In this document: piece by piece, positions 1 to 64,000 of the stretch | Numbering within the stretch: the first letter of the stretch is position 1 | How the letters are laid out: the number at the start of each line of letters is the position of its first letter | IMG/VR virus record: IMGVR_UViG_3300029305_003442 | Length of the DNA stretch: 64,000 nucleotides | Strand: one strand, 5' to 3' | From: a virus | Translations under genes and position numbers: made by a program | Notes under the pieces: model-generated | Databases searched by the model: none | The model's input: only the letters and a program-made list of their open reading frames with translations | Told to the model about the DNA's origin: nothing

Positions 1-3000
1 ACTTTAGATACTTTAACATATTCAAGAAAAACAGAGCCCTTTATGGATAATGCTAAACGAATTGATTTGCGTTGGATACATAAAATGCCAGATGGTTCAT
101 TTAAATCAATTACTAAAGCAGATGCCGCAAATTATAATTTTAAAATTTAGTGGTATAGATATCAATTAGGTTCTCCATCATCTGACCAATATTCAGATAA
201 AGAGTGGATTTGGTTATCTGACCAAGAAACAGAAAATGGAAAAAATTATTATACAATTTAGGATGAAGATTGGTTAAATAATAATTAGCAATATAAAGGT
301 AGTGAAAAATATCCCGGTTTCTTTAACACTTGGTTAATTCCAGATGTAGCTTTAAGTACGGAAATGGTTAAAGCAATTATATTTTTTAATGGAAAACCAA
401 TTAGAAGTAATATTGTTATTTTAACAAATGAAAATGAAGTTGTAAGTCGTCCAACAGTAGATGCTTTAGAAGCACTTACAATTCATTGTAATAATGGATT
501 AGATGAAGCTGGGAATCCAATTTATTCTGAAAATTATTTAATTTATAATGAAGGTAATGAATTAATTGATGAATCTTAGGCAAAACAACCACGGCAATTT
601 GAATTAAAATTTGACCCAGAAGTTCCAACAGAAGATGATGAAACTGAAGGTTTAAAATATGCTAGATATGTGGAATGGCGCATTCCAAAAAAGAATACGA
701 TGATTGTAATGCCGCCAGATTATAAAGATAATAATGCTTTAGAAGATATTACAGACCCAAATTATTATATTATTAGACGTAATGGTGTTTTAAACGCAGA
801 TAATAAATATGTTGTTTATAACAAACAATCTTTTAGAATAGATAATTATTATTCTGCTGAAAAATCAAATAATACTGTTTAGTGTACTATTGAAAAAGAA
901 CCAAATACTTTTTATATAGCAACTGTTGATTTATTGTTTGGAGTTGCTGGTACTACTGGAACAGATACAACTTTAGTAATTAATTTTGATGATAGTAGTC
1001 TTGGAGCAATTGATTCTGCTATATCTGGTAATACAATTATTACTGCTAAATTATATGATAGTGAAAATAAAGATATTACACAAACAGTTATTAATCAAGA
1101 TTGTGTTTTTGAATGGAAATGGAAAGGTAAAGAAGAATATCCTCATGAAAAAATACAAATACTTTCTCCGGAAGATTATTCAAATGAATTAAAAGAACAA
1201 GTACAAAAAAATCAATGCGTTATTAGTAATACAAATAATCTACCTTTAGAACTTAATGAATGGAATATTCTTTAGTGTACTGTTACAGGATGGCAAGATT
1301 ATCCTTTAGTAGCTTATTTTGCTATTCCATTAAAAAGAGACCCTGATAATGCAGAAAAGCGCACTTTATTTATGGAGGGCGCCACAAGAATTATCTATGA
1401 TTCTGCTGGTACGCCTTCTTATTATAAAAATCCATATAAATTATTTTATTCTGAAGATATGACAGGAGAAAATCAAGAAGGTGAAATAGAAACTATTAAT
1501 CAAATTAATCAATATTTAGAAGATTAGGATATGATTAAAGATGATTATAGTATACGTTGGTAGCTTTCTTATCATCCAGATTTTTAGACTCTAAATTACT
1601 TACCTTCTATTGGAATTTCTAAAAATTATAATGATGGTTTTAATTATAATATTGGATTAAAAGCTATTAATGTATATGTTAAAGGTTGCGAAGATTATAT
1701 TACAATTAATTGTATAGATAAAAATGGAACTATATTATGGTCTTAGCCTTTATTAATTTTACAAAATAAATATCCATCATCTATGCTAAATAAATGGGAT
1801 GGTTCATTATCTATTGATGAAACGGAAAATGCTATTTTAGCAGCTAAAATTGCCGCAGGTAGTAAAGATTCTGAAAATAGATTTAGTGGTGTTATTATTG
1901 GTGATTGGGGCAATAAAAAAGAATATAAAGAAACTACTAATGCTTCTGTAGCGGAAATTGGAGTTTATGGTTTTCATGAAGGAGCTATGAGTTTTGGTTT
2001 CAAAGAAAGTGGAAAAGCTTTTATAGGTAAAGATACTCGCGGACGTATTCATTTTGATGGAAATGATGGTTCAATTTATTCTTCTGCTTGGATTGCTAAT
2101 TCAGAAGATAATCATAGAGGATTGTATTTGGATATTGATGATGGTAATATTCAAATGCGATAGGAGTATGGTTCTGCAAATATAACCACCTTTATACAAG
2201 TACCTGTAAATACTATTAATTTTAAATCTAATATATATTATGCTTTTCAAGAATATATATTAAGTAAAGAAGGATATAGTGCCAGTAAAACTTATTATGA
2301 ACCATATGGATATAAATTAGTTGATATTGAAGCCGGTGGATATGAACCTGGTATATATTATAAAAGAATAGAATCTTCATCTACTACTGGTTCTGGTGAT
2401 AATGCTGAAAATATTAAAATAACAGAATATGTTTTAGATAATGAATCTTTTAATCCAACTAAAAATTATTATTATGTATCTGCTTTTAAAGAAAGTTCAG
2501 TGAGTGCTTCTTCTTATTAGATTAATAAATATTATATTAAACAAGAGCCAAATAAAGATGAAGCAACAGGTCAAATTTTAATAAATTCATTGATTCCAAA
2601 AGAACAGACAACTTATTATAAACCTTTTTTAACTTATTATGAATAGACAGAAATTTCTCCTAATAAATATATTGATTTAGCAACTAGTTCTAATGAAACT
2701 GATTATAGAAACGTTTATCCTCTATCTATTGGATATGAAAAAAATGTTTATGAGCGTGCATTTAGAGTAAGTTGGGATGGAACTATTTATGTAGAAAATG
2801 GTGAATTTAATGGTGAAATTCATGCTACTTCTGGAACTTTAGGAGATTTGGAAGTAACAGGAACGCTTATAGGTGGAACAATTGTTGGTGGTGATATTTC
2901 TGGTGCTTGGATTAGTGGTAGTACTATTGAAGGTAGTAGAGTATACGCTGATGATTTAATCTGTTATAATGGTAATATTGCTGGTTGGCGCATTACTGAA

Positions 3001-4362
3001 AATTATTTAAGAAATAGTAATGGAACAATTGTTTTATATTCAGATGGTGAGCGTGGAGAATTGGCAAAATTTGGTGGATGGAAAGTTACTAAGCTTGGTT
3101 TTGAAAATCGTCTTGGAACTTATAAAGATGCGAATAATATTCGCACCACAAATAATTTTAGTTATTTAAAAGGCGGATTGATTAGTGGTAGTATTTTAGA
3201 TACGCCATCTGGAGGTATGCTTTTAGCTGGTAAATTTAAATTAGCTTAGAGTTTAAGCCCTGGTTTTGATACTAATACTGGTATTGGAAATTATTTGCTT
3301 ATTCCTGGCACTATTGGTGTTGTAATGTCTGATATTGAAACTAGTCCAGATGCACCAGAATATTATGGTATAGGATTAGAATATGGTGAACCTGTTAAAT
3401 CTTAGATAAAAGCTACAGCTGTTAATGTTGGTATGCGTTATGGAGTTAATCAATCTATATGGATTACTGATAAAACAATCGGTTTAGCATCTAATGATGG
3501 TGATTTGTCATTACATTCAAAAGATACTATTCATGAATATTCAGCTACAAATGTTAATATTGGTGTAAAAACTGGTTCAGGTAATAATGTTGAGTTATAT
3601 CCTTAGTTTGAATCTTATTATAATGGTGGATAGCAAACAGTAACATTAGGAATTTATGCCAATGATGCTATTACTATTGGTCCAGTAGAAAATGTAGGGG
3701 CTTCTTCTTGTAATTTAATTAGAATAGGAGAACAGTCTTTAACTATGGATATTGGAGCATGGACTACTAATTTAAATATTGGATAGAATGCATAGAATAT
3801 TAAAATAGGAGAATTTGCTAAAACTATCATAGAAATTGGTAGTTCGGTTCCAGAGATAAAACTTGGAAGTACTTCCACACCAAAAATAACTATTGGTAAT
3901 ACGGGAGCCGCTGTTACAATATAGAATAATTTGTTGACACCAAATTTATATATTACAAATGGTTTTGAAGCTATTGATGGTAATTATGCTGGAACTATAG
4001 TTATGAATCCTTCAGGTTTTTAGTTATAGGGCGGTTCCTTTACTTTAGGAAAAGATGGAGCTTCTGTTAGTGGAAATATTTATTATAATGGTTCTATTAA
4101 TCTTGAAAATGGATTTAATGTTACTAGTGGTTCAATAAATATTGGCGGCGGAGAAAATGAAGCAATATTTGGTTCTATATATTATTCTGGTAGTGTTAAT
4201 TTAGGTAATGGTTTATAGATAACTACTGGTGATTTAAATATTAAAGGTGGTAGTGCTACTTTTGATAATAATTTAGAAGTAAAAGGAACTGTAACTATTG
4301 GAAGCGGATTGACGGTTGCGGAAGGAGCTACTGTTACTGGAGTTTATGCTACTTTATTATGA
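1..4362 (+). CDS. Large tail-fibre-like virion protein, 5'-partial (starts upstream of window); TAG read as sense codon
   Basis: Frame 1 is open from nt 1 to TGA at 4360-4362; track ORFs 364-579, 670-882, 934-1275, 1783-2163, 2848-3249 are all in frame 1 separated only by TAG. C-terminal Gly-rich beta-repeat motifs (TGTLIGGTIVGGDISGAW; NIGGGENEAIFGSIYYSGSVNLGNG) typical of phage fibres. Confidence 0.6.
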
Positions 4363-4372
4363 GGTATAATAT

Positions 4373-5284
4373 ATGGCAACAATGAGTAAAATGACTTTAA
4401 TTAAACCTGTTGGTGATACAACAGTATCTTATGAAGGAGAATATATTAAAGATGAATATGGAACAGAATCTAAATCATCAGCCTCTAGCGGAGATAGAGT
4501 AAGACGAGAAAGAAATTTTGTAGCACAACGAAAAGGACCTATAGATGAATGGGATGATGGAACTACTGGAAATTATGCGCGAATTGAAGGTGGTAATGGC
4601 TCAGAAACCCAAACTTTATATGGAAGATATAGATATTAGTATAGAATTGGAAAATGGTATTGGAAAATTACACAATCATCTGAATTTAACGATCGTACTG
4701 GTACAGTAAGTTCTTTAAATGAAATTCCAGATGATTATACAACAACTTCTAATGGTAATAGATATACTTATACTTATACATGGGATTCTCGTACAATAAA
4801 AGATGGATATTGGAAAGATGATATAGATGAACCTTATGAAGATGAAAATGGAAATATTGTATAGCCAGAATGGATTGATACCAGCTATAAGGTTTATGAT
4901 TGGGAGGAATATTTACAAATAGAAACATTAACTATTGATTGGGATTCTTGGACTCCAGAATATACAAAAGAAGATATGAGTGTAGATTTTTATCCGCGTC
5001 CTAAAGAATTTTATTTTATTAATTGTGAACCAGGAAAGCAATGGAGAGTTGATTTAGGTCTTTAGACTTTAATTACTAATATTTATGAATTTCAAGAATA
5101 TGCTAATTAGTGGTAGGCTTGGAAAAAATAGGAGGAATATAGCAATACTCCATCATTTGATTCTCCACTTTCAGCTGCTAATATTAATTCAATTTATTCT
5201 TCTCTTGGTCATTCAGGAGGATATTCTTCAGGAAATGAAGTTAGAGCTAGTATATTTAAAGGATTGGAATCTATCATTAATTAA
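4373..5284 (+). CDS. Hypothetical virion-module protein (303 aa, about 6 in-frame TAG)
   Basis: ATG 4373 10 nt after upstream TGA; frame 2 open through TAGs to TAA 5282-5284. Confidence 0.5.
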
Positions 5285-5318
5285 TAAAAAAATAATTGAG
5301 ATAAAGGAGATATATATT

Positions 5319-5492
5319 ATGACTTATGAAGATATTCAAATATTAGTAAATATTTATAATACATTTTTAAGCGTTCATACATGTGGTGAAGATAGTTTTG
5401 CTATGACAGATTGTATGCGTGCTTTATATAAATTTATTGAAACTAAACAAAAGGAATATATAGAAAAGCAAAAAGAGAATAAGGAGGCTTAA
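5319..5492 (+). CDS. Small hypothetical protein (57 aa)
   Basis: AAGGAG 9 nt upstream of ATG 5319; ends TAA 5490-5492; stop overlaps next gene's SD. Confidence 0.45.
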   Translation: MTYEDIQILVNIYNTFLSVHTCGEDSFAMTDCMRALYKFIETKQKEYIEKQKENKEA

Positions 5493-5493
5493 T

Positions 5494-7740
5494 ATGAGCA
5501 AATTATATCCTCCAGTTATAGAGGGAATTATTCCAGCTTTTTATGCTAATGATGATGGGACAGCTAATTTAGTTGTCCCATTTTCTATGAATCCAACGGT
5601 TTCTTGGAATGAAGTTGGAAATATTAGATTACAATTAAAAACAGTTCAAAATTTAAATACTAGATTAGTTGATACTGGATATTATACAGATTATTCTCAA
5701 AAAGATAAAGTAATATTTTCTTTTACAGAGCAAGCAGTAAAAGAAAATTTAAATATTGGTTAGCATTATAAAGTATAGATAGCTTATCAAGATATTGATG
5801 GTGATGTCGGTTATTATTCTACTGTTGGTGTAACTAAATTTACAACAAAACCTACAATATATATTGAAAAATTAAATGAAGGAATAAAAAATTATCATCA
5901 GTATACTTATATTGGAGTATATTAGAATATTGATGATAAAACTGAAAAAGTTTATTCTTATGAATTTAATTTATATGATGAAAATGATAATTTAATTAAA
6001 GCATCTGGTGAATTAATTCATGACAATACTTAGAACACTTAGTTGGGTTCTTCTGAAGATAAATTTGATATTATGAATGATTTAGAAGAAGATAAAATTT
6101 ATTATTTGTAGTATAAAGTAACTACAATTAATGGATTAATTGAATATTCTCCTAAATATAAAATTGTCCAAAAGTAGAGTATTAATGTAGATATTGAAGG
6201 TAAATTGACTGCGGAAATAGATAATGAAAACGGGTGTGTGCGATTATTTATTAATACTGATAATTCAGTAATTGGTGATTTTAGTATTTTACGCTCTAGT
6301 ATTAAAGATAATTTTACTGAATGGCATGAACTATATAAATTTAGATTGTAGAGTCAATTAACACATAGTTTAGAATGGATTGATTTTAATGTAGAACATG
6401 GTGTAGAATATAAATATGCTTTATAGCAATTTAATTTGCATGGAATAAAATCAAATAAACAATTTTCTGTTAATATTATTCCATATTTAGAACATTCTTA
6501 TTTATATGATGGTGAGCGTTAGTTAAAAATTAAATTTAATCCTAAAGTTTCTTCTTTTAAAGATATTTTATTGGAACAAAAAACAAATACTATTGGTGGT
6601 AAATATCCTTTTATTTTTAGAAATGGAAATGTTTATTATAAAGAATTTCCAATATCAGGATTAATTTCATATCAAACAGATGAAGATTTTTTCTTTATTA
6701 AGCAATAGGAAGAATATAACCCAGTAACTGATTTAACTTATGAAAATATTAATAATGAAAAAGATTTTAAACTTGAAGTATTAAAATGGTTAAATAATGG
6801 AAAACCTAAACTATTTAAGTCGGCAACAGAAGGTAATTATATCGTAAGATTAATGAATGCGTCTTTGTCACCGACCGATTAGCTTGGCCGCATGCTCCAT
6901 ACTTTTAGTACAACTGCTTCTGAAATCGCAGATTATACATATAATAATTTATTAAAGTATAATATTGCGAGAATAAAAAATCCTATTTATTAGAATCTTA
7001 ATTGGAAAACTATTGATATTGCTACTGGATTAAGAGAAGATTATACTGTTAATTTTAATGAAAAAGAAATGTTATCTTTATTAATTGAGGATGGAACCCC
7101 AGAAGATTTAATTTTAATTATAAATGGTTAGAATTATGGTGATGCTAATCCAAATAATAATACATATATTGATAGTGACAGTAATGAAGTAGAAGAAGAA
7201 ACTGATGATGGATTAGATGATTCACATGAAAATACTTGGGTTGAAGGTGTCGGCACTAATAATTATGGTTTTATTGCTTAGTTAGATAAAAATGGTAAAT
7301 ATTATATAGATTTAAAAAACAATAATAAAATTACAGCAGTGCGTTTTATAGATAAATCAATTTAGCATAAAGGTTTATTAACATATGCTTATAATAATAT
7401 TGAAAAAAGTAATTTTGATTCAATTATTGATTATAGTTTAGAAAGTTTTTCAAATTCTTATGAAAATTAGATTTATGATATAATATCTGAAATTGAAGAT
7501 GAAAATACTACAATACAAAAAATTAATTATATTTATGCTACTGTAACTAGTTCCAATAGAGACACAACATTAAATTTTGATGGAAGAATAATTGATGTTA
7601 AAGATATTGGAGAATATAAGATGTATGATTTTGATAGAGTCAATTCTTTAATTTGCGGTGACGGACTTAGAGTTGATATTATGTGCGATATTCAAAAAGT
7701 TATTTATGAAGGAGGAGAAAATAATGAATCCTCTACTTGA
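5494..7740 (+). CDS. Virion structural protein (748 aa), tail/baseplate module, TAG-recoded
   Basis: AAGGAGG SD, ATG 5494; frame 1 open through about 20 TAG to TGA 7738-7740; 17-nt overlap with next gene. Confidence 0.6.
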
Positions 7741-10534
7741 TAAAGATTTTTTAATTAAATTAGATGAATAGATTAATAAAGAGGTTTATGTCAGATTAAT
7801 TACAATGACATATGATGAAGAACCTCTTGAATAGATTGAAGGTGTAGCGACCGGAGGTTCTATTAATATTGATGGAACCTCTGCGGTCCGCCGCACTTGC
7901 TCTATTAGTTTAGTTACTAAAGAATTAAATATTAATTAGTTTTATTGGGGCTTGAATAATAAGTTTAAAGTTGAAGTAGGATTATTAAATTTAATTGATA
8001 CCAGATATCCTGATATTATTTGGTTCCCGCAAGGAACATATATAATTACTAATTTTAATATTAATTATACTACTAATAATTTTACTATTAGTATTAGTGG
8101 CAAAGATAAAATGTGCTTATTAAATGGTGATATTGGTGGTAATTTAACAGCATCAATTGATTTTGGAGTTGAAGAATATGTAGATTTAAAAAATAATATT
8201 ACATATTATAATCATATTCCAATTAAAGATATTGTGCGTGAAGCAGTCCATACATATGCTAGAGAGCCTTACCATAATATTATTATTAATGATTTAGATG
8301 AAACAGCTGTTGAACTCTTGGAATATCGTGGTGATACTCCTTTATATTTATTATATAATGAAATAGCTGGTGTATATGAAAATTATATTTTAAATGGAGA
8401 TACGCCTTGCTGGATATTATATGAAGATAATAGTGTTAGTGAAGAGATTACTTTAGCCACAATTGAAAGTATTGGTGGTTCTTATGATTCTAGAGTAGAA
8501 CTTGCCCCGGATGAAAGCCGAGGAAGTAGTATAATTTTTGATAGTAATAAATTTCCAATATATAGAATTGCTAAAATAACATATGGTTAGACTGTTGGAT
8601 ATAGAGCAACTGATTTAACTTATGCTGGTGAATTAATTAGTAATACTGGAGATAGTTTGACTTCTATTTTAGATAAAATTATTCAAATGCTTGGTAATTA
8701 TGAATATTTTTATGATTTGGAAGGTAGATTTACGTTTTAGAGAAAAAAGACTTATTTACAAACTTCTTGGAATAATATAAAAAAAGTTGGTGATGAAGAA
8801 TATGCGGATAGCGCAGCATATACTTCATCTACTATCTATAATTTTACCGATAACAAATTAATCACATCTTTTTCTAATCAGCCAAATTTAACTAATTTAA
8901 AAAATGATTATTCTATTTGGGGAATGCGAAAAAGTATATCTGGTATTGATATTCCTATTCATTATAGATATGCGATTGATAAAAAACCAAAAGCATATAG
9001 AAAAATTACAGTTACTGAAGAAGATATTAGTGGTTATAATGCTGATAACCCTGAAACGCCAATGAAACCTACAGAATGGGAAACAATAGAAAATGCGCAA
9101 GTTTATCTATCTAAAGATTATGATTGGCGTGAATTAATTTATCAAATGGCTTTAGATTATTATGCTTATAATCAATTAGAGAATTTTACTGCTAAAATAA
9201 TTGAAGCAAATAAAGATTATGCTAATGAAACTGGAAGCTATTTAGATGGTACTACTGGATATGAATAGTATTATATTGATATATAGGGATTCTGGCGGCA
9301 ATTATATGACCCACAGTATAATGACCATCCAGAATATATATTACATAAAGATGAAATAAATAATGAATTTAGTTTAGACGAAGAAAAACCTCTTTATACT
9401 GTTGGTCATTATGTTAGAGTTAATGAAGAAGATGTTATAGATAGAAATTAGGTATTTACTTTATGGAAAAATTCAGAAACAAATAAATATGAATTACAAC
9501 CATTATTAAATGTATATCCTATAGATTTTGAAGGTTCATTTAAAACAGATGAAGATGGTAATTATTTACCTTCTGATACTTTCTATATTGCGAATATAAA
9601 TGGCACATTTTCACCTATTGCTTACGAAAAAAAACAATGGGTAGAGAAAGGCGAATTATATATAAAAAATCCTAATCAAAATGAAACTGATACACGAGAA
9701 TATATTTTATTAATTGATTCAATCTCTTCTATAGATTATCCTTTCTATGTATATAAAGATAAAGAAGAGAAAGATGGTATATAGGTTGATTTAATGATAG
9801 ATATTACCACAGAGGCAGATATTGAATTATAGTCACTTTATTATGATAGAGAGAGTAAAAAATATCAAAAATATTTAGTAAGAAATTATTTAGATATTAG
9901 TGGAACAAAAATTGTAGAAGGTTCTGTTCCTGATTATATTAAAATTAATTATTATGAAAAAGATGATAAATTTATTTCTAATGTAGATAATTCTGAAAAA
10001 TATGGAGAATATAAAAATTGGAATAAAATGATAATTGATGAACCTTCATCTTTAAATTTTTGGTTTGATTTTTTAGATGCTGAAAGTGAATTAGGGAAAT
10101 ATTCAGTTTCAATGATTGGAGATAGGACAAAAGTTATAAATGATAATACAATAACTGCGATATATTTTAGAGAGGTTCCTAATTTAATATTTACTACTTA
10201 TGAAGATTATAAGAAAAATAATTTAAAATTTATGTCTAGTTATTTACCAGTATTTGTTTAGAGTAATCTTGAAAGTTTGTTTAATATAAGCTCACAAGGT
10301 AAATCTGCAAAAGATGAATTAGATTAGTTACTTTATAATTATTCATATTGTATTGAAAATATAACAATTCAGGCTTTACCAATTTATTATTTGACTCCGA
10401 ATACAAGAATTTTTATTTCAGATAATGAAAGTCAGATTAATGGAGACTATATAGTTAGTAAAATTTCTCTTCCATTAACTTATAATGGAACGATGTCTAT
10501 TACTGCGACTAAAGCTCCAAAACGATTGCTTTAA
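7724..10534 (+). CDS. Large tail-associated structural protein (936 aa); N-terminal region reminiscent of Firmicute prophage tail hub/Tal proteins (low confidence)
   Basis: GGAGGAG SD, ATG 7724; track ORFs 7952-8590, 8924-9268, 10028-10261 all frame 2 joined by TAG; TAA 10532-10534. Motif GGSINIDGTSAVRRTCSISL near N-terminus. Confidence 0.55.
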
Positions 10535-10551
10535 TAGAAGGAGGAATTAAA

Positions 10552-10887
10552 ATGGCAAAAACTATTATGTAGTTTAGATATTATAATGAAACTGATAAAA
10601 CAAAAAATTATCCAAAAAATTTAGCAAAATCGCAATTAACATAGGGAAGTGTTTTTAAAGATTATTTACCTTTTACATATATGAAAATTTATGCTCCTAC
10701 TGGAACAAAATTTTTTTTAAATGGAAATAATAATTCTCCTATTTTGATTGGCACATCTGGAATATATGAATTAGACTTAGAAGGTATTGCTGAAATTACG
10801 AGTTTAAAATTTGATAATACTTCTATTGAGAATATTAACAATAATGAAAATAGTTATTTAACTATTGATGTTATTTGTAATAAATAA
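10552..10887 (+). CDS. Hypothetical protein (111 aa, 2 TAG)
   Basis: AGGAGG SD; ATG 10552; frame 1 to TAA 10885-10887. Confidence 0.5.
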
Positions 10888-10912
10888 AAATTATAAGAAA
10901 GGAAAATATTAA

Positions 10913-11941
10913 ATGGCAGATATTGTTTATAATTATGTAAAATTTATGCGCGGTACACCTACTGCGTTTAAAAATCTTGCCTCTAAGAATAAAGATACTT
11001 TATACTTTATTCATGAAGAAGATGCTATTACTGGTTAGCTTTATATTGGTGATATTTTAATTTCTGATAATTTAGAAAATGATAGTAGTGCTATAGTTGC
11101 TAAATTATCTGATTTAGAAGATGTAAATATTACTGGTGTTATTGATAAACAAGTTTTAGGTTATGATGCTAATACTGGTAAATGGATTCCTGTAACTTTA
11201 GAACAAGCTATTGATGTTGCTCCAATGATTGGTGCGACTGCTGATACTGATGGTATTGAAGGTCTTGTTCCTGCTCCAAAAGCTGGAGATGAAGGAAAAT
11301 TCTTGCGTGGTGATGGTACTTGGGCAGAAGCTTTAACAGAATCTGGTGAAACTATTACTATCATTCAAGAAGATGTTTCTAATTTAAAAGAGCTTTTAGG
11401 AGCTCCTGCTTCTGAATCAGAAACAGCAACGGGTATTTATTAGATTTTAGATACAAAAGCTAATACTTCAGATGTTGCTAATTTAATTGCTGCTGAAGTA
11501 GCAAAGTTAGACCATTTAAAAAGAATAACTGTTAATTCTATTGACGATATAGATATTTCAGCTGAAAATGCTGAAGAATATATCTATATGGTTCCATCTA
11601 ATGATTCAGAAGATAAAAATGCTTTTGAAGAATATATGGTAATTAATGGAAAACTTGAAAGATTAGGAACTTATTCTATTGGTTCAGTTGGTGAAGAAAA
11701 TTTAATTAATGCTATTAACACTAACGAATTTGTTATTTCAACTGATGGAACAAAAACTTTAAATTTATTAGAAGTTCCAGCTACAAAAATCGTTGATTTA
11801 GAAAATAATTCTACTTTCACTGTTTTATAGACAGAAGTTGGTACATTAACCACTGAATTAACATAGGTGAATACACGCGTAGCTAGTATTGAAGAAGCAA
11901 TTGCTGAATTACAAGAAAATTCTTCTTGGGGTTCTATTTAA
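10913..11941 (+). CDS. Tail fibre protein (342 aa)
   Basis: ATG 10913; frame 2 through TAGs to TAA 11939-11941; contains the widespread phage-fibre motif GLVPAPKAGDEGKFLRGDGTWAE. Confidence 0.6.
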
Positions 11942-11966
11942 TTTAATATAAAGGAGATAAAAAATT

Positions 11967-14096
11967 ATGGCTAACGTAATGTTTAAAAGAGGCCTATCTA
12001 CTGTCCTTCCTTGGAATAATGCGCAAGATGGTACTTTTTATTTAACTAGTGATACTAATAGATTATATGTTGGTAATGGTACAACTCTTGCTGAACTTAA
12101 TCGTTATGTAAAAACCGTTCAAACAATTAATGATTTAAGTAATTTAAATGCTCATGAAAATGATTTTGCTTATATTCTTGATAAGAATATTTTAGCAGTA
12201 TACGCACCAAATAAAGATAATTCTAATGTATTAGAATGGCATCAAGTAAATGTAAATACTAATACTGATACTTCTGTTACTGAAGTTTCTTTTAGTGATG
12301 GTACTGTTGTTGATGCTACTGATGATAGAGAAAAATCTATTAAAATTGATATGACTTTAATCCAAAAGAATAAAGATGTTCTTACTGGGGTTACAAGTGA
12401 TGCTGGTTCAATTACTCAATCTTTCTATATTCCAGCTTCTGCTTTCTCTACAATGGAAACTAATGCTGCTGTTACTGCCACTGTAAATGTAAGTGATGGT
12501 GTAGCTACCATTAAAAATACTGGCACTGGAGCCGCAGGTGAAGGCTTTACTGTTAGTGGTGGTACTAATATTACTATTAGTGGAGATAGCGCTGGTATTA
12601 CAATTACAAGTAGTGATACTACATATGATGTAAAAGTTGAAGGCACTGAAATTAGTTTAATTGATTCTAATGATAGTCAATCTATTACTAAAGTAAGTAT
12701 TGTAGGCGATAATGATTGGATTGAGACTTCTAATGAAAATGGTAATATTAAAATTACTCATGCTTCTAAAGAAGTTTCTAAACCAACAGCAGTTAACGGA
12801 GGAGAGCTTACAGAAGATAAAAAGTTCACTGTAATTACTGGTTTAACTGTTGATGATAATAATCATGTTACTGGTATTGCTACTACAGAATATGAAGCGA
12901 AAGATACAACCTATGCTCCTGAAATTGGTTTAAATAGTGATAAAGAATTATATGTGTCATTAGTAAATCAAGATGATTTGATTTGGGATTCAGAATCACT
13001 TGATATTTCTCATAAAATTACTATTGATGGCCAAGAATATAACGTAAAACCTGGAGATAATCTTGGTGAAATTTATTCTAAAGGTGAAATTGATAGACAA
13101 TTAAAAGCACTTAATGGTATGACTTATAAAGGTGTGGTCAATAGTGAATCTGAACTTCCAGATGTTGCGCATATTGGTGATACTTATAAAGTTGGCACAG
13201 CTTTTGATATGTCAATTAATGGCATTACCATCAATCTTAAAGTCGGAGATTTATTAATTGTTAATAATTCTGATGAAAATGATGATGGCCAAATAACTGC
13301 TGATATTGCATGGGATAGAATTGAATCTGGTGAAGCTGCTGATACTACTTATGATTTAACTGCTACTAATAATACCATTACTTTAACTGATAGTCATGGT
13401 GCAGCAGATATTATTCCAGTTTCTGGCGATGAAATTATTACTTTAACTGCATCTGATAATGAACTTATAGCAACTCATAAAGAATATGATGAAGCTACTG
13501 CCACTGATGGTGGTGACGAAACTATTAGTGCTGGTGGAACATTTACTGCTGTTACTGGTATTGCTACTGATGGTTTTGGTCATACTACTGGTTTTACTAC
13601 TAAAGATTTTACTATTCCAGGAGCCGATAAAGTTACTGCTGATGCTTCTCTTGTAAAACTTACTTTAAAAGATGCTAATGATGTTGAATAGGGTAGTATT
13701 GATTTAGATGCTGGTGCAGAATTAACTATTACTGGTACTTCTACTGATAGTAAAAATTTAGTAGCTACAATTGCTCATAATAAAGTAACTAAAAATAATA
13801 CAACTGGAACTGTTGCTCCTGTTCATGGTACTGGAACATTTGATGTTGTTGAAAGTGTTACCTATAATGATTATGGTCATGTAACTGGTGTAAAGACTAC
13901 AACAGTGACTCTTCCTGCTGAAACTACTTATTCAATTCATGGTGTGACTGCCGCAGATAATGTTGCTACTTGGGAATTAAAGAATAATTCTGATGAAGTA
14001 ATGGGTAATCCTATTGCAATTACTTCTAGTAGTTTAAAGGTTGCTACTAATGCTAGTTCCTAGGCTACTATTGAACTTGAATGGGGTTCATTTTAA
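11967..14096 (+). CDS. Tail fibre / receptor-binding-like protein (709 aa)
   Basis: AAGGAG SD; ATG 11967; N-terminus MFKRGLSTVLPW...GTFYLTSDTNRLYVGNG resembles the conserved prophage tail-fibre N-terminal domain; frame 3 through TAG 13689-13691 to TAA 14094-14096; followed by strong terminator. Confidence 0.6.
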
Positions 14097-14156
14097 TAAA
14101 TAAATTGGACAAATGATATTAGTTTCTTTGAAAGAAAATTGAAATTTAAAGAAGAA

Positions 14157-14195
14157 AAGGGATGAAGAATTAATTTCTTCATCCCTTATTTTAAT
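14157..14195 (+). terminator. Rho-independent terminator
   Basis: AAGGGATGAAGAA-ttaat-TTCTTCATCCCTT followed by ATTTTAATTT. Confidence 0.6.
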
Positions 14196-14217
14196 TTGTG
14201 CGAAAGGAGAAATTAAT

Positions 14218-17200
14218 ATGGGAAACAATGCTGTTTTTCGTGTTGCTCGTGGATTAGATGAAAAAATAAATCAATTACCGTATGATGATGGTAAAGTTTA
14301 TTTTGCTATTGATACTAAAAAAATTTATTTAGATGCGAATGAACAAAGAACACCAATGGGTGGAAATACTGGTATTTATTATGGTAAAGCCGATTTTACT
14401 GGTGAAATTGGACCAACTTTTATCTTTAAATTTGAAGATATTGATGGTGATAATTTACCTAATATTAATGATTTAATTTTAAATAGCGATGGTAGTTTCT
14501 ATAAAGTTATATAGATTTTAAATGAAGATGGTGAAATCTTTACCGAAAAATTAACAATTGCTGGTTCTGGTGGAGGAGGAGCTAATCCAGATGAACCTAG
14601 AGGAGAAATTAGTGTTGATATAAAATTTGATTCTACTGTAATTGTTGGTGAAAAAATTTTATTAAAAATTAAATTATTAGCAACAGATGCAGAGGGCCAA
14701 AATACTGGTGATGGCCGATATGAAATTAAATTATAGAATATATTAAAAAAGAGCGGTACTTTAATTAATTCTGCAGGAGAAGATGAAGCTATTGAAAATT
14801 TAATTGATATTACTGATTTGTGTGTATTACCTGGAGATTATACTTTTAGAGTGAATTGCTATGCAGATACTGGTAATCTTGAACCTGAAGTAGTACCAAG
14901 AAACATTAAAATTAAAGTAGTTAATTTTACTACTACTTGGAATTATACAGATACTACTATTAATAGTGTTTATTCTGATTTTACTATGACTTGGAGTACT
15001 AATGTTCAAGATGATAGTTATAGAGCTTATATTGTAATTGATGATATTTATCCTTTTGATATTAAAGGAACTTCACTACATATTGCAAAAGAAAATTTAG
15101 CTGATTATGGTTTAAAACATGGCGCTCATAAAATTGAATTACAATCTTTCGCTAAATTTGGTAATAGTTTAACTGAAAAATCAAGTAATAAGATTATAAA
15201 AAATGTAATCTTTTATGATAATGATCCAAATATAACAAATTATATTATTGCTTGTGATTTCTTTGAAACTAATGTATAGCAATATAATACAATTCAATTA
15301 CCAGTAATGATTTATCATGCAAGTAATATAAATGGTACAGCAACAATTACATTTAAAACAAATAATAAAGTAACTGAATTAACAAATTGTAAAAATTTAA
15401 CTAAATATATTTTTACTTATACTCCAGATAAAGCAGGATTTATTCCATTACAATTTTTAAGTGGTGGAACGACATTAGATTTAAATTTAAATGTAGAAGC
15501 TTTAGATATTAATGTTCAAGAAGTTTCTGGTTATGAATTTAAATTTAAAGCAACAGATTTTGCTAATGATGAAGAAGTTAAACAATGGACTTGTAAGAAT
15601 AAGCAAATTGAATTTTCTGAAAATTTTGACTGGATTAATGGCGGTTTAAAAAATGGAGATAATGATATCGGACCTTATTTTAGAATACAAGCTGGACATT
15701 GGATGAAAATTCCTTATAAACTTTTTGAAGAAGATTTAAAAAATACTGGTGCTTGTTTTAAAATGGTTTTTAAAGCTTATAATTGTAGAGATTATGATGC
15801 TACATTTATTAATTGTTTATCAAATGATAAAGGATTGGAAATGAAAGCATAGGGTGCTAATATCATATTAAATTCTAAAAAATCATTAAATACTCGTTAT
15901 TGTGAAGATACATATATTGAATATGAATTTGATATATGCAAATTTAATGAATCTAATAGAAGTGACCAATATTATACAATTTGGTTAGATGGTATACCTG
16001 CCAATGTTGATAATATGGGTATTACAGATTCATTTTTACAAGCTAATGCGCAAGATTTAATTATTGGTTCAGAAGATTGTGATGTATTTATTTATTTAAT
16101 TAAATTTTATAAAAAACATTTAACATTTAATGAACATTTATAGAATTTTATTATTGATGTACCAAATGCTAATGAAATTTTATCAAGATATGTACGTAAT
16201 GATATAATTCTTAAAGATTCTTATGGTAATGAATATATATCTCCTGAATTATTAGCTGAAAAAAATCCAGAATGTAATGTCTATTTGCTTGAAGTGCCAT
16301 ACATTCCAACTTCCAAAGATGATGTAAGTATTCCTAATCCAGATGATCCAAATAATCCTAATAAAGAATGTTGTACTTTTTCTCATTTAAAAGGTAGTAA
16401 AAATCATTTACGTGATTATAGTGGTGTTAAAGTACGCGCGCAAGGTACATCTTCAATGGACTATGGCATAGCGGCTTATAATATGGATATTAAATTTCCA
16501 GAAAAATGGAGTATGGATGAAGAAGCAATTCCAGTAAATTATATGAATATGAAAGTTAATGTTGCTTCTTGTGAAGGAGCAAATAATGCTTTAAATCAAG
16601 AATGGTATAATAGATATTAGCCATATAAAACTCAAAAACGTTTAGCTAATAAAAATGCTCGTGATACAATGGAATTTAAAAATGGCGTTGTATTTATTAA
16701 AGATAATAATACAAGTACAAATAGTGCTCCAACAAATAATAATGCTTTTGTTGAAATTGAAGGATATGTAAATAAACCTTATCATCGTATGTATTCTATT
16801 TGTAATTTAGGTAATTCAAAAAAGAATATAGATGTATTCCATGGTCAAGGTAATTAGTATGAGTGCTGTGTTGAAGTAAATGATAATAATACTAGCGGAC
16901 AACGTATGGTTTCACTTAATGGTTTTTATGAAGCTAATAAAGACTTAGGTGTTGAAGAACATGAAGTAGAATTAAATTTAAGTGATGATTTATTTGATGA
17001 AAACGGTTTTGTTAAACCAGGAGTTGATTGGGGAAAAACCTATGATGCCCAACTTGAAGGCAATGAAAATTTTACTGAAGAATAGAGATGGATTGATAAT
17101 AAAATGCTATGGAATAATGCAATAATAAAAGAAGGTATTTATGGTTTTAGATATTGCATTGATAAAGATGATTTTATTGCATCTGAAGAATTTCCTACTT

Positions 17201-20200
17201 ATGATGATTATGAATAGGAAATTAGTAATAGATTTTTAAGATTAGTTAGATGGTTTGTAAAAAATAATCCTTCTCAAGCTACTAACGCTCCATTAGAAAA
17301 TCCAATTGAATTTCCAACTTATATAATTAAAGGTATTAAAGAAACCGCTTATGCTAACTATAATGCTACTGAAATATTAGCTGGTACAGAAGTTAAAGAA
17401 GGACTTACATTTACAGTAGATTCTTCTGCCTATAGAGTTGCAAAAATGCTTAGAGAGAGTGAAAATTATTTAATTTTAGACTCTATTTTCTATCATTATA
17501 TTTTTATTGAACGACACAGTATGTTAGATAATGTTGCTAAGAACACGTTCTGGAATACTGAAGATGGTATTCATTGGGAATTAACTAAAAACTATGATAA
17601 TGATACAGCGGATGGAATTAATAATAGTGGACATTTAGCACTTGATTATGGCGTTGAAATTATGGATAATACAACTGATGGAAAAGAAATATTTAATGCT
17701 AGACCTTCATCATGGTTACATTTCGCACACGGATGTTTATCATTAAGAGAAAAAATGTATTCTGCATTATTTAATACAAAGGATGATACTAATGCTTGGT
17801 CTGCTAATAAATACTTAGAATTATTTGAAAGTTGGCAAAATGCTATTCCAGAAATTTGTTGGATTCAAGATTTTTATAGAAAATATTTTAGACCTAATGA
17901 TATTTATGGTGATGCATCTTATTTAGCGCGTTTAGCGAGTGGTAAAAAAACACATCAAAGAAAATAGTATGAACTTTATCAAGAACAATATCTTGATTCT
18001 GAATATAAAACATGTGCTAGACGTGGTGAAGCTATTTCCTGGCGTTCTATGTAGCCAAGTGATCCTGAAATTATGATTGATAATAAATATGTTTTAGGAG
18101 CTACTGTAAAAATGTATGCTGATGGATATTTTGCTATGGCTCTTGCTAATGGAGCTGGTACAGAAGAATCTGTAAATATTCATATAAGAGGTAAAAAAGG
18201 TTAGTTAATTAATTTCTCAAAATCTTAGGAAACAAATTTTAATGATGCGACTTGTTATATATATGGTCCAAGTTTATATCAAGAATTTATTCATGCTGAA
18301 TCAATATATCCTAGTTATATTACAGCTACAAATGCAACTAAATTAAGAAAATTTAGTCTTGAACCAATGTATAATAGTTAGAAAATTATGCTTAAAACTA
18401 GCTTATCTTTTGGAGATAATTTAGAAGAATTAATTTTAAAAGATTGTTTAAGTATTCTTGATGAAACTAGTGGAAAACCAACCAGTATTGACTTAAATTT
18501 AAAGAATTGTGTACGCTTAAAAAAGATTGATACAACTAATAGTACTTTATTTGCAAGTTATGAAATTGCAGATGGTGCTCCATTAGAAGAATTTTATATT
18601 CATCAACCAACTGGTTTATATTTATAGAATTTAAGATATTTAAATAAAAATAAATTCAATATTGAAAATTATGATTCATTAACATCTATTTAGATTAATA
18701 ATATTGATTATAATGATATTAATAGTATTGATATTTTAAATAATGTTTATAGACATAATAATTCAATTATATATAATTTAGAAAATGTAAAATGGAAGTT
18801 TAATAATGAAGATAATATCACCGATACTAATATTCCACTATTGGATTATTTGTTAACTCAATCATTAGCAATTGCTGGCAAAACGAAAGCTTTATCTTTA
18901 ACAGGTTCAGCAATTATACCATATGAAGCATATGATGGAATTAACTTATTAAGTTTATATGAAAAATATGGATTAGATTCTGGTGAAAAAGATAATACTT
19001 ATCCAAATTTAATTTTAAATTTCCTTGATAATAATGAAAATTCTAGATTATATACTATCAATATTGAAAATGGTGATGGTTAGATTGTTTGGACAAGATA
19101 GGTAGATAATTTTAATACATTAACAAATGAGATTTTATCCAATAGTGCTTTGGGAGCTTTTGACGCAACTGCTGCAATTGCTAAATCTTATAGCAATGAA
19201 TTTGTTTATAATTTTGCCAATTCTTGGGAATATATAATTAATAATGAAATTAAACCTATAGAACCATTAGATGAATAGGGAATGTATTAGTATTTAGATA
19301 TGTCTAAATTATAGAATGTTAATGAATCTAATATTACTATTCGTCCAGTATATATAACAGATACTCGTTATTATACAATTCAAATATATGATGTGTGGGG
19401 AGAAAAAATTCATGAAGCAAAAGTTGAATATTTAGCTTCTTTTGATGAAGTGCGTCCTCCAGTTCTTCCATTAATGAATGATTCTAATTTGGAATTAGAA
19501 AAGACATATTATTTAAAAGGATATGGAACTGTTAGAACTGATAATAGTATCATTAATGAACAAGATTGGAAAGCCACAGCTGATTTAATTTTATATACAA
19601 AATTTGAAGAAAAAAATGTATATGATATTGATTATTCTTCTTATTTAGATATAGATACAACTGGTACTGTATTAAATGGTTTAAAGAAAAATAAAAATGA
19701 TGAATATATTTATTAGGGGCAGAAAATTGTAATTCCAAAGTCTATTCAAACGATAGCAACTAAGGCTTTTGGTTTTGAACAAAACGATAAAGCACAAAGT
19801 AGTAAAACTAATTTAACAAAAGTTTTTTTTGAAACAAATAGTAATTTAATGTATATTAATAAAGCTGCTTTTGGTTATTCTAACCTTGAATATTTTGAAT
19901 TTGTTAATTCTATTGAAAGAATTGGTGAACAAGCTTTTAGAGGATGTAATTTATAGGCTATTAATTATAATGGTATATTAAAATTACCAACTTCTTTAAA
20001 ACAAATTGGTTAGCATGCTTTTAATAGTTCTTTCGGTTCAATAACATAGAATGTAGAATTATTCGTGCAGATCCCATCAACTATTATAGAAATAGATAGT
20101 TATGGTTTAGCTCACTGGGGACCAATAAAAGCTGATATTGCTATTGGTTCTTCCAATAGTTTTTCTAATTTAAGTTTAGAAAAAACTCAAGGTGGAGTAC

Positions 20201-20370
20201 CAATTATAAGTAGTAACTATGGTAATGATAAAGATATTTGTAATATTTATTTTTATACTAAAAATTATAAAGATAATAGCATTATTAATGGTATTCTTAT
20301 TGGTGAATTTTTTGATGATAAAAATTTAAGTAGTAATTATAATATTACTGTTCATTATATTGATTCGTGA
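14218..20370 (+). CDS. Giant virion protein (2050 codons, about 25 in-frame TAG) with central CotH-like (atypical kinase fold) domain and C-terminal BspA-type leucine-rich repeats
   Basis: GAAAGGAG SD; ATG 14218. All ten track ORFs 14218-20370 are frame 1, and every inter-ORF gap was translated and contains only TAG; TGA 20368-20370. CotH-like motifs: VKVRAQGTSSMDYGIAAYNMDIKF and FIERHSMLDNVAKNTFWNTEDGIHWELTKNYDNDTADG. LRR_5-like repeats: KAAFGYSNLEYFEFVNSIERIGEQAFRGC...LKQIGQHAF. Confidence 0.6.
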
Positions 20371-20379
20371 GGTAAGAAA

Positions 20380-20583
20380 ATGAAAAAAACAAAAATATAT
20401 ACTTATTTAGGTACAAATGGAACAATAACTTCTCCTATTCATTTAGAAAATATTTATAGTGTAGTAAAATATAATTTAATACCACAAGATGGTTATAAAT
20501 TAACTAATGATGGTATTAATTTTTATAACTATAAAGTTATAAGTGAAAATGAATTAGATCAATGGTATGAGGTTAAAGTTTAA
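20380..20583 (+). CDS. Small hypothetical protein (67 aa, no TAG)
   Basis: GAGGTAAGAAA SD, ATG 20380, TAA 20581-20583. Confidence 0.45.
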   Translation: MKKTKIYTYLGTNGTITSPIHLENIYSVVKYNLIPQDGYKLTNDGINFYNYKVISENELDQWYEVKV

Positions 20584-20588
20584 GGACA

Positions 20589-20612
20589 AAAATAATTAAA
20601 ATAAATTATTTT
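20589..20612 (+). terminator. Weak AT-rich hairpin (possible terminator of 20380-20583 gene)
   Basis: AAAATAATT-aaaata-AATTATTTT inverted repeat. Confidence 0.25.
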
Positions 20613-20637
20613 AATTGCATATAATATAGAAATAAAT

Positions 20638-20678
20638 ATTGATAGAGAATAATTTAAATTATTCTCTATCAATATAAT
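20638..20678 (+). promoter_or_regulatory. 36-bp perfect palindrome abutting a TATAAT -10 element, 23 nt upstream of gene 20701
   Basis: ATTGATAGAGAATAATTTAAATTATTCTCTATCAAT (20638-20673) then TATAAT 20673-20678; candidate operator/late promoter. Confidence 0.35.
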
Positions 20679-20700
20679 TCTATAGAAAGGATGAATATAA

Positions 20701-22605
20701 ATGATTACAAAAGTAACGGAACAAAATTCTGTAAAATATCAAAAATTATTCAGAGAAGCTGAAGAATTATTAAAAAGTACTGGTACTGAAGATATTGTAG
20801 TTGGAGAAACAATTGACGATTTATATGAATATTTTATTGCTTTTCCTTCAATCTTAAATGCGGCCGCTATTAAAGATGCTTCTGATGATAATAAAACTGG
20901 TGATCCTGAATATTACCAAAAGTATTTTACTATATTACCTTTAGATGAACCAGTATTTGAAATTAATGCTGATACTCGTGCGATTACAATTCCACAGCAA
21001 TTTAAAAGTATTGGTGTAACTGGTGATAATATTGCGGAAATTGTTTTCTTTTCTATTGATAGATTCTTTGATGCTGTTGATTTTGGTGCTCCTGAAATTG
21101 AAGCTGTAATTGAATGGCATCGTACTACCGGAGATAATCAAGATACTTATGTTGATAAAGCTTATATAAAAGAATTAACATTAAAAGAAAATAAAGTTTT
21201 AATTGGATGGGTTATTGATGAACGCATTACTGAAGAGCCTGGTACAATTGAATTTGCTGTAAGATTGGTTATGAAAGACGAAAAAAATGAAATTATTTAT
21301 AGTTTTAGTACATCAGCAGCAAAAGTAAATATTAATAAAACACTTAATTTTTATCCAGATGCTACTGAAATTGATAATACGGCGATTGCGCAAGTTAAAG
21401 CTCGTATTTTAGCAACTAATTCGCCTGATGTATCAAATGAAAATTCTTTAAATGCTCCAGCATATAATATTATAGAAGACGATGGTGATGAAATATCTAC
21501 AAATATTGATTCTATGGTTGATGATGAAGGAAAACCATTAACATATTCTTATACTTCTACTAATGATTTTTATGCCGATTTTAATGATGAAGATAATGCT
21601 TTAGTAGTAAATGTTAAAGCTAGAAGTACTAATGGTAATGGAGATGAACGTCTTCTTTATCGTTGGTTTAAATGGAATGAAAATGATAAAAACTGGCAAG
21701 CTTATCCTATTGGAGCTGTTGAAGCAGTTGATGGAAATCAAACTATTATTGATTCTATTGGTAAATTTAAATGTGTAGCAATAGATAATGTTGGTATTCG
21801 TAGAGCGACAAAAGATAGCCAAATTCTTCATATTCTTGGTCCATAGAAACCAGAAGTTAAAACTGCTGATGAAGGAGTTTATACTTCTATAATTTTAACC
21901 AATGAAGCAGATGGTATGGAATTAAATGTAAAACCAGGTCATGAAAATGATGTATTTTATGTTGATAATTATGATATTAATAATAAAACAAAATTATCTT
22001 ATGAATGGAAAAAGAGCAATAATCTTAATGATACTATTAAGATTGATATTGAAGATGCTTATGAACAAAAATATCAAGCAAAAGAAGAGGGCTATTATTA
22101 TGGTTATGCTATAACTTAGCGTAATTTAAAAATTGAAACATCTGATGAAGCTAGTATATATCGTGTAACTAAGCCTTTAATTCAACCTACTTTATAGTAT
22201 ACTGTATTAGGATTATAGAATGGTACTAATGGTAAAATTGGAGAAACTATTGAAATTGATTTTAGCACTTATGATGATGAAGGCAATGTATTAACAACTT
22301 ATGCTTATGATACAATTGATTATTAGTGGTATCGTTCTATGAATCAAAATCAAGGTGATAGTAGTTATCAAAAAGTTGAAGATGAAGACTATAATCAAGG
22401 ACATCTTACAGCTACTGATAGAAAAATTTTATTTACACCAAAAACTCCAGCAGCTTATAGAATTAAATTATTGGTTAAACGTAATGGATAGAGTATTCCT
22501 GAAAAAGATTTTGATGAAAATGATTCATCCACTTGGCCAATGTTAAATCAATTATAGACCAATGGAACTTATGATGAATTAACTATTTCAATGAGCATAG
22601 ATTAA
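20701..22605 (+). CDS. Virion-associated protein (634 aa) with Ig-like C-terminal region
   Basis: ATG 20701; 381 codons TAG-free, then frame 1 continues through 8 TAG (track ORF 21916-22119 same frame) to TAA 22603-22605. Confidence 0.55.
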
Positions 22606-22627
22606 TCAATAAAGGAGGTTATAAGAT

Positions 22628-23242
22628 ATGATAACCAATCCGGTTGATTATTACAATAAAATATTATAGATAAAAGATTTAAATAAACCTCAATATGCGC
22701 TTTTGCTTCCAACAGATGAAACAATTTATGATATTGATTTATCTACAAGAGAAGTTAAAGCACCTAAATTTTTAAGTTTACACAAAGATCATTATGCGGA
22801 AACCATTTATTTTAAAGTTGATAGATTTTTTGATAATATGGATTTAGCAGATACAGTTTGTACTATTTAGTATGTAAATGATGGTGTAAAAAAACTTACA
22901 GGTGAAGCTGATGCGGGTCGCATTTATTTAGTACCATTTTTTGATATTTTTACATATCGTGATGACAATAAAATGCTTATTCCTTGGCAAATTAGTGGTT
23001 TAGTAGCTAGAGCTCCTGGTAATATAACCTTTTCATTTAGATTTTATAAATTAAATGAAACAGGAGATTTTATTTATTGTTTAAATACTTCTCCTGCTAC
23101 AAGTAAAATTCTTAATGGATTAGATTTAAAACTTCCAGAAAATGATGAAGGTTATATGGAAGCAGGAATTGTAGATGATATTTATCATTAGATAGATATT
23201 GTGAGTAAAGCTACTGATTTATATTGGATTGAAGTTGAATAA
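22628..23242 (+). CDS. Hypothetical protein (204 aa) sharing a DRFFD-containing N-terminal domain with the preceding gene (paralog)
   Basis: AAAGGAGG SD; ATG 22628; frame 2 with track ORF 22973-23191; TAA 23240-23242; AETIYFKVDRFFDNMDLADTV vs AEIVFFSIDRFFDAVDFGAPE in 20701 gene. Confidence 0.5.
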
Positions 23243-23246
23243 AAAT

Positions 23247-23275
23247 TTGACATAAATAAAAATTTATGTTATAAT
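23247..23275 (+). promoter_or_regulatory. Perfect consensus sigma-70/sigma-A promoter
   Basis: TTGACA (23247-23252) - exactly 17 nt - TATAAT (23270-23275), 35 nt upstream of ATG 23310. Confidence 0.6.
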
Positions 23276-23309
23276 AATATAAAAGAAAAGAAAGGTTAGG
23301 TATTTAATT

Positions 23310-23615
23310 ATGGCAACTACTTTAACAATTAATTATTCTGTAAATGGAGTAGAAAAGAATCTTATATTAACTGAAATTACTAGATGTTCTGAAGATTTTA
23401 AATCTGAATATGTTTCTTTAAATATTTCTTGTAATGATATTGTTGAAAATAGTATTTTAGGTGAATTAATGAATTCTATAATTTCTGATATCATTTTTAT
23501 AGAAGACTCTGAAACTACCACTTTTACTAATTATACTCGTCTTTATAATATTAATCGTTCTTATAAAGGTGAAGGTTCTTCTTTAACTTTTAATTTAAGA
23601 GAATATTTTAATTAA
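23310..23615 (+). CDS. Hypothetical protein (101 aa, no TAG), first gene after consensus promoter
   Basis: Track ORF; TAA stop. Confidence 0.5.
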   Translation: MATTLTINYSVNGVEKNLILTEITRCSEDFKSEYVSLNISCNDIVENSILGELMNSIISDIIFIEDSETTTFTNYTRLYNINRSYKGEGSSLTFNLREYFN

Positions 23616-23651
23616 TTTATTAAATTAAAATGAATAAAGGAGGAATAATTT

Positions 23652-24821
23652 ATGGCAGCTGATGATAAAATATTAGCAACGTAGATTAGTACAAATTCTT
23701 CTTCCTGGTATCAAAGATTAAGAGCTATTTAGGCAAATAATAAAACAGGTATAGGCGGGTCTGCTTTATAGCAGACCGCCGACCCTGGTATCACTTCAGG
23801 AACGAAGATGACAGCAACACATATTAATAATTTTATTAATGCTTTAACAGCTTTAAAATCAAATGTATTTTTAGCTTATGCGGATTGGACTAATTATACT
23901 CCTTCTACTGTTTCTAGTGGTGGAAAAGCTAATGCTTCTACTACATAGACTAAAATTAATAATATGTTAACATCACTAGAAAGTATATGTAGTAATTGTT
24001 AGACATATAGTACAAATAGTTATTCTAATACTTGTTCAAATAATGCTACAACTAGTTATTCAACCTATTCGGAAAGTATTGATAAATATAATTATTCTAA
24101 TACATGTAAAACTACTTATAATTCCACAGAATCTACAAACTCTACTTGGAGTGAAAGCTGTAAAACAACTTCTAATAGTACTAATAGCTATTGTTCTGAT
24201 GCTAATTGTAGCGCTTATAGCGAGAATGAAACTTGTGCAGAATTTTATGTTGGTAATAGCACTTATTCTACAGATAGCACTAGCTCAAATTCTACTTATG
24301 GAGTTGGAGATTCTACTTAGGCAACAGATGCTACTTCTGTTTGTGCTACTTTATCAACTTATAATGATGAAATATCTTATAGTACAGATTGTAGTGATGG
24401 TTGTTGGGATTGTACTTTTCATTCTTATTGTCCTGCAGCTGAAGTAGCTACTTATAGCGTCGGAGAGTGTTCAACTAATGCTACTAATTCTGAAAATTCA
24501 ACAGAAGGAGTTTGTAGCACTTGTAGTACTAATTCTACTGATTTTTATTGTAATGAAAACTCTTGTACTGAACATACAAATAGAGGTACATATTCAAATC
24601 ATTCACAATGTAGTACTTATGGAAAAAACAGTACATATAATGATACTTGTCAAACTTGTGAGACTGATTCAACCACATCAAATACAACTTATACTTAGTC
24701 AAATTCTACATATACTAACACTAATGATGGTTATAGTACATATTCAAAAAAAGCTACATATGGAACATATACTAATACAAGTGGTAATTCAACATATTAG
24801 ACTTATACGGTAAAAAATTAA
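23652..24821 (+). CDS. Cys/Ser/Thr/Asn/Tyr-rich low-complexity protein (389 aa, 22 Cys, 9 in-frame TAG); candidate substrate of adjacent radical-SAM enzymes
   Basis: AAAGGAGG SD; ATG 23652; frame 3 verified codon by codon to TAA 24819-24821 with only TAG interruptions. Track ORFs 24043-24447 and 24478-24813 are other-frame shadows of this low-complexity gene. Confidence 0.6.
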
Positions 24822-24851
24822 TTGAAATGAGATAAAGGAGAAAATATTTTA

Positions 24852-26210
24852 ATGTTACAAGATAGAGAAACAATTATTTTATATACTACAGCAGTATGTA
24901 ATTTAAATTGTACTTATTGTTTTATTGATAAAAATCCAAGTTTAAAAAAGATAGATCAATGGCTTGATGATAGTTTTTTAAAAACTCCAGATTATTATTT
25001 TGAATATGCAAAAAAAGCCGTTTTACAAGAAAAACTAAAAGAAGTATAGATTTGGGGTGGAGAACCTTTTTTGGGTATGCATAGAGCCTATGCAACAATA
25101 GATAAATTTATTAATTATTTTCCAAATTTAAAAAATTTTATGACTTCTACAAATTTTGTATCTCATTGTTTTTTTGAAGAATTTTATGGACTTCTTGATA
25201 TTTTTAGAAAGCATCCAAATAGAAATTTTACATATAGTTTATAGTTATCATTAGATGGTGTAAAGGAAATAAATGATATTAATAGAGGTAATGGAGTTAC
25301 TGATCGTTTTATTATTAATTTTGAAAAATTTGTTAAAGAATTACAAACTTTATTACCAAACAATTTAACATTAAAAATGCATTTAAAGCCCACTATTGAT
25401 ACAAATTCTTTGAAAAAATTATAGACTAAAGAACAAGTTTTTGAACAATTTATCTTTTTTGAAAGCTTCAATGAAGTATATTTGAAATATAATAAAAAAA
25501 ATAATTTACTATTTTCACTTCCAATTCCTAATACAGCTTGCCCATCTCCTCATACTCAAGAAGATGGAATAATGTTTGCAAATTATTGTAAAATAACAAG
25601 AGAGCTTGAAAAAGAAAATAAAAATAATAAAATTTTTAAATTTTATAATAATATTACAAGCTTTACTCCAAGAAGAAAAATTCAATATGACAAACTTTCA
25701 TTATCAGGATATTGTCAAGGTCATTGTGGTAATGGAAAAAGAGCTATTGGTCTTTTACCTAACAATATGGTTTCTTGTTGTCATAATGGTTTTGTTGATT
25801 TGCTAGCTGAATATAAAAAGAATGTATTAACAAATAGTGAACATATGGATAATGTTACTATTGAAAAAAGTTTATTTAAAAATAAACGTAATACTTTAAT
25901 TTTCCCTTATGATAGTAAAGAATTTGAAATGTATCAAAAACAATTAGAAGTTTTTTATCAAAATGATGATACTGCCAAAATTTCTAATTGTGCTTCTTTA
26001 ATTAAATTATTGGCTGATTTTGAACAAATTGATAAAAAATATCAAGATAAAAAAGAAGCTGTTAAAGGTGCTTATTTTATTTTTAATACTACATCATATT
26101 GTGTTAGAGATAATTTAGGTGTGACTGGAAGCATCTATATGTATCCTGTTGGTTTAATTAAATTATTGCTAAATGGAGCTAGAGAATATATTGAGGAAGG
26201 ATGTAATTAA
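24852..26210 (+). CDS. Radical SAM / SPASM-domain enzyme #1 (452 aa, 3 in-frame TAG)
   Basis: AAAGGAG SD; CNLNCTYC (CxxxCxxC) at residues 16-23; IWGGEPFL; SLDGVKEINDINRG (anSME-like). C-terminal Cys cluster CPSPH...CQGHCGNGKRAIGLLPNNMVSCCHNGF consistent with SPASM/twitch auxiliary cluster. Track ORFs 24852-25049 and 25482-26210 share frame 3. Confidence 0.75.
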
Positions 26211-27599
26211 ATGGCAAAGTGTTTAAATTTTTAGGAAGAAAAAGATGTTATTTTATGGTCATTAATTAATGATACATTTGGAAGACTTTTTTCTAAAGAA
26301 AAAAAAGAAGATATTGAACATGATATGGGGTTAGAAATTTATATAACCCCTGAATGTAATTAGAATTGTTCTTATTGTTATTTATGTAAAAATGGTGATG
26401 AACTTTATCCTAAAGAATTAAGAAATCCTACAATAATTTTAAATAATTTAAAAATTATGTTAGATTATTGTATTGATAATAATTGGAATCCTGGAAGATT
26501 TGATTTTTTTTCTGGAGAAATTTGGGATACTGATTTAGGTTATAATGTTTTAAGCATTACAGAAGAAGCAATAGAAAGAGGTTTTCACCCTAGACTAATT
26601 GTAATTCCATCAAATTTTAGTTTTATTTTAAATGAAGAAGCTAAAAATAGAGTTGAAAAATTTATGGAAAAATGTAGACAATTTAATATAAAGCCATGTT
26701 GGTCTTGTTCTAATGATGGTTTATTGTTAGATTTAGAGACAAGACCATTTAATTCAGATGAATTAAATGCAAAAAAAGATACTGAAGATTATTATAAAAA
26801 ATTATTTGAATTTTGTAAAAAATGGAATTTAGGTTTTCATCCAATGGTGGCAGCACACGGAATTGAAAAATGGTCAGAAAATTTTTTATGGTGGATGTCA
26901 GAATTAAAGAAATATAAATTTGAAAGAAATTCTTCAATAATGTTTTTAGAAGTTAGAAACGATGATTGGACAGATGATAAAATTTATCATTATTTAAAAT
27001 ATTTAAATACTAGTATTAATTATTTAAATGATGAATGTATTAATTTAAATACATTGTCTTTTGAAGATTATGTTAGAAAAACTAATAAAAATATTAAATA
27101 CAATTATACACCTGTTATTTTAGAAAAATCAAGTTTATAGCCTGGATGCACTATTCATAGATCTTTAGTTATTCGTTTAGGTGATTTAGCAATAGTTCCT
27201 TGTCATAGAACTTCTTATGAAGAATTTATTATAGGACATTTTAAAGTAGAGAATAATAAAATTATAGGAGTTACAGCTAAAAATATTCAAATAATGAATT
27301 AGGTATGGCTAAATAATATGAGTGGTAATGCTAAATGCACTAATTGTCCTTATAGCAATTACTGTATGAAAGGATGTTATGGTTCTTAGTTTGAATCTAC
27401 TGGAGAATTATTATATCCAATAGAATCAGTATGCAATTTATATAAAGCAAGAGCAATATTTATTTTTTATAAATATTTAAAAATGGGTATTTATAGAGAA
27501 GATAATCCCGAGGATAAAAAATATTTTGATTTTATTCAATCAATTAAAGATACGAAGGAGTTTAAAAAATGGTACAAAATTGTTTAGGAATTGATTTAA
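26211..27599 (+). CDS. Radical SAM / SPASM-domain enzyme #2 (462 aa, 4-5 in-frame TAG)
   Basis: ATG immediately after upstream TAA (translational coupling); ITPECN(Q)NCSYCY CxxxCxxC; C-terminal CTIHRSLVIRLGDLAIVPCH...AKCTNCPYSNYCMKGCYG SPASM-like Cys motifs; frame 3 with track ORF 26457-27140; TAA 27597-27599 if TAG 27585 is read through. Confidence 0.7.
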
Positions 27600-28168
27600 T
27601 TAATATTTATGAAAATCTTATCATAAATGGATTAAATGTAGAATTAGCAAAAGATATTGAAAAATATTTGATTTATTTTTTAGACAATAACACTAATGAA
27701 AATTAGTTATTATTATATAATTTATTAAATATTTTAAAACGTCAATAGAATACATCAATTCTTCTAAATTTTTTAATTCAAGAAGTTGAATTAAAGTTAT
27801 TAAGATTAAGTTTTTCTAATAATGATATAAAAAATAATAAAGATTGTTATAATATTTCATCTTGTCAAAAAAATGAATCTAAAGAAGAATTAAAGAAAAT
27901 TTTAAAAGTAACTAATAAAGATTTATTCCCTCCAAAAGGGACTACAACTCGTATTATTAATAAAAGAAAAGAAGAAAATGAAGAACATGAATATGTTTTA
28001 GAGATAGATGATCAAGGTAATGTTTTAGAAATTTTAGAACATTATATAACAAAAAATGATGCAGATTCTATTGATATATTAAATGATTCTCCTTTAAGCA
28101 AACTTAAAGAAAAATATCTTAAAGAAGATAAAGAAAATAATTCTTTAACAGAAAATGATTTAGAATAA
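27569..28168 (+). CDS. Hypothetical helical protein (199 aa, 2 TAG) within rSAM cassette
   Basis: AAGGAG SD 27555-27560; ATG 27569; frame 2 to TAA 28166-28168. Confidence 0.45.
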
Positions 28169-28193
28169 TATTAATAATTTAAATATTTCTAAA

Positions 28194-29270
28194 ATGGGAT
28201 TAGGAATTATGCGTCATAATTCTAATCAACAATATACAAAACAACTAATAGAATATGCTTTAAATAATAAAATTAATTATTTTGAAGCTTGTGATTTCTA
28301 TTTACAAAACGCTTGTGAAATACGTCTTGGGGATGCTTTAAAATAGCATCCTCGGACTTCATATAAATTATGTGATAAACTTCCATTATCTACAATTCCT
28401 TATTTTATTCAAAAAAATAAAAATTGGAATTTAAATGATTATTTTAATAATCAATTAGCAAAATGTAGAACTGATTATTTTGATGTTTATTTGATTTAGG
28501 CTTTAGATGAACGTAATTTTAATTACTTGGAAAAATATCAAATTATTGATTTCTTTTTAAAACAAAAAGAACAAGGAAAAATTAAATTATTGGGTTTTTC
28601 TTTTCATGGAAAAGTTGATATTTTAAAAAAATTATTAGAAATGAAATGTTGGGATATCGTTTAGTTTCAATTAAATTATTATGATTGGATTTTAGGTGAG
28701 GCGAAAGAATTATATTTTTTAACAAAAGAATATGATTTACCTATTATTACAATGGGACCAACTAAAGGCGGATTATTAATAAATAATTTACCTAAAAAAT
28801 CATTAGATAGATTAAAAGAAAACAATATTAATCCAGTCTATTTATGTTATTCTTTTTTAGAAACTTTAGACAACGTTAAAATTATTTTATCAGGAGCAGA
28901 AACTTATGAAATGATTAAAGATAATTTAAATTATTTTGAAAATGAATCTCATAAATTAACTCCAGAAGAGTGGTAGCATATTAAACAAAATATTCAAGAT
29001 TATCAAGAATAGAGTTTAATTCAATGTACGGGATGTCGTTATTGTGTTCAAAGATGTCCTGCTAATTTACCAATAGATAAAATTTTTAAAGAATATAATA
29101 ATTTTATTCAATCTAAAGATTTATAGTCAAGAGAATTTTTATATTAGAATATTCATAGTTCTAACTCTACACAGAATTGTAAAAATTGTGGTCAATGTGT
29201 AAAAATTTGTCCGCAACATTTAAATATTCCAGAAATTTTTCATAAACAAATTTTCCCAGTAAGGAGATGA
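28194..29270 (+). CDS. Aldo/keto-reductase-family oxidoreductase fused to C-terminal 2x[4Fe-4S] ferredoxin domain (358 aa, 8 TAG)
   Basis: ATG 28194 in frame 3 with track ORF 28752-28976; C-terminal CTGCRYCVQRCP and CKNCGQCVKICP ferredoxin motifs; TGA 29268-29270. Confidence 0.6.
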
Positions 29271-29274
29271 AAAA

Positions 29275-29685
29275 ATGGTAGTATCTGAATTAGTAGCTAC
29301 AATTTTTCAAGTTTGTATAATTCCATTATTGGGTGTATTAACTACTTTTTTTGTAAAATGGGTTAATTCCAAAAGCGCAGAAATCTCAAATAAAATTGAT
29401 GATGAAACATTAAATAAATATTTAAATATGCTTACTGAAACAATTAATACTTGCGTTTTAGCAACCAATTAGACATATGTTGAAAGTTTAAAACAACAAG
29501 GAAAGTTTGATGCGGAAGCGCAGAAAGAAGCATTTAATTTAACTTGTTCAGCAGTAATGGATATTTTAAGTGAGGACGCAAAAGAATATTTAACTTCTGC
29601 TATTGGAGATTTACAAATTTATATTACAAAGAAAATTGAAGCTGAAGTACATACAAATAAAGTTACACCTTGTGTAAATCAATAA
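29275..29685 (+). CDS. Putative holin (136 aa; N-terminal TM helix then amphipathic region), LL-H/phiLC3-holin-like
   Basis: AAGGAG SD; MVVSELVATIFQVCIIPLLGVLTTFFVKW TM segment; one in-frame TAG 29470-29472; TAA 29683-29685; last gene before terminator. Confidence 0.5.
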
Positions 29686-29695
29686 AATAAATATA

Positions 29696-29735
29696 GGGGA
29701 ACCTTTAGTATAATCTAAAGGTTCCCCTTATTTTT
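29696..29735. terminator. Bidirectional rho-independent terminator between convergent holin (+) and LytTR regulator (-) genes
   Basis: GGGGAACCTTT-agtataatct-AAAGGTTCCCC with T-runs on both sides (TTATTTTT on +; TATATTTATTTT on -). Confidence 0.6.
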
Positions 29736-29742
29736 GTTTATA

Positions 29743-30447
29743 TTAAATTCTATTATAAGTAAGCCAACGTTCACGAATTAAATCATGAGATTTTTTGGGA
29801 AAATATAATACTTCATCATTTTCAAAAGTTAAATGGTCAGTATCAATAATCTTAATTTCACTTAAATTAATCAATAAACTTGGTGCTAAAAATAAAAATT
29901 GCGGATGTTGGTTCAATGGAGTTATTGCTTTTTCAAAAGATGAGCGCAATGACTAACCATCAAACATTGTTCCATTTTTTAAATGATAACATAAACAACG
30001 TTTTACAATGTTAATATAATTAACTTGACTTGAGCGTATTCTTCTTTCACCTTCCGCAGTTTTAATTACCAAACTATCTTCTCTTATCTCTTTTTTAATT
30101 ATATTAAATAATTCAAACAATTCTTCTTTTTCTATTGGTTTTAAAAAATAATGATCTGCATGCACTTTATAAGCAGGATAAGCGAGAGAAGGATCTTCTC
30201 CAATAAAAATAAAATAACTATTTGGGTCTATTTTATCCATGCGATGACTTAACTCATATAGATTTTCTGATGAATCAGTGTCCATAATATAAACATCAAA
30301 ACTTGCAGGAACAACAAGTAAATCTTCTGATTTATCAAAAATTGATACTTTTGCCACAGACTTAGATTCTATTAAATATTCTTGAATCATCTCACGCAAT
30401 TCATTTAAATATGTTTTGTTGTCATCATAAATAGCAATAGAGAGCAT
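29743..30447 (-). CDS. LytTR-family two-component response regulator (REC + LytTR DNA-binding domain; AgrA/ComE-like), orphan; one in-frame TAG at 29953-29955
   Basis: Track ORFs 29953-30447 and 29743-29949 are the same frame separated by TAG+1 codon; REC features (IAIYDDN, VYIMDTD, YFLKP) and LytTR pattern (IKTAEGERRIRSSQVNYINIVKRCLCYHLKNGT...FLFLAPSLLINLSEI); AAGGAGG SD. Confidence 0.7.
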
Positions 30448-30482
30448 ATTTAAACTCCTCCTTTAAAATTTTTTACAATATT

Positions 30483-30511
30483 ATTATAACATAAATTTGT
30501 GAGAAAATCAA
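30483..30511 (-). promoter_or_regulatory. Consensus sigma-A promoter for LytTR regulator gene (member of repeated promoter family)
   Basis: Minus strand TTGATT-17-TATAAT (fwd aatcaa 30506-30511 ... attata 30483-30488). Confidence 0.5.
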
Positions 30512-30759
30512 ATTTTTTTGTGTAAAAAGTGTAAAAAATTTTAATTTTTGAGTATTTGATTTTTAAATTTACTTTTTGACATTCGGATTTTAAAAATAAA
30601 ATTGTAATTTTGAAAAATTGAATAAAAATTGTAAGGATGAAAAATCAGACAAAAAATGTGTGAGTGTTTCTTGTTTAAAAATCTGAAACAATTTTTATAT
30701 AGTAATGGAAGGGTAAGAGAAAAATAAAAAAAATGAATAAATACCTTGGAGGTGAATAT

Positions 30760-31236
30760 ATGAATTATCAATATAATCAGTAGCAGGTGAGTCCACCGCA
30801 GAATTAGACGACTCAGCAGTATTCTTACCAACGACAAGTTCCTTATACTTCTGGAACTTGGAATGCGAGAGTCAGACCGGTTTCTTCAATTGAAGAAGTA
30901 AGAGCATCTTCAATTGATTTTGATGGCTCAATTTTTTATTTCCCAGATGTTGCTAATAAAAAAATCTATACTAAATTTATTAATTTAGATGGCTCTGTGG
31001 CAATTAATGTATATGAGTTAAAAGAAATGCCAACAGGTTAGGCAGCAGATTCATCTTACATTACAAGAGAAGAATTTGAAAACGTAATTATGTAGTTAAA
31101 AATGATGTATAATAATTCTTCTGCGCCTTCTACTCCAATAGAAGAATAGCAATAGGTATAGTAGTAGATGAATAGTAATTAGTTTGCGGCACCACCCGCA
31201 CAATAGCAACATAATGTTTCGCCATTACAATTTTAA
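30760..31236 (+). CDS. Gln-rich protein (158 aa, 11 TAG codons clustered in poly-Q tracts)
   Basis: GGAGGTG SD; ATG 30760; frame 1 verified to TAA 31234-31236; GAA-TAG-CAA-TAG-GTA-TAG-TAG-TAG-ATG and CAA-TAG-CAA runs. Confidence 0.55.
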
Positions 31237-31249
31237 GGAGGTATGAAGA

Positions 31250-31495
31250 ATGGCACAAGTTGATCCGAGACAATTAATAGCTATGATTAGAAATGGTCAA
31301 AATCCTCAACAACTTATGTTAAGTGTTTTAGAGACGATGCAAGATACTCCTTTTGGAGCCAATTTATTGAATCTCGCTCGCAATGGTTAGACTGCGGAGA
31401 TTGAAAAAATTGCTCGGAATATCACATCTCAAAGAGGTATGGATTATGATAAAGAGTTTAATGCCTTTAAACAATAGTTTTTTGGCTTTAAATAA
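31250..31495 (+). CDS. Small hypothetical protein (81 aa, 2 TAG)
   Basis: GGAGGT SD; ATG 31250; TAA 31493-31495. Confidence 0.45.
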
Positions 31496-31532
31496 ATAAA
31501 ATATTTTTTTTAATTAAAGGAGGGTTTCTTTT

Positions 31533-32327
31533 ATGTTTAATTCTAATGGTTACAGTTTGGCAGATATCGTTGCCGCAACAGGTGGCGGTAGAGAGAATTG
31601 CGGCGGCTTCGGCGGCTGGGGCGGAGATGGATGGTGGATTATCCTCTTATTCTTGCTCTGGGGTAACAACGGCTGGGGCGGCAATCAAGGTGGACGTGGA
31701 ACAGTTCGTGAAGAAATTGCTTATGGTTTTGATATGAACGGTTTAGAAAATAGCGTCCGTGGTGTTCAGCAAGGTATTTGTGATGGTTTCTATGCCATGA
31801 ATACTGGTATGTTAAATGGATTTAGTAACATTCAAAATACTCTATGTCAAGGTTTCTCTGGTATCAATCAAGGTACAGCTCAGTAGACATTTGATTTATC
31901 TACTCAGTTACATGGTATGGCAGCTGATAATGCGGCTTGTTGCTGCGAAACTCAGCGCGCTATTGAAAGAGGATTTGCTGAAACCAACTATAACATGGCA
32001 ACTCAAGCTTGCGATACTCGTAGAGCAATTGCTGATAGCACTCGTGATATTATTGACAGTAATAACGCAGGTGTTCGTTCTATTTTAGATTTCTTAACTC
32101 AGGATAAGATTGCTACTCTTACCGCAGAAAATCAGAGTCTAAAATTCGCAGCTTCTCAGGCAGCTCAGAACGCTTTCATTGCAGCTAATCAGGAAGCTCA
32201 AACCGCAGAACTTATTCGCAGACTTGATACCCCATGTCCTATTCCCGCTTATGTAGTTCCTAATCCTAATTGTTGCTATCCATCTTATGGATATGGGTAT
32301 GGCAACACTGGATGCTGCGGTGGTTAA
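31533..32327 (+). CDS. Gly/Trp-rich membrane protein with Cys-rich C-terminus (264 aa; GGFGGWGGDGWWIILLFLLWGNNGWGG ... CCYPSYGYGYGNTGCCGG); GC-rich codon usage
   Basis: AAAGGAGGG SD; track ORFs 31533-31886 and 31917-32327 same frame joined by one TAG. Confidence 0.55.
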
Positions 32328-32352
32328 TTAACAAAGGAGGTAAAAAATCTGT

Positions 32353-32772
32353 ATGGAAATTATTGCTAATGCTTTATAGACAGTTCCAGCAAATCAGACT
32401 GTTTATTTCACAGATACCGCCGTATGCGGTGGCCCATCTATGACTCATAGAGCTGGTAGTGGTTTAATTACTCTTAGAGGAATTACTAATCAATGTAGAG
32501 CAAGATTCCGCATCACTTTTGGAGCAAATATTGCTGTTCCAACAGGAGAAACAGTTGGACCAATTTCATTGGCTATTGCGATAGAGGGTGAACCTCTTCA
32601 AGCTACTATAATGATTGAAACACCAGCGGCTGTTGAAGAGTTCTCAAATGTTTCAAGAACTACCTTTATTGATGTTCCTCGTGGATGTTGTGTAAGTGTA
32701 AGTGTAAGAAATGTAAGTGATATTCCAGTAAATGTACAAAACGCAAACTTAATTGTTGAACGTGTTGCTTAA
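32353..32772 (+). CDS. C1q/TNF-like jelly-roll protein resembling BclA C-terminal / spore-appendage (DUF3992-like) domains (139 aa, 1 TAG)
   Basis: AAAGGAGG SD; ATG 32353 in frame with track ORF 32440-32772; alternating beta-strand pattern, CC pair near C-terminus (PRGCCVSVSVRNVS). Confidence 0.45.
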
Positions 32773-32790
32773 TGAAAGGAGGTCTTATAA

Positions 32791-33438
32791 ATGGAGAAAA
32801 GATTAGAACATATGAAAGAATCTTTAATGGCTTGCGTTGAAAGTCAATTAACTCATTTAGATACAGTTGATACTAAAGAATTAGGTGAAGCCATTGATAT
32901 GATTAAAGACCTTGAAGAAGCAATCTATTATTGTACTATTACAAAAGCAATGAAGGAACAGGATAAAGGAGAAAAAGAATCTCATAAATATTATCCAGTA
33001 ATGTATAATAGAGATATGGATAGAGATATGGGAAAAATGTATTATGAAAACCCAAATTATATGGGTGGTAATGATACAAAACGTCAATATTCATCTGGAA
33101 ATGGAGGAGGCAACTCCTCCTCCATGAGTAATTCTTCTGGAAGCGGAGGAGGTAATTCATCCTCTGGAAATACTGGTTCAAAACAATATAGTGAAACAGA
33201 ATATAATTTAATGCGCGACCAGCGTGAAGGACGTAGTCCTCAGTCGCGCCGCATGTATATGGAATCAAAAGAAATGCATTCAGATAAAGCAACTCAAATG
33301 CGTGAATTAGAAACTTATATGCAAGAGTTAACTCAAGATGTAGTTGAAATGGTTGAAGGTGCAACTGTTGAAGAAAAGCAGTATTTAAGTAAACGAGTAG
33401 CAGCTCTTGCAAACAAATTGGCTCAATTAAATGATTAA
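32791..33438 (+). CDS. Hypothetical protein (215 aa) with central Gly/Ser/Asn-rich linker; no TAG
   Basis: AAAGGAGG SD; track ORF. Confidence 0.5.
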   Translation: MEKRLEHMKESLMACVESQLTHLDTVDTKELGEAIDMIKDLEEAIYYCTITKAMKEQDKGEKESHKYYPVMYNRDMDRDMGKMYYENPNYMGGNDTKRQYSSGNGGGNSSSMSNSSGSGGGNSSSGNTGSKQYSETEYNLMRDQREGRSPQSRRMYMESKEMHSDKATQMRELETYMQELTQDVVEMVEGATVEEKQYLSKRVAALANKLAQLND

Positions 33439-33694
33439 CATTAATGGTGAACAATGGAGAGTGTTTTTAACCTCTCCATTTCACCCTGCTTTAAAACGCA
33501 GTGATGGTGCTTATACTCTAGGATGCTGTGATGATGTAACAAAAACAATTTATATAAGTAATGATGTAAGTGATAAATATTTAAAAAAAGTTTTATGCCA
33601 CGAACTCACTCACGCCGCAATGTTTAGCTACAACGTAGATTTGACTTATGAGCAAGAGGAAGTTCTCGCTGATATTATAGCAACATATGGATAG
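33431..33694 (+). CDS. Small HExxH metallopeptidase-like protein (87 aa; HELTHA), ImmA/IrrE- or SprT-like
   Basis: Track ORF; overlaps upstream stop; CHELTHAAMF motif. Confidence 0.45.
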   Translation: MININGEQWRVFLTSPFHPALKRSDGAYTLGCCDDVTKTIYISNDVSDKYLKKVLCHELTHAAMFSYNVDLTYEQEEVLADIIATYG

Positions 33695-33763
33695 GAAATT
33701 ATTCATATGGCAAATCTTCTCTTTAAGAGGTTAAAAGATGAAAGAGAAGAAGAAAGAAAAAAT

Positions 33764-33800
33764 GGGAGTATCTAATAATTTAGATACTCCCATTTTTTTT
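33764..33800 (+). terminator. Rho-independent terminator ending the + strand island
   Basis: GGGAGTATCTA-ataatt-TAGATACTCCC followed by TTTTTTTT. Confidence 0.6.
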
Positions 33801-33801
33801 G

Positions 33802-34239
33802 TTATATATTACAATCTCGTACTTCTAACTTCATCGCACTTTCATAATAATTTTTAGCTTGACCATTGCCGCCCAAAGAAGTATATAATTTATAAAATTC
33901 AGTTAATTGGTCATACTAGTCGGGAGTCATAAATCCTTGTCTAATAAATCCTTTGCATAATTGAACTAAACGGAAACGATAAGAAGAAATAATTAAATTC
34001 ATGTGATTCTTTTCTACTTGACCCACATTATAGATATAAGACCTTAATTCTTCAAGCTCCTATTGAATTGGTTCAATTTTACTGTCAATTGTTTCATTCA
34101 ATTTGTCAGTCTCTTGGTCTGCTAAAAGCTTTTTATAATTTTTCATTTGACTATGCATATATTTACAAAAAGCTAAAGCACCAGCAGAAATTAAACCAAA
34201 AATAATTTCAATGAAATGTTCAGTTAAAAAAGCTAACAT
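33802..34239 (-). CDS. Small membrane protein with N-terminal TM helix and coiled coil (145 aa, 2 TAG); BhlA/UviB/XhlA-like lysis-accessory candidate (low confidence)
   Basis: ATG 34239 (SD AAAGGGGA); frame verified to TAA 33802-33804; 438 nt = 146 codons. Confidence 0.4.
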
Positions 34240-34305
34240 TATAACAAATCCCCTTTCTTAAAATTTTTTCTCACACTATATCAATTTTAAGTAAGGGGAT
34301 TTTAT

Positions 34306-34797
34306 TTATTCAGACCAATCAAATGATTTTGCCTAAGAGTTTAGATACCAGTGACCAATACATATTGCGTCACTTTCATCTTCTGTAGCTTGTTTATTAT
34401 AAAGCGTTTTTATTAATAACTAAGCTTCTTTTTTCTACTCTGGACGAGTTCTACTTTTTATACCGATTTTACTTTTCCATACTGTAGCTAATACAGCTTC
34501 AACTGGTATATCTAATTCTACAATCAATTCATAAATAACACCAAATACTTCTGCTAATGTTTTAAAGGTTTGAACATTTCCTGTTACATTAGATTGAAGT
34601 TGTATATCTTCCATTATAACTTTATTAATAGAATAAGTATCAATTAATTGATGAACATTTTTTCTAATATTAAGCAATCTATCTCCTAAATCGGATTGAT
34701 TACAAGTAAAATGTCCATAATCAATTAATTGATTATCTTCAAATATAGCATATCCAGTTATTTTAGAAGACTAATCTAAAGATAAGATTCTGCTCAT
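34306..34797 (-). CDS. RuvC-like Holliday-junction resolvase (163 aa) with 4 in-frame TAG
   Basis: MSRILSLD(Q)SSKITGYAIFE N-terminus and DAICIGHWYL C-terminal motif; ATGA overlap with dut stop; track ORF 34435-34677 is its middle. Confidence 0.6.
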
Positions 34798-35489
34798 ACT
34801 GATTCAAAAACATCTGCTTTTAATCCAAGAGAATTAAAAACATCAAGTAATTTTTCATCAATTTTAATTTCGTTATTTAAATTAATTGATTGTAAAGAAG
34901 TAGAACCAAATCCGCCTGTTCGTAAGCCAATAGCTACATCATCTTCAATGGTATAATAAGGTTTAATAATTCCTTGACCAATAATATCTCCTCGTTTTAA
35001 TTGAATATCAAATGGAGATAAATTAATTAATTGAAAGAAAATTTCACCTTCATTATCAGGATTATTATAATAATCAGCGTCAATAATACCAACTCCATTA
35101 GCAAGAATAAGCCAATATTTTAAAGGAGTAGAAGACCGCACGCTTAATTCAAGATAAGTATTTGGAAGTAATTCACATTTCATTCCAGTAGAAACTAAAG
35201 AAGGTTTAATTTTTGATGCTTTAGTAACAGCGGCAACATCTTCAAGAGTATAAGGTTTACTCATCTTTTGCGCAAGCTCATATTCAGCCTTCTTCTTTTC
35301 TTCTGAGTCAATTACATTCTAATGTAATTGGAATAGTTCATATCTACCAAGCCAATTCAATTCTTCAGAACAAGATGGAATTATAATATCTTCAGCTACA
35401 ACAAAATCATATCCAGCGCTCTGTTCTGTTTTTCTAATTGGTAAAGGTAAATCAATATCATTAAATCTACTTACTTTTTCAAATTTCAT
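34794..35489 (-). CDS. dut: dUTPase with extended N-terminal region (231 codons, 1 in-frame TAG at 35319-35321)
   Basis: Motif 1 SAGYDF in upstream segment (ATG 35489), then GIIDADYYNNPDNEGEI, GDIIGQGII, RTGGFGSTS in track ORF 34794-35264; both segments same frame. Confidence 0.7.
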
Positions 35490-35734
35490 TATTCTACCTC
35501 ATAATTAATATTAACAAAACTTATCGGGTCTTTTTCATCATTGAAATGTTTGTTTAAAGTAACTTTATACCAACTATCAATAACTGCACCTTTAGATTTT
35601 CTTTCTTTAAATTCACTAGAATATTTTGCTAATGAAAATTCAGTAGCATTCTTAGCTTCATCAATAATTTCTTTTACTTCATTTTCATTATCTACTCTAT
35701 ATACTTCAATTGTACTTACAAGATATTTTGACAT
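35489..35734 (-). CDS. Hypothetical protein (81 aa)
   Basis: Track ORF; TAATG overlap with dut start. Confidence 0.45.
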   Translation of the reverse strand: MSKYLVSTIEVYRVDNENEVKEIIDEAKNATEFSLAKYSSEFKERKSKGAVIDSWYKVTLNKHFNDEKDPISFVNINYEVE

Positions 35735-35735
35735 T

Positions 35736-35996
35736 TTAATTTACCTCAATATTAATTTTTTTAGTATTATAATTTTTTACATTATACATTTGAATATCTT
35801 CAATAAAACCTTCAAGATATCCTTCATTACCATATAGGTGAATATTGTATATATCATATGTATAACAACTACTAACAATTACTTCTGCTAAATTATCAAT
35901 AGTTGTTGAAGCTATTTCTCGCTTACCATTATCATCATAAATAAATATATACTAATCAGTATTAAATAAATTAACTGAACTAACAATATAACTCAT
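35736..35996 (-). CDS. Hypothetical protein (86 aa, 1 TAG)
   Basis: ATG 35996 adjacent to upstream TAA; verified 87 codons to TAA 35736-35738. Confidence 0.4.
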
Positions 35997-35997
35997 T

Positions 35998-36396
35998 TTA
36001 TCCTCCATATGAAACCATTAAACCTTCACAATCAAATAAGCACATACATAAATTTTCATCTTCATTTGTCCGCACCCAAATTTCAATTGTATCAGAAGCT
36101 TCCATATAATCAACAGTAATAATCTTACCAATATCTAAAGCGCAAGTAAGAACTGCTTTTCCTTTATTTTCAAAATCCGATTCGTTTGCTTTTGGATAGA
36201 AAATAGTATAATAAGAAATTTCTTTACATAAAAGCATTAAATTTGAATAATTTTTCATTTTATCATTAATTAATTCAATATAAGGGTCTATATTATCTGC
36301 TATTGGAAGCTATGAAACAATAGATTTATTTAAATCATATAGATTCATAGAAATATTTCCATAATCTTTAGATTCTTTTTTTAAATTACACTTCAT
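35998..36396 (-). CDS. Hypothetical protein (132 aa, 1 TAG at 36310-36312)
   Basis: ATG 36396 with AAAGGAGA SD; in frame with track ORF 35998-36258. Confidence 0.45.
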
Positions 36397-36426
36397 TATT
36401 TATCTCCTTTTTTATTTTATATAATA

Positions 36427-36455
36427 ATTATATCATATTTTTTTATTTTTGTCAA
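36427..36455 (-). promoter_or_regulatory. Perfect consensus promoter TTGACA-17-TATAAT on minus strand (overlaps nrdG stop)
   Basis: fwd tgtcaa 36450-36455, attata 36427-36432. Confidence 0.55.
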
Positions 36456-36915
36456 GATAAATAATACGTTGATTGCGGCTTCCTCTCATAGGAAGTGTAA
36501 TGTCTCTTTCAGCTTCAATATAAGGTCCATCAATTAAACAAGTAATTAATTCTAAAATTTCTTTTATATTTGGATTATGAGGTAAATCATCGTAAGTATA
36601 CCCTGTCCATAAATAAATTTCTGTATCTGGTAATTTTTCTTTAACAGTTTTTATTACCAATAAAGTCAAAAAAGTATTTTCAGGACATAAAGGTTCTCCA
36701 CCCAAAATACTTAAAGAACGCTTAATACCATTAGCTTGAAGAGCTTCAATTATTTCATTAATTACATCAGTAGTAAATTCTAGTCCTCCGTCATAATCCC
36801 AAGTTTCGGGATTATGACAGCCAAGACAATGATGCGGACATCCTTGAGTATAGAAAGAAACTGATACACCAGTTGCCGCAGAAAAATCATTTTTAATTAA
36901 ACCTGCATATCGCAT
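36433..36915 (-). CDS. nrdG: Anaerobic ribonucleotide reductase activating protein (radical SAM)
   Basis: GCPHHCLGCHNPETW CxxxCxxC motif; 160 aa. Confidence 0.8.
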   Translation of the reverse strand: MRYAGLIKNDFSAATGVSVSFYTQGCPHHCLGCHNPETWDYDGGLEFTTDVINEIIEALQANGIKRSLSILGGEPLCPENTFLTLLVIKTVKEKLPDTEIYLWTGYTYDDLPHNPNIKEILELITCLIDGPYIEAERDITLPMRGSRNQRIIYLDKNKKI

Positions 36916-37544
36916 TATTCTTCCTCCTCTAAGTCTAAATCATGAACATCATCTGGATTAGCTACTTCGTAATAAAATATACATCTACAACTGGGATGAT
37001 ATGGTGGGAGATTAACATCTTCATCTGGCGGATATTCTCCGCCTTCACACATATCACATCCACTTTCAATTACTAATAAAGTAGCATTAATAGGTCTTTT
37101 ATTTTTCTTTACTGCATTTTCTACATTTTTAGTTTCTGTATTTAAAATTCTTTCAAATTTATAAACTAAATTATCTCTTATTTCTTTATAAGTTTTTTCT
37201 TTTAAAATATCTTGTCTTGTCTCTTCCCAAATTAAAGACAATCTATCTTGAATTGTTTTTCCATCTTCTTTATAAGTTAAATCAAAGATATTTTTGATAT
37301 TAAATTCTTCTACTTCTTCATATAATTTTTCTATATATTTACTTGTAATAAGATATGTTTCAGTTAATGATTCATAAAATAAATCTTCAATTTTTTTATA
37401 TGCTTTATCCCAAAGTTTAATATTAAAATTATTTGAATATTCTCTGACAGCTTTTAAAGATTTATTTATAATTTTTTCAAAATATTTATCTTTAGATTCG
37501 TCAATTAAATCTTCTAATTTAAGTATTTCTTTTCTGATACTCAT
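36915..37544 (-). CDS. Hypothetical protein (209 aa) inserted between nrdD and nrdG; C-terminal CxxC...HPSCRC zinc-binding motif reminiscent of Mu F/SPP1 gp7 C-terminus
   Basis: Track ORF; GCDMCEGGEYPPDEDVNLPPYHPSCRCIFY. Confidence 0.45.
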   Translation of the reverse strand: MSIRKEILKLEDLIDESKDKYFEKIINKSLKAVREYSNNFNIKLWDKAYKKIEDLFYESLTETYLITSKYIEKLYEEVEEFNIKNIFDLTYKEDGKTIQDRLSLIWEETRQDILKEKTYKEIRDNLVYKFERILNTETKNVENAVKKNKRPINATLLVIESGCDMCEGGEYPPDEDVNLPPYHPSCRCIFYYEVANPDDVHDLDLEEEE

Positions 37545-37549
37545 AACAA

Positions 37550-39841
37550 TTATCCATGTTTAACCCTTCGCTCTACCTCATCTTGTTTACCAAGGTTAAA
37601 AGCAGTTTTATAATTACCAGTTAAATAACCAGTAACTCTACGCAATTGTTGAATTTCTTTACTTCCGCATTCTGGACATTCATCATTAAATTCATCAGTA
37701 TATCCGCATTTAAGACAAGTATCATTTGGAACATTTACTGCGAAATAAGGAATATCTTTATCCATAGCATAATTTACTAAAATTTCTAATGCCTCAAGAT
37801 TATTTTTAATTCCACTATCCAATTCAACATAAGTAATACATCCAGCAGAAGAATAACAGGTTAATTGAGATTCAATATCAATTTTTTCAAATGGAGACAT
37901 CTCTATCCACACAGGTACATGCATAGAATTAGTAAAGAATTCTTTATCGGAAACATTCTCAATTACACCATATTTATCTTTAAATTTCTTTAAAGCAGTA
38001 TGACATAGGTTTTCCGCAGGTGAATAATAAACACCAAAATTTAATTTATATTCATTTTTAAATTGAGCACAACGAGTTTTAAACAATTCTTCAATTCGTT
38101 TTGCTAATTCCATTCCTTCTGGAGTAGTATGATTTTTTCCAATAAGAATTTGAAGCGTTTCAGCAAGACCTAATTGTCCAAGAGCAAGGGTACCATGCTT
38201 AAGAGCGGAACGTATTCCTTCTTCTGGAATATATCCTGCCATAAGTCCATTTTCATACATAAACTTAGCAGAATCAGGAGATTGACTACAAATCCATTCA
38301 AATCTTTCAATAAGCATATCTTTAGCATCATATATTGCTTTATCAAGAATTTCCATAAAAATATCTACAAGTTCAGTAGTATATTTATATTTATCTGTAA
38401 ATTGATTTTCCCACTCTTCTTTTGCTTCCATGGCTAATGTAGGAAGAATAATTGTTACAGGACAAATATTACCTCTACCATCTTTGAGTTGACCAAAACC
38501 ATTAATATCCCAACCATTTGCTGTGCGGCATCCCATCGTTGAGAAATAAGTTCTTGGGTCATTAATATCATATCCAGCATTACCAGACCAATCAACATTT
38601 GCGTAATTGGGATATAGTCTTTGAGCGGTTGATTTTAAAGCCAATTGGAATAAATCATAATTGGGGTCTCCAGGTTTACGATTTACACCTTTCATACATT
38701 GAAAGATTCCACAAGGGAAAATAGATGTTTTATGTAAAGCTCCAATACCTTCAATGGATACTTCAAGCAAAGCTTTAGTCACCATTCTACCTTCTGGTAA
38801 AGTACAAGTACCATAATTAATAGAAGTAAATGGCAACTGATTGCCTGAACGAGATTGAAGTGTATTAAGATTATGATACATTCCTTCTACGGCTTGATGT
38901 GTTTCTTTTTTTGTTTCAAATAGAGCTGCTTGACTTAAATATTTATCAAGATTAACAATATTACTAAAAGTGAAATCTTCATATTTAAGATTAAATTCTT
39001 TTAAATATTTTTCTTTATGATTTTCAACCCAATTATCTAATTCTTCATTTGGCATATCCAAAAGAGACAGAGCTAAAAATTCGTCAGTATGTTTTACATA
39101 TTCTAATACATAATGTTTAAAAAATGATTTGCGTATATAAGGCACCATGGTCCAGTCAATATGTGTCGCAGAAACACCACCAAATTGTTGTAAACTTTGT
39201 AATTGGAAAATAACCGCTACAAGCTGAAATGCTGTATTTACAGAACCTGCGGGACGCACATCTGTTTGTCTGGTATTAAATCCTTTAGCAAGCAAATCAT
39301 CAAAAGGAATAGATAAGCAATTATGTGAACCAACATAATAACTATTTAAGTCATGAATATAAATACGATTATTTAAATGATTTTCTCTTGCTTTTGGTGA
39401 TACAATAAAATCTAATGCTAATTGTTTCGTGACCACATCTCCAGCTTCACCTGTGCGGCCTCCAAAAGATGCTTCATCTACATTAGCATTTTGGTTTTGG
39501 ATATTTGTAGCATTTAATTTTTCTTTAACTGCGTCAATAAAATCATTTTCATAATGTCTAGCAACTTCTTTTTTATATCTATAACGAATATATTCTCTTG
39601 CTACATCACTGCGTTCAGAACGCATTAAATATTCTTCAACTTTATCTTGAACTTTTTCAACAGTAAATGGTTTATCTGAATTATGTACAGCATCTTTATA
39701 AATAGCTTCCGCTATATCAGCAGCTGTATCTGTTTCATAAAGTTTTCCATCAACTTCAAGAAAAGCTTTATTTATTGCGGTAATAATTTTACCTTTATTA
39801 AAAGGAACAAGTGTTCCATCTCTTTTATAAATTTGTACCAT
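37550..39841 (-). CDS. nrdD: Anaerobic (class III) ribonucleoside-triphosphate reductase
   Basis: 763 aa; C-terminal glycyl-radical region RRVTGYLTG; Cys-rich zinc ribbon CLKCGYTDEFNDECPECG; no in-frame TAG. Confidence 0.85.
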   Translation of the reverse strand: MVQIYKRDGTLVPFNKGKIITAINKAFLEVDGKLYETDTAADIAEAIYKDAVHNSDKPFTVEKVQDKVEEYLMRSERSDVAREYIRYRYKKEVARHYENDFIDAVKEKLNATNIQNQNANVDEASFGGRTGEAGDVVTKQLALDFIVSPKARENHLNNRIYIHDLNSYYVGSHNCLSIPFDDLLAKGFNTRQTDVRPAGSVNTAFQLVAVIFQLQSLQQFGGVSATHIDWTMVPYIRKSFFKHYVLEYVKHTDEFLALSLLDMPNEELDNWVENHKEKYLKEFNLKYEDFTFSNIVNLDKYLSQAALFETKKETHQAVEGMYHNLNTLQSRSGNQLPFTSINYGTCTLPEGRMVTKALLEVSIEGIGALHKTSIFPCGIFQCMKGVNRKPGDPNYDLFQLALKSTAQRLYPNYANVDWSGNAGYDINDPRTYFSTMGCRTANGWDINGFGQLKDGRGNICPVTIILPTLAMEAKEEWENQFTDKYKYTTELVDIFMEILDKAIYDAKDMLIERFEWICSQSPDSAKFMYENGLMAGYIPEEGIRSALKHGTLALGQLGLAETLQILIGKNHTTPEGMELAKRIEELFKTRCAQFKNEYKLNFGVYYSPAENLCHTALKKFKDKYGVIENVSDKEFFTNSMHVPVWIEMSPFEKIDIESQLTCYSSAGCITYVELDSGIKNNLEALEILVNYAMDKDIPYFAVNVPNDTCLKCGYTDEFNDECPECGSKEIQQLRRVTGYLTGNYKTAFNLGKQDEVERRVKHG

Positions 39842-39911
39842 TAATAAATCCTCCGAAAATATTAATTTGGGGCGACCCTATTATATTTAATAGTTGTTTT
39901 TTTATGGTTAA

Positions 39912-40466
39912 TTACTTCTGCCCAATGATGCTTAAAATTGTCTTTACGTTCTTCATTAAGTCTAATGTATTATCATTTTGTAATTCAATATATTCAAAAG
40001 GTAAATCTGAAAAATCTTTTTTATCAGTTCCATAACGTCTAACAATTTCATCAACATTTGGTTCATCTTCTCTATTTAATTGTCTTAAAAGTCTTTGTTT
40101 ATCAGAAGCTTTTATATAAAAAATAGTTACATCAATTTGAGGGTCTGATAGTAAAAATTCAACACGAGATGGGTCAAATACTCCTATATTTATAACATCT
40201 GAACGTAAACATTCATAATCAGTTCCATAAAACCAATCATTAAAAGTTGCCATTTCTACTAATTCATTATTAATAGCTTTTTGCGCAAATTGCTCTGGTG
40301 TTATAAAATAGTAATTAATACCTTCAATTTCATTATCTCTACGAGGACGTGTAGTATAACTAATAATAGAATGAACATCATTAGTATTTTCTAAAATCAT
40401 TCTTAATAATGTATCTTTACCAGAACCAGATTGCCCAATTAAAGCAATTATTTTATACTTCTTCAT
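39912..40466 (-). CDS. Guanylate-kinase-family nucleotide monophosphate kinase
   Basis: IALIGQSGSGKDTL P-loop; TTRPRRDNEIEGINYYFI guanylate-kinase signature. Confidence 0.6.
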   Translation of the reverse strand: MKKYKIIALIGQSGSGKDTLLRMILENTNDVHSIISYTTRPRRDNEIEGINYYFITPEQFAQKAINNELVEMATFNDWFYGTDYECLRSDVINIGVFDPSRVEFLLSDPQIDVTIFYIKASDKQRLLRQLNREDEPNVDEIVRRYGTDKKDFSDLPFEYIELQNDNTLDLMKNVKTILSIIGQK

Positions 40467-40692
40467 TTATGTCAATAGCCTCATCTTCATATTCATATTT
40501 TAATTGATTAGGTAATTCATTACGATAAAAAGTATATTTCCTTTTACAGGTAGGACAAAAATAAACATACTGTTCAGGATAAGTACATAAAACTTTACCA
40601 GTACTTTTTATTTCTTCATTACAATCTTCACAATAAAAGCTATCTATATAGATAGCTTTTACATATCGTCTTTTAATTTTCATCTTCTTCAA
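40453..40692 (-). CDS. Small zinc-ribbon protein (79 aa)
   Basis: CEDC...CPTC pairs. Confidence 0.4.
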   Translation of the reverse strand: MKKMKIKRRYVKAIYIDSFYCEDCNEEIKSTGKVLCTYPEQYVYFCPTCKRKYTFYRNELPNQLKYEYEDEAIDINEEV

Positions 40693-43180
40693 TTCCTCCT
40701 TGATAACGTTCCGAAGTTAATTTTAAATCAGTTTTATTTACAATTTCTTCAATTTTATACAACTGATGACCTGGCGTACTATTGTATTTTTTAACAATAA
40801 AATTATCTCCAGAACGAATACCCATAACCGCAATCATATTACCACGATTAAACCAAGATTTTTCTACAATCTTTTTAGTTCCATCAGGATTTTTGATAGA
40901 AATTTGTTTATCAAATAAAGAAAAATATTCTTTTCTAAATTTAACTTCTACAACTCCATGAGTTGTTAATAACGTTACTGTGCTTTTAACCTTATTTTTT
41001 GCTATACAGGTTCCGCAAATTTTATGAAGTTTAAACATATGAATTTCTTTTCCTCCACGAGCAAACACTTGGTCTACTATTGGTTCTTCTGGCAAAGCAA
41101 AGAAATCAACAAATCCATATTTATTATGATTTACATCAATTAATTCATGTTCGTGATAATAAAAACATAAAACTTCCATCTCCCAAGCAGAAATTGTACC
41201 TGAAGCATATTTCTCCCAATCTTCAAGAAAAACAGCATCATTTATTTTTACTAAGATTTCATCTTTATTTTCATTAATCCATGTTCTAAAAATATCCATC
41301 CAATTTTGATAAATTTTTTCCCATTGCTTAATATTCATAAAGAAAATTGTATCTTTTGTTATAATCAAATTATCACAATGTACTTCAATAAGAAAATTAA
41401 TAGCTCTTTCATCTAATTTATATAATTCATTATTAAATTTACAAATTGCTTTTAAATAACGATTAAATTCATATACTCTTCTTGCTAAAATTTGTTCTTC
41501 AGTTTCAGATGGAAGTAGATTATATTTAATTAATCCACCCATATTTTGTAGAGTAATTCTTTTTTTTCTATCGCAAGTTTCCCAAATATACCAAGCCATA
41601 CAAGTTTTACGTTCCATCATATCATCAAAAGCTCCACCCTTAATCAATGAAATCATAGCTTGCTTGCCTGGATTTACTTTATTCAAAAAATCTCGCGGAG
41701 ATACATAAGGTCTATGTTCAATGATAGATGCTACGACATCATCACCAACATTTAATAATCCTTTTAAACCAAAAAGAATTCTATTGTTCTCAGCATCTGG
41801 CGCAAAGCCATATTTAGATTTATTAATATTTGCTAAACTAACTTTAATACCAGCAGCTTGAATATCACCAATAGCTTTCGCAATTTTACCATAATCAGTA
41901 CTTGCGCCAGCTTCTTCATCAGTTGCGCCACTATTAACAATTAAACAAGCTGTATTCCAATAGATAGGATTAAATTTAGTTGCCAATAAAATTGTTTGAA
42001 TACCAACAAATGAATAAGGTAATGAATGATTTAAACTAAAAGCATATCCAAGTTGTGGAGCGACCGCAACTTCCCAGACATAATCTGCTATATTAGAATT
42101 TCCAATTTTTTCATACACTTGCGCTTTTAATTCCGGAATTTTTGACATCTGTTTTTTTGCTACTATTTTACGAGCAGCGTTTGCTTCACCTAAAGTAAAA
42201 TTAGCAACCTCCATCAAAATTTCCATCATTTGCTCTTGGATAGGACAGCAACCATAATATTTATCACAATGTTTATGCATTAACTCAATCATTTTTTCAG
42301 GCAAATGATTAAATTTCATTTCTTTATCAAAAATATTAATTCCTGATTTTTGAATGCGAGCATATCTATCTTGCTGACTTTCTTTACCTTTTTCAGACAT
42401 AAGTCTCATCATAGCATTTGCGGCAGTCATCTCTAAAGGATTTTGTGGTTTAAGTTTTTTCGCAATTGCTAATCCAACACCACCACTAAACTGAAATACA
42501 TCCAATATATCACCTGCGGCTAAATGATTCCAAATATAATTTTCAGATGTGTCAATTATTTCTGGATGAATATATTTATTATAAGTTTCTCTTAAACCAA
42601 TATTTTCAATTAAATTATCCTCATGTAACATTTCAAAACATTTAATAATTTTATCAGAAACTTCAGTTACAAGAAAATCATATTTAGTATCACCTGCTGC
42701 TTCCGCCGCATGTAAGTCAAAACAAGTAATTAAATCTCCATTTGGTGCTCTCATAAAAGATGCTGTATCAAATGGATTTTTATCATAAAGAATTACACCA
42801 GAAGCATGAATGCCACGTTTATTTACTAATCCCTCTATTGAAATGATAATATCAACCAATCCAGGATATTGATTAACTTCTTTTATAAAAGTTGTAACTG
42901 GTTTTCTATCTTTTTCTTCATCACCATATAATACTTCTGAAATAGACCATAAAAATCCACGTTCTTGAGGAATTAATGATGACATATATTGCGCTACATC
43001 TACATCTATTCCTTCTGGATATTCTTCACTTCTATAACCACGACAAGCTGTAAGAACAGCTGATTTAGTTCCTTCAGTTCCAAAAGTTGCTACCTGAACC
43101 AAACCAAATTCTCCACGTTCTTTACGAATTGCTTCAAAAATCGCTGGTCTTTTACTTGGAGCCAGGTCTATATCAATATC
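40673..43180 (-). CDS. dnaE: DNA polymerase III alpha (DnaE-type) exon 2 (835 aa; polymerase core), begins DIDIDLAPSKR...
   Basis: Reading frame of track ORF 40673-43102 is open upstream to 43180, where DIDID follows the exon-1 motif RFLNKERAELP; RGIHASGVIL palm motif; no TAG. Confidence 0.75.
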   Translation of the reverse strand, partial: DIDIDLAPSKRPAIFEAIRKERGEFGLVQVATFGTEGTKSAVLTACRGYRSEEYPEGIDVDVAQYMSSLIPQERGFLWSISEVLYGDEEKDRKPVTTFIKEVNQYPGLVDIIISIEGLVNKRGIHASGVILYDKNPFDTASFMRAPNGDLITCFDLHAAEAAGDTKYDFLVTEVSDKIIKCFEMLHEDNLIENIGLRETYNKYIHPEIIDTSENYIWNHLAAGDILDVFQFSGGVGLAIAKKLKPQNPLEMTAANAMMRLMSEKGKESQQDRYARIQKSGINIFDKEMKFNHLPEKMIELMHKHCDKYYGCCPIQEQMMEILMEVANFTLGEANAARKIVAKKQMSKIPELKAQVYEKIGNSNIADYVWEVAVAPQLGYAFSLNHSLPYSFVGIQTILLATKFNPIYWNTACLIVNSGATDEEAGASTDYGKIAKAIGDIQAAGIKVSLANINKSKYGFAPDAENNRILFGLKGLLNVGDDVVASIIEHRPYVSPRDFLNKVNPGKQAMISLIKGGAFDDMMERKTCMAWYIWETCDRKKRITLQNMGGLIKYNLLPSETEEQILARRVYEFNRYLKAICKFNNELYKLDERAINFLIEVHCDNLIITKDTIFFMNIKQWEKIYQNWMDIFRTWINENKDEILVKINDAVFLEDWEKYASGTISAWEMEVLCFYYHEHELIDVNHNKYGFVDFFALPEEPIVDQVFARGGKEIHMFKLHKICGTCIAKNKVKSTVTLLTTHGVVEVKFRKEYFSLFDKQISIKNPDGTKKIVEKSWFNRGNMIAVMGIRSGDNFIVKKYNSTPGHQLYKIEEIVNKTDLKLTSERYQGGIEEDEN

Positions 43181-44362
43181 CGTTTATTGGACTATATTTT
43201 TCATAATGACTTACTAAGAGCATTTTACTTCAGTCATTACTAGAACATCTTTCAGACGGTGCTTATCTCCGCCTTACATAAATAGTCTCTACACATTTAA
43301 TCTTATTTTTCTATTTGTTTCCAATAATAGCCTTTATATAAAGTTCCATTTTTAATCGCTTTATCTAATTGAGTGTGTCCTTTCATTCCTAAGAATTGTA
43401 AGACTGCGGTTTTAGCATTAAATATTTGAATTAAATTGTAATTTTCATCATACATTTCAATTCGTTTTCCATTTAATGCTTGATTACCACTTTTACCATA
43501 CATACCATTTTTTTCGCCAGCGGTTTTACCTTTACTATTTACAGACATTTTCTACTTAGACTCTTCTGTATGTTTTTTACCATACATTCCATTATTAGAA
43601 CCTTTTGTTTTTTCACTCATTTTTTGTTTAAACTCTTCAGTTCTATAAGGAGAGTTGTCTCTTTCAAATTCTGCCCAATAAGATAAAAATGCTTTAGTTT
43701 TTTCACTATGGTATTTTCCATACATTCCATTATTCTTACCACGATTTACTTCACTTAATTTTCGGCACAAAACTTCTTTTTCTTCTGGTGTATATCCTGC
43801 GGTAGTGTTTCCTCCACAACCGCCCTCATGAATATTATAAAACAATGGATTTGATGTGGCATTATATAAGGCAATAAATTGTTTTTCTTTTTCACTATTT
43901 TCTAAATCATTTTTAGAAACAAATAAAATGGACTTTGTAAAACAGTCTTTTCCATATTTGGCAATTTCTTTTTTCAATTCTTTTCCGCTGCCTAAATATG
44001 AATCATCTAATTCTCCATAATGTTTTCCGATATATTTCATACCATTTATATTATTAGTAGTTAAATAAATATAATGTTGTTTCATTTAAACAACCCCCTT
44101 TCATATATATTTAACTTTTAGAATTAGACAATGACCTGACTTTGTCCAAGATTTTTAGCACGGTATTCCCAATCTAACCTTTTTTAGGTCATAGGGTCTC
44201 TTAGTCAGTTGATTCGCATTTATATAACATAAATCTTATTTCGCTGATACCGTTAGCCTGCGGTTACTCGTCTCGCCGGTCGGATGACCGGGCCGCCGCA
44301 GACACCCATTAAGCAATGGTTAATGTTCTTTTTTTACAACTGCCCAATATCAATATTAGACT
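43181..44362 (-). ncRNA. Group I self-splicing intron (about 1182 nt) in dnaE, carrying a homing-endonuclease ORF
   Basis: 5' exon ends ...GAACUGCCU (44363); intron-internal guide GGGCAGUU (44345-44338) pairs with AACUGCCU giving U.G at the splice site; intron ends with G (43181) before exon-2 GAUAUUGAU; GC-rich structured segment 44150-44330 and 43200-43300 flanks the ORF. Confidence 0.65.
43303..44085 (-). CDS. Intron-encoded GIY-YIG homing endonuclease with NUMOD3-like repeats and C-terminal DNA-binding region; in-frame TAG at 43552-43554
   Basis: YIYLTTNNINGMKYIGKH GIY-YIG motif; repeated NNGMYGK(K/Y)H; track ORFs 43552-44085 and 43303-43548 are in the same frame separated by TAG + one codon. 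Confidence 0.7.
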
Positions 44363-45733
44363 AGGCAGTTCGGCTCTCTCTTTATTTAAAAATCTCCAAT
44401 AAGGGAGACCCCAACGAATTGGGTCAAGTTGAGTAATACCAAGCAAATAATTTGAAAGAAAACCGGTCGCAGAACCTCGTCCAGGTCCAACAATTGAACC
44501 GCATTCCCAAAACAAATCAATATAATGTTTAAAAGTATTGAAATAAGCGAAAAGACAATCATCAAGTTTTTCTCCAATAAACTTAATTACATCTGCCTCA
44601 ATTTCAATACGATTAATATATTCTTCATTAAATAAATTTTTATTTATTAATTCTTGTAGACATTCATTAATCCAATATCTTTCTTGAGATTCATCAGATA
44701 TTAAAAGTGATTTAATAATCGGCCAATTAGTATCTAATTCATCTTTTAATGAATTATTAATACCAAAATAAGATAAAGTTTTAGGATAATCTTTTACTTT
44801 TACTTTTGGAATAATTTGTTTTCTTTCAATTGAATAAAATTCAATTTTATTTTTTATTTCATTTGTATTATTTAAAATCCATTCTGAAATATCATCATCT
44901 TGATAAGCATATGTTAATAATTCTTTAGCTTCATTATAATCCATTAAACGAGCAAATTCATAAAATGAATCAACTTCTCGTTCTCCACCTTTAGAATTTA
45001 AATAAGCTTTATGAACCCATCTATCTTGACTTGTATAATAATGAGCATCAGTTCCTGCGACTAATTTAATTCCAAAAGATTGAGAAATAGAGTATAATTT
45101 TTTATTAACCAATACTTGGTCTTTTGTAGTTGCTGGGGCGCATTCTAAATAGAAATCATCACCAAATAATTCAAGACAATAATTAATAAAATCAATTATT
45201 TTTGAATAATATACTTTCATTGTTTCCATGTCTTGAACTTCTTCAGCTAAACAAAATTGTAATAAATTTGATGATAATTCTCCACCAAGACAAGCTGTTG
45301 TAGCTATTAAATGTCCTTTATATTTATTAACAATAGTTGATAATTCTTTTTTTAAAACTGGAACTCTTTCCATTTTTCTATCAACATATAAATTATACCA
45401 AGCTATTGAACTTAATTCTTTTAATGCCATATAACCAATTTTATCTTTGGCAATTAAAATAAAGTGATAATATTTTTGACCACTACTTCTATCATCTGTT
45501 AAATAAATTTCATTACCAAGTGCAATTGTAAAATCTGGATTTGTCTCTCTCAATTTCTTAGCATATTGATTTACTTCCATGTGCGCAGATAAACATTCAT
45601 GGTCTGTAATTGCTATACCGTTTAAACCCAATTCAATTGCTTTATCAATTAAATCTTTAGGTCTATTTATACAATCAAGTAAGCGAATATTTGAATACAT
45701 TGTATGATTATGACAATTAAAATAACTGTTCAT
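44363..45733 (-). CDS. dnaE: DNA polymerase III alpha (DnaE-type) exon 1 (457 codons; PHP domain)
   Basis: MNSYFNCHNHTMYS...GIAITDHE PHP motifs; WRFLNKERAELP at exon end; track ORF 44309-45733 runs on into intron for 17 codons. Confidence 0.75.
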
Positions 45734-45770
45734 ATATATTCACTCTCCATTTTTATTTTTTCATATAAAT

Positions 45771-45799
45771 ATTATACCATATTTTATATGAAAAATCAA
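45771..45799 (-). promoter_or_regulatory. Promoter-family member upstream of dnaE (TTGATT-17-TATAAT)
   Basis: fwd aatcaa 45794-45799, attata 45771-45776. Confidence 0.5.
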
Positions 45800-45990
45800 G
45801 TTGTATATTCTTGAAGTACAGAAGCTAATGTACGCCTAAAATCTTCATTTCTTTGAACTCGTAATTTTAAATCATCCATTTCAGCTTTTTCTTTATCTAA
45901 TTGTTTTGCCATAGCTAATAATGAATGAGCGGCTGCTTCTAAATCGCGAGCAGCTTGTGTTAAGTTTTTTGAAGTTTCGTTTTCATCCAT
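45796..45990 (-). CDS. Small hypothetical protein (64 aa)
   Basis: Track ORF. Confidence 0.35.
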   Translation of the reverse strand: MDENETSKNLTQAARDLEAAAHSLLAMAKQLDKEKAEMDDLKLRVQRNEDFRRTLASVLQEYTT

Positions 45991-45993
45991 AGA

Positions 45994-47184
45994 TTAACTA
46001 CTCCTTATTAATACTAATTTATCTTTAGCTCTTGTGATTGCTGTATATAACCATTTTTGATGTTCTTCTTTATTGAATGGAAATCTTTCTTCAAATACTA
46101 AAACTTTATTCCATTCACTACCTTGTGCTTTATGACAGGTAATAGCATAAGCATATGCAAAATCATATGGTGGCTCTAAATCACAATTTTTATTTTTTTT
46201 CATTTTATATATTTCAATTGGAGTTAATGTTGAAGTATTATTAACTAAATAATTATAATCAATTGGAATATTCATAAAAGTATCATCTTCAAAATCCATA
46301 TGAGTCATCATATATTCAATTGGTGCCGTTCTAATATATCTAAATGTATATTTATTTTGTTTAAAAAAAGAATCTATTGTTCCAATAGAGCCATTTGTGA
46401 GTGGCCAATTTCCATTAGCAGAATAGAATTCCCAATGATTAGATAGACTGATAATCTTATCTCCGACACATGGCTCTGGGCCATATCCCTTTTTTTCTCT
46501 AATAAAATTATTTATGTAATTTCTTGTATCATTAGTGGCGCAAAGAATTTGGTCTGCCCAATCATACATTCCAGTACAAATTTCGTTTTTAGAAAATAAT
46601 TTTACTTGTTCTCCTAATGCTTGAAAGCTACTTAAAGGCTTACCCTCTCTTACATGCATTGATAGTCTAATAATTTCACTATCTTGCGCTTGCCGCATAA
46701 TTTCATCAAGAAAAATATGCGGATTATCTAATACATGATTATTGTCTTCTGGATTTACAGGTGGTAACTGGCCGGGGTCGCCGCAAGCTAATACATATAT
46801 TTTATGACTTAATAACAAATCCCACATAGGCTTAGGTAACATAGATACTTCATCAACAACAATTACTTTATAAGCATCTTCTAAGTTTTTCCGTGGTTCA
46901 TGAATAAACTTTCCACTTGGTAATTGTTTAGAATAATAAAGTAATTTATGCGCAGTAGTAGCATTATAGCATCCTTTTTGTTTAAGAACAGTAGCTGCTT
47001 TACCAGTAAAAGCTATATAACAAACTTCAGTTACTGGGTCTACTGGTAAAGCTGAAATAATATATTTAATTAAAGTACTTTTACCACTACCAGCATATCC
47101 TGAAATTATAGTATATGGTTCTTTATCAAAATATCTTTTAATAGAAATAGTTAAACCTTCTGTTTGTTTATTTGTTAATATCAT
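45994..47184 (-). CDS. RecD/Dda-like SF1 DNA helicase
   Basis: GYAGSGKST Walker A; VVDEVSM; C-terminal ITCHKAQGSEW. Confidence 0.7.
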   Translation of the reverse strand: MILTNKQTEGLTISIKRYFDKEPYTIISGYAGSGKSTLIKYIISALPVDPVTEVCYIAFTGKAATVLKQKGCYNATTAHKLLYYSKQLPSGKFIHEPRKNLEDAYKVIVVDEVSMLPKPMWDLLLSHKIYVLACGDPGQLPPVNPEDNNHVLDNPHIFLDEIMRQAQDSEIIRLSMHVREGKPLSSFQALGEQVKLFSKNEICTGMYDWADQILCATNDTRNYINNFIREKKGYGPEPCVGDKIISLSNHWEFYSANGNWPLTNGSIGTIDSFFKQNKYTFRYIRTAPIEYMMTHMDFEDDTFMNIPIDYNYLVNNTSTLTPIEIYKMKKNKNCDLEPPYDFAYAYAITCHKAQGSEWNKVLVFEERFPFNKEEHQKWLYTAITRAKDKLVLIRSS

Positions 47185-47186
47185 TT

Positions 47187-47420
47187 TTAATCCTCTTTAT
47201 TATTTACATGAGCATGTACTAATTGTTCTAAACAATTATAAAAGTGCATTTTTTGAGTTTCTGCTTGATTATGTTCTTGTTCATAATCATGACTACGCTC
47301 TGCTTTTAATCTAGCAACTTCGTCACAGAGAATAGCATATCTAAAATAAATGCTATCAAAACCAAAATCTAATCTATCTTTATATAAATTTTCTAATGCT
47401 TTTTCCTCTATTGTAATCAT
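47187..47420 (-). CDS. Small hypothetical protein (77 aa)
   Basis: Track ORF. Confidence 0.35.
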   Translation of the reverse strand: MITIEEKALENLYKDRLDFGFDSIYFRYAILCDEVARLKAERSHDYEQEHNQAETQKMHFYNCLEQLVHAHVNNKED

Positions 47421-47776
47421 AAGTTAAACTCCTTTATAAAATTTTCGTACCATTTATCAATTTGCTCAAAAATTTCTAAATCACTTTTTTCTTTTGGTTT
47501 CTCGGTCTCAGCTTCCAACACCGGCCGGAGCAATTTTTCCTCCATTAAATAGACAGTATTCATTATATGGTCATATGTAAGCAATTTATTTTCAGTATCA
47601 TTAATCCTAGCATCTAAATTTCTCACCTAATCTTCTATTGTGTCTATACGACCGTAACGACCAAGTGCTTTAACTATATCTGTAACTTCATATAATGAAA
47701 TTCTATATTTATCTTCAAATTGATTTTCAAACCATGTGAAATTATCTTCACCAAGCTTTATTTGAGTTTGTATCAT
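47417..47776 (-). CDS. Hypothetical protein (119 aa, 1 TAG)
   Basis: ATG 47776; in frame with track ORF 47417-47626. Confidence 0.4.
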
Positions 47777-47815
47777 AAATATATTTACCCCTCACTTATT
47801 ATTATTTCTATATAT

Positions 47816-47844
47816 ATTATATCATATTTTTTTATAAAAATCAA
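47816..47844 (-). promoter_or_regulatory. Promoter-family member (TTGATT-17-TATAAT)
   Basis: fwd aatcaa 47839-47844, attata 47816-47821. Confidence 0.5.
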
Positions 47845-47846
47845 AA

Positions 47847-47869
47847 AGGGAAGATTTTATTCTTCCCTT
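47847..47869 (-). terminator. Hairpin terminator immediately upstream of promoter
   Basis: AAGGGAAGA-ttttat-TCTTCCCTT, T-run on minus strand. Confidence 0.4.
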
Positions 47870-48687
47870 ACAAAATATTCATATGCTTTTAAAGCATTTG
47901 TTTTTCTTACAGAATAATAAGCAGAATTGCAACGTTCATAACTTTTAGCAAAAGCTAGTGCTACTTCTTGAGCATCTTGTAATGCTAAAAACTTTTCATA
48001 TGAAAAATCTTTTTGATAAGCGCGCCCAAAAGTATTAATTTCATATTCAATAGTATCTCTTAAAAAATCACATTGCTCTTGTAAACTTCCACCCACAATA
48101 GAACTATAATATGTGGTATTCCATTGGCACATTCCATAATGAACTTTGCCACCATATAGCCAATATTGAATATCTAAAGTATTACCTCCAACTTCAGCCA
48201 TTATATTTCCTAAAATACCAGCAATTACATAATTATTATATCCTAAATTTTTTAAATATAACCAAATTTCTGTTGCTACTGGATAATCTGTTTTTCTTTC
48301 TAACCAGAAATTATAATCATTTGTATATTTAGTATATAATTCATGTGCTTCTTCCCATTCTCTTTTGGCTAATTGAATAATTAAATGATTATCTTCATAT
48401 CTAAGAGCCCGAGCCATTTCTGCCATTTGATGAGCAATTTCTTTTTTATCCTGATAGTAAGAAATTTTTGTTGTTAAAATTTCTAAATCATCGGTTTCAA
48501 TATATTCATGTGGAATAGTTTTTTCTGTTGAATATACTGGTTCACATTCTTCAGCCGGTACATCAGCTACACAAGTTGAAACTGGTGATAATATAATTGG
48601 TTCATCAGCTTTAATTAAAGTAGTATTTGGATTTATGTGAAAGAAAATAGATAAAGTTAAAGTGAATACAATAATATATTTTTTCAT
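47857..48687 (-). CDS. Secreted lysozyme-like protein (signal peptide MKKYIIVFTLTLSIFF; tail-tip-lysozyme-like motif AGILGNIMAEVGG ... GMCQWN); candidate endolysin
   Basis: Internal ATG 48687 with AGGAGA SD chosen over track start 48816, which overlaps the RecJ-like gene. Confidence 0.5.
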   Translation of the reverse strand: MKKYIIVFTLTLSIFFHINPNTTLIKADEPIILSPVSTCVADVPAEECEPVYSTEKTIPHEYIETDDLEILTTKISYYQDKKEIAHQMAEMARALRYEDNHLIIQLAKREWEEAHELYTKYTNDYNFWLERKTDYPVATEIWLYLKNLGYNNYVIAGILGNIMAEVGGNTLDIQYWLYGGKVHYGMCQWNTTYYSSIVGGSLQEQCDFLRDTIEYEINTFGRAYQKDFSYEKFLALQDAQEVALAFAKSYERCNSAYYSVRKTNALKAYEYFVREE

Positions 48688-48725
48688 AATTTTTCTCCTA
48701 ATATTTCTATTAGGTCTATCGTGTT

Positions 48726-50297
48726 TTAAAAATAGTATGTTTGTTTTCCTGTAATTTCGTAATCTTCTATAATAATTTGCGGACTTACAATACCATTCCA
48801 AATATTTCGCTCGCATTTGCCAACGATATTAATTGTTACACAACCTAAATTAGAATATAAAGATTCATATTCTTCTTTAGACGACCTGAATTTAATTAAA
48901 CTCATCCCATTTGGAAGTGTAATCTTTAGAGTAGGATTTTTATCTTCAGACATTAACTTTAAATTTTCATTATTAATTTTAATATTTTCAATCGCAATTA
49001 ATGGTTCTTCTACTCCTTGACCCCAAATTGTTTTTAAGTTGGCTAATTCTAAAACATCATTAACATTCATGTCATTATGATTAAAAATATAATCAACTTT
49101 ATAACTAGGGATAAACTCAAAATCCTTTAAATTATCATTAGCATATTCAATAAACTTATCAATTCTATCATTTGTAAAAGCGCATCCAAAGGCTTGAGCA
49201 TGACCTTCCGCAAATTCGTCAAGATGGCTTGATATAATAAATTCTCTAAAATTATCAAATTTAGAATTACTTAAACCTCTACCAGAACCTTCCCAAGAAT
49301 TATCATCTTGTTCATTTAAAAGTAATACTGGCTTTTGATATTTAGACATTAATTGATTTGCGATTAAGCCTGTTAAATTCTTATCAATAGAATATTTTTT
49401 TGGTAATTGAATTACTAAAATTTTATTTTTTAAAAGATTTTGTTCTTGAATGAGATTTTCAATTATTTCCAAGCTCGTGTCTCTTGCTTTAGTTTGTCTA
49501 TTTTTAATATTAGAGCAATTACGACAAGCTTGTTCTACCCTTGTCTCTGTTTGACCTTGACATCCACGCTTAGTTGAAGAAATCATTTTATAACCTAAAT
49601 GGTCTAACATAGATTCAAATAGAATTAGCTTTTCATTTTGCGTGCCAACCCGAATGGTTGCGTTGACATAAGGAGCAATATAAAAAGCTATACCGAATGG
49701 TGTTAACTCACCTTTTAATGAAAAGGCTTGTTTATCTACCATTCCTTTAAAAAATGGATTACGAACTTGTTTAATACCACATCTAATTAAATGTGTAGTT
49801 TCAAAATCTCGTAAATCCATCATATCTGCTACCATACCAAGAGCAACTAAATCAAGAAATTGATTAGCATAATCTACATCTAAAAGTTCATCAATATATG
49901 AACAAAATTTATAAACCATACCAACACCAGACAGTGATTTTGTAGGATAATCACATAGTTGATTATTAATTACGCAGGCATCTTCACATTCATATTCAGC
50001 TTCATGATGGTCAATAACTAATACATCTATATTTTTAGATTTTAATTCTTTACATTCATCATAGCTATTGGAACTAGAATCTGGAGCAATAACTAATTTA
50101 ATGTTATTAGTAATAGTTTCTGGAATTATACCATGCTGTTTTCCAGTATGTAATCTATAGTAGATATGATTTGACACAAAAGATGGAAATAAACAATTTA
50201 AATAGTTTATAAGAGCGGCAGCGCTTGTGAAGCCATCAGCATCACTATCTACTTGAATCATTATATCATCATTTTGTGCTATATGTTTAATAAGCAT
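48726..50297 (-). CDS. RecJ-like DHH-family ssDNA exonuclease
   Basis: DSDADGFTSAA and VIDHHEA DHH motifs. Confidence 0.65.
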   Translation of the reverse strand: MLIKHIAQNDDIMIQVDSDADGFTSAAALINYLNCLFPSFVSNHIYYRLHTGKQHGIIPETITNNIKLVIAPDSSSNSYDECKELKSKNIDVLVIDHHEAEYECEDACVINNQLCDYPTKSLSGVGMVYKFCSYIDELLDVDYANQFLDLVALGMVADMMDLRDFETTHLIRCGIKQVRNPFFKGMVDKQAFSLKGELTPFGIAFYIAPYVNATIRVGTQNEKLILFESMLDHLGYKMISSTKRGCQGQTETRVEQACRNCSNIKNRQTKARDTSLEIIENLIQEQNLLKNKILVIQLPKKYSIDKNLTGLIANQLMSKYQKPVLLLNEQDDNSWEGSGRGLSNSKFDNFREFIISSHLDEFAEGHAQAFGCAFTNDRIDKFIEYANDNLKDFEFIPSYKVDYIFNHNDMNVNDVLELANLKTIWGQGVEEPLIAIENIKINNENLKLMSEDKNPTLKITLPNGMSLIKFRSSKEEYESLYSNLGCVTINIVGKCERNIWNGIVSPQIIIEDYEITGKQTYYF

Positions 50298-50487
50298 TTT
50301 AGCTCCATTATTAATATTTTTAATTAAAGAAGGAGATAAAATGTCATTATCAGTTGTATTGAGGTAATGCTATACCTCTGCCAGAGGAATTCCTCTATTT
50401 GTTAATACTCTCTATACCGCAGTTAATTTTATTTTTTGTGGAATAGATGAATCTATAAGCTTATATTCCATATTTATCACTCCTATT

Positions 50488-50790
50488 TTAATAGAAATTA
50501 TAAGCAGTAAAAGGAGGAGCGCTTGTACTAGGTCTAATGATATTATGTCTTATTTCTACTGGAATATTATTATCTATATAAGATATATTACATTTAACGC
50601 CACGACTTAATTCAGTAGCTTTTTTTACCATCCAGTAATCGCCATTAGTAAAATGTACTTCATATTTATATTTATTACATTGTACATCTTCAATAATATT
50701 TTCACCATAATATCGTACATAACTGTCTATAATTTCAGTTAATTTATTACAAGCATATTCAAATGTATTTCCCCAAACTATACCTTTCAT
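50488..50790 (-). CDS. Hypothetical protein (100 aa)
   Basis: Track ORF, ATGA overlap with primase stop. Confidence 0.4.
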   Translation of the reverse strand: MKGIVWGNTFEYACNKLTEIIDSYVRYYGENIIEDVQCNKYKYEVHFTNGDYWMVKKATELSRGVKCNISYIDNNIPVEIRHNIIRPSTSAPPFTAYNFY

Positions 50791-51887
50791 AAAATTATTC
50801 TCTCCTTAAACAATTGTAAAAATTTATCCATTCCTTCATCTATTGGACTTGCTTTATAATTAGTTATCATATTTTTATCAAAAATAAATGAAATATTTAC
50901 AAAATTCTTATATTTAGAATATAATTGTAATAAATTCTTTTTTAAGTGTTTAAATTCATCATCGCCTATTTGTTGAAATTGTCTGTCAAAAGCAACAATA
51001 ATTTCTTGCACTCCCATTTCTATTAATAATTGAATTTGATAAGATGAAATACTACTACCACAACAAGAAACACTAATATCATTTTCTTCACCGAAATAAG
51101 AACGATATAAAAGATTAGATTTTTCGCCTTCAAACACAATAGCTTTTTTCATAATTTTAATATTATCTTTACTGTGATTTAAATTGTATAAATTCATTCC
51201 AAGAGGATGATTATATAACTGTTTATTAACTTTAATTGGCCTATATTTTCCATATCGTTCAGCATCATCGGCGCAAAGTGTGCGGCCGCGCAGCCCCACG
51301 AATCTATTATCTTTATCAAAATGAGGAATCGTGATTTGGTCGCCTCCTGGATAATAACCAATACGAGCATTTTTCATTGTCTCTAAACTAATTCCTTCTT
51401 TAATCCAAGGACTAATTATTACATTATAATTAAATCTATCAAGAATATTATTATCATATTCTTTTAAAATAATATTATTAGTTTTTAATTCAATTTCTTG
51501 AATTCGTTCATAATTAGAAAAATATTTCCAATCTTCTAAATCAGATTGATTATCTTCTTCTATAGAACCAGAAATACCAAATTTTTGAGCAATCCAACGA
51601 ATAGCATCATTTAAATCAAATACTTGATTATGTTGAATTTTCATAATTTTTATAACTAATTCAAAAATATCAAAATAAGCATCACAACCAGTATAACATT
51701 TAAATAAATTACTATTTTCATAATAATATAATTTTCTACTTCCTTCTCCGGGGTAATTATGGCAAATGGTGGAGGATAAAATGCCAAAATTTGAATATTC
51801 TGGTTCTCCTCCCCATTCTTGTAATAAATCATATATATTATGAATTGTTAAATTATCTCTAATTTCATTCTTATCAAATACTATCAT
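50787..51887 (-). CDS. DNA primase (zinc-binding CHC2-type finger + TOPRIM)
   Basis: CHNYPGEG...KCYTGCDAYFDIFE; IVFEGEKS / VAFDRQ. Confidence 0.65.
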   Translation of the reverse strand: MIVFDKNEIRDNLTIHNIYDLLQEWGGEPEYSNFGILSSTICHNYPGEGSRKLYYYENSNLFKCYTGCDAYFDIFELVIKIMKIQHNQVFDLNDAIRWIAQKFGISGSIEEDNQSDLEDWKYFSNYERIQEIELKTNNIILKEYDNNILDRFNYNVIISPWIKEGISLETMKNARIGYYPGGDQITIPHFDKDNRFVGLRGRTLCADDAERYGKYRPIKVNKQLYNHPLGMNLYNLNHSKDNIKIMKKAIVFEGEKSNLLYRSYFGEENDISVSCCGSSISSYQIQLLIEMGVQEIIVAFDRQFQQIGDDEFKHLKKNLLQLYSKYKNFVNISFIFDKNMITNYKASPIDEGMDKFLQLFKERIIL

Positions 51888-52060
51888 TAAAAAGTTAATA
51901 CGCGGGTAACAGGTCTAAGAAGACCATATTGCTCATTGACTACCTTACAAAGATATTCATTAGGACGCATTTTCTTATCAAGCCCATCACGACTTCTTAA
52001 AAGTTCCTTAGCTAATTCTTCAGGCATCTTATACTCAAAATAAGCATTCTTGTTTTCCAT
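51887..52060 (-). CDS. Small hypothetical protein (57 aa)
   Basis: GAGGT SD; ATG 52060 to TAA 51887-51889. Confidence 0.3.
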   Translation of the reverse strand: MENKNAYFEYKMPEELAKELLRSRDGLDKKMRPNEYLCKVVNEQYGLLRPVTRVLTF

Positions 52061-52074
52061 AATTATTACCTCTC

Positions 52075-53616
52075 TTATTCATTATATTCAAAAGCTGATT
52101 CTTCATCTAATTTAATTTTGATATCTTTCATATCTATTAATTCATAATCATATGAAGTACAAAACATAGGTTGAATTCTACAACAACCCAAATCTGCTTT
52201 ACACCATAAATAAACACCTTTATAACGTCCTCGTCTATTTTTATAAACAGACAATTTAATTGTGGGTTTATCAAAAACATTAGTTGCTAAAATTGTTTCT
52301 AAAGCTTGAATATCTTCTTCTTTTACATTTAATAAAATCGCACCCACGTCAATTTTATCGGCAATTGCTTTAGCACCTCTCAGTAATGTTTGGTCTGGAG
52401 TTTTTGATTCGGCAAAATCACCATTTAACTGCGTTGCTGACATAATAAACACTCCATATTGATTACAAATATCTTTTAATCGTGTAGATAACATAAATAA
52501 AATATTATCTTCACGCAATTTAATACCGCCACTTCTTCGCGTTATTTCTTCAAGAATTTTTAAACTTGTATGAATATAGTCATGAAAAATATAATATACA
52601 TCATGGTCACGAATATTTCTTTTAATTGTATTTTCTACATCTTTTAAAGAAAAATCTGGCAATTCTTCTACATAAAGTGGAGCATTAGATAAGATTTTAG
52701 CTGCTTCTAAAACCCTTTCTTCTTCATTACCATCATATTGACCATTTAAAATATGCTCTTCATTAACATTAGATATAAAAGCTAACATCATAGTTTGAAC
52801 TTCTTCAAGTTCCTGTTCTGTTGTAATGAACAATACTGGTCTATTAACACCACAACTAATCCATCCAAAAGATTCATCATAAATTTTATTACAAGCAATA
52901 TAACAAGCATCAGCTATCATACTTCTTGTTTTTCCAACACCTGTAGCTGCTGAACGCAAATAAAATTTTTTTAATCTTGCTCCACGAGTAACTGTATTAA
53001 TCAATGGTCCATATAATGGAACACCAACTTCTGGATGTTGTTTAAATTTATCAATCAATTCAAAAATTCCATCGGCGGCTTGACTGGCTTCTCCATCACT
53101 ATCATCCACATATTGAAGTCTAATATTATCAATTTTTTTATCAACTTGGTCAGCAATCTCTTCAAGATTTACATTATCCAACCAATCTTCTTGAATTTGT
53201 TTCTTTTTTACATCAAGAATATTATTTGGGTCATATAAATCAGAAATATCAATGCCGCAATTATCATAAGCTCTTAAAAGAGTGAACTTTTTTAATCTAT
53301 TATAATAATAATCAAATGTTGAACTCATACAAGTTTCAGCAGCTTTTAAAATCCACTCTTCACCTTTTTGTTGTTTATATATTGCCGCACTTTTTGGTCT
53401 ATTGGATAGAAAATCTGATATATTTTCTAATGTAATTTTTTTTGCTCCCAATTCATAAATTTTATAAATTGCTCCAAAAATTATACGATGGAATTCATCT
53501 GGAAAATCTTCATCTGTAATAATATATTTATCAGTAAAATCTAAAATTTGCGGTGTATTATATACACATCCAATTACTTGAATAATTGCTTGTATATCTA
53601 CATATTGTGATGCCAT
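52075..53616 (-). CDS. DnaB-family replicative helicase
   Basis: N-terminal DnaB-like helical domain; ATGVGKT Walker A; 513 aa; no TAG. Confidence 0.7.
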   Translation of the reverse strand: MASQYVDIQAIIQVIGCVYNTPQILDFTDKYIITDEDFPDEFHRIIFGAIYKIYELGAKKITLENISDFLSNRPKSAAIYKQQKGEEWILKAAETCMSSTFDYYYNRLKKFTLLRAYDNCGIDISDLYDPNNILDVKKKQIQEDWLDNVNLEEIADQVDKKIDNIRLQYVDDSDGEASQAADGIFELIDKFKQHPEVGVPLYGPLINTVTRGARLKKFYLRSAATGVGKTRSMIADACYIACNKIYDESFGWISCGVNRPVLFITTEQELEEVQTMMLAFISNVNEEHILNGQYDGNEEERVLEAAKILSNAPLYVEELPDFSLKDVENTIKRNIRDHDVYYIFHDYIHTSLKILEEITRRSGGIKLREDNILFMLSTRLKDICNQYGVFIMSATQLNGDFAESKTPDQTLLRGAKAIADKIDVGAILLNVKEEDIQALETILATNVFDKPTIKLSVYKNRRGRYKGVYLWCKADLGCCRIQPMFCTSYDYELIDMKDIKIKLDEESAFEYNE

Positions 53617-53630
53617 TAAACATCATCCTC

Positions 53631-54146
53631 CTATTCTTCATCCAAAAACGTAAATAATTTTCTTTTTGGCTTAATTTTTCGTTTTGGAATTGGAATAATT
53701 ATTTCTTGTACTTCCGGCACATATTCTTTAATTACTTTATTTTCATTTTTTTGTTTAGCTTCCCATAAGCTATAATAATAATTAAAAGCATTTTGATACA
53801 CATATGGAACTATACCTATACCACCATTTGCTTTTTCAATATCACCATTTTTAACTTCATAATGATAAACTAATGCTTTTTGAATTCCAGAATATGTATA
53901 TTTATAATTATTTATATATTCATTAATTTGTTTACGAATACGAGCATCCACATATGAAATATTAAATAATTTCATAATATAATTTTCTAAATCATTTTTT
54001 TCTTTTTCAAGTTGTTCTTGTTCTTTTTGCTTTAAATCAAAACAATTTTTATGAGCATACCGACGAGAACTAGTATTTATATATTGTTCTGTATTAGCAT
54101 CAAATTGCTAACCGCAAATAGAACATTTTACTAAATGTTTAGCCAT
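53631..54146 (-). CDS. Hypothetical protein (171 aa, N-terminal CSICG zinc motif, 1 TAG at 54108-54110)
   Basis: ATG 54146 with GAAAGGAG SD; in frame with track ORF 53631-53975. Confidence 0.4.
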
Positions 54147-54181
54147 TGAATACTCCTTTCATTTTTATATTTTATATAAAT

Positions 54182-54210
54182 ATTATACCATATTTTTATA
54201 TAAAAATCAA
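54182..54210 (-). promoter_or_regulatory. Promoter-family member (TTGATT-17-TATAAT)
   Basis: fwd aatcaa 54205-54210, attata 54182-54187. Confidence 0.5.
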
Positions 54211-54236
54211 GGCAAGATTTTTCAACCTTGCCTTTT
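54209..54236 (-). terminator. Hairpin terminator directly upstream of promoter
   Basis: AAGGCAAG-atttttcaac-CTTGCCTT. Confidence 0.35.
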
Positions 54237-54243
54237 ATATTTA

Positions 54244-55233
54244 TTAACCAAGTAATTCGTCTTTAATTTCCAAAACAATCAAATGAATAAATTCAGCTTG
54301 GTCTCTAGTTGTTTCAGCAATTTTCTTACCCTTACCAAGATATTTATCAATAATCTGAGTAATACGAGGACCAAAGAAATTGGGGTCTTTATTCATTAAA
54401 TCACCGACAATAGCTTGGAATTCAGCCATAAGAGCATCGTAATCATATTCATTAAGAATTACATCAGCATTTCTCTCATTTGTAACATAAGCATTGTTGG
54501 TTGCGGCGGCTTCCTTATCAATAGCCTCAGTAAGAGCAGCGGTAAGTGCGTCATAAGTAAAATCAATTTCAGAAGCAATATACTTAAAACGACAACCACA
54601 GCGGACACTATTATCACTAGAACGAAGCGTTAATACCATACGAGTATTTCCGTTATCATCAACTTTAGGATGCGCATAACCAATAATGTCACTCATATTT
54701 TCAATAATAGCAAGAGCAGAAGACTGGATAGAAGAACCAATTTGCTGATATTCTTTAGAATTCTGCGGAGAAATTGTCTTTTCTTTATCATGAGAAATAA
54801 ATACTACCGCATAACCCAATTGAGTTAAAGTTCTAAAAACATCTTCAAATTCTTTCTTATACTTAGACCAACCATTGGTACTCCAACCGCCATCACCAAT
54901 ATTTTCAATACCAAGCTGATTACAGATATATTTCTGACAGCATTCAGCAGCAATATCGGCAGTATCAACAATAATACTCTTATAAACTTCCTTTACTTCT
55001 GGCCTCTTTAATTCACGAACTACCTACTTCATATCGCCCCAGCTAGTAATATCCTGAGCGATTACACCAGGTAGAGCATTATATCCTCGCTCAAAAGCAA
55101 GAAGTAGTGCTCCAGGCATCTTTGAGCCAAATGTGGTTTTACCACACTTGGCAGGCCCATAAATAAAGGTAATATAGCCACTCAAATCGCGGCTTACTTT
55201 GTGAGGAGTCAAACCTAAAAGATTAATAGCCAT
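54244..55233 (-). CDS. Sak4-like RecA-family ATPase (AAA_24), ssDNA-annealing/recombination; 1 TAG at 55024-55026
   Basis: ITFIYGPAKCGKTT Walker A; track ORFs 55024-55233 and 54244-54819 are the same frame (990 nt). Confidence 0.6.
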
Positions 55234-55253
55234 TTTTAATTACCTCCATTTAA

Positions 55254-56186
55254 TTAAAACTTAAAAGTATCATTAGAAGCAGCCTGCGGAATCGCATTCT
55301 GACTAGCCTTATATTCTTCCTGACGCTGCTTAACAGTAGCCAGATAAGTTTCACGAGCAGCCATTGCTTCCTTCAATTCAGTAGCAGTAATACCACTATC
55401 ATCATCCCAAAGATAAGGCTCCTTGGCAGCACCAGTAATTACAAAATCACGATGAGAAGTAGGCGTTTCCTTAACGAGAGTATCACCAAACGCAGATTCC
55501 TCAGTAGTCTTTTTTACAATAGTTTCAGAAATCTAACGACCCCAAATCTTTGTAAACACAGGATTACTCTTAGAAGCATTCAAATCTTCAAAATAATTCA
55601 TTGCATTAGGATTAAGTGCAGTAAATTCAAAAGGAAGAAGTGCCTTACTAAAATCAAAAATATAACCCTTAACAACTACCTTTTCAGGCTGCTCCTTTTC
55701 AGGATTTGCTTCAATACGTGCCGCACCCTCAATAAGCATATCGCATTCAAAAGTATTGCGAGTCTTTTCATCTTCTGCCAAACTATCAGTAAGATGTACA
55801 AAACCGCCTTCATTGCGCTTAGCACTTACCAATTCATCTGTTCCATTTCTATTGGAATAAAATTCATTCAGTCCAAGAGCAGAATCAATTCTTACCTTAC
55901 CTGCCTTATCAGGACCATCCTTCATATAAGTTCCAATAGCACCATCAATAATTGCTTTAAGAGTTGTATAGGTGGCATTCGGAGAACCCTTCTTTGTAGT
56001 TGCAGTTACATATGAAAAATGAACAGGAACAACATTAGTTACTGCGTTATCAGTTGCTACACTCAAAGTACCGGAAATAAATTCAGTTCCAGGATTCTTA
56101 GACTGCTTTCCAGAAACCTTAACTTCAAGAGCGTGTTCATAAATAATACCTTCAATATGTGTCTTATTAATAAGATTAGCTTTCAT
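55254..56186 (-). CDS. Putative ssDNA-binding protein (SSB/DUF2815-like), 310 aa, 1 TAG
   Basis: Track ORF 55533-56186 continues in frame past TAG for 92 codons to TAA; acidic DDDSG tail region; adjacent to Sak4. Confidence 0.4.
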
Positions 56187-56217
56187 AATTTAATTTTCTC
56201 CTTAATTAATACATTTT

Positions 56218-56583
56218 TTAATTAATTTCAATATTTTTTCCATTTTCAGTTAAAGAATAAATTGTGGGGTCTTGACCTACTTTTTCTACAAAGCCATCTG
56301 TTACAAGTTTTCTCATAGCTCCTGAAACTGTTTTTGAAGAAATAAAAAGTCCTTCTCCAATATCCTTTGCTTTCCAATTTTCAGTATCAAGATTATCTTT
56401 CATATACTGAAGAACAAGTTTACCATTGTCTGTAAACATTGGCTTCTCAGTTACCTCAATATTTTTAAATACTTTCCAATAAGCCAATGCTTCTTCGTTC
56501 ATTGGAGTAGGATATGCTTCAATTGCCATTTCAACATACTTAATAAATTCTGCTTTTTTAGACATTTTAAAACTCACTTTCAA
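56218..56583 (-). CDS. Hypothetical winged-helix-like protein (121 aa)
   Basis: Track ORF. Confidence 0.4.
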   Translation of the reverse strand: MKVSFKMSKKAEFIKYVEMAIEAYPTPMNEEALAYWKVFKNIEVTEKPMFTDNGKLVLQYMKDNLDTENWKAKDIGEGLFISSKTVSGAMRKLVTDGFVEKVGQDPTIYSLTENGKNIEIN

Positions 56584-56609
56584 ATTATCTTTTTTAATTT
56601 TCTATAAAT

Positions 56610-56638
56610 ATTATATCATATTTTTTTATAAAAATCAA
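56610..56638 (-). promoter_or_regulatory. Promoter-family member (TTGATT-17-TATAAT)
   Basis: fwd aatcaa 56633-56638, attata 56610-56615. Confidence 0.5.
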
Positions 56639-57463
56639 TTAAGAGTTTTTTAATTCATCAATAAAGATAAATTGTTGAGCATATGGAAGTGAGCGAGCCA
56701 TTTTAATAAAACTTTCAGTTATAAAATCATCTCCATCGCCAGACCATTCAGTTAATTTGTGAAATCTACGCTGACTAGGAGAGCACATTGCATAAGCATT
56801 TTCATATGTGAATGTACAAGTGCGTGTTTGAAGCCATGCTTGAGAATTCCATCTAACTAATTCTTTCCAATATCTTTTATCATTTGTATCATTATATCGC
56901 TGACGTAAAAATTCAAGAAATGGAATTAAATGATTCTCTGCCATTAAGGCAATATCTGTATCTTCAATTTGAGGATTATAATCATCAGTTTCAAAGCAGT
57001 CAATTGTAATTGGTTTGCTCGTAAGTTTATGCATAGTGCTTGTTGAATTAGCTACCGTTCCTACTTTGTAGGTGTCATATTCTTTCCACCAATATAGAGG
57101 AGCAGTAATGTCAACACAAACCATGATTTGCCGCATAAATTTACGGTGTTCAGAACCTGCTTTAATCAAAGTTTGCGCAAGTTTCATATCTTTTGGTCCA
57201 ATAGCAGCATATTCATAAAGACCTCTATCTTCATATATAACTACATCTTTTAAAAATTTATCTAAATCTACAGAAGTAATAGTAGAACATTGTAATTCTT
57301 CATTGTAATTATGCTTATTTAAGACATCGGTTGCTACATCTACTACATTATCCCAATTACCTAAACCAAACTAACTATCACTTAAATGCCAAGACTCTTT
57401 AGGGTTGCGCATTCCACGCAGTGCGCCTTCAAAATTAAATACTCTAATATTTTCAAATTTCAC
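56639..57463 (-). CDS. ThyX-like (flavin-dependent thymidylate synthase family) protein, 274 aa, GTG start, 1 TAG at 57371-57373; RHR motif not evident
   Basis: GSEHRKFMRQIMV...APLYWWKEY resembles the ThyX core (ETPFEHIVFTF...APIFVARQW) but the RHRxxS signature is replaced. Confidence 0.35.
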
Positions 57464-57465
57464 TG

Positions 57466-57768
57466 TTAATCATCCTCACTTAAAGTATATCCAGCAATAG
57501 AATTTTTATAACAATAATGTTGAGTTAAACGTTTCATAAACATTTCTAATTCATCAATATAAAAAATTTTATCTTCTTCCCATTCATCTAAATGGTCTTC
57601 AATAAAATCTGAATAAGAAACAAATTCAATACCAATGATACCATAAGCTTTAGCCTTTTCACTTAAAGCAATTGGATTTGCGCAAATAATTGCGCCATTT
57701 GTTTCTTTTGCTTTAAGCATAAGCTTTTTTGTCTTTCCACTTCCGCGGGAATCAATAACTCTAAACAT
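57466..57768 (-). CDS. Hypothetical protein (100 aa)
   Basis: Track ORF. Confidence 0.4.
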   Translation of the reverse strand: MFRVIDSRGSGKTKKLMLKAKETNGAIICANPIALSEKAKAYGIIGIEFVSYSDFIEDHLDEWEEDKIFYIDELEMFMKRLTQHYCYKNSIAGYTLSEDD

Positions 57769-57769
57769 A

Positions 57770-58759
57770 TTATTTGTTACCTCGTGTCATATTATAACCA
57801 AATGTTTCACTTTGATAATATTTAATCCAAAATTTTTCTTTTTCATTAAGTTGCGTTCTATCACATTCTTCAAGAATTTCAAAAGAGAAATTTTCTACTT
57901 TATCACTTTTCATAGCAGTATATAATTTATTGTTTGAACCATCAATACCTAAACCAGCTTTAATATGTGTTTTAAATCTATCAGCAATATTAACTGATTG
58001 TCCTATATAACACATTTGATTATTTAAATTAGTAATTTTATAAATACCAATTTTATTTTCTGTACCTATTAATCTGCCAATTAAATCACTTGTAGGTTTT
58101 TCATAATAAGTTTTCCAAATAATTTTATTTAATGGTTCTTCATTTCTTAAATAAGGAATTATTGAACGCAATTTTTCAATTTCATTTTTATCTGTATCAG
58201 ATAATTGTATTTTATAAAATTCTTTTTTATTGTTTTCTTCTAAAGTTCTTTTATTCGCTTGAATAGCCGCATTTACAATAGAAGTCTAATCATTAATTTT
58301 TTGTTCCAAAAGAGATAAAGTATCCTAATGCTATTTTATAGTTTCTGCGGTTTGCTGCGCAAGTTCTTCCATTAAATTAAAATATTCTTCTTCACATTGC
58401 TTTTTATTCTTTTCAAATTCAATTCGCATATTTTCAGTAGATAATTCAAATTCTTTTTCCGCAATCTATTTACTTTGTTTATAAATAACTTCTCCAGCTT
58501 GCTTTGCCTATTCTTCAATTAACATAATACTTTTCTATGTCTCTTCTCTTTTGGATTCTAAAAATTTTATATTTCCTTTTAAATTTAAAGAATCTAATTT
58601 TAATGATTGATTTTCATTTGTCAATATTTCATTTTCTTTTTGTAATTCTTCGTTTTTAAATGCTATTTCTTTATTATAAGTAATATTTTTTTTACCTTTT
58701 AATAAATAAAAACAAAGCATTCCAAATAGAAAACTTAAAATACATAAAAATATTGTCAT
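57770..58759 (-). CDS. TM-anchored coiled-coil protein with C-terminal GIY-YIG nuclease domain (329 aa, 6 in-frame TAG)
   Basis: Track ORFs 58535-58759 (TM + coiled coil) and 57770-58171 (IGIYKITNLNNQMCYIGQSVNIADRFKTH) are in one frame (990 nt); intervening 122 codons verified open except TAG. Confidence 0.5.
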
Positions 58760-58814
58760 ATTTTAGAAAAATTAAGGGATAGATGTTTAGTCTATCCCTA
58801 TATTTATATTATAA

Positions 58815-59084
58815 TTATTCTGCTTCCTCAGCATCAGGGTCAAAACTCATACCTGCAGGAGTAAGGGACAAGAACTTAACTGCCTTGTGAGTACCATCAT
58901 CCAACTCAATTTCAGCAGGAGTACGAAGACCAAGACCCTTTCTCTGGATAGCAGAGGTAAAAATGCCATCTACCTAACGCTTTTCAATACCAAGTGCCTC
59001 TGCAACATCAGCAGCAGTAACATTAGCACCATTAACTTCCTTCAAATAATTAAGAACCTTCTTAGAATTTTCCTTCATAGCCAT
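58815..59084 (-). CDS. Hypothetical protein (89 aa, 1 TAG), GC-richer
   Basis: AGGAGA SD; ATG 59084; verified to TAA 58815-58817. Confidence 0.4.
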
Positions 59085-59161
59085 AATAGTAAAATCTCCT
59101 TTAAATTATAAATATTTTTTTAATTTTAAATTTTTTAATTAAGCTTTTTGCTTATGTAAAT

Positions 59162-59190
59162 ATTATACCAAAAAATTTTTTAAATGTCAA
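59162..59190 (-). promoter_or_regulatory. Perfect consensus promoter TTGACA-17-TATAAT (minus)
   Basis: fwd tgtcaa 59185-59190, attata 59162-59167. Confidence 0.5.
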
Positions 59191-59383
59191 ATTTTTTTGA
59201 CGATAAAATCTCTTGAACCATTTCATCAATAATGGTCATATCTTCAAGTTTATCTACATGACTTGATAGATTAAAAATTTCTGCTTCTGCTTTTTTTACT
59301 TTTTGTGGGTCATTACTATTTTGAATAATCCATTCAGCTTTAGCAATTTTATTTGCGAGATTTTTACGTTCTTTATTTTTCAT
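59180..59383 (-). CDS. Small hypothetical protein (67 aa)
   Basis: Track ORF; GGAAGAA SD. Confidence 0.4.
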   Translation of the reverse strand: MKNKERKNLANKIAKAEWIIQNSNDPQKVKKAEAEIFNLSSHVDKLEDMTIIDEMVQEILSSKKFDI

Positions 59384-59414
59384 AAAATTTTCTTCCTTAA
59401 TCTTTACTATATAT

Positions 59415-59443
59415 ATTATATCATAAATTTTTTAAAAAGTCAA
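59415..59443 (-). promoter_or_regulatory. Promoter-family member (TTGACT-17-TATAAT)
   Basis: fwd agtcaa 59438-59443, attata 59415-59420. Confidence 0.5.
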
Positions 59444-59454
59444 AAAATTTTGAT

Positions 59455-61407
59455 TTATTTTAAAAAATTTTTTTCAAATTCTTCTTCCGTAATAATCGGA
59501 ATACCAAGCTTTTGAGCAGATTGATTTTTTCCAGTAGTAGAAGCAATATCATTATTAATTAAATAACTTGTATTTTTGCTTACACTATCCATTACTTTTC
59601 CGCCCATATTTTCAATAATTAATTTTAAATCATCACGTTTTTTATAATTATTTAATTTACCAGTAATAACAAACTTTAATCCATCGCAAGTTTTTTCAAT
59701 TTCTTCATTAATTATAGTATTTTGAATTGGAGGACAAATATATTTTTCATATATTTCATCTGCTTCACTATAATCAAAATTCCAAATAGCTAAAGTTTTT
59801 GATTCCGCAAAACCATCTAATTTAGAAAAATCAAATTTTTCATTTATCATATTCCTAAAGTTTAAATAAGTAGAACATTTCTCTATTAAAATTTTAGCTA
59901 CAGAATTTCCAATAAGAGGAATACCAAGAGCAGATATAAAAGAAACATCATCACATATCTTAGCTTCTTCAATCGCATTTAAGATTTTATCCACAGAAGC
60001 GATTCCAAAACCTGGTTTTTCAATCCATTCATCTCTATAATCTTTTAATGTAAAAATATCTTTTATATTTTCAATCCAATTCCAATCAATTAATTTTTCT
60101 AAAGTAGCTTTAGACAAACCTTTAATATTTAAACCTTTTTTTGAACAAAAATGGTCTAATTTATTAAGAAATTTACCTTCACAATTAAGATTATTACATA
60201 CTAATACAGTGGAACAATTTTCTGTAACTGTAATAGTTTCTCCACCACAAATAGGACATTGTCTTGGAATATCAATAATTAAATCTTGAATATAACAATT
60301 ATCACTTTTTTCTGCTCGTTCAATTTGAGGAATAATCATATTTCTTTTAGAAACCCAAATTTTTTGATATACTTGCGGCATATCACCTAAAGTTTCTTTA
60401 AGAATACTAAGATTATGAAGATTTGCTCTTTCCACCATTGTACCATCAATTTCTACTGGATTAAATACTGCTACTGGTGTTAATACTCCTGTACGACCCA
60501 TTGTATATTCAATATTTAATAATGAGGTTTCATATTCTTCATCATAGAATTTAAATGCCATAGCATTTTTAAAATGGTGGTCAGTAGCTCCTAAACTTTT
60601 TCCATATTCAATATCATTAAATTTAAAAACTATTCCATCAATAGGATAATTTAAATGATGTGCGGCTTCAATAATTTCATCATCAATTGTTTCCCAATTG
60701 AAATCATTGTCATATCTATAAGGAACAATAGAAAAATTTAAAAAAGATAATTTTTTTAATTTTTCTGATAATAATTTAATATCATTAAAACCTTCAATAA
60801 CATCCCAAGCAATAAAACATAAATTACGTTTAGCACATTCTTTGGAATCAAGTAATCTAATACTACCTGCCGCAAAATTACGAGGATTTTTATACATTGT
60901 TTTAAATAATTCATTAAAAGTATCAAGAGGGCAAATAATTTCTCCATCAACAATTAACTCATCTTTATAATCAATATATTTAGGGATATTATCAACAACC
61001 CAAGCATTATGAGTTATATCTTCTCCCTCAACTCCATTACCACGAGTTTCTGCGGAAACCAATTTACCATTTAAATATCGTAATGAACAAGTTAAACCAT
61101 CCATCTTAAACATACATAAATAATTTTTATTTTGTTTAAGAAAATTTTTAATTACATTAATATCTTTAGTCTTATCAAGTGAAAGCATTAAATGATTATG
61201 TTTAACTTTTTTTAATTCATTTATTACATTATAAACGATTTTTTGTGTGGGTGAATCATCATAAATAATTCCAGTCTTTTCTTCTAAATGAATTAATTCA
61301 AAAAACTTATCATCATATTCTTTATCAGAAATAGTTGGATGACCTTCATCATATTCTTTTGTTCTGGCATTTAAATAATCAATCAATTCTCTGATAATTA
61401 ATTCCAT
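59455..61407 (-). CDS. ligA: NAD-dependent DNA ligase
   Basis: 650 aa; adenylation KMDG motif (CMFKMDGLT), OB/Zn/HhH and C-terminal BRCT-like region; no TAG. Confidence 0.8.
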   Translation of the reverse strand: MELIIRELIDYLNARTKEYDEGHPTISDKEYDDKFFELIHLEEKTGIIYDDSPTQKIVYNVINELKKVKHNHLMLSLDKTKDINVIKNFLKQNKNYLCMFKMDGLTCSLRYLNGKLVSAETRGNGVEGEDITHNAWVVDNIPKYIDYKDELIVDGEIICPLDTFNELFKTMYKNPRNFAAGSIRLLDSKECAKRNLCFIAWDVIEGFNDIKLLSEKLKKLSFLNFSIVPYRYDNDFNWETIDDEIIEAAHHLNYPIDGIVFKFNDIEYGKSLGATDHHFKNAMAFKFYDEEYETSLLNIEYTMGRTGVLTPVAVFNPVEIDGTMVERANLHNLSILKETLGDMPQVYQKIWVSKRNMIIPQIERAEKSDNCYIQDLIIDIPRQCPICGGETITVTENCSTVLVCNNLNCEGKFLNKLDHFCSKKGLNIKGLSKATLEKLIDWNWIENIKDIFTLKDYRDEWIEKPGFGIASVDKILNAIEEAKICDDVSFISALGIPLIGNSVAKILIEKCSTYLNFRNMINEKFDFSKLDGFAESKTLAIWNFDYSEADEIYEKYICPPIQNTIINEEIEKTCDGLKFVITGKLNNYKKRDDLKLIIENMGGKVMDSVSKNTSYLINNDIASTTGKNQSAQKLGIPIITEEEFEKNFLK

Positions 61408-61440
61408 AATAAAATCCTTTATGATTTATTTTCTATATAT

Positions 61441-61469
61441 ATTATATAATATTTTTTTAAAAATATCAA
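61441..61469 (-). promoter_or_regulatory. Promoter-family member (TTGATA-17-TATAAT) upstream of ligA
   Basis: fwd tatcaa 61464-61469, attata 61441-61446. Confidence 0.45.
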
Positions 61470-61482
61470 TATAAGGAAGCTA

Positions 61483-61755
61483 TTAAGCTTCCTTATAAAT
61501 TCCATATTTCATATCCTCTAATAATTGTTTATAAAAATTACAAAATGGAGAATCTGAAAAAGATATAACACTATCATTTATAAATAAAATACCTTTTATA
61601 TTAGCATTCCCATTTGTAATAGTTACAGATTCTGAAGTAATATATTTATTTTTTATTTCTAAAAAAGAAATATCGTCTTTGTAATTAGGACAATTGTCTT
61701 CCCACAAATCTAAAATATGACGAAAATCTTTATTTGTATAAATTATTTTTATCAT
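61483..61755 (-). CDS. Hypothetical protein (90 aa)
   Basis: Track ORF; stop lies in hairpin AAGGAAGCT-atta-AGCTTCCTT. Confidence 0.35.
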   Translation of the reverse strand: MIKIIYTNKDFRHILDLWEDNCPNYKDDISFLEIKNKYITSESVTITNGNANIKGILFINDSVISFSDSPFCNFYKQLLEDMKYGIYKEA

Positions 61756-61757
61756 TT

Positions 61758-64000
61758 TTATACTTTACTCACTGAAATAATTTTATTATTTTTGATAATT
61801 TGATTACCAACTGAAACCCTTCCAAGAGTTGGAATTTCATTAGATTTTATACAAATTGAATTTTTATCACCGCAGATTAAAATGTTATCTTCATTAGATA
61901 ACAAGGCGGCCGCAGATACAAAACCTGTCGTTGTGGTAGGTTTATAACATAACAAACCTTTACCACCCTTCTTTTGGATAGGAGTTTCACTAATTAAGTA
62001 TTTTTTACCTAATCCATTTTCAGTAAAGATAGCAATCATATCTTTTTCATCTCTAATGACAAGAGTAGTAATTACATTATCATCTTTACTTAAATTAATT
62101 CCTTTAACTCCTTGAGTTATGCGTCCCATAGCTCCAACTTCCATAGAATTAAATTTAATTGTATAACCATTTTTCGTGACAATAATGACAGGTTCATCTT
62201 TAATTAAATTGACAGAAACTAATTCATCATCATCTTTAATATTAATTGCCGCAATTCCACTCTTTTTTGAAGTTTTAATATATTCGTCAAGCGCAGTTTT
62301 CTTTACTAAGCCATTCTTTGTCGTAAATAATACATATTTAGCATCAGTATCTCTATAAATAGAATAAATTACTGTAGGATTTTCATTTGGTTCCATTGTA
62401 ACCAAAGACTTAATAGATTGACCTTTTGCCGTATTATTTCCAACAGGAATATCGTTAACTAATAAACGATACATTCTTCCTTTATCAGTAAAAATCATTA
62501 GAGAATCAATTGTATTAGTGCGGATTACCATTGAAGTAATATCATCTTGCGTGCGCACTCCTACACCATTTCTTCGTTGTGTACGGAAAGAAGAACTAGG
62601 AACTCTTTTAATTAAGCCACTTTCTGTCATAACAACTACACATTTTTCAGGCTCAACAAATTCAATTTCTTTTTCTTCTTTATTTTCAGAAATATTATTT
62701 AACTTTGTCCTTCTGGCATCACCATATGCGTCCCGCAAAGAAGATATTTTTTTAATTAATATTCCATCACGATAAGATTTATTTCCAATAATACGATTAC
62801 ATTCTTCAATAAAAATTTCCTTTTCTTGCTTCTCTTGGATAAGTTCATTTTTATCAATACGAGTTAATTTTACTAATTTCATATCTAAAATAGCATCTGC
62901 TTGAATTTCATCTATATTCAAGAAAGAAACAAGACTTGTACGAGCAATATTTTTATTTTCTGAATTTTTAATTAATTTAATTACTTCATCAATTTTATCA
63001 ATAGCAATAATTAAACCTTCAATAATATGTAATCTTTTTTCAGCTTTATCTTTATCAAAATATGTGGCATTAAGTAATACATCTTCTTGATGAATTACAT
63101 AATATTTAATTAAATCATAAAGAGAACAAAGCTTTGGTGTTCCATTTACAATAAAATTCATATTAAATGATAGAGTTGTCTGTAAATCAGTTAAAGCAAA
63201 TAATTTACTTAAAGCAGTTTGGATACATCCTTCATCTTTTACTGTGAATACAAGTCTATTAATACCAACTGATGATTCATCATCAAAATCAATAATACTT
63301 TTTTCAAGTTCTTCAATATTATCGTTAATTTGTTCTTTAATTTTATTTCTATATGTTCTATATGGAATTGAATTAAAAATAATTTTATTATTTTCAATTT
63401 CATAATCACCACGAACTTTTAACGAAACATTTGATTTACCAGTAGCATATGCTGAACGCACTTCTTTAATATTGATGATTTGACCTCCTAAAGGAAAATC
63501 CGGTCCAGGAATATCTTTCATTAATTCATCAATATTAATATTTCCTTCATTTTCAATATAATGAATAATAGCATTACAAACTTCTGTTAAATTATGAGGA
63601 AGTGAATTGTGTGCCATTGAAATACCAATAGCCTGTCTACCATTACAAAGAGCATTTGGGAATAAACCAGGAAGAACTACAGGCTCCATAAATTCACCAT
63701 TATAAGTCTCTTTTTCTGGAATAACTTTCTTTTTATAATCATTCATCATTAAATCAGTATATAAAGAAGGTTTTGCTTCAGTATATCTGGATGATGCTAC
63801 CATATCATTAGATTCTTGAGTTCCTAATGAACCTTGTCCTTTAACAAGTGGATATCTCATTAAAAACTCTTGTGACATTTTACATAAGACTCCATAACAA
63901 GAAATATCACCATGAAAATATGATGTTGCTAACGTGCTACCAACGATAGCATTACATTTCTTTGTTTTTCCTTTAGAATCCATTTTAAGATAATCTTCCA
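61758..64000 (-). CDS. Type IIA topoisomerase A subunit (GyrA/ParC / T4 gp52-like), N-terminus beyond window end
   Basis: YFHGD, MRYPLVKGQGSLG, GRQAIGISMAHNSLPHNL motifs; frame open upstream of 63983 to window edge. Confidence 0.75.
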   Translation of the reverse strand, partial: EDYLKMDSKGKTKKCNAIVGSTLATSYFHGDISCYGVLCKMSQEFLMRYPLVKGQGSLGTQESNDMVASSRYTEAKPSLYTDLMMNDYKKKVIPEKETYNGEFMEPVVLPGLFPNALCNGRQAIGISMAHNSLPHNLTEVCNAIIHYIENEGNINIDELMKDIPGPDFPLGGQIINIKEVRSAYATGKSNVSLKVRGDYEIENNKIIFNSIPYRTYRNKIKEQINDNIEELEKSIIDFDDESSVGINRLVFTVKDEGCIQTALSKLFALTDLQTTLSFNMNFIVNGTPKLCSLYDLIKYYVIHQEDVLLNATYFDKDKAEKRLHIIEGLIIAIDKIDEVIKLIKNSENKNIARTSLVSFLNIDEIQADAILDMKLVKLTRIDKNELIQEKQEKEIFIEECNRIIGNKSYRDGILIKKISSLRDAYGDARRTKLNNISENKEEKEIEFVEPEKCVVVMTESGLIKRVPSSSFRTQRRNGVGVRTQDDITSMVIRTNTIDSLMIFTDKGRMYRLLVNDIPVGNNTAKGQSIKSLVTMEPNENPTVIYSIYRDTDAKYVLFTTKNGLVKKTALDEYIKTSKKSGIAAINIKDDDELVSVNLIKDEPVIIVTKNGYTIKFNSMEVGAMGRITQGVKGINLSKDDNVITTLVIRDEKDMIAIFTENGLGKKYLISETPIQKKGGKGLLCYKPTTTTGFVSAAALLSNEDNILICGDKNSICIKSNEIPTLGRVSVGNQIIKNNKIISVSKV

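What the first reader, a model, noticed from the sequence alone, without database searches (positions are those of the whole stretch)
1..64000. Genome-wide TAG sense-codon recoding; TGA/TAA retained as stops
Throughout the window, consecutive track ORFs lie in the same frame and are separated only by TAG, never by TAA or TGA. Examples are 364/670/934/1783/2848 in frame 1 and the ten ORFs 14218-20370 in frame 1, where every gap was translated. Genes then end at a TGA or TAA followed by an SD and a start codon. This makes the fragmentation a genetic-code feature, not pseudogenisation. Low-GC SD-using phages with TAG recoding are still poorly characterised.
Basis: seen in the sequence. Interest (0 to 1): 0.8.

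Follow-up and report, generated by a model that had tools for sequence, protein, structure and literature searches.

The report
Phage that reads TAG as glutamine

Summary
Read with TAG as a sense codon, the window resolves into 62 genes at 96% coding density. It holds 171 in-frame TAGs in 36 genes and no in-frame TAA or TGA; the genes end in TAA (53) or TGA (9). Single Pfam domains and standard-code homologues span the TAGs, so the fragments are single proteins, not pseudogenes.

TAG most likely encodes glutamine. Gln is the commonest residue opposite TAG in standard-code relatives, with a log-likelihood gap of at least 36 to any other amino acid. CAA/CAG are the commonest codons opposite TAG in relatives. 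One TAG sits on a Gln present in 119 of 120 aldo/keto-reductase homologues.

Usage is strongly uneven. Late + strand genes carry 13.5 TAG per 1000 codons and early − strand genes 2.6. The large replication enzymes have none.

This matches published accounts of code 15 phages, in which late and lysis genes are recoded. The closest described relative is the TAG→Gln phage Phass-1, and the replication module is SPβ-like.

No suppressor tRNA, release factor or aminoacyl-tRNA synthetase was found in the window or in 82 kb of the at least 99.5-kb genome, so the decoding machinery remains unseen.

Verdict: a new member of a known kind, of modest interest.

The parts
1..33775 (+). Late (structural and auxiliary) gene block. 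It has 25 + strand genes, 21 of them with in-frame TAG. There are 145 TAGs in 10,738 codons (13.5 per 1000), and TAG makes up 37% of TAG+CAA+CAG.
1..4362 (+). The 3' 1453 codons of a 1785-aa tail-fibre-like protein (P0121). There are 23 in-frame TAGs inside the window (28 in the whole gene). The stop is TGA.
   Evidence: Homologues P0122-P0136 align across TAG positions.
5494..7740 (+). 748-aa virion protein (phrog_30026) with 17 in-frame TAGs. The stop is TGA.
7706..10534 (+). 942-aa tail or baseplate protein (phrog_32343 and phrog_1887 'tail protein') with 12 in-frame TAGs. It is 27.6% identical to a region of Phass-1 that is annotated there as 5 fragments.
14218..20370 (+). Called genes on an identical ENA contig (L013, this gene) and on the relative L004 that match it in position and size carry a Pfam LRR_5 hit; neither was aligned to it here.
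24852..26210 (+). Radical-SAM enzyme with 3 in-frame TAGs. The Pfam Radical_SAM hit (aa 11-160) spans two of them. The standard-code orthologue in L001 aligns over aa 1-448 at 50% identity.
26211..27599 (+). SPASM-domain radical-SAM maturase-like protein with 6 in-frame TAGs. One lies 4 codons before the TAA stop, and standard-code orthologues continue past that position.
28155..29270 (+). Aldo/keto reductase with a 2x[4Fe-4S] domain and 8 in-frame TAGs, one of them at codon 3. The TAG at aa 170 aligns with Gln in 119 of 120 homologues. The TAG at aa 115 aligns with Gln or His.
30733..31236 (+). Gln-rich 167-aa protein with 11 TAGs interleaved with 12 CAA/CAG codons (for example ...EEXQXVXXXMNSNX...).
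33802..64000 (-). Early, replication and nucleotide-metabolism block. It has 36 − strand genes here (a 37th, 29743-30447, lies inside the late block), and 14 of them carry TAG. All 37 − strand genes together carry 26 TAGs in 9,822 codons (2.6 per 1000), and TAG makes up 8% of Gln-like codons.
34306..34797 (-). RuvC-like resolvase at the far end of the − strand block, with 4 in-frame TAGs. The Pfam RuvC hit (aa 4-147) spans three of them.
36433..39841 (-). NrdG, a 209-aa unknown protein and NrdD (anaerobic ribonucleotide reductase). None has an in-frame TAG.
40673..45733 (-). Split DnaE (PHP/N-terminal half at 44309-45733, finger/HhH half at 40673-42985), with no TAG in either half. A GIY-YIG/NUMOD3 homing endonuclease (43303-44085, 1 TAG) lies between them.
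45994..47184 (-). RecD/UvrD-like helicase with no TAG.
48726..50471 (-). RecJ-like exonuclease with 2 TAGs, both within the first 34 codons.
50787..53616 (-). Primase-like protein (50787-51887), a small ORF, and DnaB helicase (52075-53616). None has a TAG.
57770..58759 (-). GIY-YIG endonuclease-domain protein with 6 TAGs in its N-terminal region (residues 75-158). It is the most TAG-rich gene of the early block.
59455..64000 (-). NAD-dependent DNA ligase (59455-61407), a 90-aa ORF, and the C-terminal 746 codons of GyrA (61758-64000; the gene's start lies beyond the window end, at about 64151). None has a TAG.

Best explanation
The window is part of a large (at least 99.5 kb) tailed phage from gut or rumen metagenomes. 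It has a very long tape-measure protein and an SPβ-like replication module.

The phage uses genetic code 15: TAG is translated as glutamine, and TAA and TGA terminate.

TAG codons are concentrated in late genes (tail and other virion proteins and a radical-SAM cassette) and in the lysin gene just outside the window. The large replication and nucleotide-metabolism enzymes avoid TAG.

The likely mode of action is as follows. On entering a standard-code Bacillota host, only TAG-free genes can be translated in full. Once a TAG-decoding activity builds up, the late and lysis genes become translatable. That activity is most probably a phage-encoded tRNA with a CUA anticodon, charged by the host glutaminyl system. 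Under this model the code acts as a timing lock.

Shown here:
- TAG is a sense codon and TAA/TGA are stops.
- TAG corresponds to Gln.
- TAG usage differs sharply between early and late genes.

Inferred from the literature and from relatives:
- The suppressor tRNA.
- The host's genetic code.
- The temporal switch.
For: TAG is sense:
- Coverage by ORFs of at least 900 nt rises from 31% to 73% only when TAG is read as sense.
- Eight TAGs, no TAAs and no TGAs are flanked by at least 100 open codons on both sides.
- The map has 62 genes at 96% density, all ending in TAA or TGA.
- Pfam domains and standard-code homologues span TAGs.

TAG is Gln:
- Opposite TAG in standard-code relatives (Enterococcus phage EF1, a 244-kb ENA contig, and metagenome or MAG loci that showed no recoding signal), Gln is the top residue at 21 of 77 positions. 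The log-likelihood gap to the next amino acid is at least 36.
- In relatives at 45% identity or more, the codon opposite TAG is CAA/CAG in 137 of 328 cases and TAG itself in 29 of 328.
- The aldo/keto-reductase TAG at aa 170 aligns with Gln in 119 of 120 homologues.
- Counting TAG as Gln brings Gln content to 3.7% in late genes and 3.3% in early genes, against 2.3% and 3.0% without it.
- TAGs are interleaved with CAA/CAG in a Gln-rich protein.
- There is no +4 nucleotide context bias that would indicate signal-dependent read-through.

Early/late bias:
- TAG against CAA+CAG is 145/249 in + strand genes and 26/295 in − strand genes. Fisher's exact test gives an odds ratio of 6.6 and p = 1e-20.
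- The Amidase_2 lysin has 11 TAGs in 543 codons and sits among TAG-free GyrA, GyrB and RNase H.

Precedent:
- The same pattern and model are described in 10.1101/2021.08.26.457843.
- TAG→Gln has been confirmed by metaproteomics in crAss-like phages (PMC9523058).
- The related phage Phass-1 carries three tRNA-Sup-CTA genes (PMC10607447; re-detected).
Against: - No tRNA of any kind was found in the window or in 82.4 kb of this genome (window coordinates -10,995 to 71,407). ARAGORN results are; Rfam at gathering threshold; Rfam at E ≤ 1 on the window.
- No release factor or aminoacyl-tRNA synthetase domain was found in the window proteins scanned: most ORFs of 100 aa or more plus a few smaller ones. 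The two largest late proteins, 1-4362 and 14218-20370, were not run against Pfam.
- No tRNA-CUA was found in the flanks of NrdD or PhoH in the TAG-recoded relatives scanned: 47 loci over 6 kb flagged TAG-recoded, though five of the NrdD-set flags look like high-GC or TGA artefacts.
- In Phass-1, two of the suppressor tRNAs lie directly upstream of NrdD. The equivalent spacer here (39842-39911) is 70 bp and empty.
- Fifteen of 37 early-strand genes still contain 1-6 TAGs, so 'early genes are standard-code compatible' is a tendency, not a rule.
- The host, the expression timing and the translated product were not observed.
Confidence: 0.85

Rival explanations
1. The region is a decaying prophage or pseudogenised DNA, and the in-frame stops are inactivating mutations.
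For: Under table 11 the late genes are broken into many short ORFs. JGI gene calls for identical contigs are fragmented in the same way.
Against: - Only TAG interrupts frames; TAA and TGA never do.
- No frameshifts are needed to reach 96% coding density.
- TAG positions correspond to Gln codons in relatives.
- Identical sequence was recovered in several samples on contigs up to 99 kb.
- Many relatives show the same TAG-only pattern.
Confidence: 0.01
2. TAG is a sense codon but encodes an amino acid other than glutamine, for example pyrrolysine, Lys, Glu, Tyr or Ser.
For: - Many TAG positions align with variable residues (K, S, E, N) in distant homologues.
- ARAGORN labels CUA-anticodon tRNAs as 'Pyl' by default.
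- No tRNA from this phage was available to check identity elements.
Against: - Gln wins the likelihood comparison by at least 36 log units once spurious ORFs and the tape-measure protein are excluded.
- CAA/CAG are by far the commonest codons opposite TAG.
- One TAG falls on a near-invariant Gln.
- TAG differs from CAG by a single C-to-T change and is 2.5 times commoner than CAG in this AT-rich genome.
- Every phage TAG reassignment reported so far in standard-code hosts is to Gln (10.1101/2021.08.26.457843; PMC9523058).
Confidence: 0.04
3. TAG remains a true stop, and the long proteins arise only by inefficient, signal-dependent read-through. The normal products would be the short fragments.
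For: - No decoding tRNA was found in the accessible 82 kb.
- A few genes have a TAG within 4-11 codons of the TAA stop.
Against: - With 17-28 TAGs per gene (77 in the tape-measure gene), even 50% read-through per site would give essentially no full-length tail or tape-measure protein.
- There is no read-through context at the +4 position.
- Some TAGs sit at codons 3-9, upstream of catalytic domains.
- Standard-code orthologues continue past C-terminal TAG positions.
Confidence: 0.03
4. The host itself decodes TAG as an amino acid, and the phage simply mirrors its host's code with no code switch during infection.
For: - No phage-borne suppressor tRNA was found so far.
- Related contigs are binned with poorly known low-GC 'Bacilli' and 'Mollicutes' MAGs whose codes were not examined here.
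Against: - TAG is strongly avoided in the large early replication genes and makes up 37% of Gln-like codons in late genes. A uniformly recoded host would not produce that pattern.
- Standard-code and TAG-recoded phages are intermixed among the metagenome and MAG loci recovered with this phage's PhoH and NrdD.
- The surveys cited predict standard-code hosts (Firmicutes and Bacteroidetes) for TAG-recoded phages (10.1101/2021.08.26.457843).
Confidence: 0.04

Closest known systems
Phage Phass-1 and the proposed Phassvirus group (OQ749652; Babkin et al. 2023, PMC10607447)
   Same: - It is a TAG→Gln recoded large siphovirus-type gut phage.
- It has a very long tape-measure protein: 3149 aa there, 3306 aa here.
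- Structural genes lie on one strand and the NrdD/NrdG replication block on the other.
- The tail protein is homologous, at 27.6% identity over 63% of the query.
- Its GenBank CDS annotation is fragmented by TAG.
- The authors place it in a monophyletic group that also contains the standard-code phage Enterococcus EF1.
   Different: - Sequence similarity is remote and there is no nucleotide-level match.
- GC content is 28% here and 44.5% in Phass-1.
- Phass-1 has 36 tRNAs including 3 tRNA-CUA, two of them directly upstream of NrdD. No tRNA was found in the 82 kb examined here.
- The present phage carries a radical-SAM/SPASM cassette and a split DnaE.
Alternatively coded gut-phage clades of Borges et al. 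(crAss-like, Lak, Agate, Garnet, Amethyst, Topaz and others; 10.1101/2021.08.26.457843)
   Same: - TAG is reassigned to Gln in phages predicted to infect standard-code Firmicutes or Bacteroidetes.
- Recoding is concentrated in structural and lysis genes, and replication genes are mostly standard-code compatible.
- Recoded and standard-code phages are intermixed within a clade (here).
- A suppressor tRNA was detectable in only about 40% of TAG-recoded genomes.
   Different: - I could not place this phage in any of the named clades, because no terminase is available in the accessible DNA.
- Its replication module is SPβ-like (DnaE/YorL at 39% identity, plus YorF and YorH domains), which is not crAss-like or Lak-like.
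crAss-like code 15 phages with proteomic proof (Peters et al. 2022, PMC9523058) and block-wise dual coding (Mgcod, 10.1101/2022.06.29.495998)
   Same: - The codon reassignment is the same (TAG→Gln).
- The genome likewise divides into a recoded block and a largely standard-code block.
   Different: - These are an unrelated phage order (Crassvirales, Bacteroidota hosts, podovirus-like).
- No proteomic data exist for the present phage.
SPβ-like and Enterococcus EF1-like large phages (NC_001884, MF001358)
   Same: - The replication module shares the DnaE family (YorL homologue at 39% identity over 99% of the query) and YorF- and YorH-family proteins. RecD-like helicase, DnaB, AAA_24 and NrdD/NrdG are also present here.
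- The N-terminal half of the tail protein is homologous to EF1-like phages at 26-27% identity.
- The genome size class is about 125-142 kb.
   Different: - These phages use the standard code (EF1: no gain from reading TAG as sense).
- They have Bacillus or Enterococcus hosts, and EF1 has 14 tRNAs but no suppressor.

Membership tests
Genetic code 15 (TAG→Gln) recoded phage | In-frame TAG codons interrupt otherwise intact, conserved genes, and reading TAG as sense restores full-length ORFs and normal coding density. | tested here: met
   Coverage by ORFs of at least 900 nt rises from 31% to 73%. The map has 62 genes at 96% density. Pfam domains and homologues span TAGs.
Genetic code 15 (TAG→Gln) recoded phage | TAA and TGA remain terminators and are absent from coding frames. 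| tested here: met
   Reading TGA or TAA as sense gives little or no gain. Among stops flanked by at least 100 open codons on both sides there are 8 TAG, 0 TAA and 0 TGA. Gene ends are 53 TAA and 9 TGA.
Genetic code 15 (TAG→Gln) recoded phage | TAG positions align preferentially with glutamine in homologues that use the standard code. | tested here: met
   Gln is opposite TAG at 21 of 77 positions, with a log-likelihood gap of at least 36. CAA/CAG are opposite TAG in 137 of 328 cases. The aldo/keto-reductase TAG at aa 170 aligns with Gln in 119 of 120 homologues.
Genetic code 15 (TAG→Gln) recoded phage | Recoded codons are enriched in late structural and lysis genes and depleted in early and replication genes. 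| tested here: met
   Density is 13.5 against 2.6 TAG per 1000 codons, with an odds ratio of 6.6 and p = 1e-20. The lysin has 11 TAGs, while the adjacent GyrA, GyrB and RNase H have none.
Genetic code 15 (TAG→Gln) recoded phage | The phage encodes a suppressor tRNA with a CUA anticodon. This is frequent but not universal: it was detected in about 40% of TAG-recoded genomes. | tested here: inconclusive
   None was found in the window or in 82.4 kb of the genome. At least 17 kb, and possibly about 31 kb, could not be fetched. As a positive control, ARAGORN finds the 3 tRNA-CUA genes of Phass-1.
Genetic code 15 (TAG→Gln) recoded phage | Peptide-level evidence that Gln is inserted at TAG. | not testable with these tools
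   This requires metaproteomics of the source samples, as was done for crAss-like phages in PMC9523058.
Phass-1 / EF1 / SPβ-like large siphophage group | Tape-measure protein of about 3000 aa or more, upstream of the tail genes. | tested here: met
   A 3306-aa PhageMin_Tail protein lies immediately left of the window (L013). It has 77 TAGs.
Phass-1 / EF1 / SPβ-like large siphophage group | Homologous structural proteins. | tested here: met
   The tail protein at 7706-10534 hits only Phass-1, MT835469 and EF1-like Enterococcus phages among 50,697 phage records, at 26-32% identity. The homology is weak but specific.
Phass-1 / EF1 / SPβ-like large siphophage group | SPβ-type replication module (YorL-like DnaE, YorF and YorH). 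| tested here: met
   The DnaE C-terminal half is 39% identical over 99% of its length to SPβ YorL and to EF1-like phages. Precomputed Pfam YorF and Phage_SPbeta_YorH hits fall on the window genes.
Phass-1 / EF1 / SPβ-like large siphophage group | Genome of about 125-142 kb with a large tRNA array (14-36 tRNAs). | tested here: inconclusive
   The longest contig is 99,463 bp, and overlapping contigs imply up to about 114 kb. No tRNA was found in the 82 kb examined.
Proposed genus Phassvirus | About 80% or more nucleotide identity to Phass-1 (the three proposed members share 80-86%). | tested here: not met
   Megablast of 44 kb of the window against the phage collection found no match to Phass-1. 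Protein identity is only about 28%. This phage is not a member of that genus.

The most novel reading that the evidence does not exclude
This lineage may have no suppressor tRNA of its own and may decode 171 TAGs in the window (at least 290 in the 82 kb examined) by a mechanism not yet described. Possibilities include reprogramming a host tRNA-Gln, inactivating host RF1, or using a non-canonical RNA.

In support, no tRNA was found in 82 kb of the genome, and no tRNA-CUA was found next to NrdD or PhoH in the TAG-recoded relatives scanned. Phass-1, by contrast, keeps two suppressors directly upstream of NrdD.

How the roughly 60% of TAG-recoded phages without a detectable suppressor tRNA are translated is an open question in the field.
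Probability: 0.15. Interest if true: 0.65.

Novelty: new member of a known kind. Interest (0 to 1): 0.25.

Why it matters
The practical point is annotation. Under table 11 this phage's late genes shatter into hundreds of fragments, as in the JGI calls for the identical contig. Only code 15 recovers its tail, tape-measure, lysin and radical-SAM genes.

Biologically, it adds a low-GC (28%) SPβ/Phass-like large siphophage from gut or rumen samples to the set of TAG→Gln phages. It also gives a clean example of the early/late split. A TAG-rich lysin sits inside a TAG-free early operon, which fits the proposed use of recoding as a lysis-timing lock.

It does not change what is known, unless the complete genome proves to lack a suppressor tRNA.

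Tried and rejected
Attempts to reach the rest of the genome to look for a tRNA-CUA or RF2:
- Exact look-up of the right-end ORF failed because the GyrA gene runs off the window.
- The IMG/VR protein-pattern scan and a 44-mer exact scan found nothing.
- A JGI metagenome exact scan with a 47-mer from the left end found nothing, although the identical JGI contig exists.
- Look-ups of NrdD, LigA and P0121 gave only ±10 kb, reaching window coordinates -10,995 to 71,407.
- My last homology search, with the 38-aa flotillin C-terminus padded to 41 aa, returned only an unrelated 50-aa protein. The last 17-31 kb therefore stayed out of reach.

Other searches that led nowhere:
- Rfam at gathering threshold and at E ≤ 1 gave no tRNA or intron.
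- A search for the sample identifiers in the literature found nothing.

Evidence I considered and set aside:
- The first version of the amino-acid likelihood test included spurious antisense ORFs and the low-complexity tape-measure protein. It gave only a 12.6-unit lead of Gln over Lys. I replaced it with a curated-gene version.
- Q at TAG positions in ENA and Logan proteins (P0001, P0121) is not evidence, because it is the gene caller's assumption.
- MT835469, the best tail-protein hit, is an unannotated, apparently standard-code 176-kb scaffold with 4 tRNAs and no suppressor, so it adds little.
- Thomasclavelia phages TR-TP1 and TR-TP2 share only NrdD at 76% nucleotide identity and are not close relatives.

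Full report
**Observation**

The window is 28% GC. It has two halves of opposite GC skew that meet near 34 kb.

A purely mechanical test shows that TAG, and only TAG, behaves as a sense codon. Coverage by stop-to-stop ORFs of at least 900 nt is:
- 31% under table 11;
- 73% when TAG is read through;
- 33% when TGA is read through;
- 40% when TAA is read through.

I also counted stop codons that have open reading on both sides in the same frame, over all six frames.
- With at least 40 open codons each side there are 54 TAG, 17 TAA and 6 TGA. TAA is three times commoner than TAG overall.
- With at least 100 open codons each side there are 8 TAG, 0 TAA and 0 TGA.

The frame-1 gene ending at 4362 has 23 in-frame TAGs. 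The frame-1 gene at 14218-20370 has 25.

**Gene map**

With TAG as sense, the window holds 62 genes at 96% coding density.
- There are 171 in-frame TAGs in 36 genes.
- 53 genes end in TAA and 9 in TGA.
- An SD-like motif precedes 43 of 60 starts, against 7% of random positions.

The sequence is not an assembly accident. Contigs 100% identical (one 99.995%) occur in several JGI and ENA samples, the longest being 99,463 bp.

**The TAG-joined pieces are single proteins**

- The Pfam Aldo_ket_red hit covers aa 14-278 of the gene at 28155-29270 and spans three TAGs.
- RuvC covers aa 4-147 of 34306-34797 and spans three TAGs.
- Radical_SAM covers aa 11-160 of 24852-26210 and spans two TAGs.
- The listed aldo/keto-reductase homologues, at least some of them bacterial, align over 94-100% of the 8-TAG gene, with one at 91%.
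- A standard-code relative (a 244-kb ENA contig, locus L001) has uninterrupted orthologues of the radical-SAM, SPASM and reductase genes at 43-50% identity.

These results reject pseudogenisation.

**Which amino acid**

Proteins in the ENA and Logan collections already carry Q at these positions (P0001, P0121). That is the gene caller's assumption, so I did not count it.

The independent evidence is as follows.
- In tblastn alignments of curated genes to standard-code DNA, Gln is the commonest residue opposite TAG, at 21 of 77 positions. The subjects were Enterococcus phage EF1, L001, and metagenome or MAG loci that showed no recoding signal. A likelihood comparison using substitution frequencies from the same alignments puts Gln at least 36 log units ahead of Glu, Asn, Lys and Ser.
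- In relatives at 45% identity or more, the codon opposite TAG is CAA/CAG in 137 of 328 cases and TAG in 29.
- The TAG at aa 170 of the reductase falls on a Gln present in 119 of 120 homologues. The TAG at aa 115 falls on a Gln/His column.
- Counting TAG as Gln brings Gln content to 3.7% in late genes and 3.3% in early genes.
- A Gln-rich protein (30733-31236) interleaves 11 TAGs with 12 CAA/CAG codons.
- The base after TAG shows no read-through context.
- TAG (171) is 2.5 times commoner than CAG (67), as expected if C-to-T pressure in an AT-rich genome converts CAG to a now-synonymous TAG.

**Distribution**

The + strand block (1-33775) encodes tail and other virion proteins, a Cys/Ser/Thr-rich protein with two radical-SAM/SPASM enzymes, and a reductase. 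It carries 145 TAGs in 10,738 codons, which is 37% of Gln-like codons.

The − strand block (33802-64000) encodes the following:
- RuvC and dUTPase;
- NrdG and NrdD;
- guanylate kinase;
- a split DnaE;
- helicases, RecJ, primase and DnaB;
- an AAA_24 protein;
- LigA and GyrA.

The − strand genes carry 26 TAGs in 9,822 codons, which is 8% of Gln-like codons. The difference gives an odds ratio of 6.6 with p = 1e-20. The large replication enzymes have no TAG at all.

Just outside the window on the same genome, an Amidase_2 lysin with 11 TAGs in 543 codons lies among TAG-free GyrA, GyrB and RNase H. Two small TAG-bearing genes sit beside it. To the left, the 3306-aa tape-measure gene has 77 TAGs.

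So 'genome-wide' is true of the code but not of its use.

**Decoding machinery**

No tRNA was found by ARAGORN or Rfam in the window or in the additional 18.4 kb of the same genome that I could fetch. No release-factor or aminoacyl-tRNA-synthetase domain was found in the window proteins scanned. The two largest late proteins were not run against Pfam.

ARAGORN does find the three tRNA-CUA genes of Phass-1, so the method works.

About 17-31 kb of the genome could not be reached (see 'tried and rejected'), so absence is not shown.

No tRNA-CUA was seen in the PhoH or NrdD neighbourhoods of relatives (160 loci fetched, 47 of those over 6 kb flagged TAG-recoded). These sample only two loci per genome.

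**Relatives and prior knowledge**

No nucleotide-level relative exists in 50,697 GenBank phage records.
- At protein level, the tail protein hits only Phass-1 (a TAG→Gln phage of 136 kb with a 3149-aa tape measure), the scaffold MT835469, and the standard-code Enterococcus EF1-like phages.
- DnaE is 39% identical to SPβ YorL.
- Scans with this phage's PhoH and NrdD recovered loci from human-gut and ruminant metagenomes, many on 100-200-kb contigs. These are a mixture of TAG-recoded and standard-code loci, with a few that gain from reading TGA as sense. Several are binned into Bacilli, 'Mollicutes' or Clostridia MAGs.

The literature already describes each element:
- widespread TAG→Gln recoding in gut phages of standard-code Firmicutes and Bacteroidetes;
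- enrichment in late and lysis genes;
- intermixing with standard-code relatives;
- proteomic proof of Gln at TAG (PMC9523058);
- block-wise dual-code gene calling (10.1101/2022.06.29.495998);
- the Phass-1 group (PMC10607447).

NCBI taxonomy has a 'Caudoviricetes code 15 clade'.

**Verdict**

The finding is real and correctly interpreted, but it is a new member of a known kind and not a new phenomenon.

The mechanism I commit to has three parts.
- TAG is read as Gln. This is shown here.
- The decoding agent is a phage- or host-derived tRNA-CUA charged by the host glutaminyl system. This is inferred, at roughly 0.6-0.7.
- Recoding serves to delay late and lysis proteins. This is inferred from the gene-class bias and from the literature.

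The only route to higher interest is a closed genome that lacks any suppressor tRNA.

Noticed in passing
window 23652-29270 (+); also L001 3380-11104 and L004 5731-11098: The late module contains a conserved cassette:
- a 389-aa Cys/Ser/Thr/Asn-rich protein with no family hit;
- two radical-SAM/SPASM enzymes resembling peptide maturases (weak hits to PapB, SCIFF and CcpM types; SPASM domain above its cut-off);
- a 199-aa protein of unknown function;
- an aldo/keto reductase with two [4Fe-4S] clusters.

The same cassette occurs in a TAG-recoded relative. It also occurs, with duplicated Cys-rich and SPASM genes, in a standard-code 244-kb contig. It looks like a RiPP-style thioether cross-linking system acting on a large phage late protein.
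   Followed up: partly
window 40673-45733 (-): The DnaE polymerase is split into a PHP/N-terminal gene (44309-45733) and a finger/HhH gene (40673-42985). A GIY-YIG/NUMOD3 homing endonuclease (43303-44085) lies between them, with spacers of 223 and 317 bp. Rfam detected no group I intron.
   Followed up: partly
L009 2341-4743 (about 66.6-69.1 kb in window coordinates, outside the window): An Amidase_2 lysin with 11 TAGs in 543 codons, plus two small genes with 2 TAGs each, is co-oriented with and embedded among TAG-free early genes (PhoH, RNase H, GyrB, GyrA). It forms a TAG-rich lysis island inside a largely standard-code operon.
   Followed up: partly
window 29743-30447 (-): A 234-aa response-regulator/LytR-like protein (weak receiver-domain hit, 1 TAG) is encoded on the opposite strand in the middle of the late block. 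It may be a late-gene regulator.
   Followed up: no
window 47857-48816 (-): A 319-aa protein with a Phage_lysozyme2 (tail lysozyme) domain lies in the early block and has no TAG. This contrasts with the heavily recoded amidase lysin.
   Followed up: no
L005/L008/L011/L012 (JGI) versus L006/L007/L009/L013 (ENA), same DNA: Identical contigs are annotated differently. JGI calls use table 11 and give many fragments (for example RuvC and dUTPase split, PhoH in two pieces). ENA and Logan calls already read TAG as Q and give full-length proteins. Database proteins from these sources therefore cannot serve as independent evidence for the amino acid.
   Followed up: yes
L104-L106, L123, L153, L155, L165 and others (genome-contig scan): Several 100-180-kb TAG-recoded contigs carrying a close NrdD homologue are deposited inside bacterial MAGs (Bacilli, 'Mollicutes', Clostridia, Oscillospiraceae). 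They even appear in a Methanobrevibacter bin and in Bacteroidales bins. They are probably phage genomes that were binned with bacteria.
   Followed up: no
L109, L112, L163, L175, L181: Some loci recovered through NrdD gain ORF coverage when TGA, not TAG, is read as sense. This suggests TGA-recoded phages among the NrdD-bearing relatives, although high-GC loci can give a false signal in this crude test.
   Followed up: no
window 57770-58759 (-): A GIY-YIG domain protein has an N-terminal transmembrane segment followed by a long Lys/Glu-rich region (residues 75-158) that carries 6 TAGs. It is the one markedly recoded gene within the early block.
   Followed up: no

Follow-up and report, generated by a model that had tools for sequence, protein, structure and literature searches.

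The DGR-linked subset of giant CotH-like phage fibres has already been described in the literature. It includes the DGR-target 'tail fibre' of the Hankyphage (Bacteroides phage p00, BK010646), a protein of 2,245 aa encoded in the tail module, in which an Ig/lectin region is followed by a CotH-like domain with QGTSS, a D-x-x-A-K-N loop and Y-D-x-D-T, and whose C-terminus is a C-type-lectin variable region diversified by the DGR (RT, TR/VR). This fibre matches the DGR target classes f1 (Wu 2017), PC_00012 (Roux 2020) and 'domain group 3' (Macadangdang 2024), and the literature on Hankyphage-type targets places motifs of the CotH active region beside carbohydrate-binding motifs and LRRs. Mass spectrometry data are available for Hankyphage particles (PMC12135933). 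Proteins of this giant-fibre family have been termed "currently unstudied" (Benler et al. 2021), and no mechanistic work was found in the literature on the biochemistry of phage CotH proteins.

CotH kinases (PF08757), among them those of B. cereus (5JDA) and B. subtilis, are stand-alone enzymes of ~360 aa, and the D228Q and D251A mutants of B. subtilis CotH are inactive (PMC7821199). BspA-type LRR_5 repeats, as in T. pallidum TpLRR, pneumococcal PcpA and Bacteroides LRR proteins, are parts of bacterial surface proteins and adhesins. The product of 14218-20370 is probably one giant tail fibre of modular build, i.e. a receptor-binding protein, from a large TAG-recoded gut phage; it is composed of the modules listed in Table 1 and features a kinase-like core.

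An earlier note on this DNA had described one reading frame in frame 1 with about 25 TAG codons and a TGA stop, and this description was verified: the frame holds 2,050 sense codons and 25 internal stops, all of them TAG, before the terminal TGA. The nearest upstream in-frame TAA/TGA stop lies at 14140, and the ATG at 14218 is preceded by an SD sequence, AAAGGAG, at ~14203-14209. In-frame TAGs occur in all large + strand ORFs from 43 to 33438, the late genes all displaying the same pattern as 14218-20370, and there are few or none in the - strand genes. When homologs were aligned and scored at conserved TAG sites, Gln was found at 18% of the TAG-aligned positions overall, against a background of 2.8%, and it stands opposite the TAG at aa 1250 in 19/22 homologs and opposite that at aa 801 in 12 of 26. 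These alignments indicate that TAG in the late genes of the phage is translated as glutamine. ARAGORN detected no tRNA, suppressors (anticodon CUA) included, in the window, i.e. the whole 64-kb stretch of DNA analysed here; the genome extends past it.

If TAG were instead a true stop, this would not be one gene, and the region would be a set of short genes or else a degraded pseudogene. Such a reading could appeal to the 25 TAG codons in frame, to the missing suppressor tRNA in the window and to the fact that public gene callers split up the homologs, yet it is hardly credible, as neither TAA nor TGA interrupts 6.15 kb of DNA with 28% GC, the TAG pattern is shared throughout the late genes and Gln is enriched opposite TAG. 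Moreover, the homologs are collinear: P0114 (2,012 aa) matches residues 1-2017 of the 2,050-residue protein with 54% identity, and ~20 further proteins of ~2,000 aa align to it full-length and in the same order. The protein retains 157 of the 158 positions invariant in its subfamily, and internal promoter-like sites are not in excess (53 found, 58 expected by chance). Several genes with internal starts, an outcome the earlier note had allowed for, are ruled out by the full-length homologs, the promoter count and the invariant positions, and 14218-20370 is a single intact gene with an expected product of 230 kDa.

Table 1. Features of the giant fibre gene and its surroundings (positions in the window; domain limits in residues of the encoded protein).
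Feature	Position	Strand	Basis or remark
Two upstream fibre-like genes (10913-11941 and 11967-14096) with N-terminal anchor motif	10913-14096	+	
Terminator-like hairpin, 13-bp stem and T run, ending the upstream fibre gene	14157-14187	+	
Whole gene, probable giant modular tail fibre, 2,050 codons and TGA, 25 TAG read as Gln	14218-20370	+	
N-terminal anchor module, aa 1-125, ending in Gly-rich linker GSGGGG	14218-14592	+	46-54% identity to relatives
Predicted Ig-like beta-sandwich repeats, aa ~126-460	14593-15597	+	Model of homolog P0004, Foldseek, phrog_14959, phrog_24896
Predicted ConA-like lectin jelly-roll, aa ~461-655, likely glycan-binding	15598-16182	+	Homolog models
Predicted CotH-like atypical kinase-fold domain, aa ~656-1260, variable insert aa ~901-1005	16183-17997	+	
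Invariant N-lobe motif Q742-G-T-S-S746, candidate nucleotide-binding loop	16441-16455	+	Function inferred
Invariant K779 and E786	16552-16575	+	
Putative catalytic loop D1104-N-V-A-K1108-N1109	17527-17544	+	
Putative metal-binding motif D1127-N-D1129	17596-17604	+	
Predicted beta-sandwich after the kinase-like domain, aa ~1261-1375	17998-18342	+	P0193 model
Predicted internalin-like LRR, aa ~1376-1540	18343-18837	+	Homolog models
Middle domains, alpha/beta and beta-rich, aa ~1541-1800	18838-19617	+	No informative fold match
C-terminal BspA-type LRR_5 tip, aa ~1801-2050, presumed host-specific receptor-binding end	19618-20367	+	
18-bp palindromic hairpin 3' of the stop codon	20636-20675	.	

The two hairpins flank the gene on either side. 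The gene is located in the tail module, alongside fibre genes, and its N-terminus carries a motif (F7..R11-G12..D24-G..Y..T33..Y37) common to the two fibre-like ORFs upstream. This anchor module, matched by no Pfam model, presumably docks all three proteins on the baseplate. Among the neighbouring genes, a radical SAM domain was the sole domain recognised by Pfam. For the 2,050-residue protein itself, the PHROGs matches were confined to families of unknown function, the two named in Table 1 included. An extremely Ser/Thr-rich protein is encoded 3 kb downstream, at 23652-24821.

Folds were assigned on models of the homologs P0004 (34% identical) and P0193 (52% identical) rather than of the 2,050-residue protein itself, and with this basis they indicate the succession of domains in Table 1. 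In the P0004 model the region of the Ig-like repeats is all-beta, with Foldseek matches to macroglobulin/FnIII-type domains, and the P0193 model (aa 435-1296, pLDDT 83.6) extends over the beta-sandwich that follows the kinase-like domain. The lectin jelly-roll is likened to the Hc-N domain of clostridial neurotoxins, to NTNH and to other ConA-like lectin/glucanase domains, although sequence similarity to any of these is absent and binding specificity is not inferable from the comparison.

The motifs on which a CotH-like centre and C-terminal LRR_5 repeats had been proposed are all present: VKVRAQGTSS at aa 737, WELTKNYDNDTADG at aa 1120, IGEQAFRGC at aa 1902 and IGQHAF at aa 1930. For the repeats, Pfam returned a significant match to LRR_5 (PF13306) and the LRR_5 fold was recovered. 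The tip they form is the most divergent module of the protein and, unlike the BspA-type surface proteins, would sit at the distal end of a predicted phage fibre. The CotH assignment fared differently in the Pfam search of the TAG=Q translation, in which LRR_5 was the only one of the two families to match: PF08757 gave nothing at E<=10, either in the full protein or in aa 656-1300 alone, nor at E<=0.01 in 22 full-length relatives. The best PF08757 scores among 46 homologs (21.3, 20.1, 15.6 and 14.1 bits) all fall below the gathering score of 23.8 bits, and sequence and profile searches of the PDB, for which the queries were the protein itself, two profiles of the family and two remote homologs, provided no link to CotH chains. 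The earlier reading as a whole is partly supported.

In those models the conserved core is predicted to adopt the CotH-type atypical protein-kinase-like fold of the spore-coat kinases. It differs from CotH kinases in its large inserts (aa ~901-1005), in its embedding within a 2,050-aa fibre protein and in its sequence (11% identity). The D-N-V-A-K-N loop is invariant in family alignments A4 and A5, is present in 150/150 near-full-length representatives and falls on CotH profile positions ~186-190 in each of the four Pfam matches below threshold. D1127 follows D1104 by 23 residues, a spacing equal to that of D228 and D251 in B. subtilis CotH, and both D1104-x4-N1109 and D1127-x-D1129 are invariant; the assignment as active-site residues relies on motif, spacing and conservation rather than on a residue-level superposition on 5JDA. 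Since these putative active-site residues are invariant across the family, the kinase-like core, which is also the most conserved part of the protein, may well be catalytically competent.

An exhaustive search with a profile built from a trimmed alignment of homologs retrieved 2,407 representative clusters, mostly of 2,000-2,800 aa. The family has members on at least 549 IMG/VR contigs, forms at least 2,400 clusters at 50% identity and occurs in Clostridia and Bacteroidales. A profile from homologs of the 2,050-residue protein matched the Hankyphage protein with an E-value of 2.7e-45, and direct BLAST gave 1.5e-21 and 1.7e-6. Together with a length above 2,000 aa, the combination of CotH-like, carbohydrate-binding and LRR modules and the position in a tail module, these similarities make 14218-20370 a member of a very large family of phage proteins to which the DGR-target fibre of the Hankyphage also belongs. 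The domain order is alike in the two proteins, which share only ~24% identity; in contrast to the Hankyphage, the gene is TAG-recoded, the C-terminus is LRR_5 and the host is probably a gut Firmicute, not Bacteroides. No TR/VR-like repeat was found at the 3' end of the gene, and no RT in the window by tblastn with the Hankyphage RT; a DGR at this locus is ruled out. Across the family, an RT lies within 10 kb at only 25 of 121 loci, ~80% of those sampled being without one, so the DGR defines a subset and not the whole family. A blastn search of a phage collection gave no match, and an IMG/VR search with a segment of the window retrieved no close relatives. Giant CotH-like fibres are widespread and have already been noted in the literature, and 14218-20370 is one more member rather than a discovery.

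As regards function, the LRR_5 tip, probably aided by the lectin domain, would recognise a host surface ligand and set host specificity, replacing the DGR-diversified C-type lectin tip of Hankyphage-type relatives. The core could be a Mg/nucleotide-dependent phosphotransferase, to judge by its invariant residues. Tail fibres act in an extracellular setting with little ATP, which speaks against an active kinase. The mechanism we prefer, though tentatively and with the balance of probability against it, is that the domain acts inside infected cells, which can supply ATP; during assembly it would phosphorylate its own fibre or partner proteins of the virion, in parallel with the phosphorylation of coat proteins by CotH in spore-coat assembly. 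The Ser/Thr-rich protein of 23652-24821 would be a possible substrate. That the family as a whole represents a virion-borne phosphotransferase, its substrate being either a polymer of the host surface (at adsorption) or partner virion proteins (at assembly), is similarly a possibility that falls well short of even.

The domain could alternatively be non-catalytic, either a pseudokinase binding a nucleotide, a phosphorylated sugar or a surface protein, or a rigid scaffold. Pseudokinases typically lose the catalytic-loop and D-x-D residues; here the D-N-x-x-K-N loop and D-x-D are invariant or nearly so in at least 150 representatives that are mutually <50% identical, and the domain is the best-conserved part of the protein, which makes this reading doubtful. 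It is favoured by the limiting ATP around an extracellular fibre, by a similarity to true CotH kinases below HMM significance and by the flanking binding modules, i.e. the lectin domain and LRRs. Likewise, the CotH invasins of fungi are ligands for host receptors, those of Mucorales binding GRP78 and integrin (PMC9973265).

The same setting between carbohydrate-binding and LRR modules, with invariant putative active-site motifs, also speaks for a virion-borne enzyme which, at adsorption, would phosphorylate or nucleotide-modify a cell-wall glycopolymer or surface protein to which the neighbouring lectin and LRR modules bind. Enzymatic domains are common in tail fibres, and cellulosome-associated CotH-like modules reportedly suggest that extracellular CotH relatives exist. 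However, we know of no precedent for kinase activity in phage adsorption, it is uncertain whether ATP or some other donor would be available outside the cell, and the substrate is not identifiable from sequence, so that an enzyme of this kind is unlikely. A kinase delivered into the host at infection, as the earlier note had suggested, and manipulating host signalling there is very unlikely: the domain occupies the middle of a 2,050-aa fibre chain, among anchor, spacer and distal binding modules, with no evident cleavage or ejection signal, and the gene sits with fibre genes rather than with those of internal or ejection proteins. To our knowledge, fibres are not injected. In its favour, phage-encoded Ser/Thr kinases such as those of T7 and 933W act on host proteins (PMC8008677), and manipulation of host signalling has been speculated upon (Roux et al. 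2020).

The giant CotH-like fibre family is very common in gut phages, the globally distributed Hankyphage included, and the part that it conserves best, a domain of kinase fold, has a predicted active site that looks intact. As 14218-20370 carries this family core with an LRR_5 tip and without a DGR, the kinase-like core appears separable from DGR biology, which suggests that it serves the function of fibres in general. An active core would be an enzymatic activity new to phage receptor-binding proteins, and the family would represent tail-fibre enzymes of a new type, with phosphotransferase instead of depolymerase activity. Fibre maturation or host recognition would then depend on phosphorylation in thousands of gut phages.

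The product of the 2,050-codon plus-strand reading frame at 14218-20370 is a giant modular tail fibre. As an earlier note had described, a single frame-1 ORF with about 25 TAG codons and a TGA stop was found: 25 TAGs are its sole interruptions, and the nearest in-frame TAA or TGA upstream lies at position 14140. The four motifs which that note had quoted were all located in the protein where it had placed them. In-frame TAGs occur in all large plus-strand ORFs within 43-33438 (2 to 25 per ORF) and are absent from most minus-strand genes, which by eye we take to resemble replication and nucleotide-metabolism genes; a phage that recodes TAG in its late genes shows just this pattern. At conserved TAG sites, homologs carry Gln in 19/22 (aa 1250), 12/26 (aa 801) and 8/15 (aa 545) cases, and overall Gln accounts for 18% of the residues aligned to TAG, against a background of 2.8%. 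A tRNA search across the 64-kb window found none.

Features of the window and of one homolog-bearing phage contig (L001)
Position	Strand	Feature
1-33438	+	Structural genes with up to 25 TAGs each, as opposed to 33802-63983; TAG recoding is strongly strand- and module-specific
43-4362	+	1,439-aa protein, 23 TAG codons; C-terminal region with what by eye we take to be Gly/Asn/Ile-rich, beta-helix-like repeats
14157-14187		Terminator-like hairpin (13 bp) upstream of ATG 14218
Upstream of ATG 14218	+	Shine-Dalgarno AAAGGAG
20636-20675		Second hairpin
23652-24821	+	389-aa protein, extremely Ser/Thr/Asn/Cys/Tyr-rich, 8 TAG codons; directly followed by three genes
24852-26210	+	Radical-SAM-type; matches Pfam Radical_SAM and phrog_1802
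26211-27599	+	Radical-SAM-type, CxxxCxxC motif
28155-29270	+	Presumably aldo/keto-reductase-like, with Fe-S Cys motifs (by eye)
~33-34 kb		Reversal of GC skew
33802-63983	-	Genes mostly without TAG, presumably (by eye) resembling NrdD, split Pol III alpha, RecJ, NAD ligase and GyrA
36407-61486	-	Intergenic AT-rich motif of ~58-64 nt, core TATAAATATTATA[TC]CATATTTTT...AAAAATCAA
40673-42985 and 44309-45733	-	Presumably (by eye) a split DNA polymerase III alpha-like gene: PHP-domain N-terminal part and C-terminal part
43303-44085		260-aa ORF in the ~1.3 kb between the two halves
L001 (ENA contig STEW19-1 scaffold_9, 189 kb), 1-883		Tape-measure-type protein (PhageMin_Tail), annotated 7,520 residues, exceptionally long

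The ORF behaves as one gene. An exhaustive profile search yielded full-length relatives, among them the homolog P0114 (2,012 aa), which matches residues 1-2017 with 54% identity, while P0139 and about 20 more proteins of ~2,000 aa are colinear with the window protein over its whole length. At each proposed domain junction, fragmentary database homologs overlap one another; of the 158 positions invariant among the 22 closest full-length relatives, the window protein retains 157; and promoter-like sites within the ORF show no excess (53 vs 58 in shuffled sequence).

The architecture put forward earlier (fibre-like N-terminus, CotH-like centre, C-terminal LRR_5 repeats) stood, with several further domains having been missed; the CotH assignment held by fold but not by HMM. 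PF08757 gave no match to the window protein or to its isolated segment at E<=10, and reached 14-21 bits in 4/46 homologs, below the 23.8 cutoff; these four matches are colinear with the protein and each places the DNRAKN loop at CotH profile position ~186-190. No Pfam model matches the N-terminal module. Its first ~40 residues carry an F-x-RG...DG-x-Y...T-x-x-(L/I)Y motif, and since this also occurs in the two adjoining upstream fibre-like ORFs, it suggests a common attachment module, which would dock the fibre on the baseplate.

PMC7821199, citing Nguyen et al. (2016), states that either D228Q or D251A inactivates B. subtilis CotH. The same spacing is found in the window protein, where D1104 (LDNVAKN) and D1127 (YDNDT) lie exactly 23 residues apart. 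Relatives were aligned in two sets of 22, domain-level and full-length, and the invariant columns include Q-G-T-S-S, K-x-N-V-A-S-x-E, D-N-x-x-K-N-T-F-W and Y-D-N-D-T-x-D-G, and the D-N-x-x-K-N loop is present in 150/150 near-full-length representatives under 50% identical to one another. An alignment of the window protein or its family to a true CotH chain was sought and none was obtained; from motif, spacing and conservation we infer D1104 as the putative catalytic and D1127 as the putative metal-binding residue. Among the modules, identity to six relatives is highest in the two kinase lobes (50-75%) and lowest in the LRR_5 tip (14-39%). Invariant catalytic-type motifs together with this strong conservation of the lobes speak for a functional active site.

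The CotH-fold core would then be an active phosphotransferase, and we favour the infected cell as its place of action, with the fibre or partner virion proteins as targets, as ATP is available there and CotH offers an analogy in spore-coat assembly. It is also credible that the core acts on a host surface polymer during adsorption, or that its role is non-catalytic; the kinase is unlikely to be delivered into the host, as the domain sits mid-chain in the fibre. The Ser/Thr-rich protein at 23652-24821 is a conceivable substrate of the CotH-like domain; the four genes of 23652-29270 (+) together resemble a cassette for peptide or protein maturation within the late structural block. The LRR_5 tip, probably with a lectin domain, would form the host-specific binding end, standing in for the C-type lectin that a DGR diversifies in Hankyphage-type relatives.

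Elsewhere in the window, the product of 43-4362, matched by neither Pfam nor PHROGs, may be a further tail spike or fibre. The AT-rich motif, in 6-7 copies upstream of minus-strand genes (repeat families D1 and D2), is probably a phage-specific early/middle promoter or regulatory site, and the split of the polymerase-like gene may reflect an intron, intein or homing-endonuclease insertion.

Neighbours of the fibre gene are poorly annotated structural genes, in which Pfam recognised almost nothing and one matches a PHROG 'tail protein' family. Homologs are located in tail modules: on a 189-kb contig, P0024 lies downstream of the gene for a 7,520-aa tape measure, and Bacteroides phage p00 (Hankyphage) encodes a 2,245-aa member (E 2.7e-45 to the family profile) after the genes for its tape measure, baseplate hub and minor tail protein. 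The Hankyphage protein, which contains QGTSS, VDQRAKN and YDGDT, is the DGR target and is regarded as a putative tail fibre (PMC6199706, PMC12135933); mass spectrometry found it in particles precipitated with PEG (PMC12135933).

A CotH domain in a virion protein, earlier considered unusual, is nothing of the kind. Wu et al. (2017) reported DGR targets of ~2,000 aa, found in phage contexts, whose CotH and Laminin_G_3 motifs are weak, Roux et al. (2020) built a model of a viral target of 2,284 aa that includes a CotH-like kinase domain, Benler et al. (2021) saw CotH kinase domains in phages and termed them 'currently unstudied', and Macadangdang et al. also belong to the earlier literature on this family; no biochemical study of phage CotH-like domains was found in the literature. 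The family comprises 2,407 clusters at 50% identity (E<=1e-3), and at least 549 IMG/VR contigs carry it; among genomes it is seen mainly in gut Clostridia, including cultured Clostridium isolates, and in a few Bacteroidales. In a prophage copy from Clostridium transplantifaecale, the core and the 23 residues between the aspartates are retained, and the N- and C-terminal modules differ.

Neither a DGR-type reverse transcriptase nor a TR/VR-like repeat was found in the 64-kb window, and 17/22 closest relatives share the LRR_5 C-terminus. The window protein is a new non-DGR, LRR_5-tipped, TAG-recoded representative of a family that had been noted before and is very widespread; taken alone, this locus makes the question of the family's kinase-like domain no more tractable. 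Of the 121 family loci sampled, only 25 (about 21%) have a DGR-type reverse transcriptase no more than 10 kb away, so the DGR-linked proteins of the literature may be a minority of the fibre family.

What the first reader, a model, noticed from the sequence alone, without database searches (positions are those of the whole stretch)
23247..29270. Late-module cassette: two tandem radical-SAM/SPASM enzymes next to a 389-aa Cys/Ser/Thr-rich protein, plus AKR-ferredoxin oxidoreductase, directly upstream of the holin
Phages rarely carry SPASM-type radical SAM enzymes, and two sit here in tandem and translationally coupled (TAA-ATG at 26210/26211). The first has canonical CxxxCxxC, GGEP and SLDG...NRG motifs (anSME/peptide-maturase-like). 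Both have C-terminal auxiliary-cluster Cys motifs. Neither has room for an N-terminal RRE domain, so they look like protein-modifying rather than leader-peptide-dependent RiPP maturases. The immediately preceding gene encodes a 389-aa protein with 22 Cys, many flanked by Asp/Glu/Ser/Thr (CSDANCSAYSENETC; DCSDGCWDCTF; VCSTCSTNSTDFYCNENSCTEHT). This resembles substrates of thioether-forming rSAMs such as QhpD or sacti-/ranthipeptide synthases, but at protein scale. The cassette also has an unknown helical protein and an AKR-[4Fe-4S] oxidoreductase. It is headed by a perfect TTGACA-17-TATAAT promoter and ends in the holin and terminator. All members need TAG read-through (9, 3, 4-5, 2 and 8 TAGs), which ties expression to the recoded late phase. 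Candidate novel system: phage-encoded radical-SAM cross-linking or modification of a Cys-rich virion or secreted protein.
Basis: partly seen in the sequence, partly recalled or inferred. Interest (0 to 1): 0.9.

Follow-up and report, generated by a model that had tools for sequence, protein, structure and literature searches.

The report
Phage twin radical-SAM protein-maturation operon
A gut phage that reads the TAG stop codon as glutamine carries a late operon in which two different radical-SAM enzymes always travel with one odd protein (a small helical head plus a fast-evolving Asn/Ser/Thr/Cys/Tyr-rich repeat tail), which looks like an undescribed, phage-specific system for chemically cross-linking a whole protein.

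Summary
With TAG read as Gln, 23247-29728 is one operon: a 12/12 promoter, a 101-aa ORF, a 389-aa Cys/Ser/Thr/Asn-rich protein, two translationally coupled radical-SAM enzymes, a 199-aa unknown, an AKR-2x[4Fe-4S] oxidoreductase, a holin and a terminator.

Across 47 non-redundant related loci, the 389-aa protein's family lies directly upstream of rSAM1 in 40 of 43 loci. rSAM2 follows rSAM1 in 38 of 39. So these three genes form a real co-inherited unit, and a substrate-enzyme relationship is the best reading.

Cys-richness is not the conserved trait. What is conserved is:
- a ~110-aa helical N-domain;
- a hypervariable Asn/Ser/Thr/Gly-rich repeat tail with 0-25 Cys, whose dominant motif is NST, often followed by Tyr, Phe, Trp or Cys;
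- a short C-terminal [YF]x[VI] motif.

Known thioether motifs are not enriched. rSAM2 is a full 7-Cys SPASM enzyme. rSAM1 has only one auxiliary-cluster-like Cys set, and its nearest solved folds are the peptide/protein maturases ChlB, CteB, anSME and TigE. Neither enzyme reaches the cutoff of any curated maturase family. AKR-ferredoxin is accessory (7 of 19 loci). The family is widespread in uncultured Firmicutes gut phages, absent from deposited phage genomes, and I found no paper on it. The chemistry and the biological role remain inferred.

The parts
23247..23275 (+). Sigma-70-type promoter TTGACA-17-TATAAT with an extended -10 TG. It heads the operon.
   Evidence: Read directly from the sequence. 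It is the only 12/12 match in 22500-31000. The scan is a consensus match only; function was not tested.
23310..23615 (+). 101-aa ORF of unknown function with no TAG codons. It is the first gene of the operon.
   Evidence: ORF. No Pfam, NCBIfam or PHROG hit. Homologs occupy the same position only in the closest relatives L001, L002 and L004. A 100-aa ORF holds this position in L083, but its homology was not tested.
23652..24821 (+). Partner and presumed substrate protein, 389 aa. It has a conserved helical N-domain (about aa 1-113, ending in SLESIC), a hypervariable tail rich in Thr, Ser, Asn, Tyr and Cys (21 Cys in the whole protein; the tail has ten NST motifs, six of them followed by an aromatic residue), and a C-terminal YTV motif.
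   Evidence: The N-domain family has 149 clusters (50% identity) among 1.84 billion proteins. A family member lies directly upstream of rSAM1 in 40/43 loci.
24852..26210 (+). rSAM1, 452 aa. Radical-SAM core (C16/C20/C23, GGEP, SLDG, NRG) plus four conserved C-terminal Cys (C246, C292, C310, C417), which is twitch-like or partial-SPASM-like.
26211..27599 (+). rSAM2, 462 aa. Radical-SAM cluster motif C49/C53/C56 plus the complete 7-Cys SPASM signature (C313, C331, C376, C379, C385, C389, C408). Its start codon abuts the rSAM1 stop codon.
   Evidence: TIGR04085 at 31.4 bits against a cutoff of 27. All ten Cys are invariant in 31/31 homologs. Junction confirmed. rSAM2 lies adjacent to rSAM1 in 38/39 loci. 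It shares only the cluster loop with rSAM1.
27569..28168 (+). 199-aa accessory protein of unknown function. It has an N-terminal helical region (LIQEVELKLLRL), then an F.LP..G.T ... ID..G.V motif, then an acidic tail. It overlaps the 3' end of rSAM2.
   Evidence: A divergent family member occupies this position in at least 18/29 loci. No Pfam or PDB match.
28155..29270 (+). Aldo/keto-reductase domain fused to a 2x[4Fe-4S] ferredoxin domain (CTGCRYCVQRCP and CKNCGQCVKICP). It is presumed to be an accessory electron donor.
   Evidence: PF00248 E = 7.5e-25 and Fer4_9 E = 9.7e-11. Present in 7/19 related loci with enough downstream sequence.
29275..29685 (+). Holin, 136 aa, with one N-terminal hydrophobic segment. 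It is the last gene of the transcription unit.
   Evidence: phrog_13712 'holin' E = 1.1e-31. It holds the same position in L001 but not in most other relatives.
29695..29728 (.). Bidirectional intrinsic terminator with a 14-bp stem (7 GC pairs) and T-runs on both strands. It is shared with the convergent LytTR-like gene.

Best explanation
This is a phage-borne, RiPP-like maturation operon that works at the scale of a whole protein.

**Substrate.** The 389-aa protein is the substrate. Its ~110-aa helical N-domain serves as the constant recognition handle, playing the role of a leader. Its long, hypervariable repeat tail (Asn/Ser/Thr/Gly-rich, with interspersed Tyr, Phe, Trp and Cys) is the multi-site core.

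**Enzymes.** Two anciently distinct, co-translated radical-SAM enzymes act on the tail, probably as a complex with the 199-aa protein as adaptor. rSAM1 has one auxiliary-cluster site. rSAM2 is a full SPASM enzyme with two auxiliary clusters. Each abstracts hydrogen atoms from the tail and installs many intramolecular cross-links or other side-chain modifications at the repeated short motifs. The likely candidates are aromatic-to-C-beta C-C links (cyclophane type) and Cys-to-carbon thioethers where Cys is present.

**Electron supply and fate.** The AKR-ferredoxin fusion is an optional dedicated electron supplier for the Fe-S clusters. No leader protease or exporter is encoded. The modified protein therefore probably stays full length and is either built into the virion (the tail-distal region) or released at lysis.

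**Shown versus inferred.**
- Shown: the gene content, the enzyme class, and the co-inheritance of the three core genes.
- Inferred: the substrate relationship, the complex, the chemistry, and the fate of the product.
For: 1. **Co-inheritance.** In 47 non-redundant loci found through rSAM1, an N-domain gene lies upstream in 40/43 and rSAM2 lies downstream in 38/39. Reciprocal look-ups starting from partner homologs again found the rSAM pair wherever the contig was long enough. Contig lengths of partner hits and rSAM1 hits coincide for 8 pairs.
2. **Co-evolution.** N-domain identity to the window (70, 56, 56, 50, 44%) is comparable to rSAM1 identity (70, 61, 59, 64, 65%) in the same five relatives. 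The tails fall to 38-25%. This is the pattern of a constant recognition element with a variable core.
4. **Precedent in the same neighbourhood.** In L003, L008 and L080, a bona fide CXXX-repeat maturase (TIGR04115, 434 bits against a cutoff of 350) sits beside the cassette with its Cys-repeat target (52 Cys in 243 aa; PF27846). These phages therefore do pair rSAM enzymes with repeat-protein targets.
5. **Repeat structure.** Tails show tandem short-unit repeats with a non-random motif. NST occurs 317 times against 68 expected and is present in 81/138 tails. The window tail has 10 NST against 1.3 expected, and 6 NST-plus-aromatic against 0.2 expected.
6. **Operon structure.** One promoter, overlapping or abutting genes, and one terminator.
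Against: - There is no biochemical evidence. The substrate link rests on gene context only.
- Neither enzyme reaches the curated cutoff of any known maturase family. The best score is 37.7 bits against cutoffs of 225-855. The chemistry cannot be assigned by homology.
- No single residue type other than Asn, Ser and Thr is universal in the tails. Cys ranges from 0 to 25, and aromatic content goes as low as 2%. No target motif common to all tails was identified: NST is present in only 81/138.
- The cassette lies at the tail-fibre/lysis junction, a known hotspot for unrelated cargo genes.
- One locus (L069) has the rSAM pair with no detectable N-domain gene within 6 kb upstream or downstream.
Confidence: 0.6

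Rival explanations
1. The enzymes are thioether synthases of the sacti-/ranthipeptide or QhpD type. They cross-link the many Cys of a Cys-rich virion or secreted protein to neighbouring Asp, Glu, Ser or Thr carbons.
For: - The window protein has 21 Cys, and tails are Cys-enriched on average: 4.2%.
- The SPASM half of rSAM2 best matches PapB (E = 2.5e-9) and the SCIFF maturase (E = 4.3e-8).
- CXXX-repeat systems sit next door in some relatives.
- CSTN, NSTC and TCST are enriched k-mers in tails.
Against: - Of 112 family representatives, 8 have no Cys in the tail and 23 have at most 2.
- L034 and L035 have Cys-free tails yet keep both enzymes.
- The closest relative, whose enzyme is 70% identical, has half the Cys.
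- PapB-like Cxxx[DE] and NxxC motifs are at composition expectation in the window tail.
- Scores to QhpD, SCIFF and PapB are 15-37 bits against cutoffs of 340-453.
- This may still be true for one of the two enzymes, or for Cys-rich members only.
Confidence: 0.2
2. The rSAM pair acts on something other than the adjacent protein, such as a small molecule, a host protein or another virion protein. The N-domain/NST-tail protein is simply a structural or adhesive low-complexity protein, for example a tail-associated fibre, that is co-inherited because both belong to the same late module.
For: - The cassette always follows baseplate and tail-fibre genes.
- The tail resembles hypervariable surface proteins.
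- The N-domain has no leader-like match.
- There is no protease or exporter.
- L069 lacks the partner gene.
Against: - Immediate adjacency in 40/43 loci holds across very different phage backbones, from 25 to 277 kb and in both standard and recoded codes. In these loci the other flanking genes are not conserved.
- N-domain identity is comparable to enzyme identity across relatives.
- The enzymes' nearest folds are all peptide/protein maturases.
Confidence: 0.14
3. The enzymes are housekeeping or auxiliary-metabolism rSAMs: an anSME for a sulfatase, an NrdG-like activase, a QueE- or viperin-like nucleotide enzyme, or DNA-hypermodification enzymes.
For: - Phages do carry NrdG, QueE and DNA-modifying rSAMs. 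A paper on rSAM enzymes in thymidine hypermodification surfaced in the literature search (PMC8989533).
- There are weak generic hits to the viperin and MoaA cores.
Against: - No ORF in the window has the sulfatase C/SxPxRxxxxTG motif.
- The anSME model gave no hit for the window enzymes. L003 paralogs score 32-33 bits against a cutoff of 349.
- The cassette lies in the late structural/lysis module, not the replication module. The latter holds its own NrdD and, in L001, a separate NrdG.
Confidence: 0.04

Closest known systems
CXXX-repeat peptide / TIGR04115 radical-SAM maturase system (defined in silico in the TIGRFAMs/NCBIfam collection; function untested, to my knowledge)
   Same: An rSAM/SPASM maturase is encoded next to a long, low-complexity, repeat-rich, Cys-containing target protein. 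In relatives L003, L008 and L080 a true member of this system lies immediately beside the cassette.
   Different: - The window enzymes score 24 bits against the cutoff of 350.
- The window protein has no CxxxC periodicity and no hit to TIGR04117 or PF27846.
- The window has two enzymes in place of one, plus a 110-aa N-domain that the CXXX targets lack.
Triceptide / three-residue cyclophane systems (3-CyFE enzymes such as ChlB and XyeB)
   Different: - XyeB and YhhB scores are far below their cutoffs: 16-30 bits against 445-450.
- Some tails have very few aromatic residues.
- To my knowledge triceptide precursors are short peptides, whereas this partner is 150-470 aa.
Ranthipeptide/sactipeptide maturases (PapB, CteB, SCIFF maturase) and QhpD, which cross-links the QhpC protein subunit
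   Different: - All family cutoffs are missed by about 10-fold.
- Neither enzyme has an RRE domain.
- Cys is dispensable in the partner family.
- The thioether sequence motifs are not enriched.
His-Xaa-Ser (Hxs) system with paired rSAM maturases HxsB and HxsC
   Same: Two different rSAM enzymes are encoded together with a target that carries short tandem repeats. There are weak hits of rSAM1 and its paralogs to HxsB and HxsC.
   Different: Scores are 16-32 bits against cutoffs of 268-370. There are no HxS repeats. The genetic context is phage, not bacterial.

Membership tests
Radical SAM superfamily (PF04055) | CxxxCxxC cluster motif in a partial TIM barrel, with a GGE-type SAM-binding motif | tested here: met
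SPASM domain (TIGR04085) | Seven-Cys signature Cx9-15Gx4C ... CxxCx5Cx3C ... C, which binds two auxiliary [4Fe-4S] clusters | tested here: met
   Met for rSAM2. It scores 31.4 bits against a cutoff of 27. C313, G324, C331, C376, C379, C385, C389 and C408 are invariant in 31/31.
SPASM domain (TIGR04085), tested on rSAM1 | The same seven-Cys signature | tested here: not met
   rSAM1 has no TIGR04085 hit. Only C246, C292, C310 and C417 are conserved. That fits a single auxiliary cluster (twitch-like or partial SPASM). The relative L003 hits the twitch model NF033640 at 39-44 bits against a cutoff of 170.
Anaerobic sulfatase-maturating enzyme (TIGR03942) | HMM score above the cutoff, and a sulfatase substrate with the C/SxPxR motif | tested here: not met
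   The window enzymes give no hit. L003 paralogs score 32-33 bits against a cutoff of 349. No ORF in the window has a sulfatase motif.
QhpD (TIGR03906) | HMM score above the cutoff of 453, and a QhpC-type substrate | tested here: not met
   The scores are 17.8 and 15.3 bits.
SCIFF/ranthipeptide maturases (TIGR03974, NF047865 PapB) | HMM score above the cutoffs of 425 and 340, and a Cys-rich short precursor | tested here: not met
   The best scores are 32.5 and 36.8 bits, limited to the SPASM region of rSAM2. The partner protein is 389 aa, and Cys is dispensable across its family.
CXXX-repeat system (TIGR04115 maturase; TIGR04117/PF27846 target) | Maturase HMM score of at least 350, and a target with CxxxC periodicity | tested here: not met
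   Window rSAM1 scores 24.4 bits, and the window protein has no hit. The feature is met by separate neighbouring genes in L003 (433.7 bits) and L080 (PF27846).
Three-residue cyclophane-forming enzymes (XyeB TIGR04496, YhhB NF041707, GrrM TIGR04261) | HMM score above the cutoffs of 310-450, and aromatic-x-x motifs in the precursor | tested here: not met
RiPP biosynthetic system (generic definition) | A ribosomal precursor with a recognition (leader or follower) region and a modified core, encoded beside its tailoring enzymes | tested here: inconclusive
   The gene-context criteria are met: adjacency in 40/43 loci, a constant N-domain and a variable tail. Actual modification, binding and leader removal cannot be tested with these tools. 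No protease is encoded.
Phage holin (phrog_13712) | A small protein with one or more transmembrane segments that matches the holin family | tested here: met
   E = 1.1e-31 over residues 13-131. An N-terminal hydrophobic segment is visible in the sequence.

The most novel reading that the evidence does not exclude
The twin radical-SAM enzymes convert the hypervariable NST/Tyr/Cys repeat tail of a virion-attached protein into a densely cross-linked, protease-resistant fibre. The protein would be anchored by its helical N-domain or its C-terminal [YF]x[VI] strand near the tail tip. The fibre would mediate host or mucus binding in the gut. This would be the first case of RiPP-type radical chemistry used to build a phage structural or adhesion component, with the rapidly evolving tail acting as an enzyme-matured specificity determinant. 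A related unexcluded variant is a lysis-released, phage-made giant RiPP that acts on competing bacteria.
Probability: 0.2. Interest if true: 0.9.

Novelty: new variant of a known kind. Interest (0 to 1): 0.7.

Why it matters
Radical-SAM/SPASM maturases are, to my knowledge, a major source of new peptide chemistry, and almost all characterised examples are bacterial and act on short peptides.

This cassette is different in three ways:
- It is a compact, co-inherited three-gene core: a helical-handle/repeat-tail protein plus two unrelated rSAM enzymes.
- It appears specific to uncultured gut phages of Firmicutes, on contigs of about 25-277 kb.
- It acts, if at all, on a 150-470-aa protein with a fast-evolving repeat core.

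If confirmed, it would add a new enzyme pair and a new precursor family to RiPP-type biochemistry. It would show that phages invest late-gene capacity and Fe-S/SAM chemistry in post-translational cross-linking. It would also supply a defined, testable operon, because all the parts are known and only TAG-to-CAG recoding is needed for expression. Finally, it gives the in-silico-only CXXX-repeat system a phage context.

Tried and rejected
- **Deposited phage genomes.** blastn of the cassette gave only a 43-nt chance-like hit. tblastn of rSAM1 gave no match.
- **IMG/VR with single proteins.** No confirmed relatives. An alignment query was needed.
- **The 199-aa protein.** The word-seeded search found only itself. 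A profile against the PDB, and each member of the family alignment against Pfam, gave nothing significant. The RRE or adaptor idea is therefore untested.
- **Accessory ~280/295-aa pair in relatives.** No Pfam hit.
- **Handing the TAG-to-Gln window proteins to the structure and deep-search tools.** Close homologs were used instead.
- **anSME/sulfatase idea.** Rejected: no motif and no HMM support.
- **Recent tandem duplication of the rSAMs.** Rejected: they share only 19 residues around the cluster loop.
- **Defence or anti-defence role.** Only a weak generic pVip core hit.
- **Fragmented rSAM1 in L001.** This was an artefact of my overlap filter. The gene is intact.
- **Literature.** Seven searches found no paper on phage rSAM/SPASM pairs, CXXX-repeat systems or TIGR04115.
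- **tRNA.** There is no tRNA in the window, so the suppressor was not located.

Full report
**1. Observation**

The window is AT-rich (about 27% GC). Under the standard code its + strand genes are shattered. Treating TAG as a sense codon raises coverage by ORFs of at least 100 codons from 47.1 to 68.6 kb and restores a continuous gene series. TGA recoding does far less, and the TAA result is an artefact of AT-richness.

TAG codons are concentrated in the + strand genes at 43-33775. The - strand genes, which are replication genes, have few.

TAG = Gln is supported by alignment. The TAG at rSAM1 residue 131 sits in a column that is Gln in 53/53 homologs. Residue 191 is Gln in 47/53, and one rSAM2 site is Gln in 27/30. 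No tRNA gene lies in the window.

Other confirmed features:
- The promoter at 23247-23275 is the only perfect 12/12 match in the region and has an extended -10 TG.
- The rSAM1 stop codon and the rSAM2 start codon abut, as TAA ATG.
- A 14-bp-stem bidirectional terminator at 29695-29728 closes the unit after the holin.

**2. What the genes are**

*rSAM1.* It passes Pfam Radical_SAM (34 bits against 29.5). rSAM2 passes the SPASM domain model (31.4 against 27). The last enzyme is an aldo/keto reductase fused to a two-cluster ferredoxin. The following gene is a holin (phrog_13712, E = 1e-31).

*Relation to named maturases.* Both rSAMs hit many named RiPP maturases in NCBIfam, including DynA, YhhB, PapB, SCIFF, QhpD and the CXXX-repeat family. 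The scores are only 15-38 bits, against family cutoffs of 225-855. They therefore belong to none of these families.

*rSAM2.* An alignment of 31 homologs shows the cluster motif C49/C53/C56 and the full seven-Cys SPASM signature, all invariant.

*rSAM1.* An alignment of 33-53 homologs shows C16/C20/C23, GGEP, SxDG and RG, but only four further conserved Cys: C246, C292, C310 and C417. That indicates one auxiliary-cluster site and not a full SPASM domain.

*The two enzymes compared.* They share only the 19 residues around the cluster loop. They are old, distinct families, not a duplication.

*Unassigned genes.* The 101-aa, 389-aa and 199-aa proteins have no Pfam, NCBIfam, PHROG or PADLOC match.

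**3. Relatives and co-conservation**

Deposited phage genomes hold nothing similar. The 5.8-billion-protein collection holds more than 240 rSAM1 clusters at 44-86% identity. All are about 450 aa and lie on contigs of up to 277 kb. It also holds 34 homologs of the 389-aa protein, eight of them on contigs of the same lengths as rSAM1 hits.

I fetched 83 loci from viral, metagenome and genome collections. I called ORFs with TAG as sense and built iterative profiles. In 47 non-redundant rSAM1 loci:
- A gene of the 389-aa protein's family lies upstream in 40 of 43 loci with enough sequence, and almost always directly upstream.
- rSAM2 lies directly downstream in 38 of 39.
- A divergent homolog of the 199-aa protein follows in at least 18 of 29.
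- AKR-ferredoxin occurs in 7 of 19.

The holin is adjacent only in the nearest relatives. The cassette also occurs in relatives with no TAG codons at all (L003, L016, L040). Genome-collection hits are all metagenome-assembled contigs binned with Clostridia, Bacilli, Lachnospiraceae, Faecalibacterium or Roseburia. Reciprocal look-ups from partner homologs return the same arrangement.

**4. What is conserved in the partner protein**

Cys-richness is not the conserved feature. The family is defined by three elements:

- **An N-terminal domain of ~110 aa.** Its motifs are SWY.RLR.IQ, then L.SN.FL, then SLE.IC.N. It is predicted to be a helical bundle (pLDDT 78).
- **A low-complexity tail.** It is about 55-61% Asn/Ser/Thr/Gly.
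- **A short C-terminal [YF]x[VI] motif**.

A profile of the N-domain finds only 149 clusters (50% identity) among 1.84 billion proteins, and the domain is almost always at the N-terminus.

Across 112 representative tails the Cys count runs from 0 to 25, with a median of 5. Eight tails have no Cys, and 23 have at most two. L034 and L035 have Cys-free tails and still keep both enzymes.

Tail types differ between lineages:
- NST/Tyr/Cys units in the window and L004;
- x[ST]NGx pentads in L005, L017, L040 and L045;
- FSQNS units in L034, L035 and L039.

The one widely shared, strongly non-random motif is NST. It occurs 317 times against 68 expected by shuffling and is present in 81/138 tails. Extended forms include TNST, NSTY, CSTN and NSTC.

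In the window tail:
- NST occurs 10 times against 1.3 expected.
- NST followed by an aromatic residue occurs 6 times against 0.2 expected.
- PapB-type Cxxx[DE] and NxxC motifs are at expectation.

N-domain identity to the window is comparable to rSAM1 identity in five relatives (70/70, 56/61, 56/59, 50/64 and 44/65%). The tails drop to 38-25%, and the Cys count halves even in the closest relative.

**5. A link to a known but uncharacterised system**

In the 277-kb contig L003, in L008 and in the 188-kb contig L080, the cassette sits beside a true CXXX-repeat module. That module has a TIGR04115 maturase (433.7 bits against a cutoff of 350) and a target with strict CxxxC periodicity (243 aa with 52 Cys; PF27846). 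These phages therefore demonstrably pair rSAM maturases with long repeat proteins. The window lacks this second module.

**6. Context**

Upstream of the cassette the window has large tail, baseplate and fibre-like genes. The same holds in distant standard-code relatives, which have a minor tail protein, a baseplate wedge and a tail protein there. The position is the tail-fibre/lysis junction. That fits a virion-distal component, but it is also a common site for cargo genes, so it does not decide the product's fate.

**7. Mechanism**

The best-supported reading (confidence about 0.6) is a RiPP-like operon that works on a whole protein:
- The constant N-domain is the recognition handle.
- The repeat tail is a multi-site core.
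- Two distinct rSAM enzymes install many cross-links or side-chain modifications, probably with the 199-aa protein as a partner.
- AKR-ferredoxin is an optional electron supplier.

*Shown:* the enzyme class, the operon structure and the co-inheritance. *Inferred:* the substrate relationship, the complex, the chemistry, and whether the product is virion-bound or released at lysis.

Rivals are scored in their own section of this report: a target elsewhere, housekeeping rSAMs, and DNA modification.

**8. Novelty and verdict**

I found no paper that describes this gene set. PHROGs only labels the enzymes 'radical SAM domain-containing protein'.

It belongs to a known kind, an rSAM/SPASM maturase with a ribosomal substrate. 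It has new enzyme families, a new precursor family, a twin-enzyme layout, protein-scale substrates and a phage-specific distribution. I therefore rate it a new variant of a known kind, with interest 0.7.

**Limits**
- There is no biochemistry.
- Co-folding was not possible.
- The 199-aa and 101-aa proteins remain unassigned.

Noticed in passing
window 30733-31236 (+): A 167-aa ORF with 11 in-frame TAG codons (6.6% of codons). This is the highest TAG density in the window. It has no Cys, and its function is unknown.
   Followed up: no
window 31533-32327 (+); L001 15153-16136: A 264-aa Gly/Trp/Cys-rich protein with 12 Cys (including CCC and CC runs) and one hydrophobic segment. It matches phrog_16490 (E = 7e-57, unknown function). 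It lies just past the holin/LytTR pair and is a second Cys-rich late protein. L001 has a 327-aa ORF with 14 Cys at the corresponding position, but its homology was not tested.
   Followed up: partly
window 29743-30447 (-): A response-regulator/LytTR-like gene (phrog_8810 E = 2e-20; weak Response_reg and LytR hits). It converges on the holin and shares the bidirectional terminator. It is conserved in L001 (E = 5e-59).
   Followed up: partly
L003 6490-9699; L008 5702-8587; L080 4353-7255: In larger relatives (188-277 kb contigs), a bona fide CXXX-repeat rSAM maturase (TIGR04115, 434 bits) and its CxxxC-periodic target (up to 52 Cys in 243 aa; PF27846) sit directly beside the twin-rSAM cassette. 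This in-silico-defined system therefore has a phage context.
   Followed up: partly
L006 5290-7001; L007 9567-11331; L008 14439-16155; L039 6839-8574; L080 13105-14821: A conserved pair of ~280-aa and ~295-aa Cys-containing proteins (for example ...FGNFQFC.WDGGR... and ...AICPPGCPYRKEHY...) accompanies the cassette in several relatives. It occurs with AKR-ferredoxin in L006, L007, L008 and L080, and without it in L039. The four members scanned have no Pfam hit. The pair is absent from the window.
   Followed up: partly
L050 253-4614: Four tandem genes of the N-domain/repeat-tail family lie upstream of a partial rSAM1. L040 has two such genes, and L016 has one on each side of the enzymes. Some phages therefore carry several substrates.
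   Followed up: no
window 40673-45733 (-): A DNA polymerase III alpha-like gene appears split into a 474-aa N-terminal ORF (44309-45733) and a 770-aa ORF (40673-42985). A 260-aa ORF (43303-44085) lies between them. It could be an inserted mobile element.
   Followed up: no
window 20701-22605 and 22628-23242 (+): The two genes just upstream of the operon share an N-terminal motif (AEIVFFSIDRFFDAVDF and ETIYFKVDRFFDNMDL). This suggests paralogous tail-fibre-like proteins with a common attachment region. Genes of matching sizes (630 and 204 aa in L083, 542 and 205 aa in L082) precede the cassette there.
   Followed up: no
window 1-64000: No tRNA gene was detected, so the TAG suppressor tRNA expected for a recoded phage must lie outside this 64-kb window.
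   Followed up: yes

What the first reader, a model, noticed from the sequence alone, without database searches (positions are those of the whole stretch)
23247..23275. Textbook-perfect sigma-70 promoter inside the late region
TTGACA, then exactly 17 nt, then TATAAT, placed between the structural genes and the rSAM cassette. A perfect consensus promoter suggests strong host-RNAP transcription independent of phage late regulators. Because the downstream genes contain TAGs, their productive translation would still depend on the suppressor. This sets up a possible two-layer (transcription + recoding) control of the cassette and holin.
Basis: seen in the sequence. Interest (0 to 1): 0.5.

Follow-up and report, generated by a model that had tools for sequence, protein, structure and literature searches.

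The report
Host-type promoter heading a mobile phage cassette
The perfect bacterial-type promoter is real and conserved: it is the start signal that travels with an accessory radical-SAM gene cassette (and here also feeds the holin) in a group of gut/rumen phages that read the TAG stop codon as glutamine, which makes it a known kind of element in a useful setting rather than a new one.

Summary
The motif is exactly as described: TTGACA, 17 nt, TATAAT at 23247-23275, plus a TG extended -10. It is not chance. About 0.08 perfect sites are expected per window and three occur. Ten sites fit a relaxed family pattern against 0.37 expected, and all ten are intergenic and point at the downstream gene.

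Eight lineages that carry the cassette in the same slot keep AAA-TTGAC, the 17-nt spacing and TATGnTATAAT, while the flanks diverge. A same-type promoter also heads the cassette where it has moved (L057) and in most distant relatives. A collinear relative (L001) lacks both promoter and cassette.

The best reading is a sigma-A-type promoter heading a mobile accessory cassette: a tail-tube-fold ORF, a Cys-repeat protein, two rSAM/SPASM enzymes, an unknown 199-aa ORF and an aldo-keto reductase-ferredoxin. With no terminator before 29695, the unit also includes the holin.

The first ORF is TAG-free in every lineage and the second always has TAGs. However, late read-through can also enter, and three other units show the same promoter/TAG combination.

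A conserved dyad in the spacer hints at regulation. In distant relatives the amber-suppressor tRNA sits beside the cassette behind the same promoter type. This is a new member of a known kind, of moderate interest.

The parts
23247..23252 (+). -35 hexamer TTGACA (6/6), preceded by AAA, which is also invariant in relatives
23253..23269 (+). 17-nt A/T-rich spacer. No indel occurs here in 8 lineages.
23250..23269 (.). Perfect dyad ACATAAAT-N4-ATTTATGT overlapping the -35, the spacer and the TGn. It is unique in the window. As RNA it would form a 10-bp hairpin of -7.1 kcal/mol with no U-tract. Dyads with different sequence and loop length are kept in L055, L056, L089, L090 and L067.
23267..23269 (+). 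TGn extended -10 element (TGT)
23270..23275 (+). -10 hexamer TATAAT (6/6)
23281..23284 (+). Predicted transcription start (A run 6-9 nt after the -10), giving a 5' UTR of about 27 nt. Inferred, not mapped.
   Evidence: sequence; standard sigma-70 geometry (general knowledge)
23290..23301 (+). GAAAGGTTAGGT ribosome-binding region, conserved in L002, L054 and L089
23310..23615 (+). [not shown]
23652..24821 (+). 389-aa protein with 8 TAGs: a conserved N-terminal domain of about 110 aa followed by a Cys/Ser/Thr/Asn/Tyr-rich repeat region. Presumed rSAM substrate. The equivalent gene carries 4-9 TAGs in the 7 lineages tabulated.
24852..26210 (+). Radical SAM enzyme 1 (CxxxCxxC; PF04055). Its best NCBIfam matches are RiPP maturases, all far below the curated cut-offs.
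26211..27599 (+). Radical SAM/SPASM enzyme 2. The SPASM domain TIGR04085 passes its cut-off; weak PapB/SCIFF-like matches.
27569..28168 (+). 199-aa ORF of unknown function, conserved in the cassette
28155..29270 (+). Aldo/keto reductase fused to a 2x[4Fe-4S] ferredoxin domain; 8 TAGs
29275..29685 (+). Holin (phrog_13712) with 1 TAG at codon 66 of 136. In L001, L015 and L017 it directly follows the 204-aa gene.
29695..29728 (.). Bidirectional intrinsic terminator: 14-bp stem, -26 kcal/mol, T-tracts on both strands. It is the first terminator downstream of the promoter and is conserved in L001.
30483..30511 (-). Sibling promoter TTGATT-17-TGtTATAAT driving the convergent response-regulator-like gene 29743-30447
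36427..36455 (-). Sibling perfect promoter (12/12 plus TG) downstream of nrdG. Positionally conserved in L001, L056 and L057.
45771..61469 (-). Seven further family members, with -35 starts at 61469, 59443, 59190, 56638, 54210, 47844 and 45799, in the replication block. Their approximate by-eye consensus is TTGAttTTTatAAAAAAATATGrTATAATATwTATAG.

Best explanation
The site is a functional sigma-70/sigma-A-type promoter of the extended -10 class, read by the host RNA polymerase. It is one of at least ten such promoters in this window, and three more lie just outside it.

It is the 5' control element of a mobile accessory cassette. The cassette encodes a tail-tube-fold ORF, a Cys-repeat protein, two rSAM/SPASM maturase-like enzymes, a 199-aa ORF and an aldo-keto reductase-ferredoxin. 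In this phage the cassette sits between a tail-type gene and the holin.

Transcription is predicted to start near 23282 and run about 6.4 kb through tightly packed genes to the bidirectional terminator at 29695-29728. The unit therefore includes the holin. No terminator lies upstream in this phage, so late read-through transcripts probably enter the same unit. The promoter adds transcription that does not depend on the late programme.

Only the first ORF can be translated without amber suppression. Every other gene in the unit carries in-frame TAG (Gln) codons, so its protein output should depend on the phage's suppressor tRNA.

Shown: the motif, its non-random occurrence, the promoter family, evolutionary conservation, association with the cassette, the TAG distribution and the gene content. 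Inferred: that it fires, the start site, the timing, and translational gating.
For: Motif: 12/12 match, 17-nt spacing and TGn. About 0.08 perfect sites are expected per window and 3 are found.

Family: 10 sites against 0.37 expected, all intergenic and correctly oriented. Three more occur beyond the right edge of the window.

Conservation: the promoter is identical in 7 further contigs of the same phage and in L002 and L054. In eight same-slot lineages (rSAM1 identity 61-86% where that gene is in the contig) the invariant columns are AAA-TTGAC, AAA and TATG-n-TATAAT. No indel lies between the hexamers, while both flanks carry substitutions and indels.

Link to the cassette: L057 has the cassette plus holin in a different genome position, again headed by a family promoter, there behind a terminator. 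Most distant IMG/VR relatives (37-58% rSAM1 identity) have a TTGAC(a/t)-17-(TG)nTATAAT site 45-75 nt before the first gene of the string that holds the rSAM pair: L058, L061, L065, L066, L067/70/79 and L068. L001 is collinear over 13 genes but lacks exactly the promoter plus the six cassette genes. Its 204-aa gene is followed by the holin after 10 nt, as in L015 and L017.

Transcription unit: no terminator-like site lies between 23276 and 29695, and intergenic gaps are 36 nt or less.

Context: the sibling promoters head replication genes, namely ligase, DnaB, Pol III alpha and NrdD.

TAG: 28 TAGs in 2110 codons in the unit, with the first ORF TAG-free in 10 of 10 lineages despite 22 ordinary Gln codons. 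TAG = Gln.
Against: There are no transcription data of any kind, so function rests on sequence and conservation.

The genome is 72% A+T, and weak promoter-like matches are not enriched.

In this phage a promoter is not strictly needed, because upstream late transcription is not terminated before it.

The ribosome-binding site of the first ORF is mediocre: AAAGG lies 14 nt and AGG 9 nt from the ATG.

The closest relatives (L002, L054) are 80-90% identical locally, so their 35-nt identical run is only the 4th longest in 5.3 kb. The weight lies on the more distant lineages.

Some distant loci show no high-scoring site directly in front of the string (L059, L060, L074-76, L081).

The host, and therefore its sigma-A specificity, is only inferred.
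Confidence: 0.8

Rival explanations
1. The promoter is regulated rather than constitutive. The conserved dyad between the -35 and -10 would be an operator for a dimeric repressor, or would form a DNA or RNA hairpin that modulates initiation. Firing would then be conditional. This refines the best explanation rather than excluding it.
For: The dyad ACATAAAT-N4-ATTTATGT is unique in the window. Equivalent dyads with different sequence occur in L055, L056 (AGCATAA/TTATGCT, changed on both arms), L089, L090 (ATAGCA/TGCTAT) and L067. Each gives p = 0.006-0.07 against spacer shuffles. The early-family promoters and L057, L058 and L091 lack such a dyad. The P22 ant moron is a precedent for repressor control inside a late operon (PMC2629481).
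Against: The left arm sits at variable distance (loop 1-8 nt), which is unusual for a protein operator. The lineages are related, so the p-values are not independent. The adjacent first ORF is acidic (pI 4.3-5.0) with a tail-tube fold, so it is not an Arc/Cro-like autoregulator. The nearby regulator's own promoter does not co-vary with the dyad in relatives. The hairpin is weak: -7.1 kcal/mol, with z = -1.65 in its 70-nt context.
Confidence: 0.3
2. The element's main evolutionary role is as a mobile regulatory junction like the PeSLs of T4-type phages. Near-identical promoters, with or without stem-loops, are scattered through the genome and provide homology for recombination that inserts, deletes and relocates cassettes. 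Promoter activity would be real but secondary to the conservation at the cassette boundary.
For: The promoter family is highly similar over roughly 37 nt. The cassette is present, absent or relocated with a family promoter at its 5' edge. The slot after the 204-aa gene is variable across about 40 loci. GC-rich stem-loops abut the -35 at 61469, 54210 and 47844, and a terminator precedes the promoter in L057, L090 and L091. The PeSL concept is from PMC2839356.
Against: 23247 has no stem-loop partner in this window. No repeat copy marks the 3' edge of the cassette. The cassette-head promoters form their own sub-lineage (dyad-bearing) rather than copies of the early consensus. No recombination junctions or mini-circles could be examined.
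Confidence: 0.2
3. The conserved feature is an RNA hairpin in the read-through late mRNA, serving processing, stability or translational coupling between the 204-aa gene and the cassette. The promoter resemblance would be incidental.
For: There is no terminator upstream, so the sequence is transcribed within late mRNA. The dyad is kept through changes on both arms and with variable loop length, which fits a hairpin better than an operator.
Against: The invariant columns across eight lineages are the two hexamers, TG and the exact 17-nt spacing, not the arms. Lineages without a dyad (L057, L058, L091) keep the promoter. The hairpin is short, A/U-rich and weak. In L090 and L091 a strong terminator lies upstream, so little read-through would reach it.
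Confidence: 0.07
4. A chance match to the consensus in very A+T-rich intergenic DNA.
For: The window is 72% A+T, and generic 9-of-12 promoter-like matches are at the shuffled expectation.
Against: About 0.08 perfect sites are expected and 3 are observed. The family has 10 members against 0.37 expected. The site is conserved in position and geometry in diverged lineages and follows the cassette when it moves.
Confidence: 0.02

Closest known systems
Extended -10 (TGnTATAAT) sigma-70/sigma-A promoters of bacteria and their phages (from general knowledge; common in Gram-positive hosts)
   Same: A -35 TTGACA, a 17-nt spacer, TGn and a -10 TATAAT, placed 34 nt upstream of a start codon with a ribosome-binding site between. 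It belongs to a genome-wide set heading the replication genes.
   Different: Activity, start site and the host sigma factor are untested. The spacer carries a conserved dyad, which ordinary promoters do not need.
Phage 'morons', e.g. the ant moron in the late operon of P22-like phages (definition and description in PMC2629481)
   Same: A group of genes with its own promoter that appears inserted into a late operon when related phages are compared. It is absent from collinear relatives, sits in a slot that varies between phages, and carries a dyad within the promoter, reminiscent of the repressor control (Mnt, Arc) of the P22 ant region.
   Different: No private terminator: the unit runs on through the holin to an ancestral terminator. 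Base composition equals that of the flanks. The genes use the phage's own TAG=Gln code. The first gene has a virion (tail-tube) fold, so the cassette may be structural. No repressor gene was identified. Temperate life style is unknown.
PeSLs (promoter-early stem-loops) of T4-type phages (PMC2839356, PMC4122927)
   Same: Repeated strong sigma-70-like promoters, some fused to stem-loop terminators, found at the edges of genes that differ between related phages.
   Different: 23247 has no stem-loop in this phage. Recombination at these sites is not demonstrated. The host and phage lineage differ.
Stop-codon recoding as post-transcriptional control of late and lysis genes (Borges et al., bioRxiv 10.1101/2021.08.26.457843; code 15 validated in PMC9523058)
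   Same: TAG is read as Gln, replication genes are largely TAG-free, and structural and lysis genes are recoded (holin 1 TAG; the amidase outside the window 11). Suppressor tRNAs are encoded by related phages.
   Different: That work does not discuss promoters; the word does not occur in its text. Here host-type promoters sit directly in front of TAG-rich units, and in relatives in front of the suppressor tRNA itself. This makes the gating idea directly testable.
RiPP-type clusters carried by phages, such as sublancin in Bacillus prophage SPbeta (recalled from memory, not checked here)
   Same: A peptide or protein modification cluster in a large Firmicute phage genome, expressed from a host-type promoter.
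   Different: The presumed substrate here is a 389-aa protein with a conserved N-terminal domain and no evident leader or export system. The chemistry (rSAM/SPASM) and the genomic setting (next to tail genes and the holin) both differ.

Membership tests
sigma-70/sigma-A extended -10 promoter | -35 and -10 hexamers close to TTGACA/TATAAT with 17 +/- 1 nt spacing | tested here: met
   12/12 match with a 17-nt spacer
sigma-70/sigma-A extended -10 promoter | TG dinucleotide one base upstream of the -10 | tested here: met
   TGT-TATAAT at 23267-23275. TG is invariant in 8 lineages.
sigma-70/sigma-A extended -10 promoter | Intergenic position, oriented toward a downstream gene that has a ribosome-binding site | tested here: met
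   Lies in a 67-nt gap, 34 nt from the -10 to the ATG, with GAAAGGTTAGG between
sigma-70/sigma-A extended -10 promoter | Selective constraint on the hexamers and their spacing rather than on the surrounding sequence | tested here: met
   Alignment A4: the invariant columns are the promoter elements, no indel lies between them, and the flanks diverge
sigma-70/sigma-A extended -10 promoter | Initiation of transcription by host holoenzyme about 7 nt downstream of the -10 | not testable with these tools
   No expression data are available
Phage moron | Genes inserted between two genes that are adjacent in related phages | tested here: met
   In L001, L015 and L017 the 204-aa gene is followed by the holin after 10-14 nt. 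L001 is collinear over 13 genes.
Phage moron | Own promoter (independent expression) | tested here: met
   Met at sequence level only
Phage moron | Own terminator at the 3' end of the insert | tested here: not met
   No terminator lies between the cassette and the holin. The first one, at 29695, is also present in L001, which lacks the cassette.
Phage moron | No role in morphogenesis or lysis; often foreign base composition | tested here: inconclusive
   The first ORF has a tail-tube-like fold. GC is 0.24 against 0.27 in the flanks and the codon third-position GC is similar. The cassette uses the TAG=Gln code at structural-gene density.
PeSL-type mobile regulatory cassette | Strong sigma-70-like promoter physically coupled to a stem-loop terminator | tested here: not met
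   There is no stem-loop at 23247. The coupling is present at 61469, 54210 and 47844, and at the cassette heads of L057, L090 and L091.
PeSL-type mobile regulatory cassette | Copies flank insertions, deletions and replacements between related genomes | tested here: inconclusive
   A copy marks the 5' edge of the cassette in two genome positions. No copy was found at the 3' edge.
Recoding-gated late/lysis expression (Borges model) | In-frame reassigned stop codons concentrated in late or lysis genes and largely absent from early genes | tested here: met
   Structural genes and the cassette carry 1.2-1.4 TAG per 100 codons, while most replication units carry 0-0.4. The exceptions are the units at 36455, 59190 and L092:579.
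Recoding-gated late/lysis expression (Borges model) | Phage-encoded suppressor tRNA | tested here: inconclusive
   None was found in the window or about 8 kb beyond its right edge. tRNA-CTA genes lie next to the cassette in 7 distant loci.
Recoding-gated late/lysis expression (Borges model) | Delay between transcription and translation of the gated genes | not testable with these tools
   Needs paired RNA-seq and proteomics or ribosome profiling
Operator-controlled promoter (P22 Pant/Arc-like) | Dyad-symmetric site overlapping the core promoter | tested here: met
   Arms of 8 bp with a 4-nt loop at 23250-23269. The dyad is retained in 5 other sequence versions.
Operator-controlled promoter (P22 Pant/Arc-like) | Cognate small DNA-binding repressor encoded in the unit | tested here: not met
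   The first ORF is acidic and has a tail-tube fold

The most novel reading that the evidence does not exclude
In these TAG=Gln Firmicute phages, timing of a whole class of genes would be set mainly by the suppressor tRNA rather than by transcription. That class includes the rSAM/Cys-repeat cassette, the holin and the amidase. The genes sit behind host-type promoters that can fire from the start of infection. Only TAG-free leader products, such as the tail-tube-fold ORF, would be made until the suppressor tRNA accumulates. In relatives that tRNA is embedded beside or in the same cassette behind the same promoter type. The conserved spacer dyad would add a further switch. The cassette promoter would then be one visible piece of a self-contained 'code-switch plus payload' module.
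Probability: 0.2. Interest if true: 0.7.

Novelty: new member of a known kind. Interest (0 to 1): 0.4.

Why it matters
Stop-codon recoding in phages has been proposed as a post-transcriptional timer for late and lysis genes, but the transcriptional side has not been examined. Here a clearly defined family of host-type promoters can be read from sequence. It stands in front of both TAG-free replication genes and TAG-rich units, including the holin-containing cassette, a probable endolysin, and, in relatives, the suppressor tRNA itself.

That gives concrete, cheap experiments. One is promoter-reporter fusions with and without an amber suppressor. Another is time-resolved RNA against protein measurement. 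Either could confirm or refute translational gating.

The work also documents a promoter that travels with a protein-modification cassette as it moves around phage genomes. This is useful for annotating such cassettes and for recognising operon boundaries in uncultivated large phages.

Tried and rejected
1. The -35 subtype as a predictor of recoding. Within the window, TTGACA units (1.0-1.3 TAG per 100 codons) separate perfectly from TTGATT units (0-0.4). The same phage's DNA beyond the right edge breaks the rule: a perfect promoter drives RNaseH/GyrB/GyrA with 0 TAG, and a TTGATT promoter drives a unit with 14 TAGs. Rejected.

2. A shared operator between 23247 and the regulator promoter at 30511, which share 21 identical nt. 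Regulator promoters in L056, L090, L091 and L057 do not follow the cassette dyad. Rejected as family resemblance.

3. The first ORF as an Arc-like autoregulator binding the dyad. The protein is acidic in 10 lineages and has a tail-tube fold. Rejected.

4. A phage-specific late-promoter motif. Many relatives show a terminator, a TGGnCAA box, about 30 nt, then a TTAGAGAA box after the 204-aa gene. Window gaps at 14107 and 20586 look similar, but pattern counts in the window equal the chance expectation. Left as an unproven lead.

5. The dyad as a terminator for the upstream gene. It has no U-tract and only -7 kcal/mol. Rejected.

6. Searches that found nothing: megablast of 20700-30500 against INPHARED phages; Rfam at gathering threshold over the window; tRNAs in the window, in 26 related loci and in the right-edge extension; IMG/VR relatives of the 101-aa ORF by single sequence.

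7. TAG possibly not encoding Gln, because the linked suppressor tRNAs have long variable arms. Alignment columns with TAG are 5.5-fold enriched for Gln, and one column is Gln in all 20 other sequences. Gln is retained.

8. Two translations (the large ORFs of L071 and L078) were in the wrong frame and were ignored.

Full report
**1. The observation**

The sequence at 23247-23275 on the + strand reads TTGACA-TAAATAAAAATTTATGT-TATAAT. Both hexamers are perfect and the spacer is 17 nt, as reported. The spacer ends in TGT, so the site also has the TGn extended -10 element.

The site fills most of a 67-nt gap between the TAA stop of a 204-aa gene (22628-23242) and the ATG at 23310.

The window is 28% G+C. 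A perfect N17 site is expected 0.07-0.09 times on both strands, yet three occur: 23247+, 36455- and 59190-. All three have TG. Weak promoter-like matches are not enriched (144 found, 136 expected), so only the top-scoring sites carry information.

**2. Genomic setting**

The window is part of a large phage genome. An identical copy of the 101-aa ORF lies on contigs of up to 186.5 kb.

Under the standard code the + strand block 43-33775 is fragmented. Reading TAG as sense restores long ORFs, and no gene ends in TAG. Alignment columns with TAG are 5.5-fold enriched for Gln. At one column all 20 non-TAG sequences have Gln, so TAG encodes Gln.

The - strand block (33802-64000) encodes replication and nucleotide-metabolism functions: GyrA/ParC, NAD-dependent ligase, DnaB, a split Pol III alpha and NrdD. 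It is largely TAG-free.

The + block has very large tail-type proteins with weak PHROG and LRR_5 matches.

No tRNA or Rfam family is found in the window. Related contigs come from rumen/gut-type metagenomes. All seven full-length relatives of rSAM1 in the genome collection lie in MAGs binned as Bacillota.

**3. A promoter family**

Scanning intergenic gaps showed that 23247 is one of ten sites matching TTGA-N16-T[GT]nTATAAT, against 0.37 expected. All ten are intergenic or at a gene's 3' end, and all point at the next gene.

Eight lie in the replication block. Several share a longer, roughly 37-nt consensus (by eye, TTGAttTTTatAAAAAAATATGrTATAATATwTATAG). Its downstream part, TATAATATwTATAG, occurs 6 times at one mismatch or fewer against 1.1 expected.

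Three more sites lie in the roughly 10 kb beyond the right edge of the window.

Only two sites lie in the recoded block: 23247(+) and 30511(-). The latter drives a convergent response-regulator-like gene. The two units meet at a strong bidirectional terminator at 29695-29728 (-26 kcal/mol).

The 33.7-kb + strand block has no other family-type site on its coding strand.

**4. What the promoter drives**

The genes downstream, in order, are:

- a 101-aa ORF;
- a 389-aa protein with a conserved N-terminal domain and a Cys/Ser/Thr/Asn/Tyr-rich repeat region;
- two radical SAM proteins: PF04055 in the first and a SPASM domain above cut-off in the second, with best NCBIfam matches to RiPP maturases, all far below the curated cut-offs;
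- a 199-aa ORF of unknown function;
- an aldo/keto reductase fused to a 2x[4Fe-4S] domain;
- a holin (phrog_13712, E = 1e-31).

Gaps between these genes are 36 nt or less, and no terminator-like site occurs before 29695. The predicted unit is about 6.4 kb and includes the holin.

In all lineages the gene before rSAM1 encodes a protein with short Cys-containing repeats, as expected for an rSAM/SPASM substrate. The cassette therefore looks like an accessory, probably virion-associated, protein-modification module.

**5. Comparative evidence**

(a) Seven contigs from other samples carry the same phage with an identical promoter.

(b) L001 is collinear with the window over 13 genes (30-76% protein identity) but lacks exactly the promoter plus the six cassette genes. 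Its 204-aa gene is followed by the holin after 10 nt, and the terminator is conserved. L015 and L017 are the same. Across about 40 loci the slot after the 204-aa gene is variable.

(c) rSAM1 has more than 240 homologues, many on contigs of 100-280 kb. L002, L054, L089, L055, L056, L090 and L091 have the cassette in the same slot, each with a 12/12 or 11/12 promoter plus TG in front. rSAM1 identity to the window is 61-86% in the six of these whose contig reaches that gene.

(d) An alignment of the eight gaps shows invariant AAA-TTGAC, AAA and TATG-n-TATAAT, with no indel between the hexamers. Both flanks vary and carry indels.

(e) In L057 the cassette plus holin has moved to the end of the + block. 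It is again headed by a family promoter, there after a terminator. L090 and L091 also have a terminator upstream.

(f) Many distant IMG/VR relatives (37-58% identity) have a TTGAC(a/t)-17-(TG)nTATAAT site 45-75 nt before the first gene of the string that contains the rSAM pair. A few do not.

The promoter is therefore a conserved component of the cassette.

**6. The dyad**

The spacer holds a perfect dyad, ACATAAAT-N4-ATTTATGT (23250-23269), which is unique in the window. Other lineages keep a dyad whose right arm always overlaps the TATG(T/C)T of the extended -10, but the sequence and loop length differ:

- L055: TAACATAAA-N2-TTTATGTTA
- L056: AGCATAA-N4-TTATGCT
- L089: AACATA-N6-TATGTT
- L090: ATAGCA-N8-TGCTAT
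- L067: TAACATAAA-N1-TTTATGTTA

Each gives p = 0.006-0.07 against spacer shuffles. The early-family promoters and L057, L058 and L091 lack such a dyad. These lineages are related, so the tests are not independent.

As RNA the dyad would form a weak hairpin (-7.1 kcal/mol) without a U-tract.

The first ORF is acidic and has a tail-tube fold, so it is not a candidate repressor. The regulator's promoter does not co-vary with the dyad.

The dyad is probably selected, but its role (operator, DNA structure or RNA hairpin) is open.

**7. The 'two-layer control' idea**

The unit carries 28 TAGs in 2110 codons, the same density as the structural genes. First TAGs fall at these codons:

- Cys-repeat gene: codon 11
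- rSAM1: codon 66
- rSAM2: codon 8
- aldo/keto reductase: codon 3
- holin: codon 66 of 136

The first ORF has no TAG in any of ten lineages despite 22 ordinary Gln codons. The Cys-repeat gene has 4-9 TAGs in every one of the 7 lineages tabulated. The rSAM genes range from 0 to 6.

Four points qualify this:

- The combination is not unique. Units at 36455, at 59190 and at L092:579 (with an Amidase_2 protein carrying 11 TAGs) share it.
- Gating of the enzymes is not conserved across relatives.
- Late read-through can enter the unit in this phage.
- Timing is untestable with these tools.

**8. An unexpected link to the suppressor tRNA**

Seven distant cassette-bearing loci carry a tRNA with anticodon CTA next to the cassette. 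Some of these loci may be duplicate or paralogous copies (L069/L080; L072/L078), so the number of independent lineages is smaller.

In L078 a family-type promoter is followed after about 20 nt by this tRNA and, 15 nt later, by the ribosome-binding site of the first large cassette gene. In L072 a perfect TTGACA-17-TGaTATAAT promoter precedes the tRNA.

**9. Comparison with known systems**

The element works like an extended -10 sigma-A promoter.

[quoted passage not shown] It fails other usual traits:

- it has no private terminator;
- its base composition matches its flanks;
- its content is probably structural.

It resembles PeSLs (PMC2839356) in being a repeated strong promoter at the edge of variable genes, but it lacks the stem-loop here.

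The TAG pattern fits the recoding model of Borges et al. (10.1101/2021.08.26.457843), which does not address promoters.

**10. Verdict**

The promoter is very likely real (confidence about 0.8) and is the conserved head of a mobile accessory cassette. 'Two-layer control' is plausible but unproven.

It is a new member of a known kind and of moderate interest. Its main value is that it makes translational gating by recoding directly testable.

Noticed in passing
L078:3247-3420; L072:9110-9260; L069:4863-5243; L071:3059-3147; L073:2736-2823; L068:3707-3794; L080:238-328: Distant cassette-bearing relatives carry an amber-suppressor tRNA (anticodon CTA, 87-93 nt, long variable arm, labelled 'Pyl' by ARAGORN) right beside the rSAM cassette. 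In L078 and L072 it sits about 20 nt behind a sigma-A-type promoter. In L078 it is co-oriented with the cassette genes and 15 nt upstream of their first ribosome-binding site. Some of these loci may be duplicate or paralogous copies.
   Followed up: partly
window 40673-45733 (- strand): The DNA polymerase III alpha gene is split into 44309-45733 and 40673-42985. Between them lies a 260-aa ORF (43303-44085) that looks like a GIY-YIG homing endonuclease by eye. It is flanked by unusually G+C-rich, structured-looking segments (42986-43302 and 44086-44308), which suggests a group I-like intron. Rfam at gathering threshold found nothing.
   Followed up: no
window 14097-14217 and 20584-20700 (+); L010-L039 gaps after the 204-aa gene: The + strand gaps contain very stable hairpins (-32 and -30 kcal/mol, z about -6 to -8) placed between GGACAA...TAGAA-like boxes and the ribosome-binding site. 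Many relatives show terminator, TGGnCAA box, about 30 nt, TTAGAGAA box, A/T hairpin, then ribosome-binding site. This could be the phage's own late-promoter or leader type, but it is not statistically supported within the window.
   Followed up: partly
window 29743-30447 (- strand): The convergent response-regulator-like gene (weak receiver-domain match and a weak LytR-family match) has a single TAG at codon 165 of 234. Without suppression it would yield a protein truncated in its C-terminal part. It is conserved next to the holin in L001, L056, L057 and L091, with a shorter call in L090.
   Followed up: no
L092:2689-4320 (same phage, about 5-7 kb beyond the right edge of the window): A 543-aa Amidase_2 / VgrG3-like_C protein, probably the endolysin, carries 11 in-frame TAGs and lies in a unit headed by a family promoter (L092:579). 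It is far from the holin and on the replication-gene strand.
   Followed up: partly
window 30733-33775: This stretch is markedly richer in G+C (0.37) than its surroundings (0.24-0.29). Gene 30733-31236 has the highest TAG density in the window (11 in 167 codons) and a Gln-rich product.
   Followed up: no
L061:3687-3750: The cassette-head promoter of this distant relative is bracketed by an inverted repeat of about 16 bp (AATATCTAATTTTTAT ... ATAAAAATTAGATATT) centred on the -10. This is a different and larger dyad than the one in the window. Seen by eye.
   Followed up: no
L067:3150-4955: In this relative the gene string behind the cassette promoter begins with a 601-aa protein that looks YcaO-like by eye. 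This suggests additional modification chemistry in some versions of the cassette. Not tested.
   Followed up: no
window 23237-23264: An 11-nt direct repeat, AATAAAAATTT, occurs twice (23237-23247 and 23254-23264) and overlaps the promoter. It is not conserved in other lineages and is probably incidental in A/T-rich DNA.
   Followed up: partly
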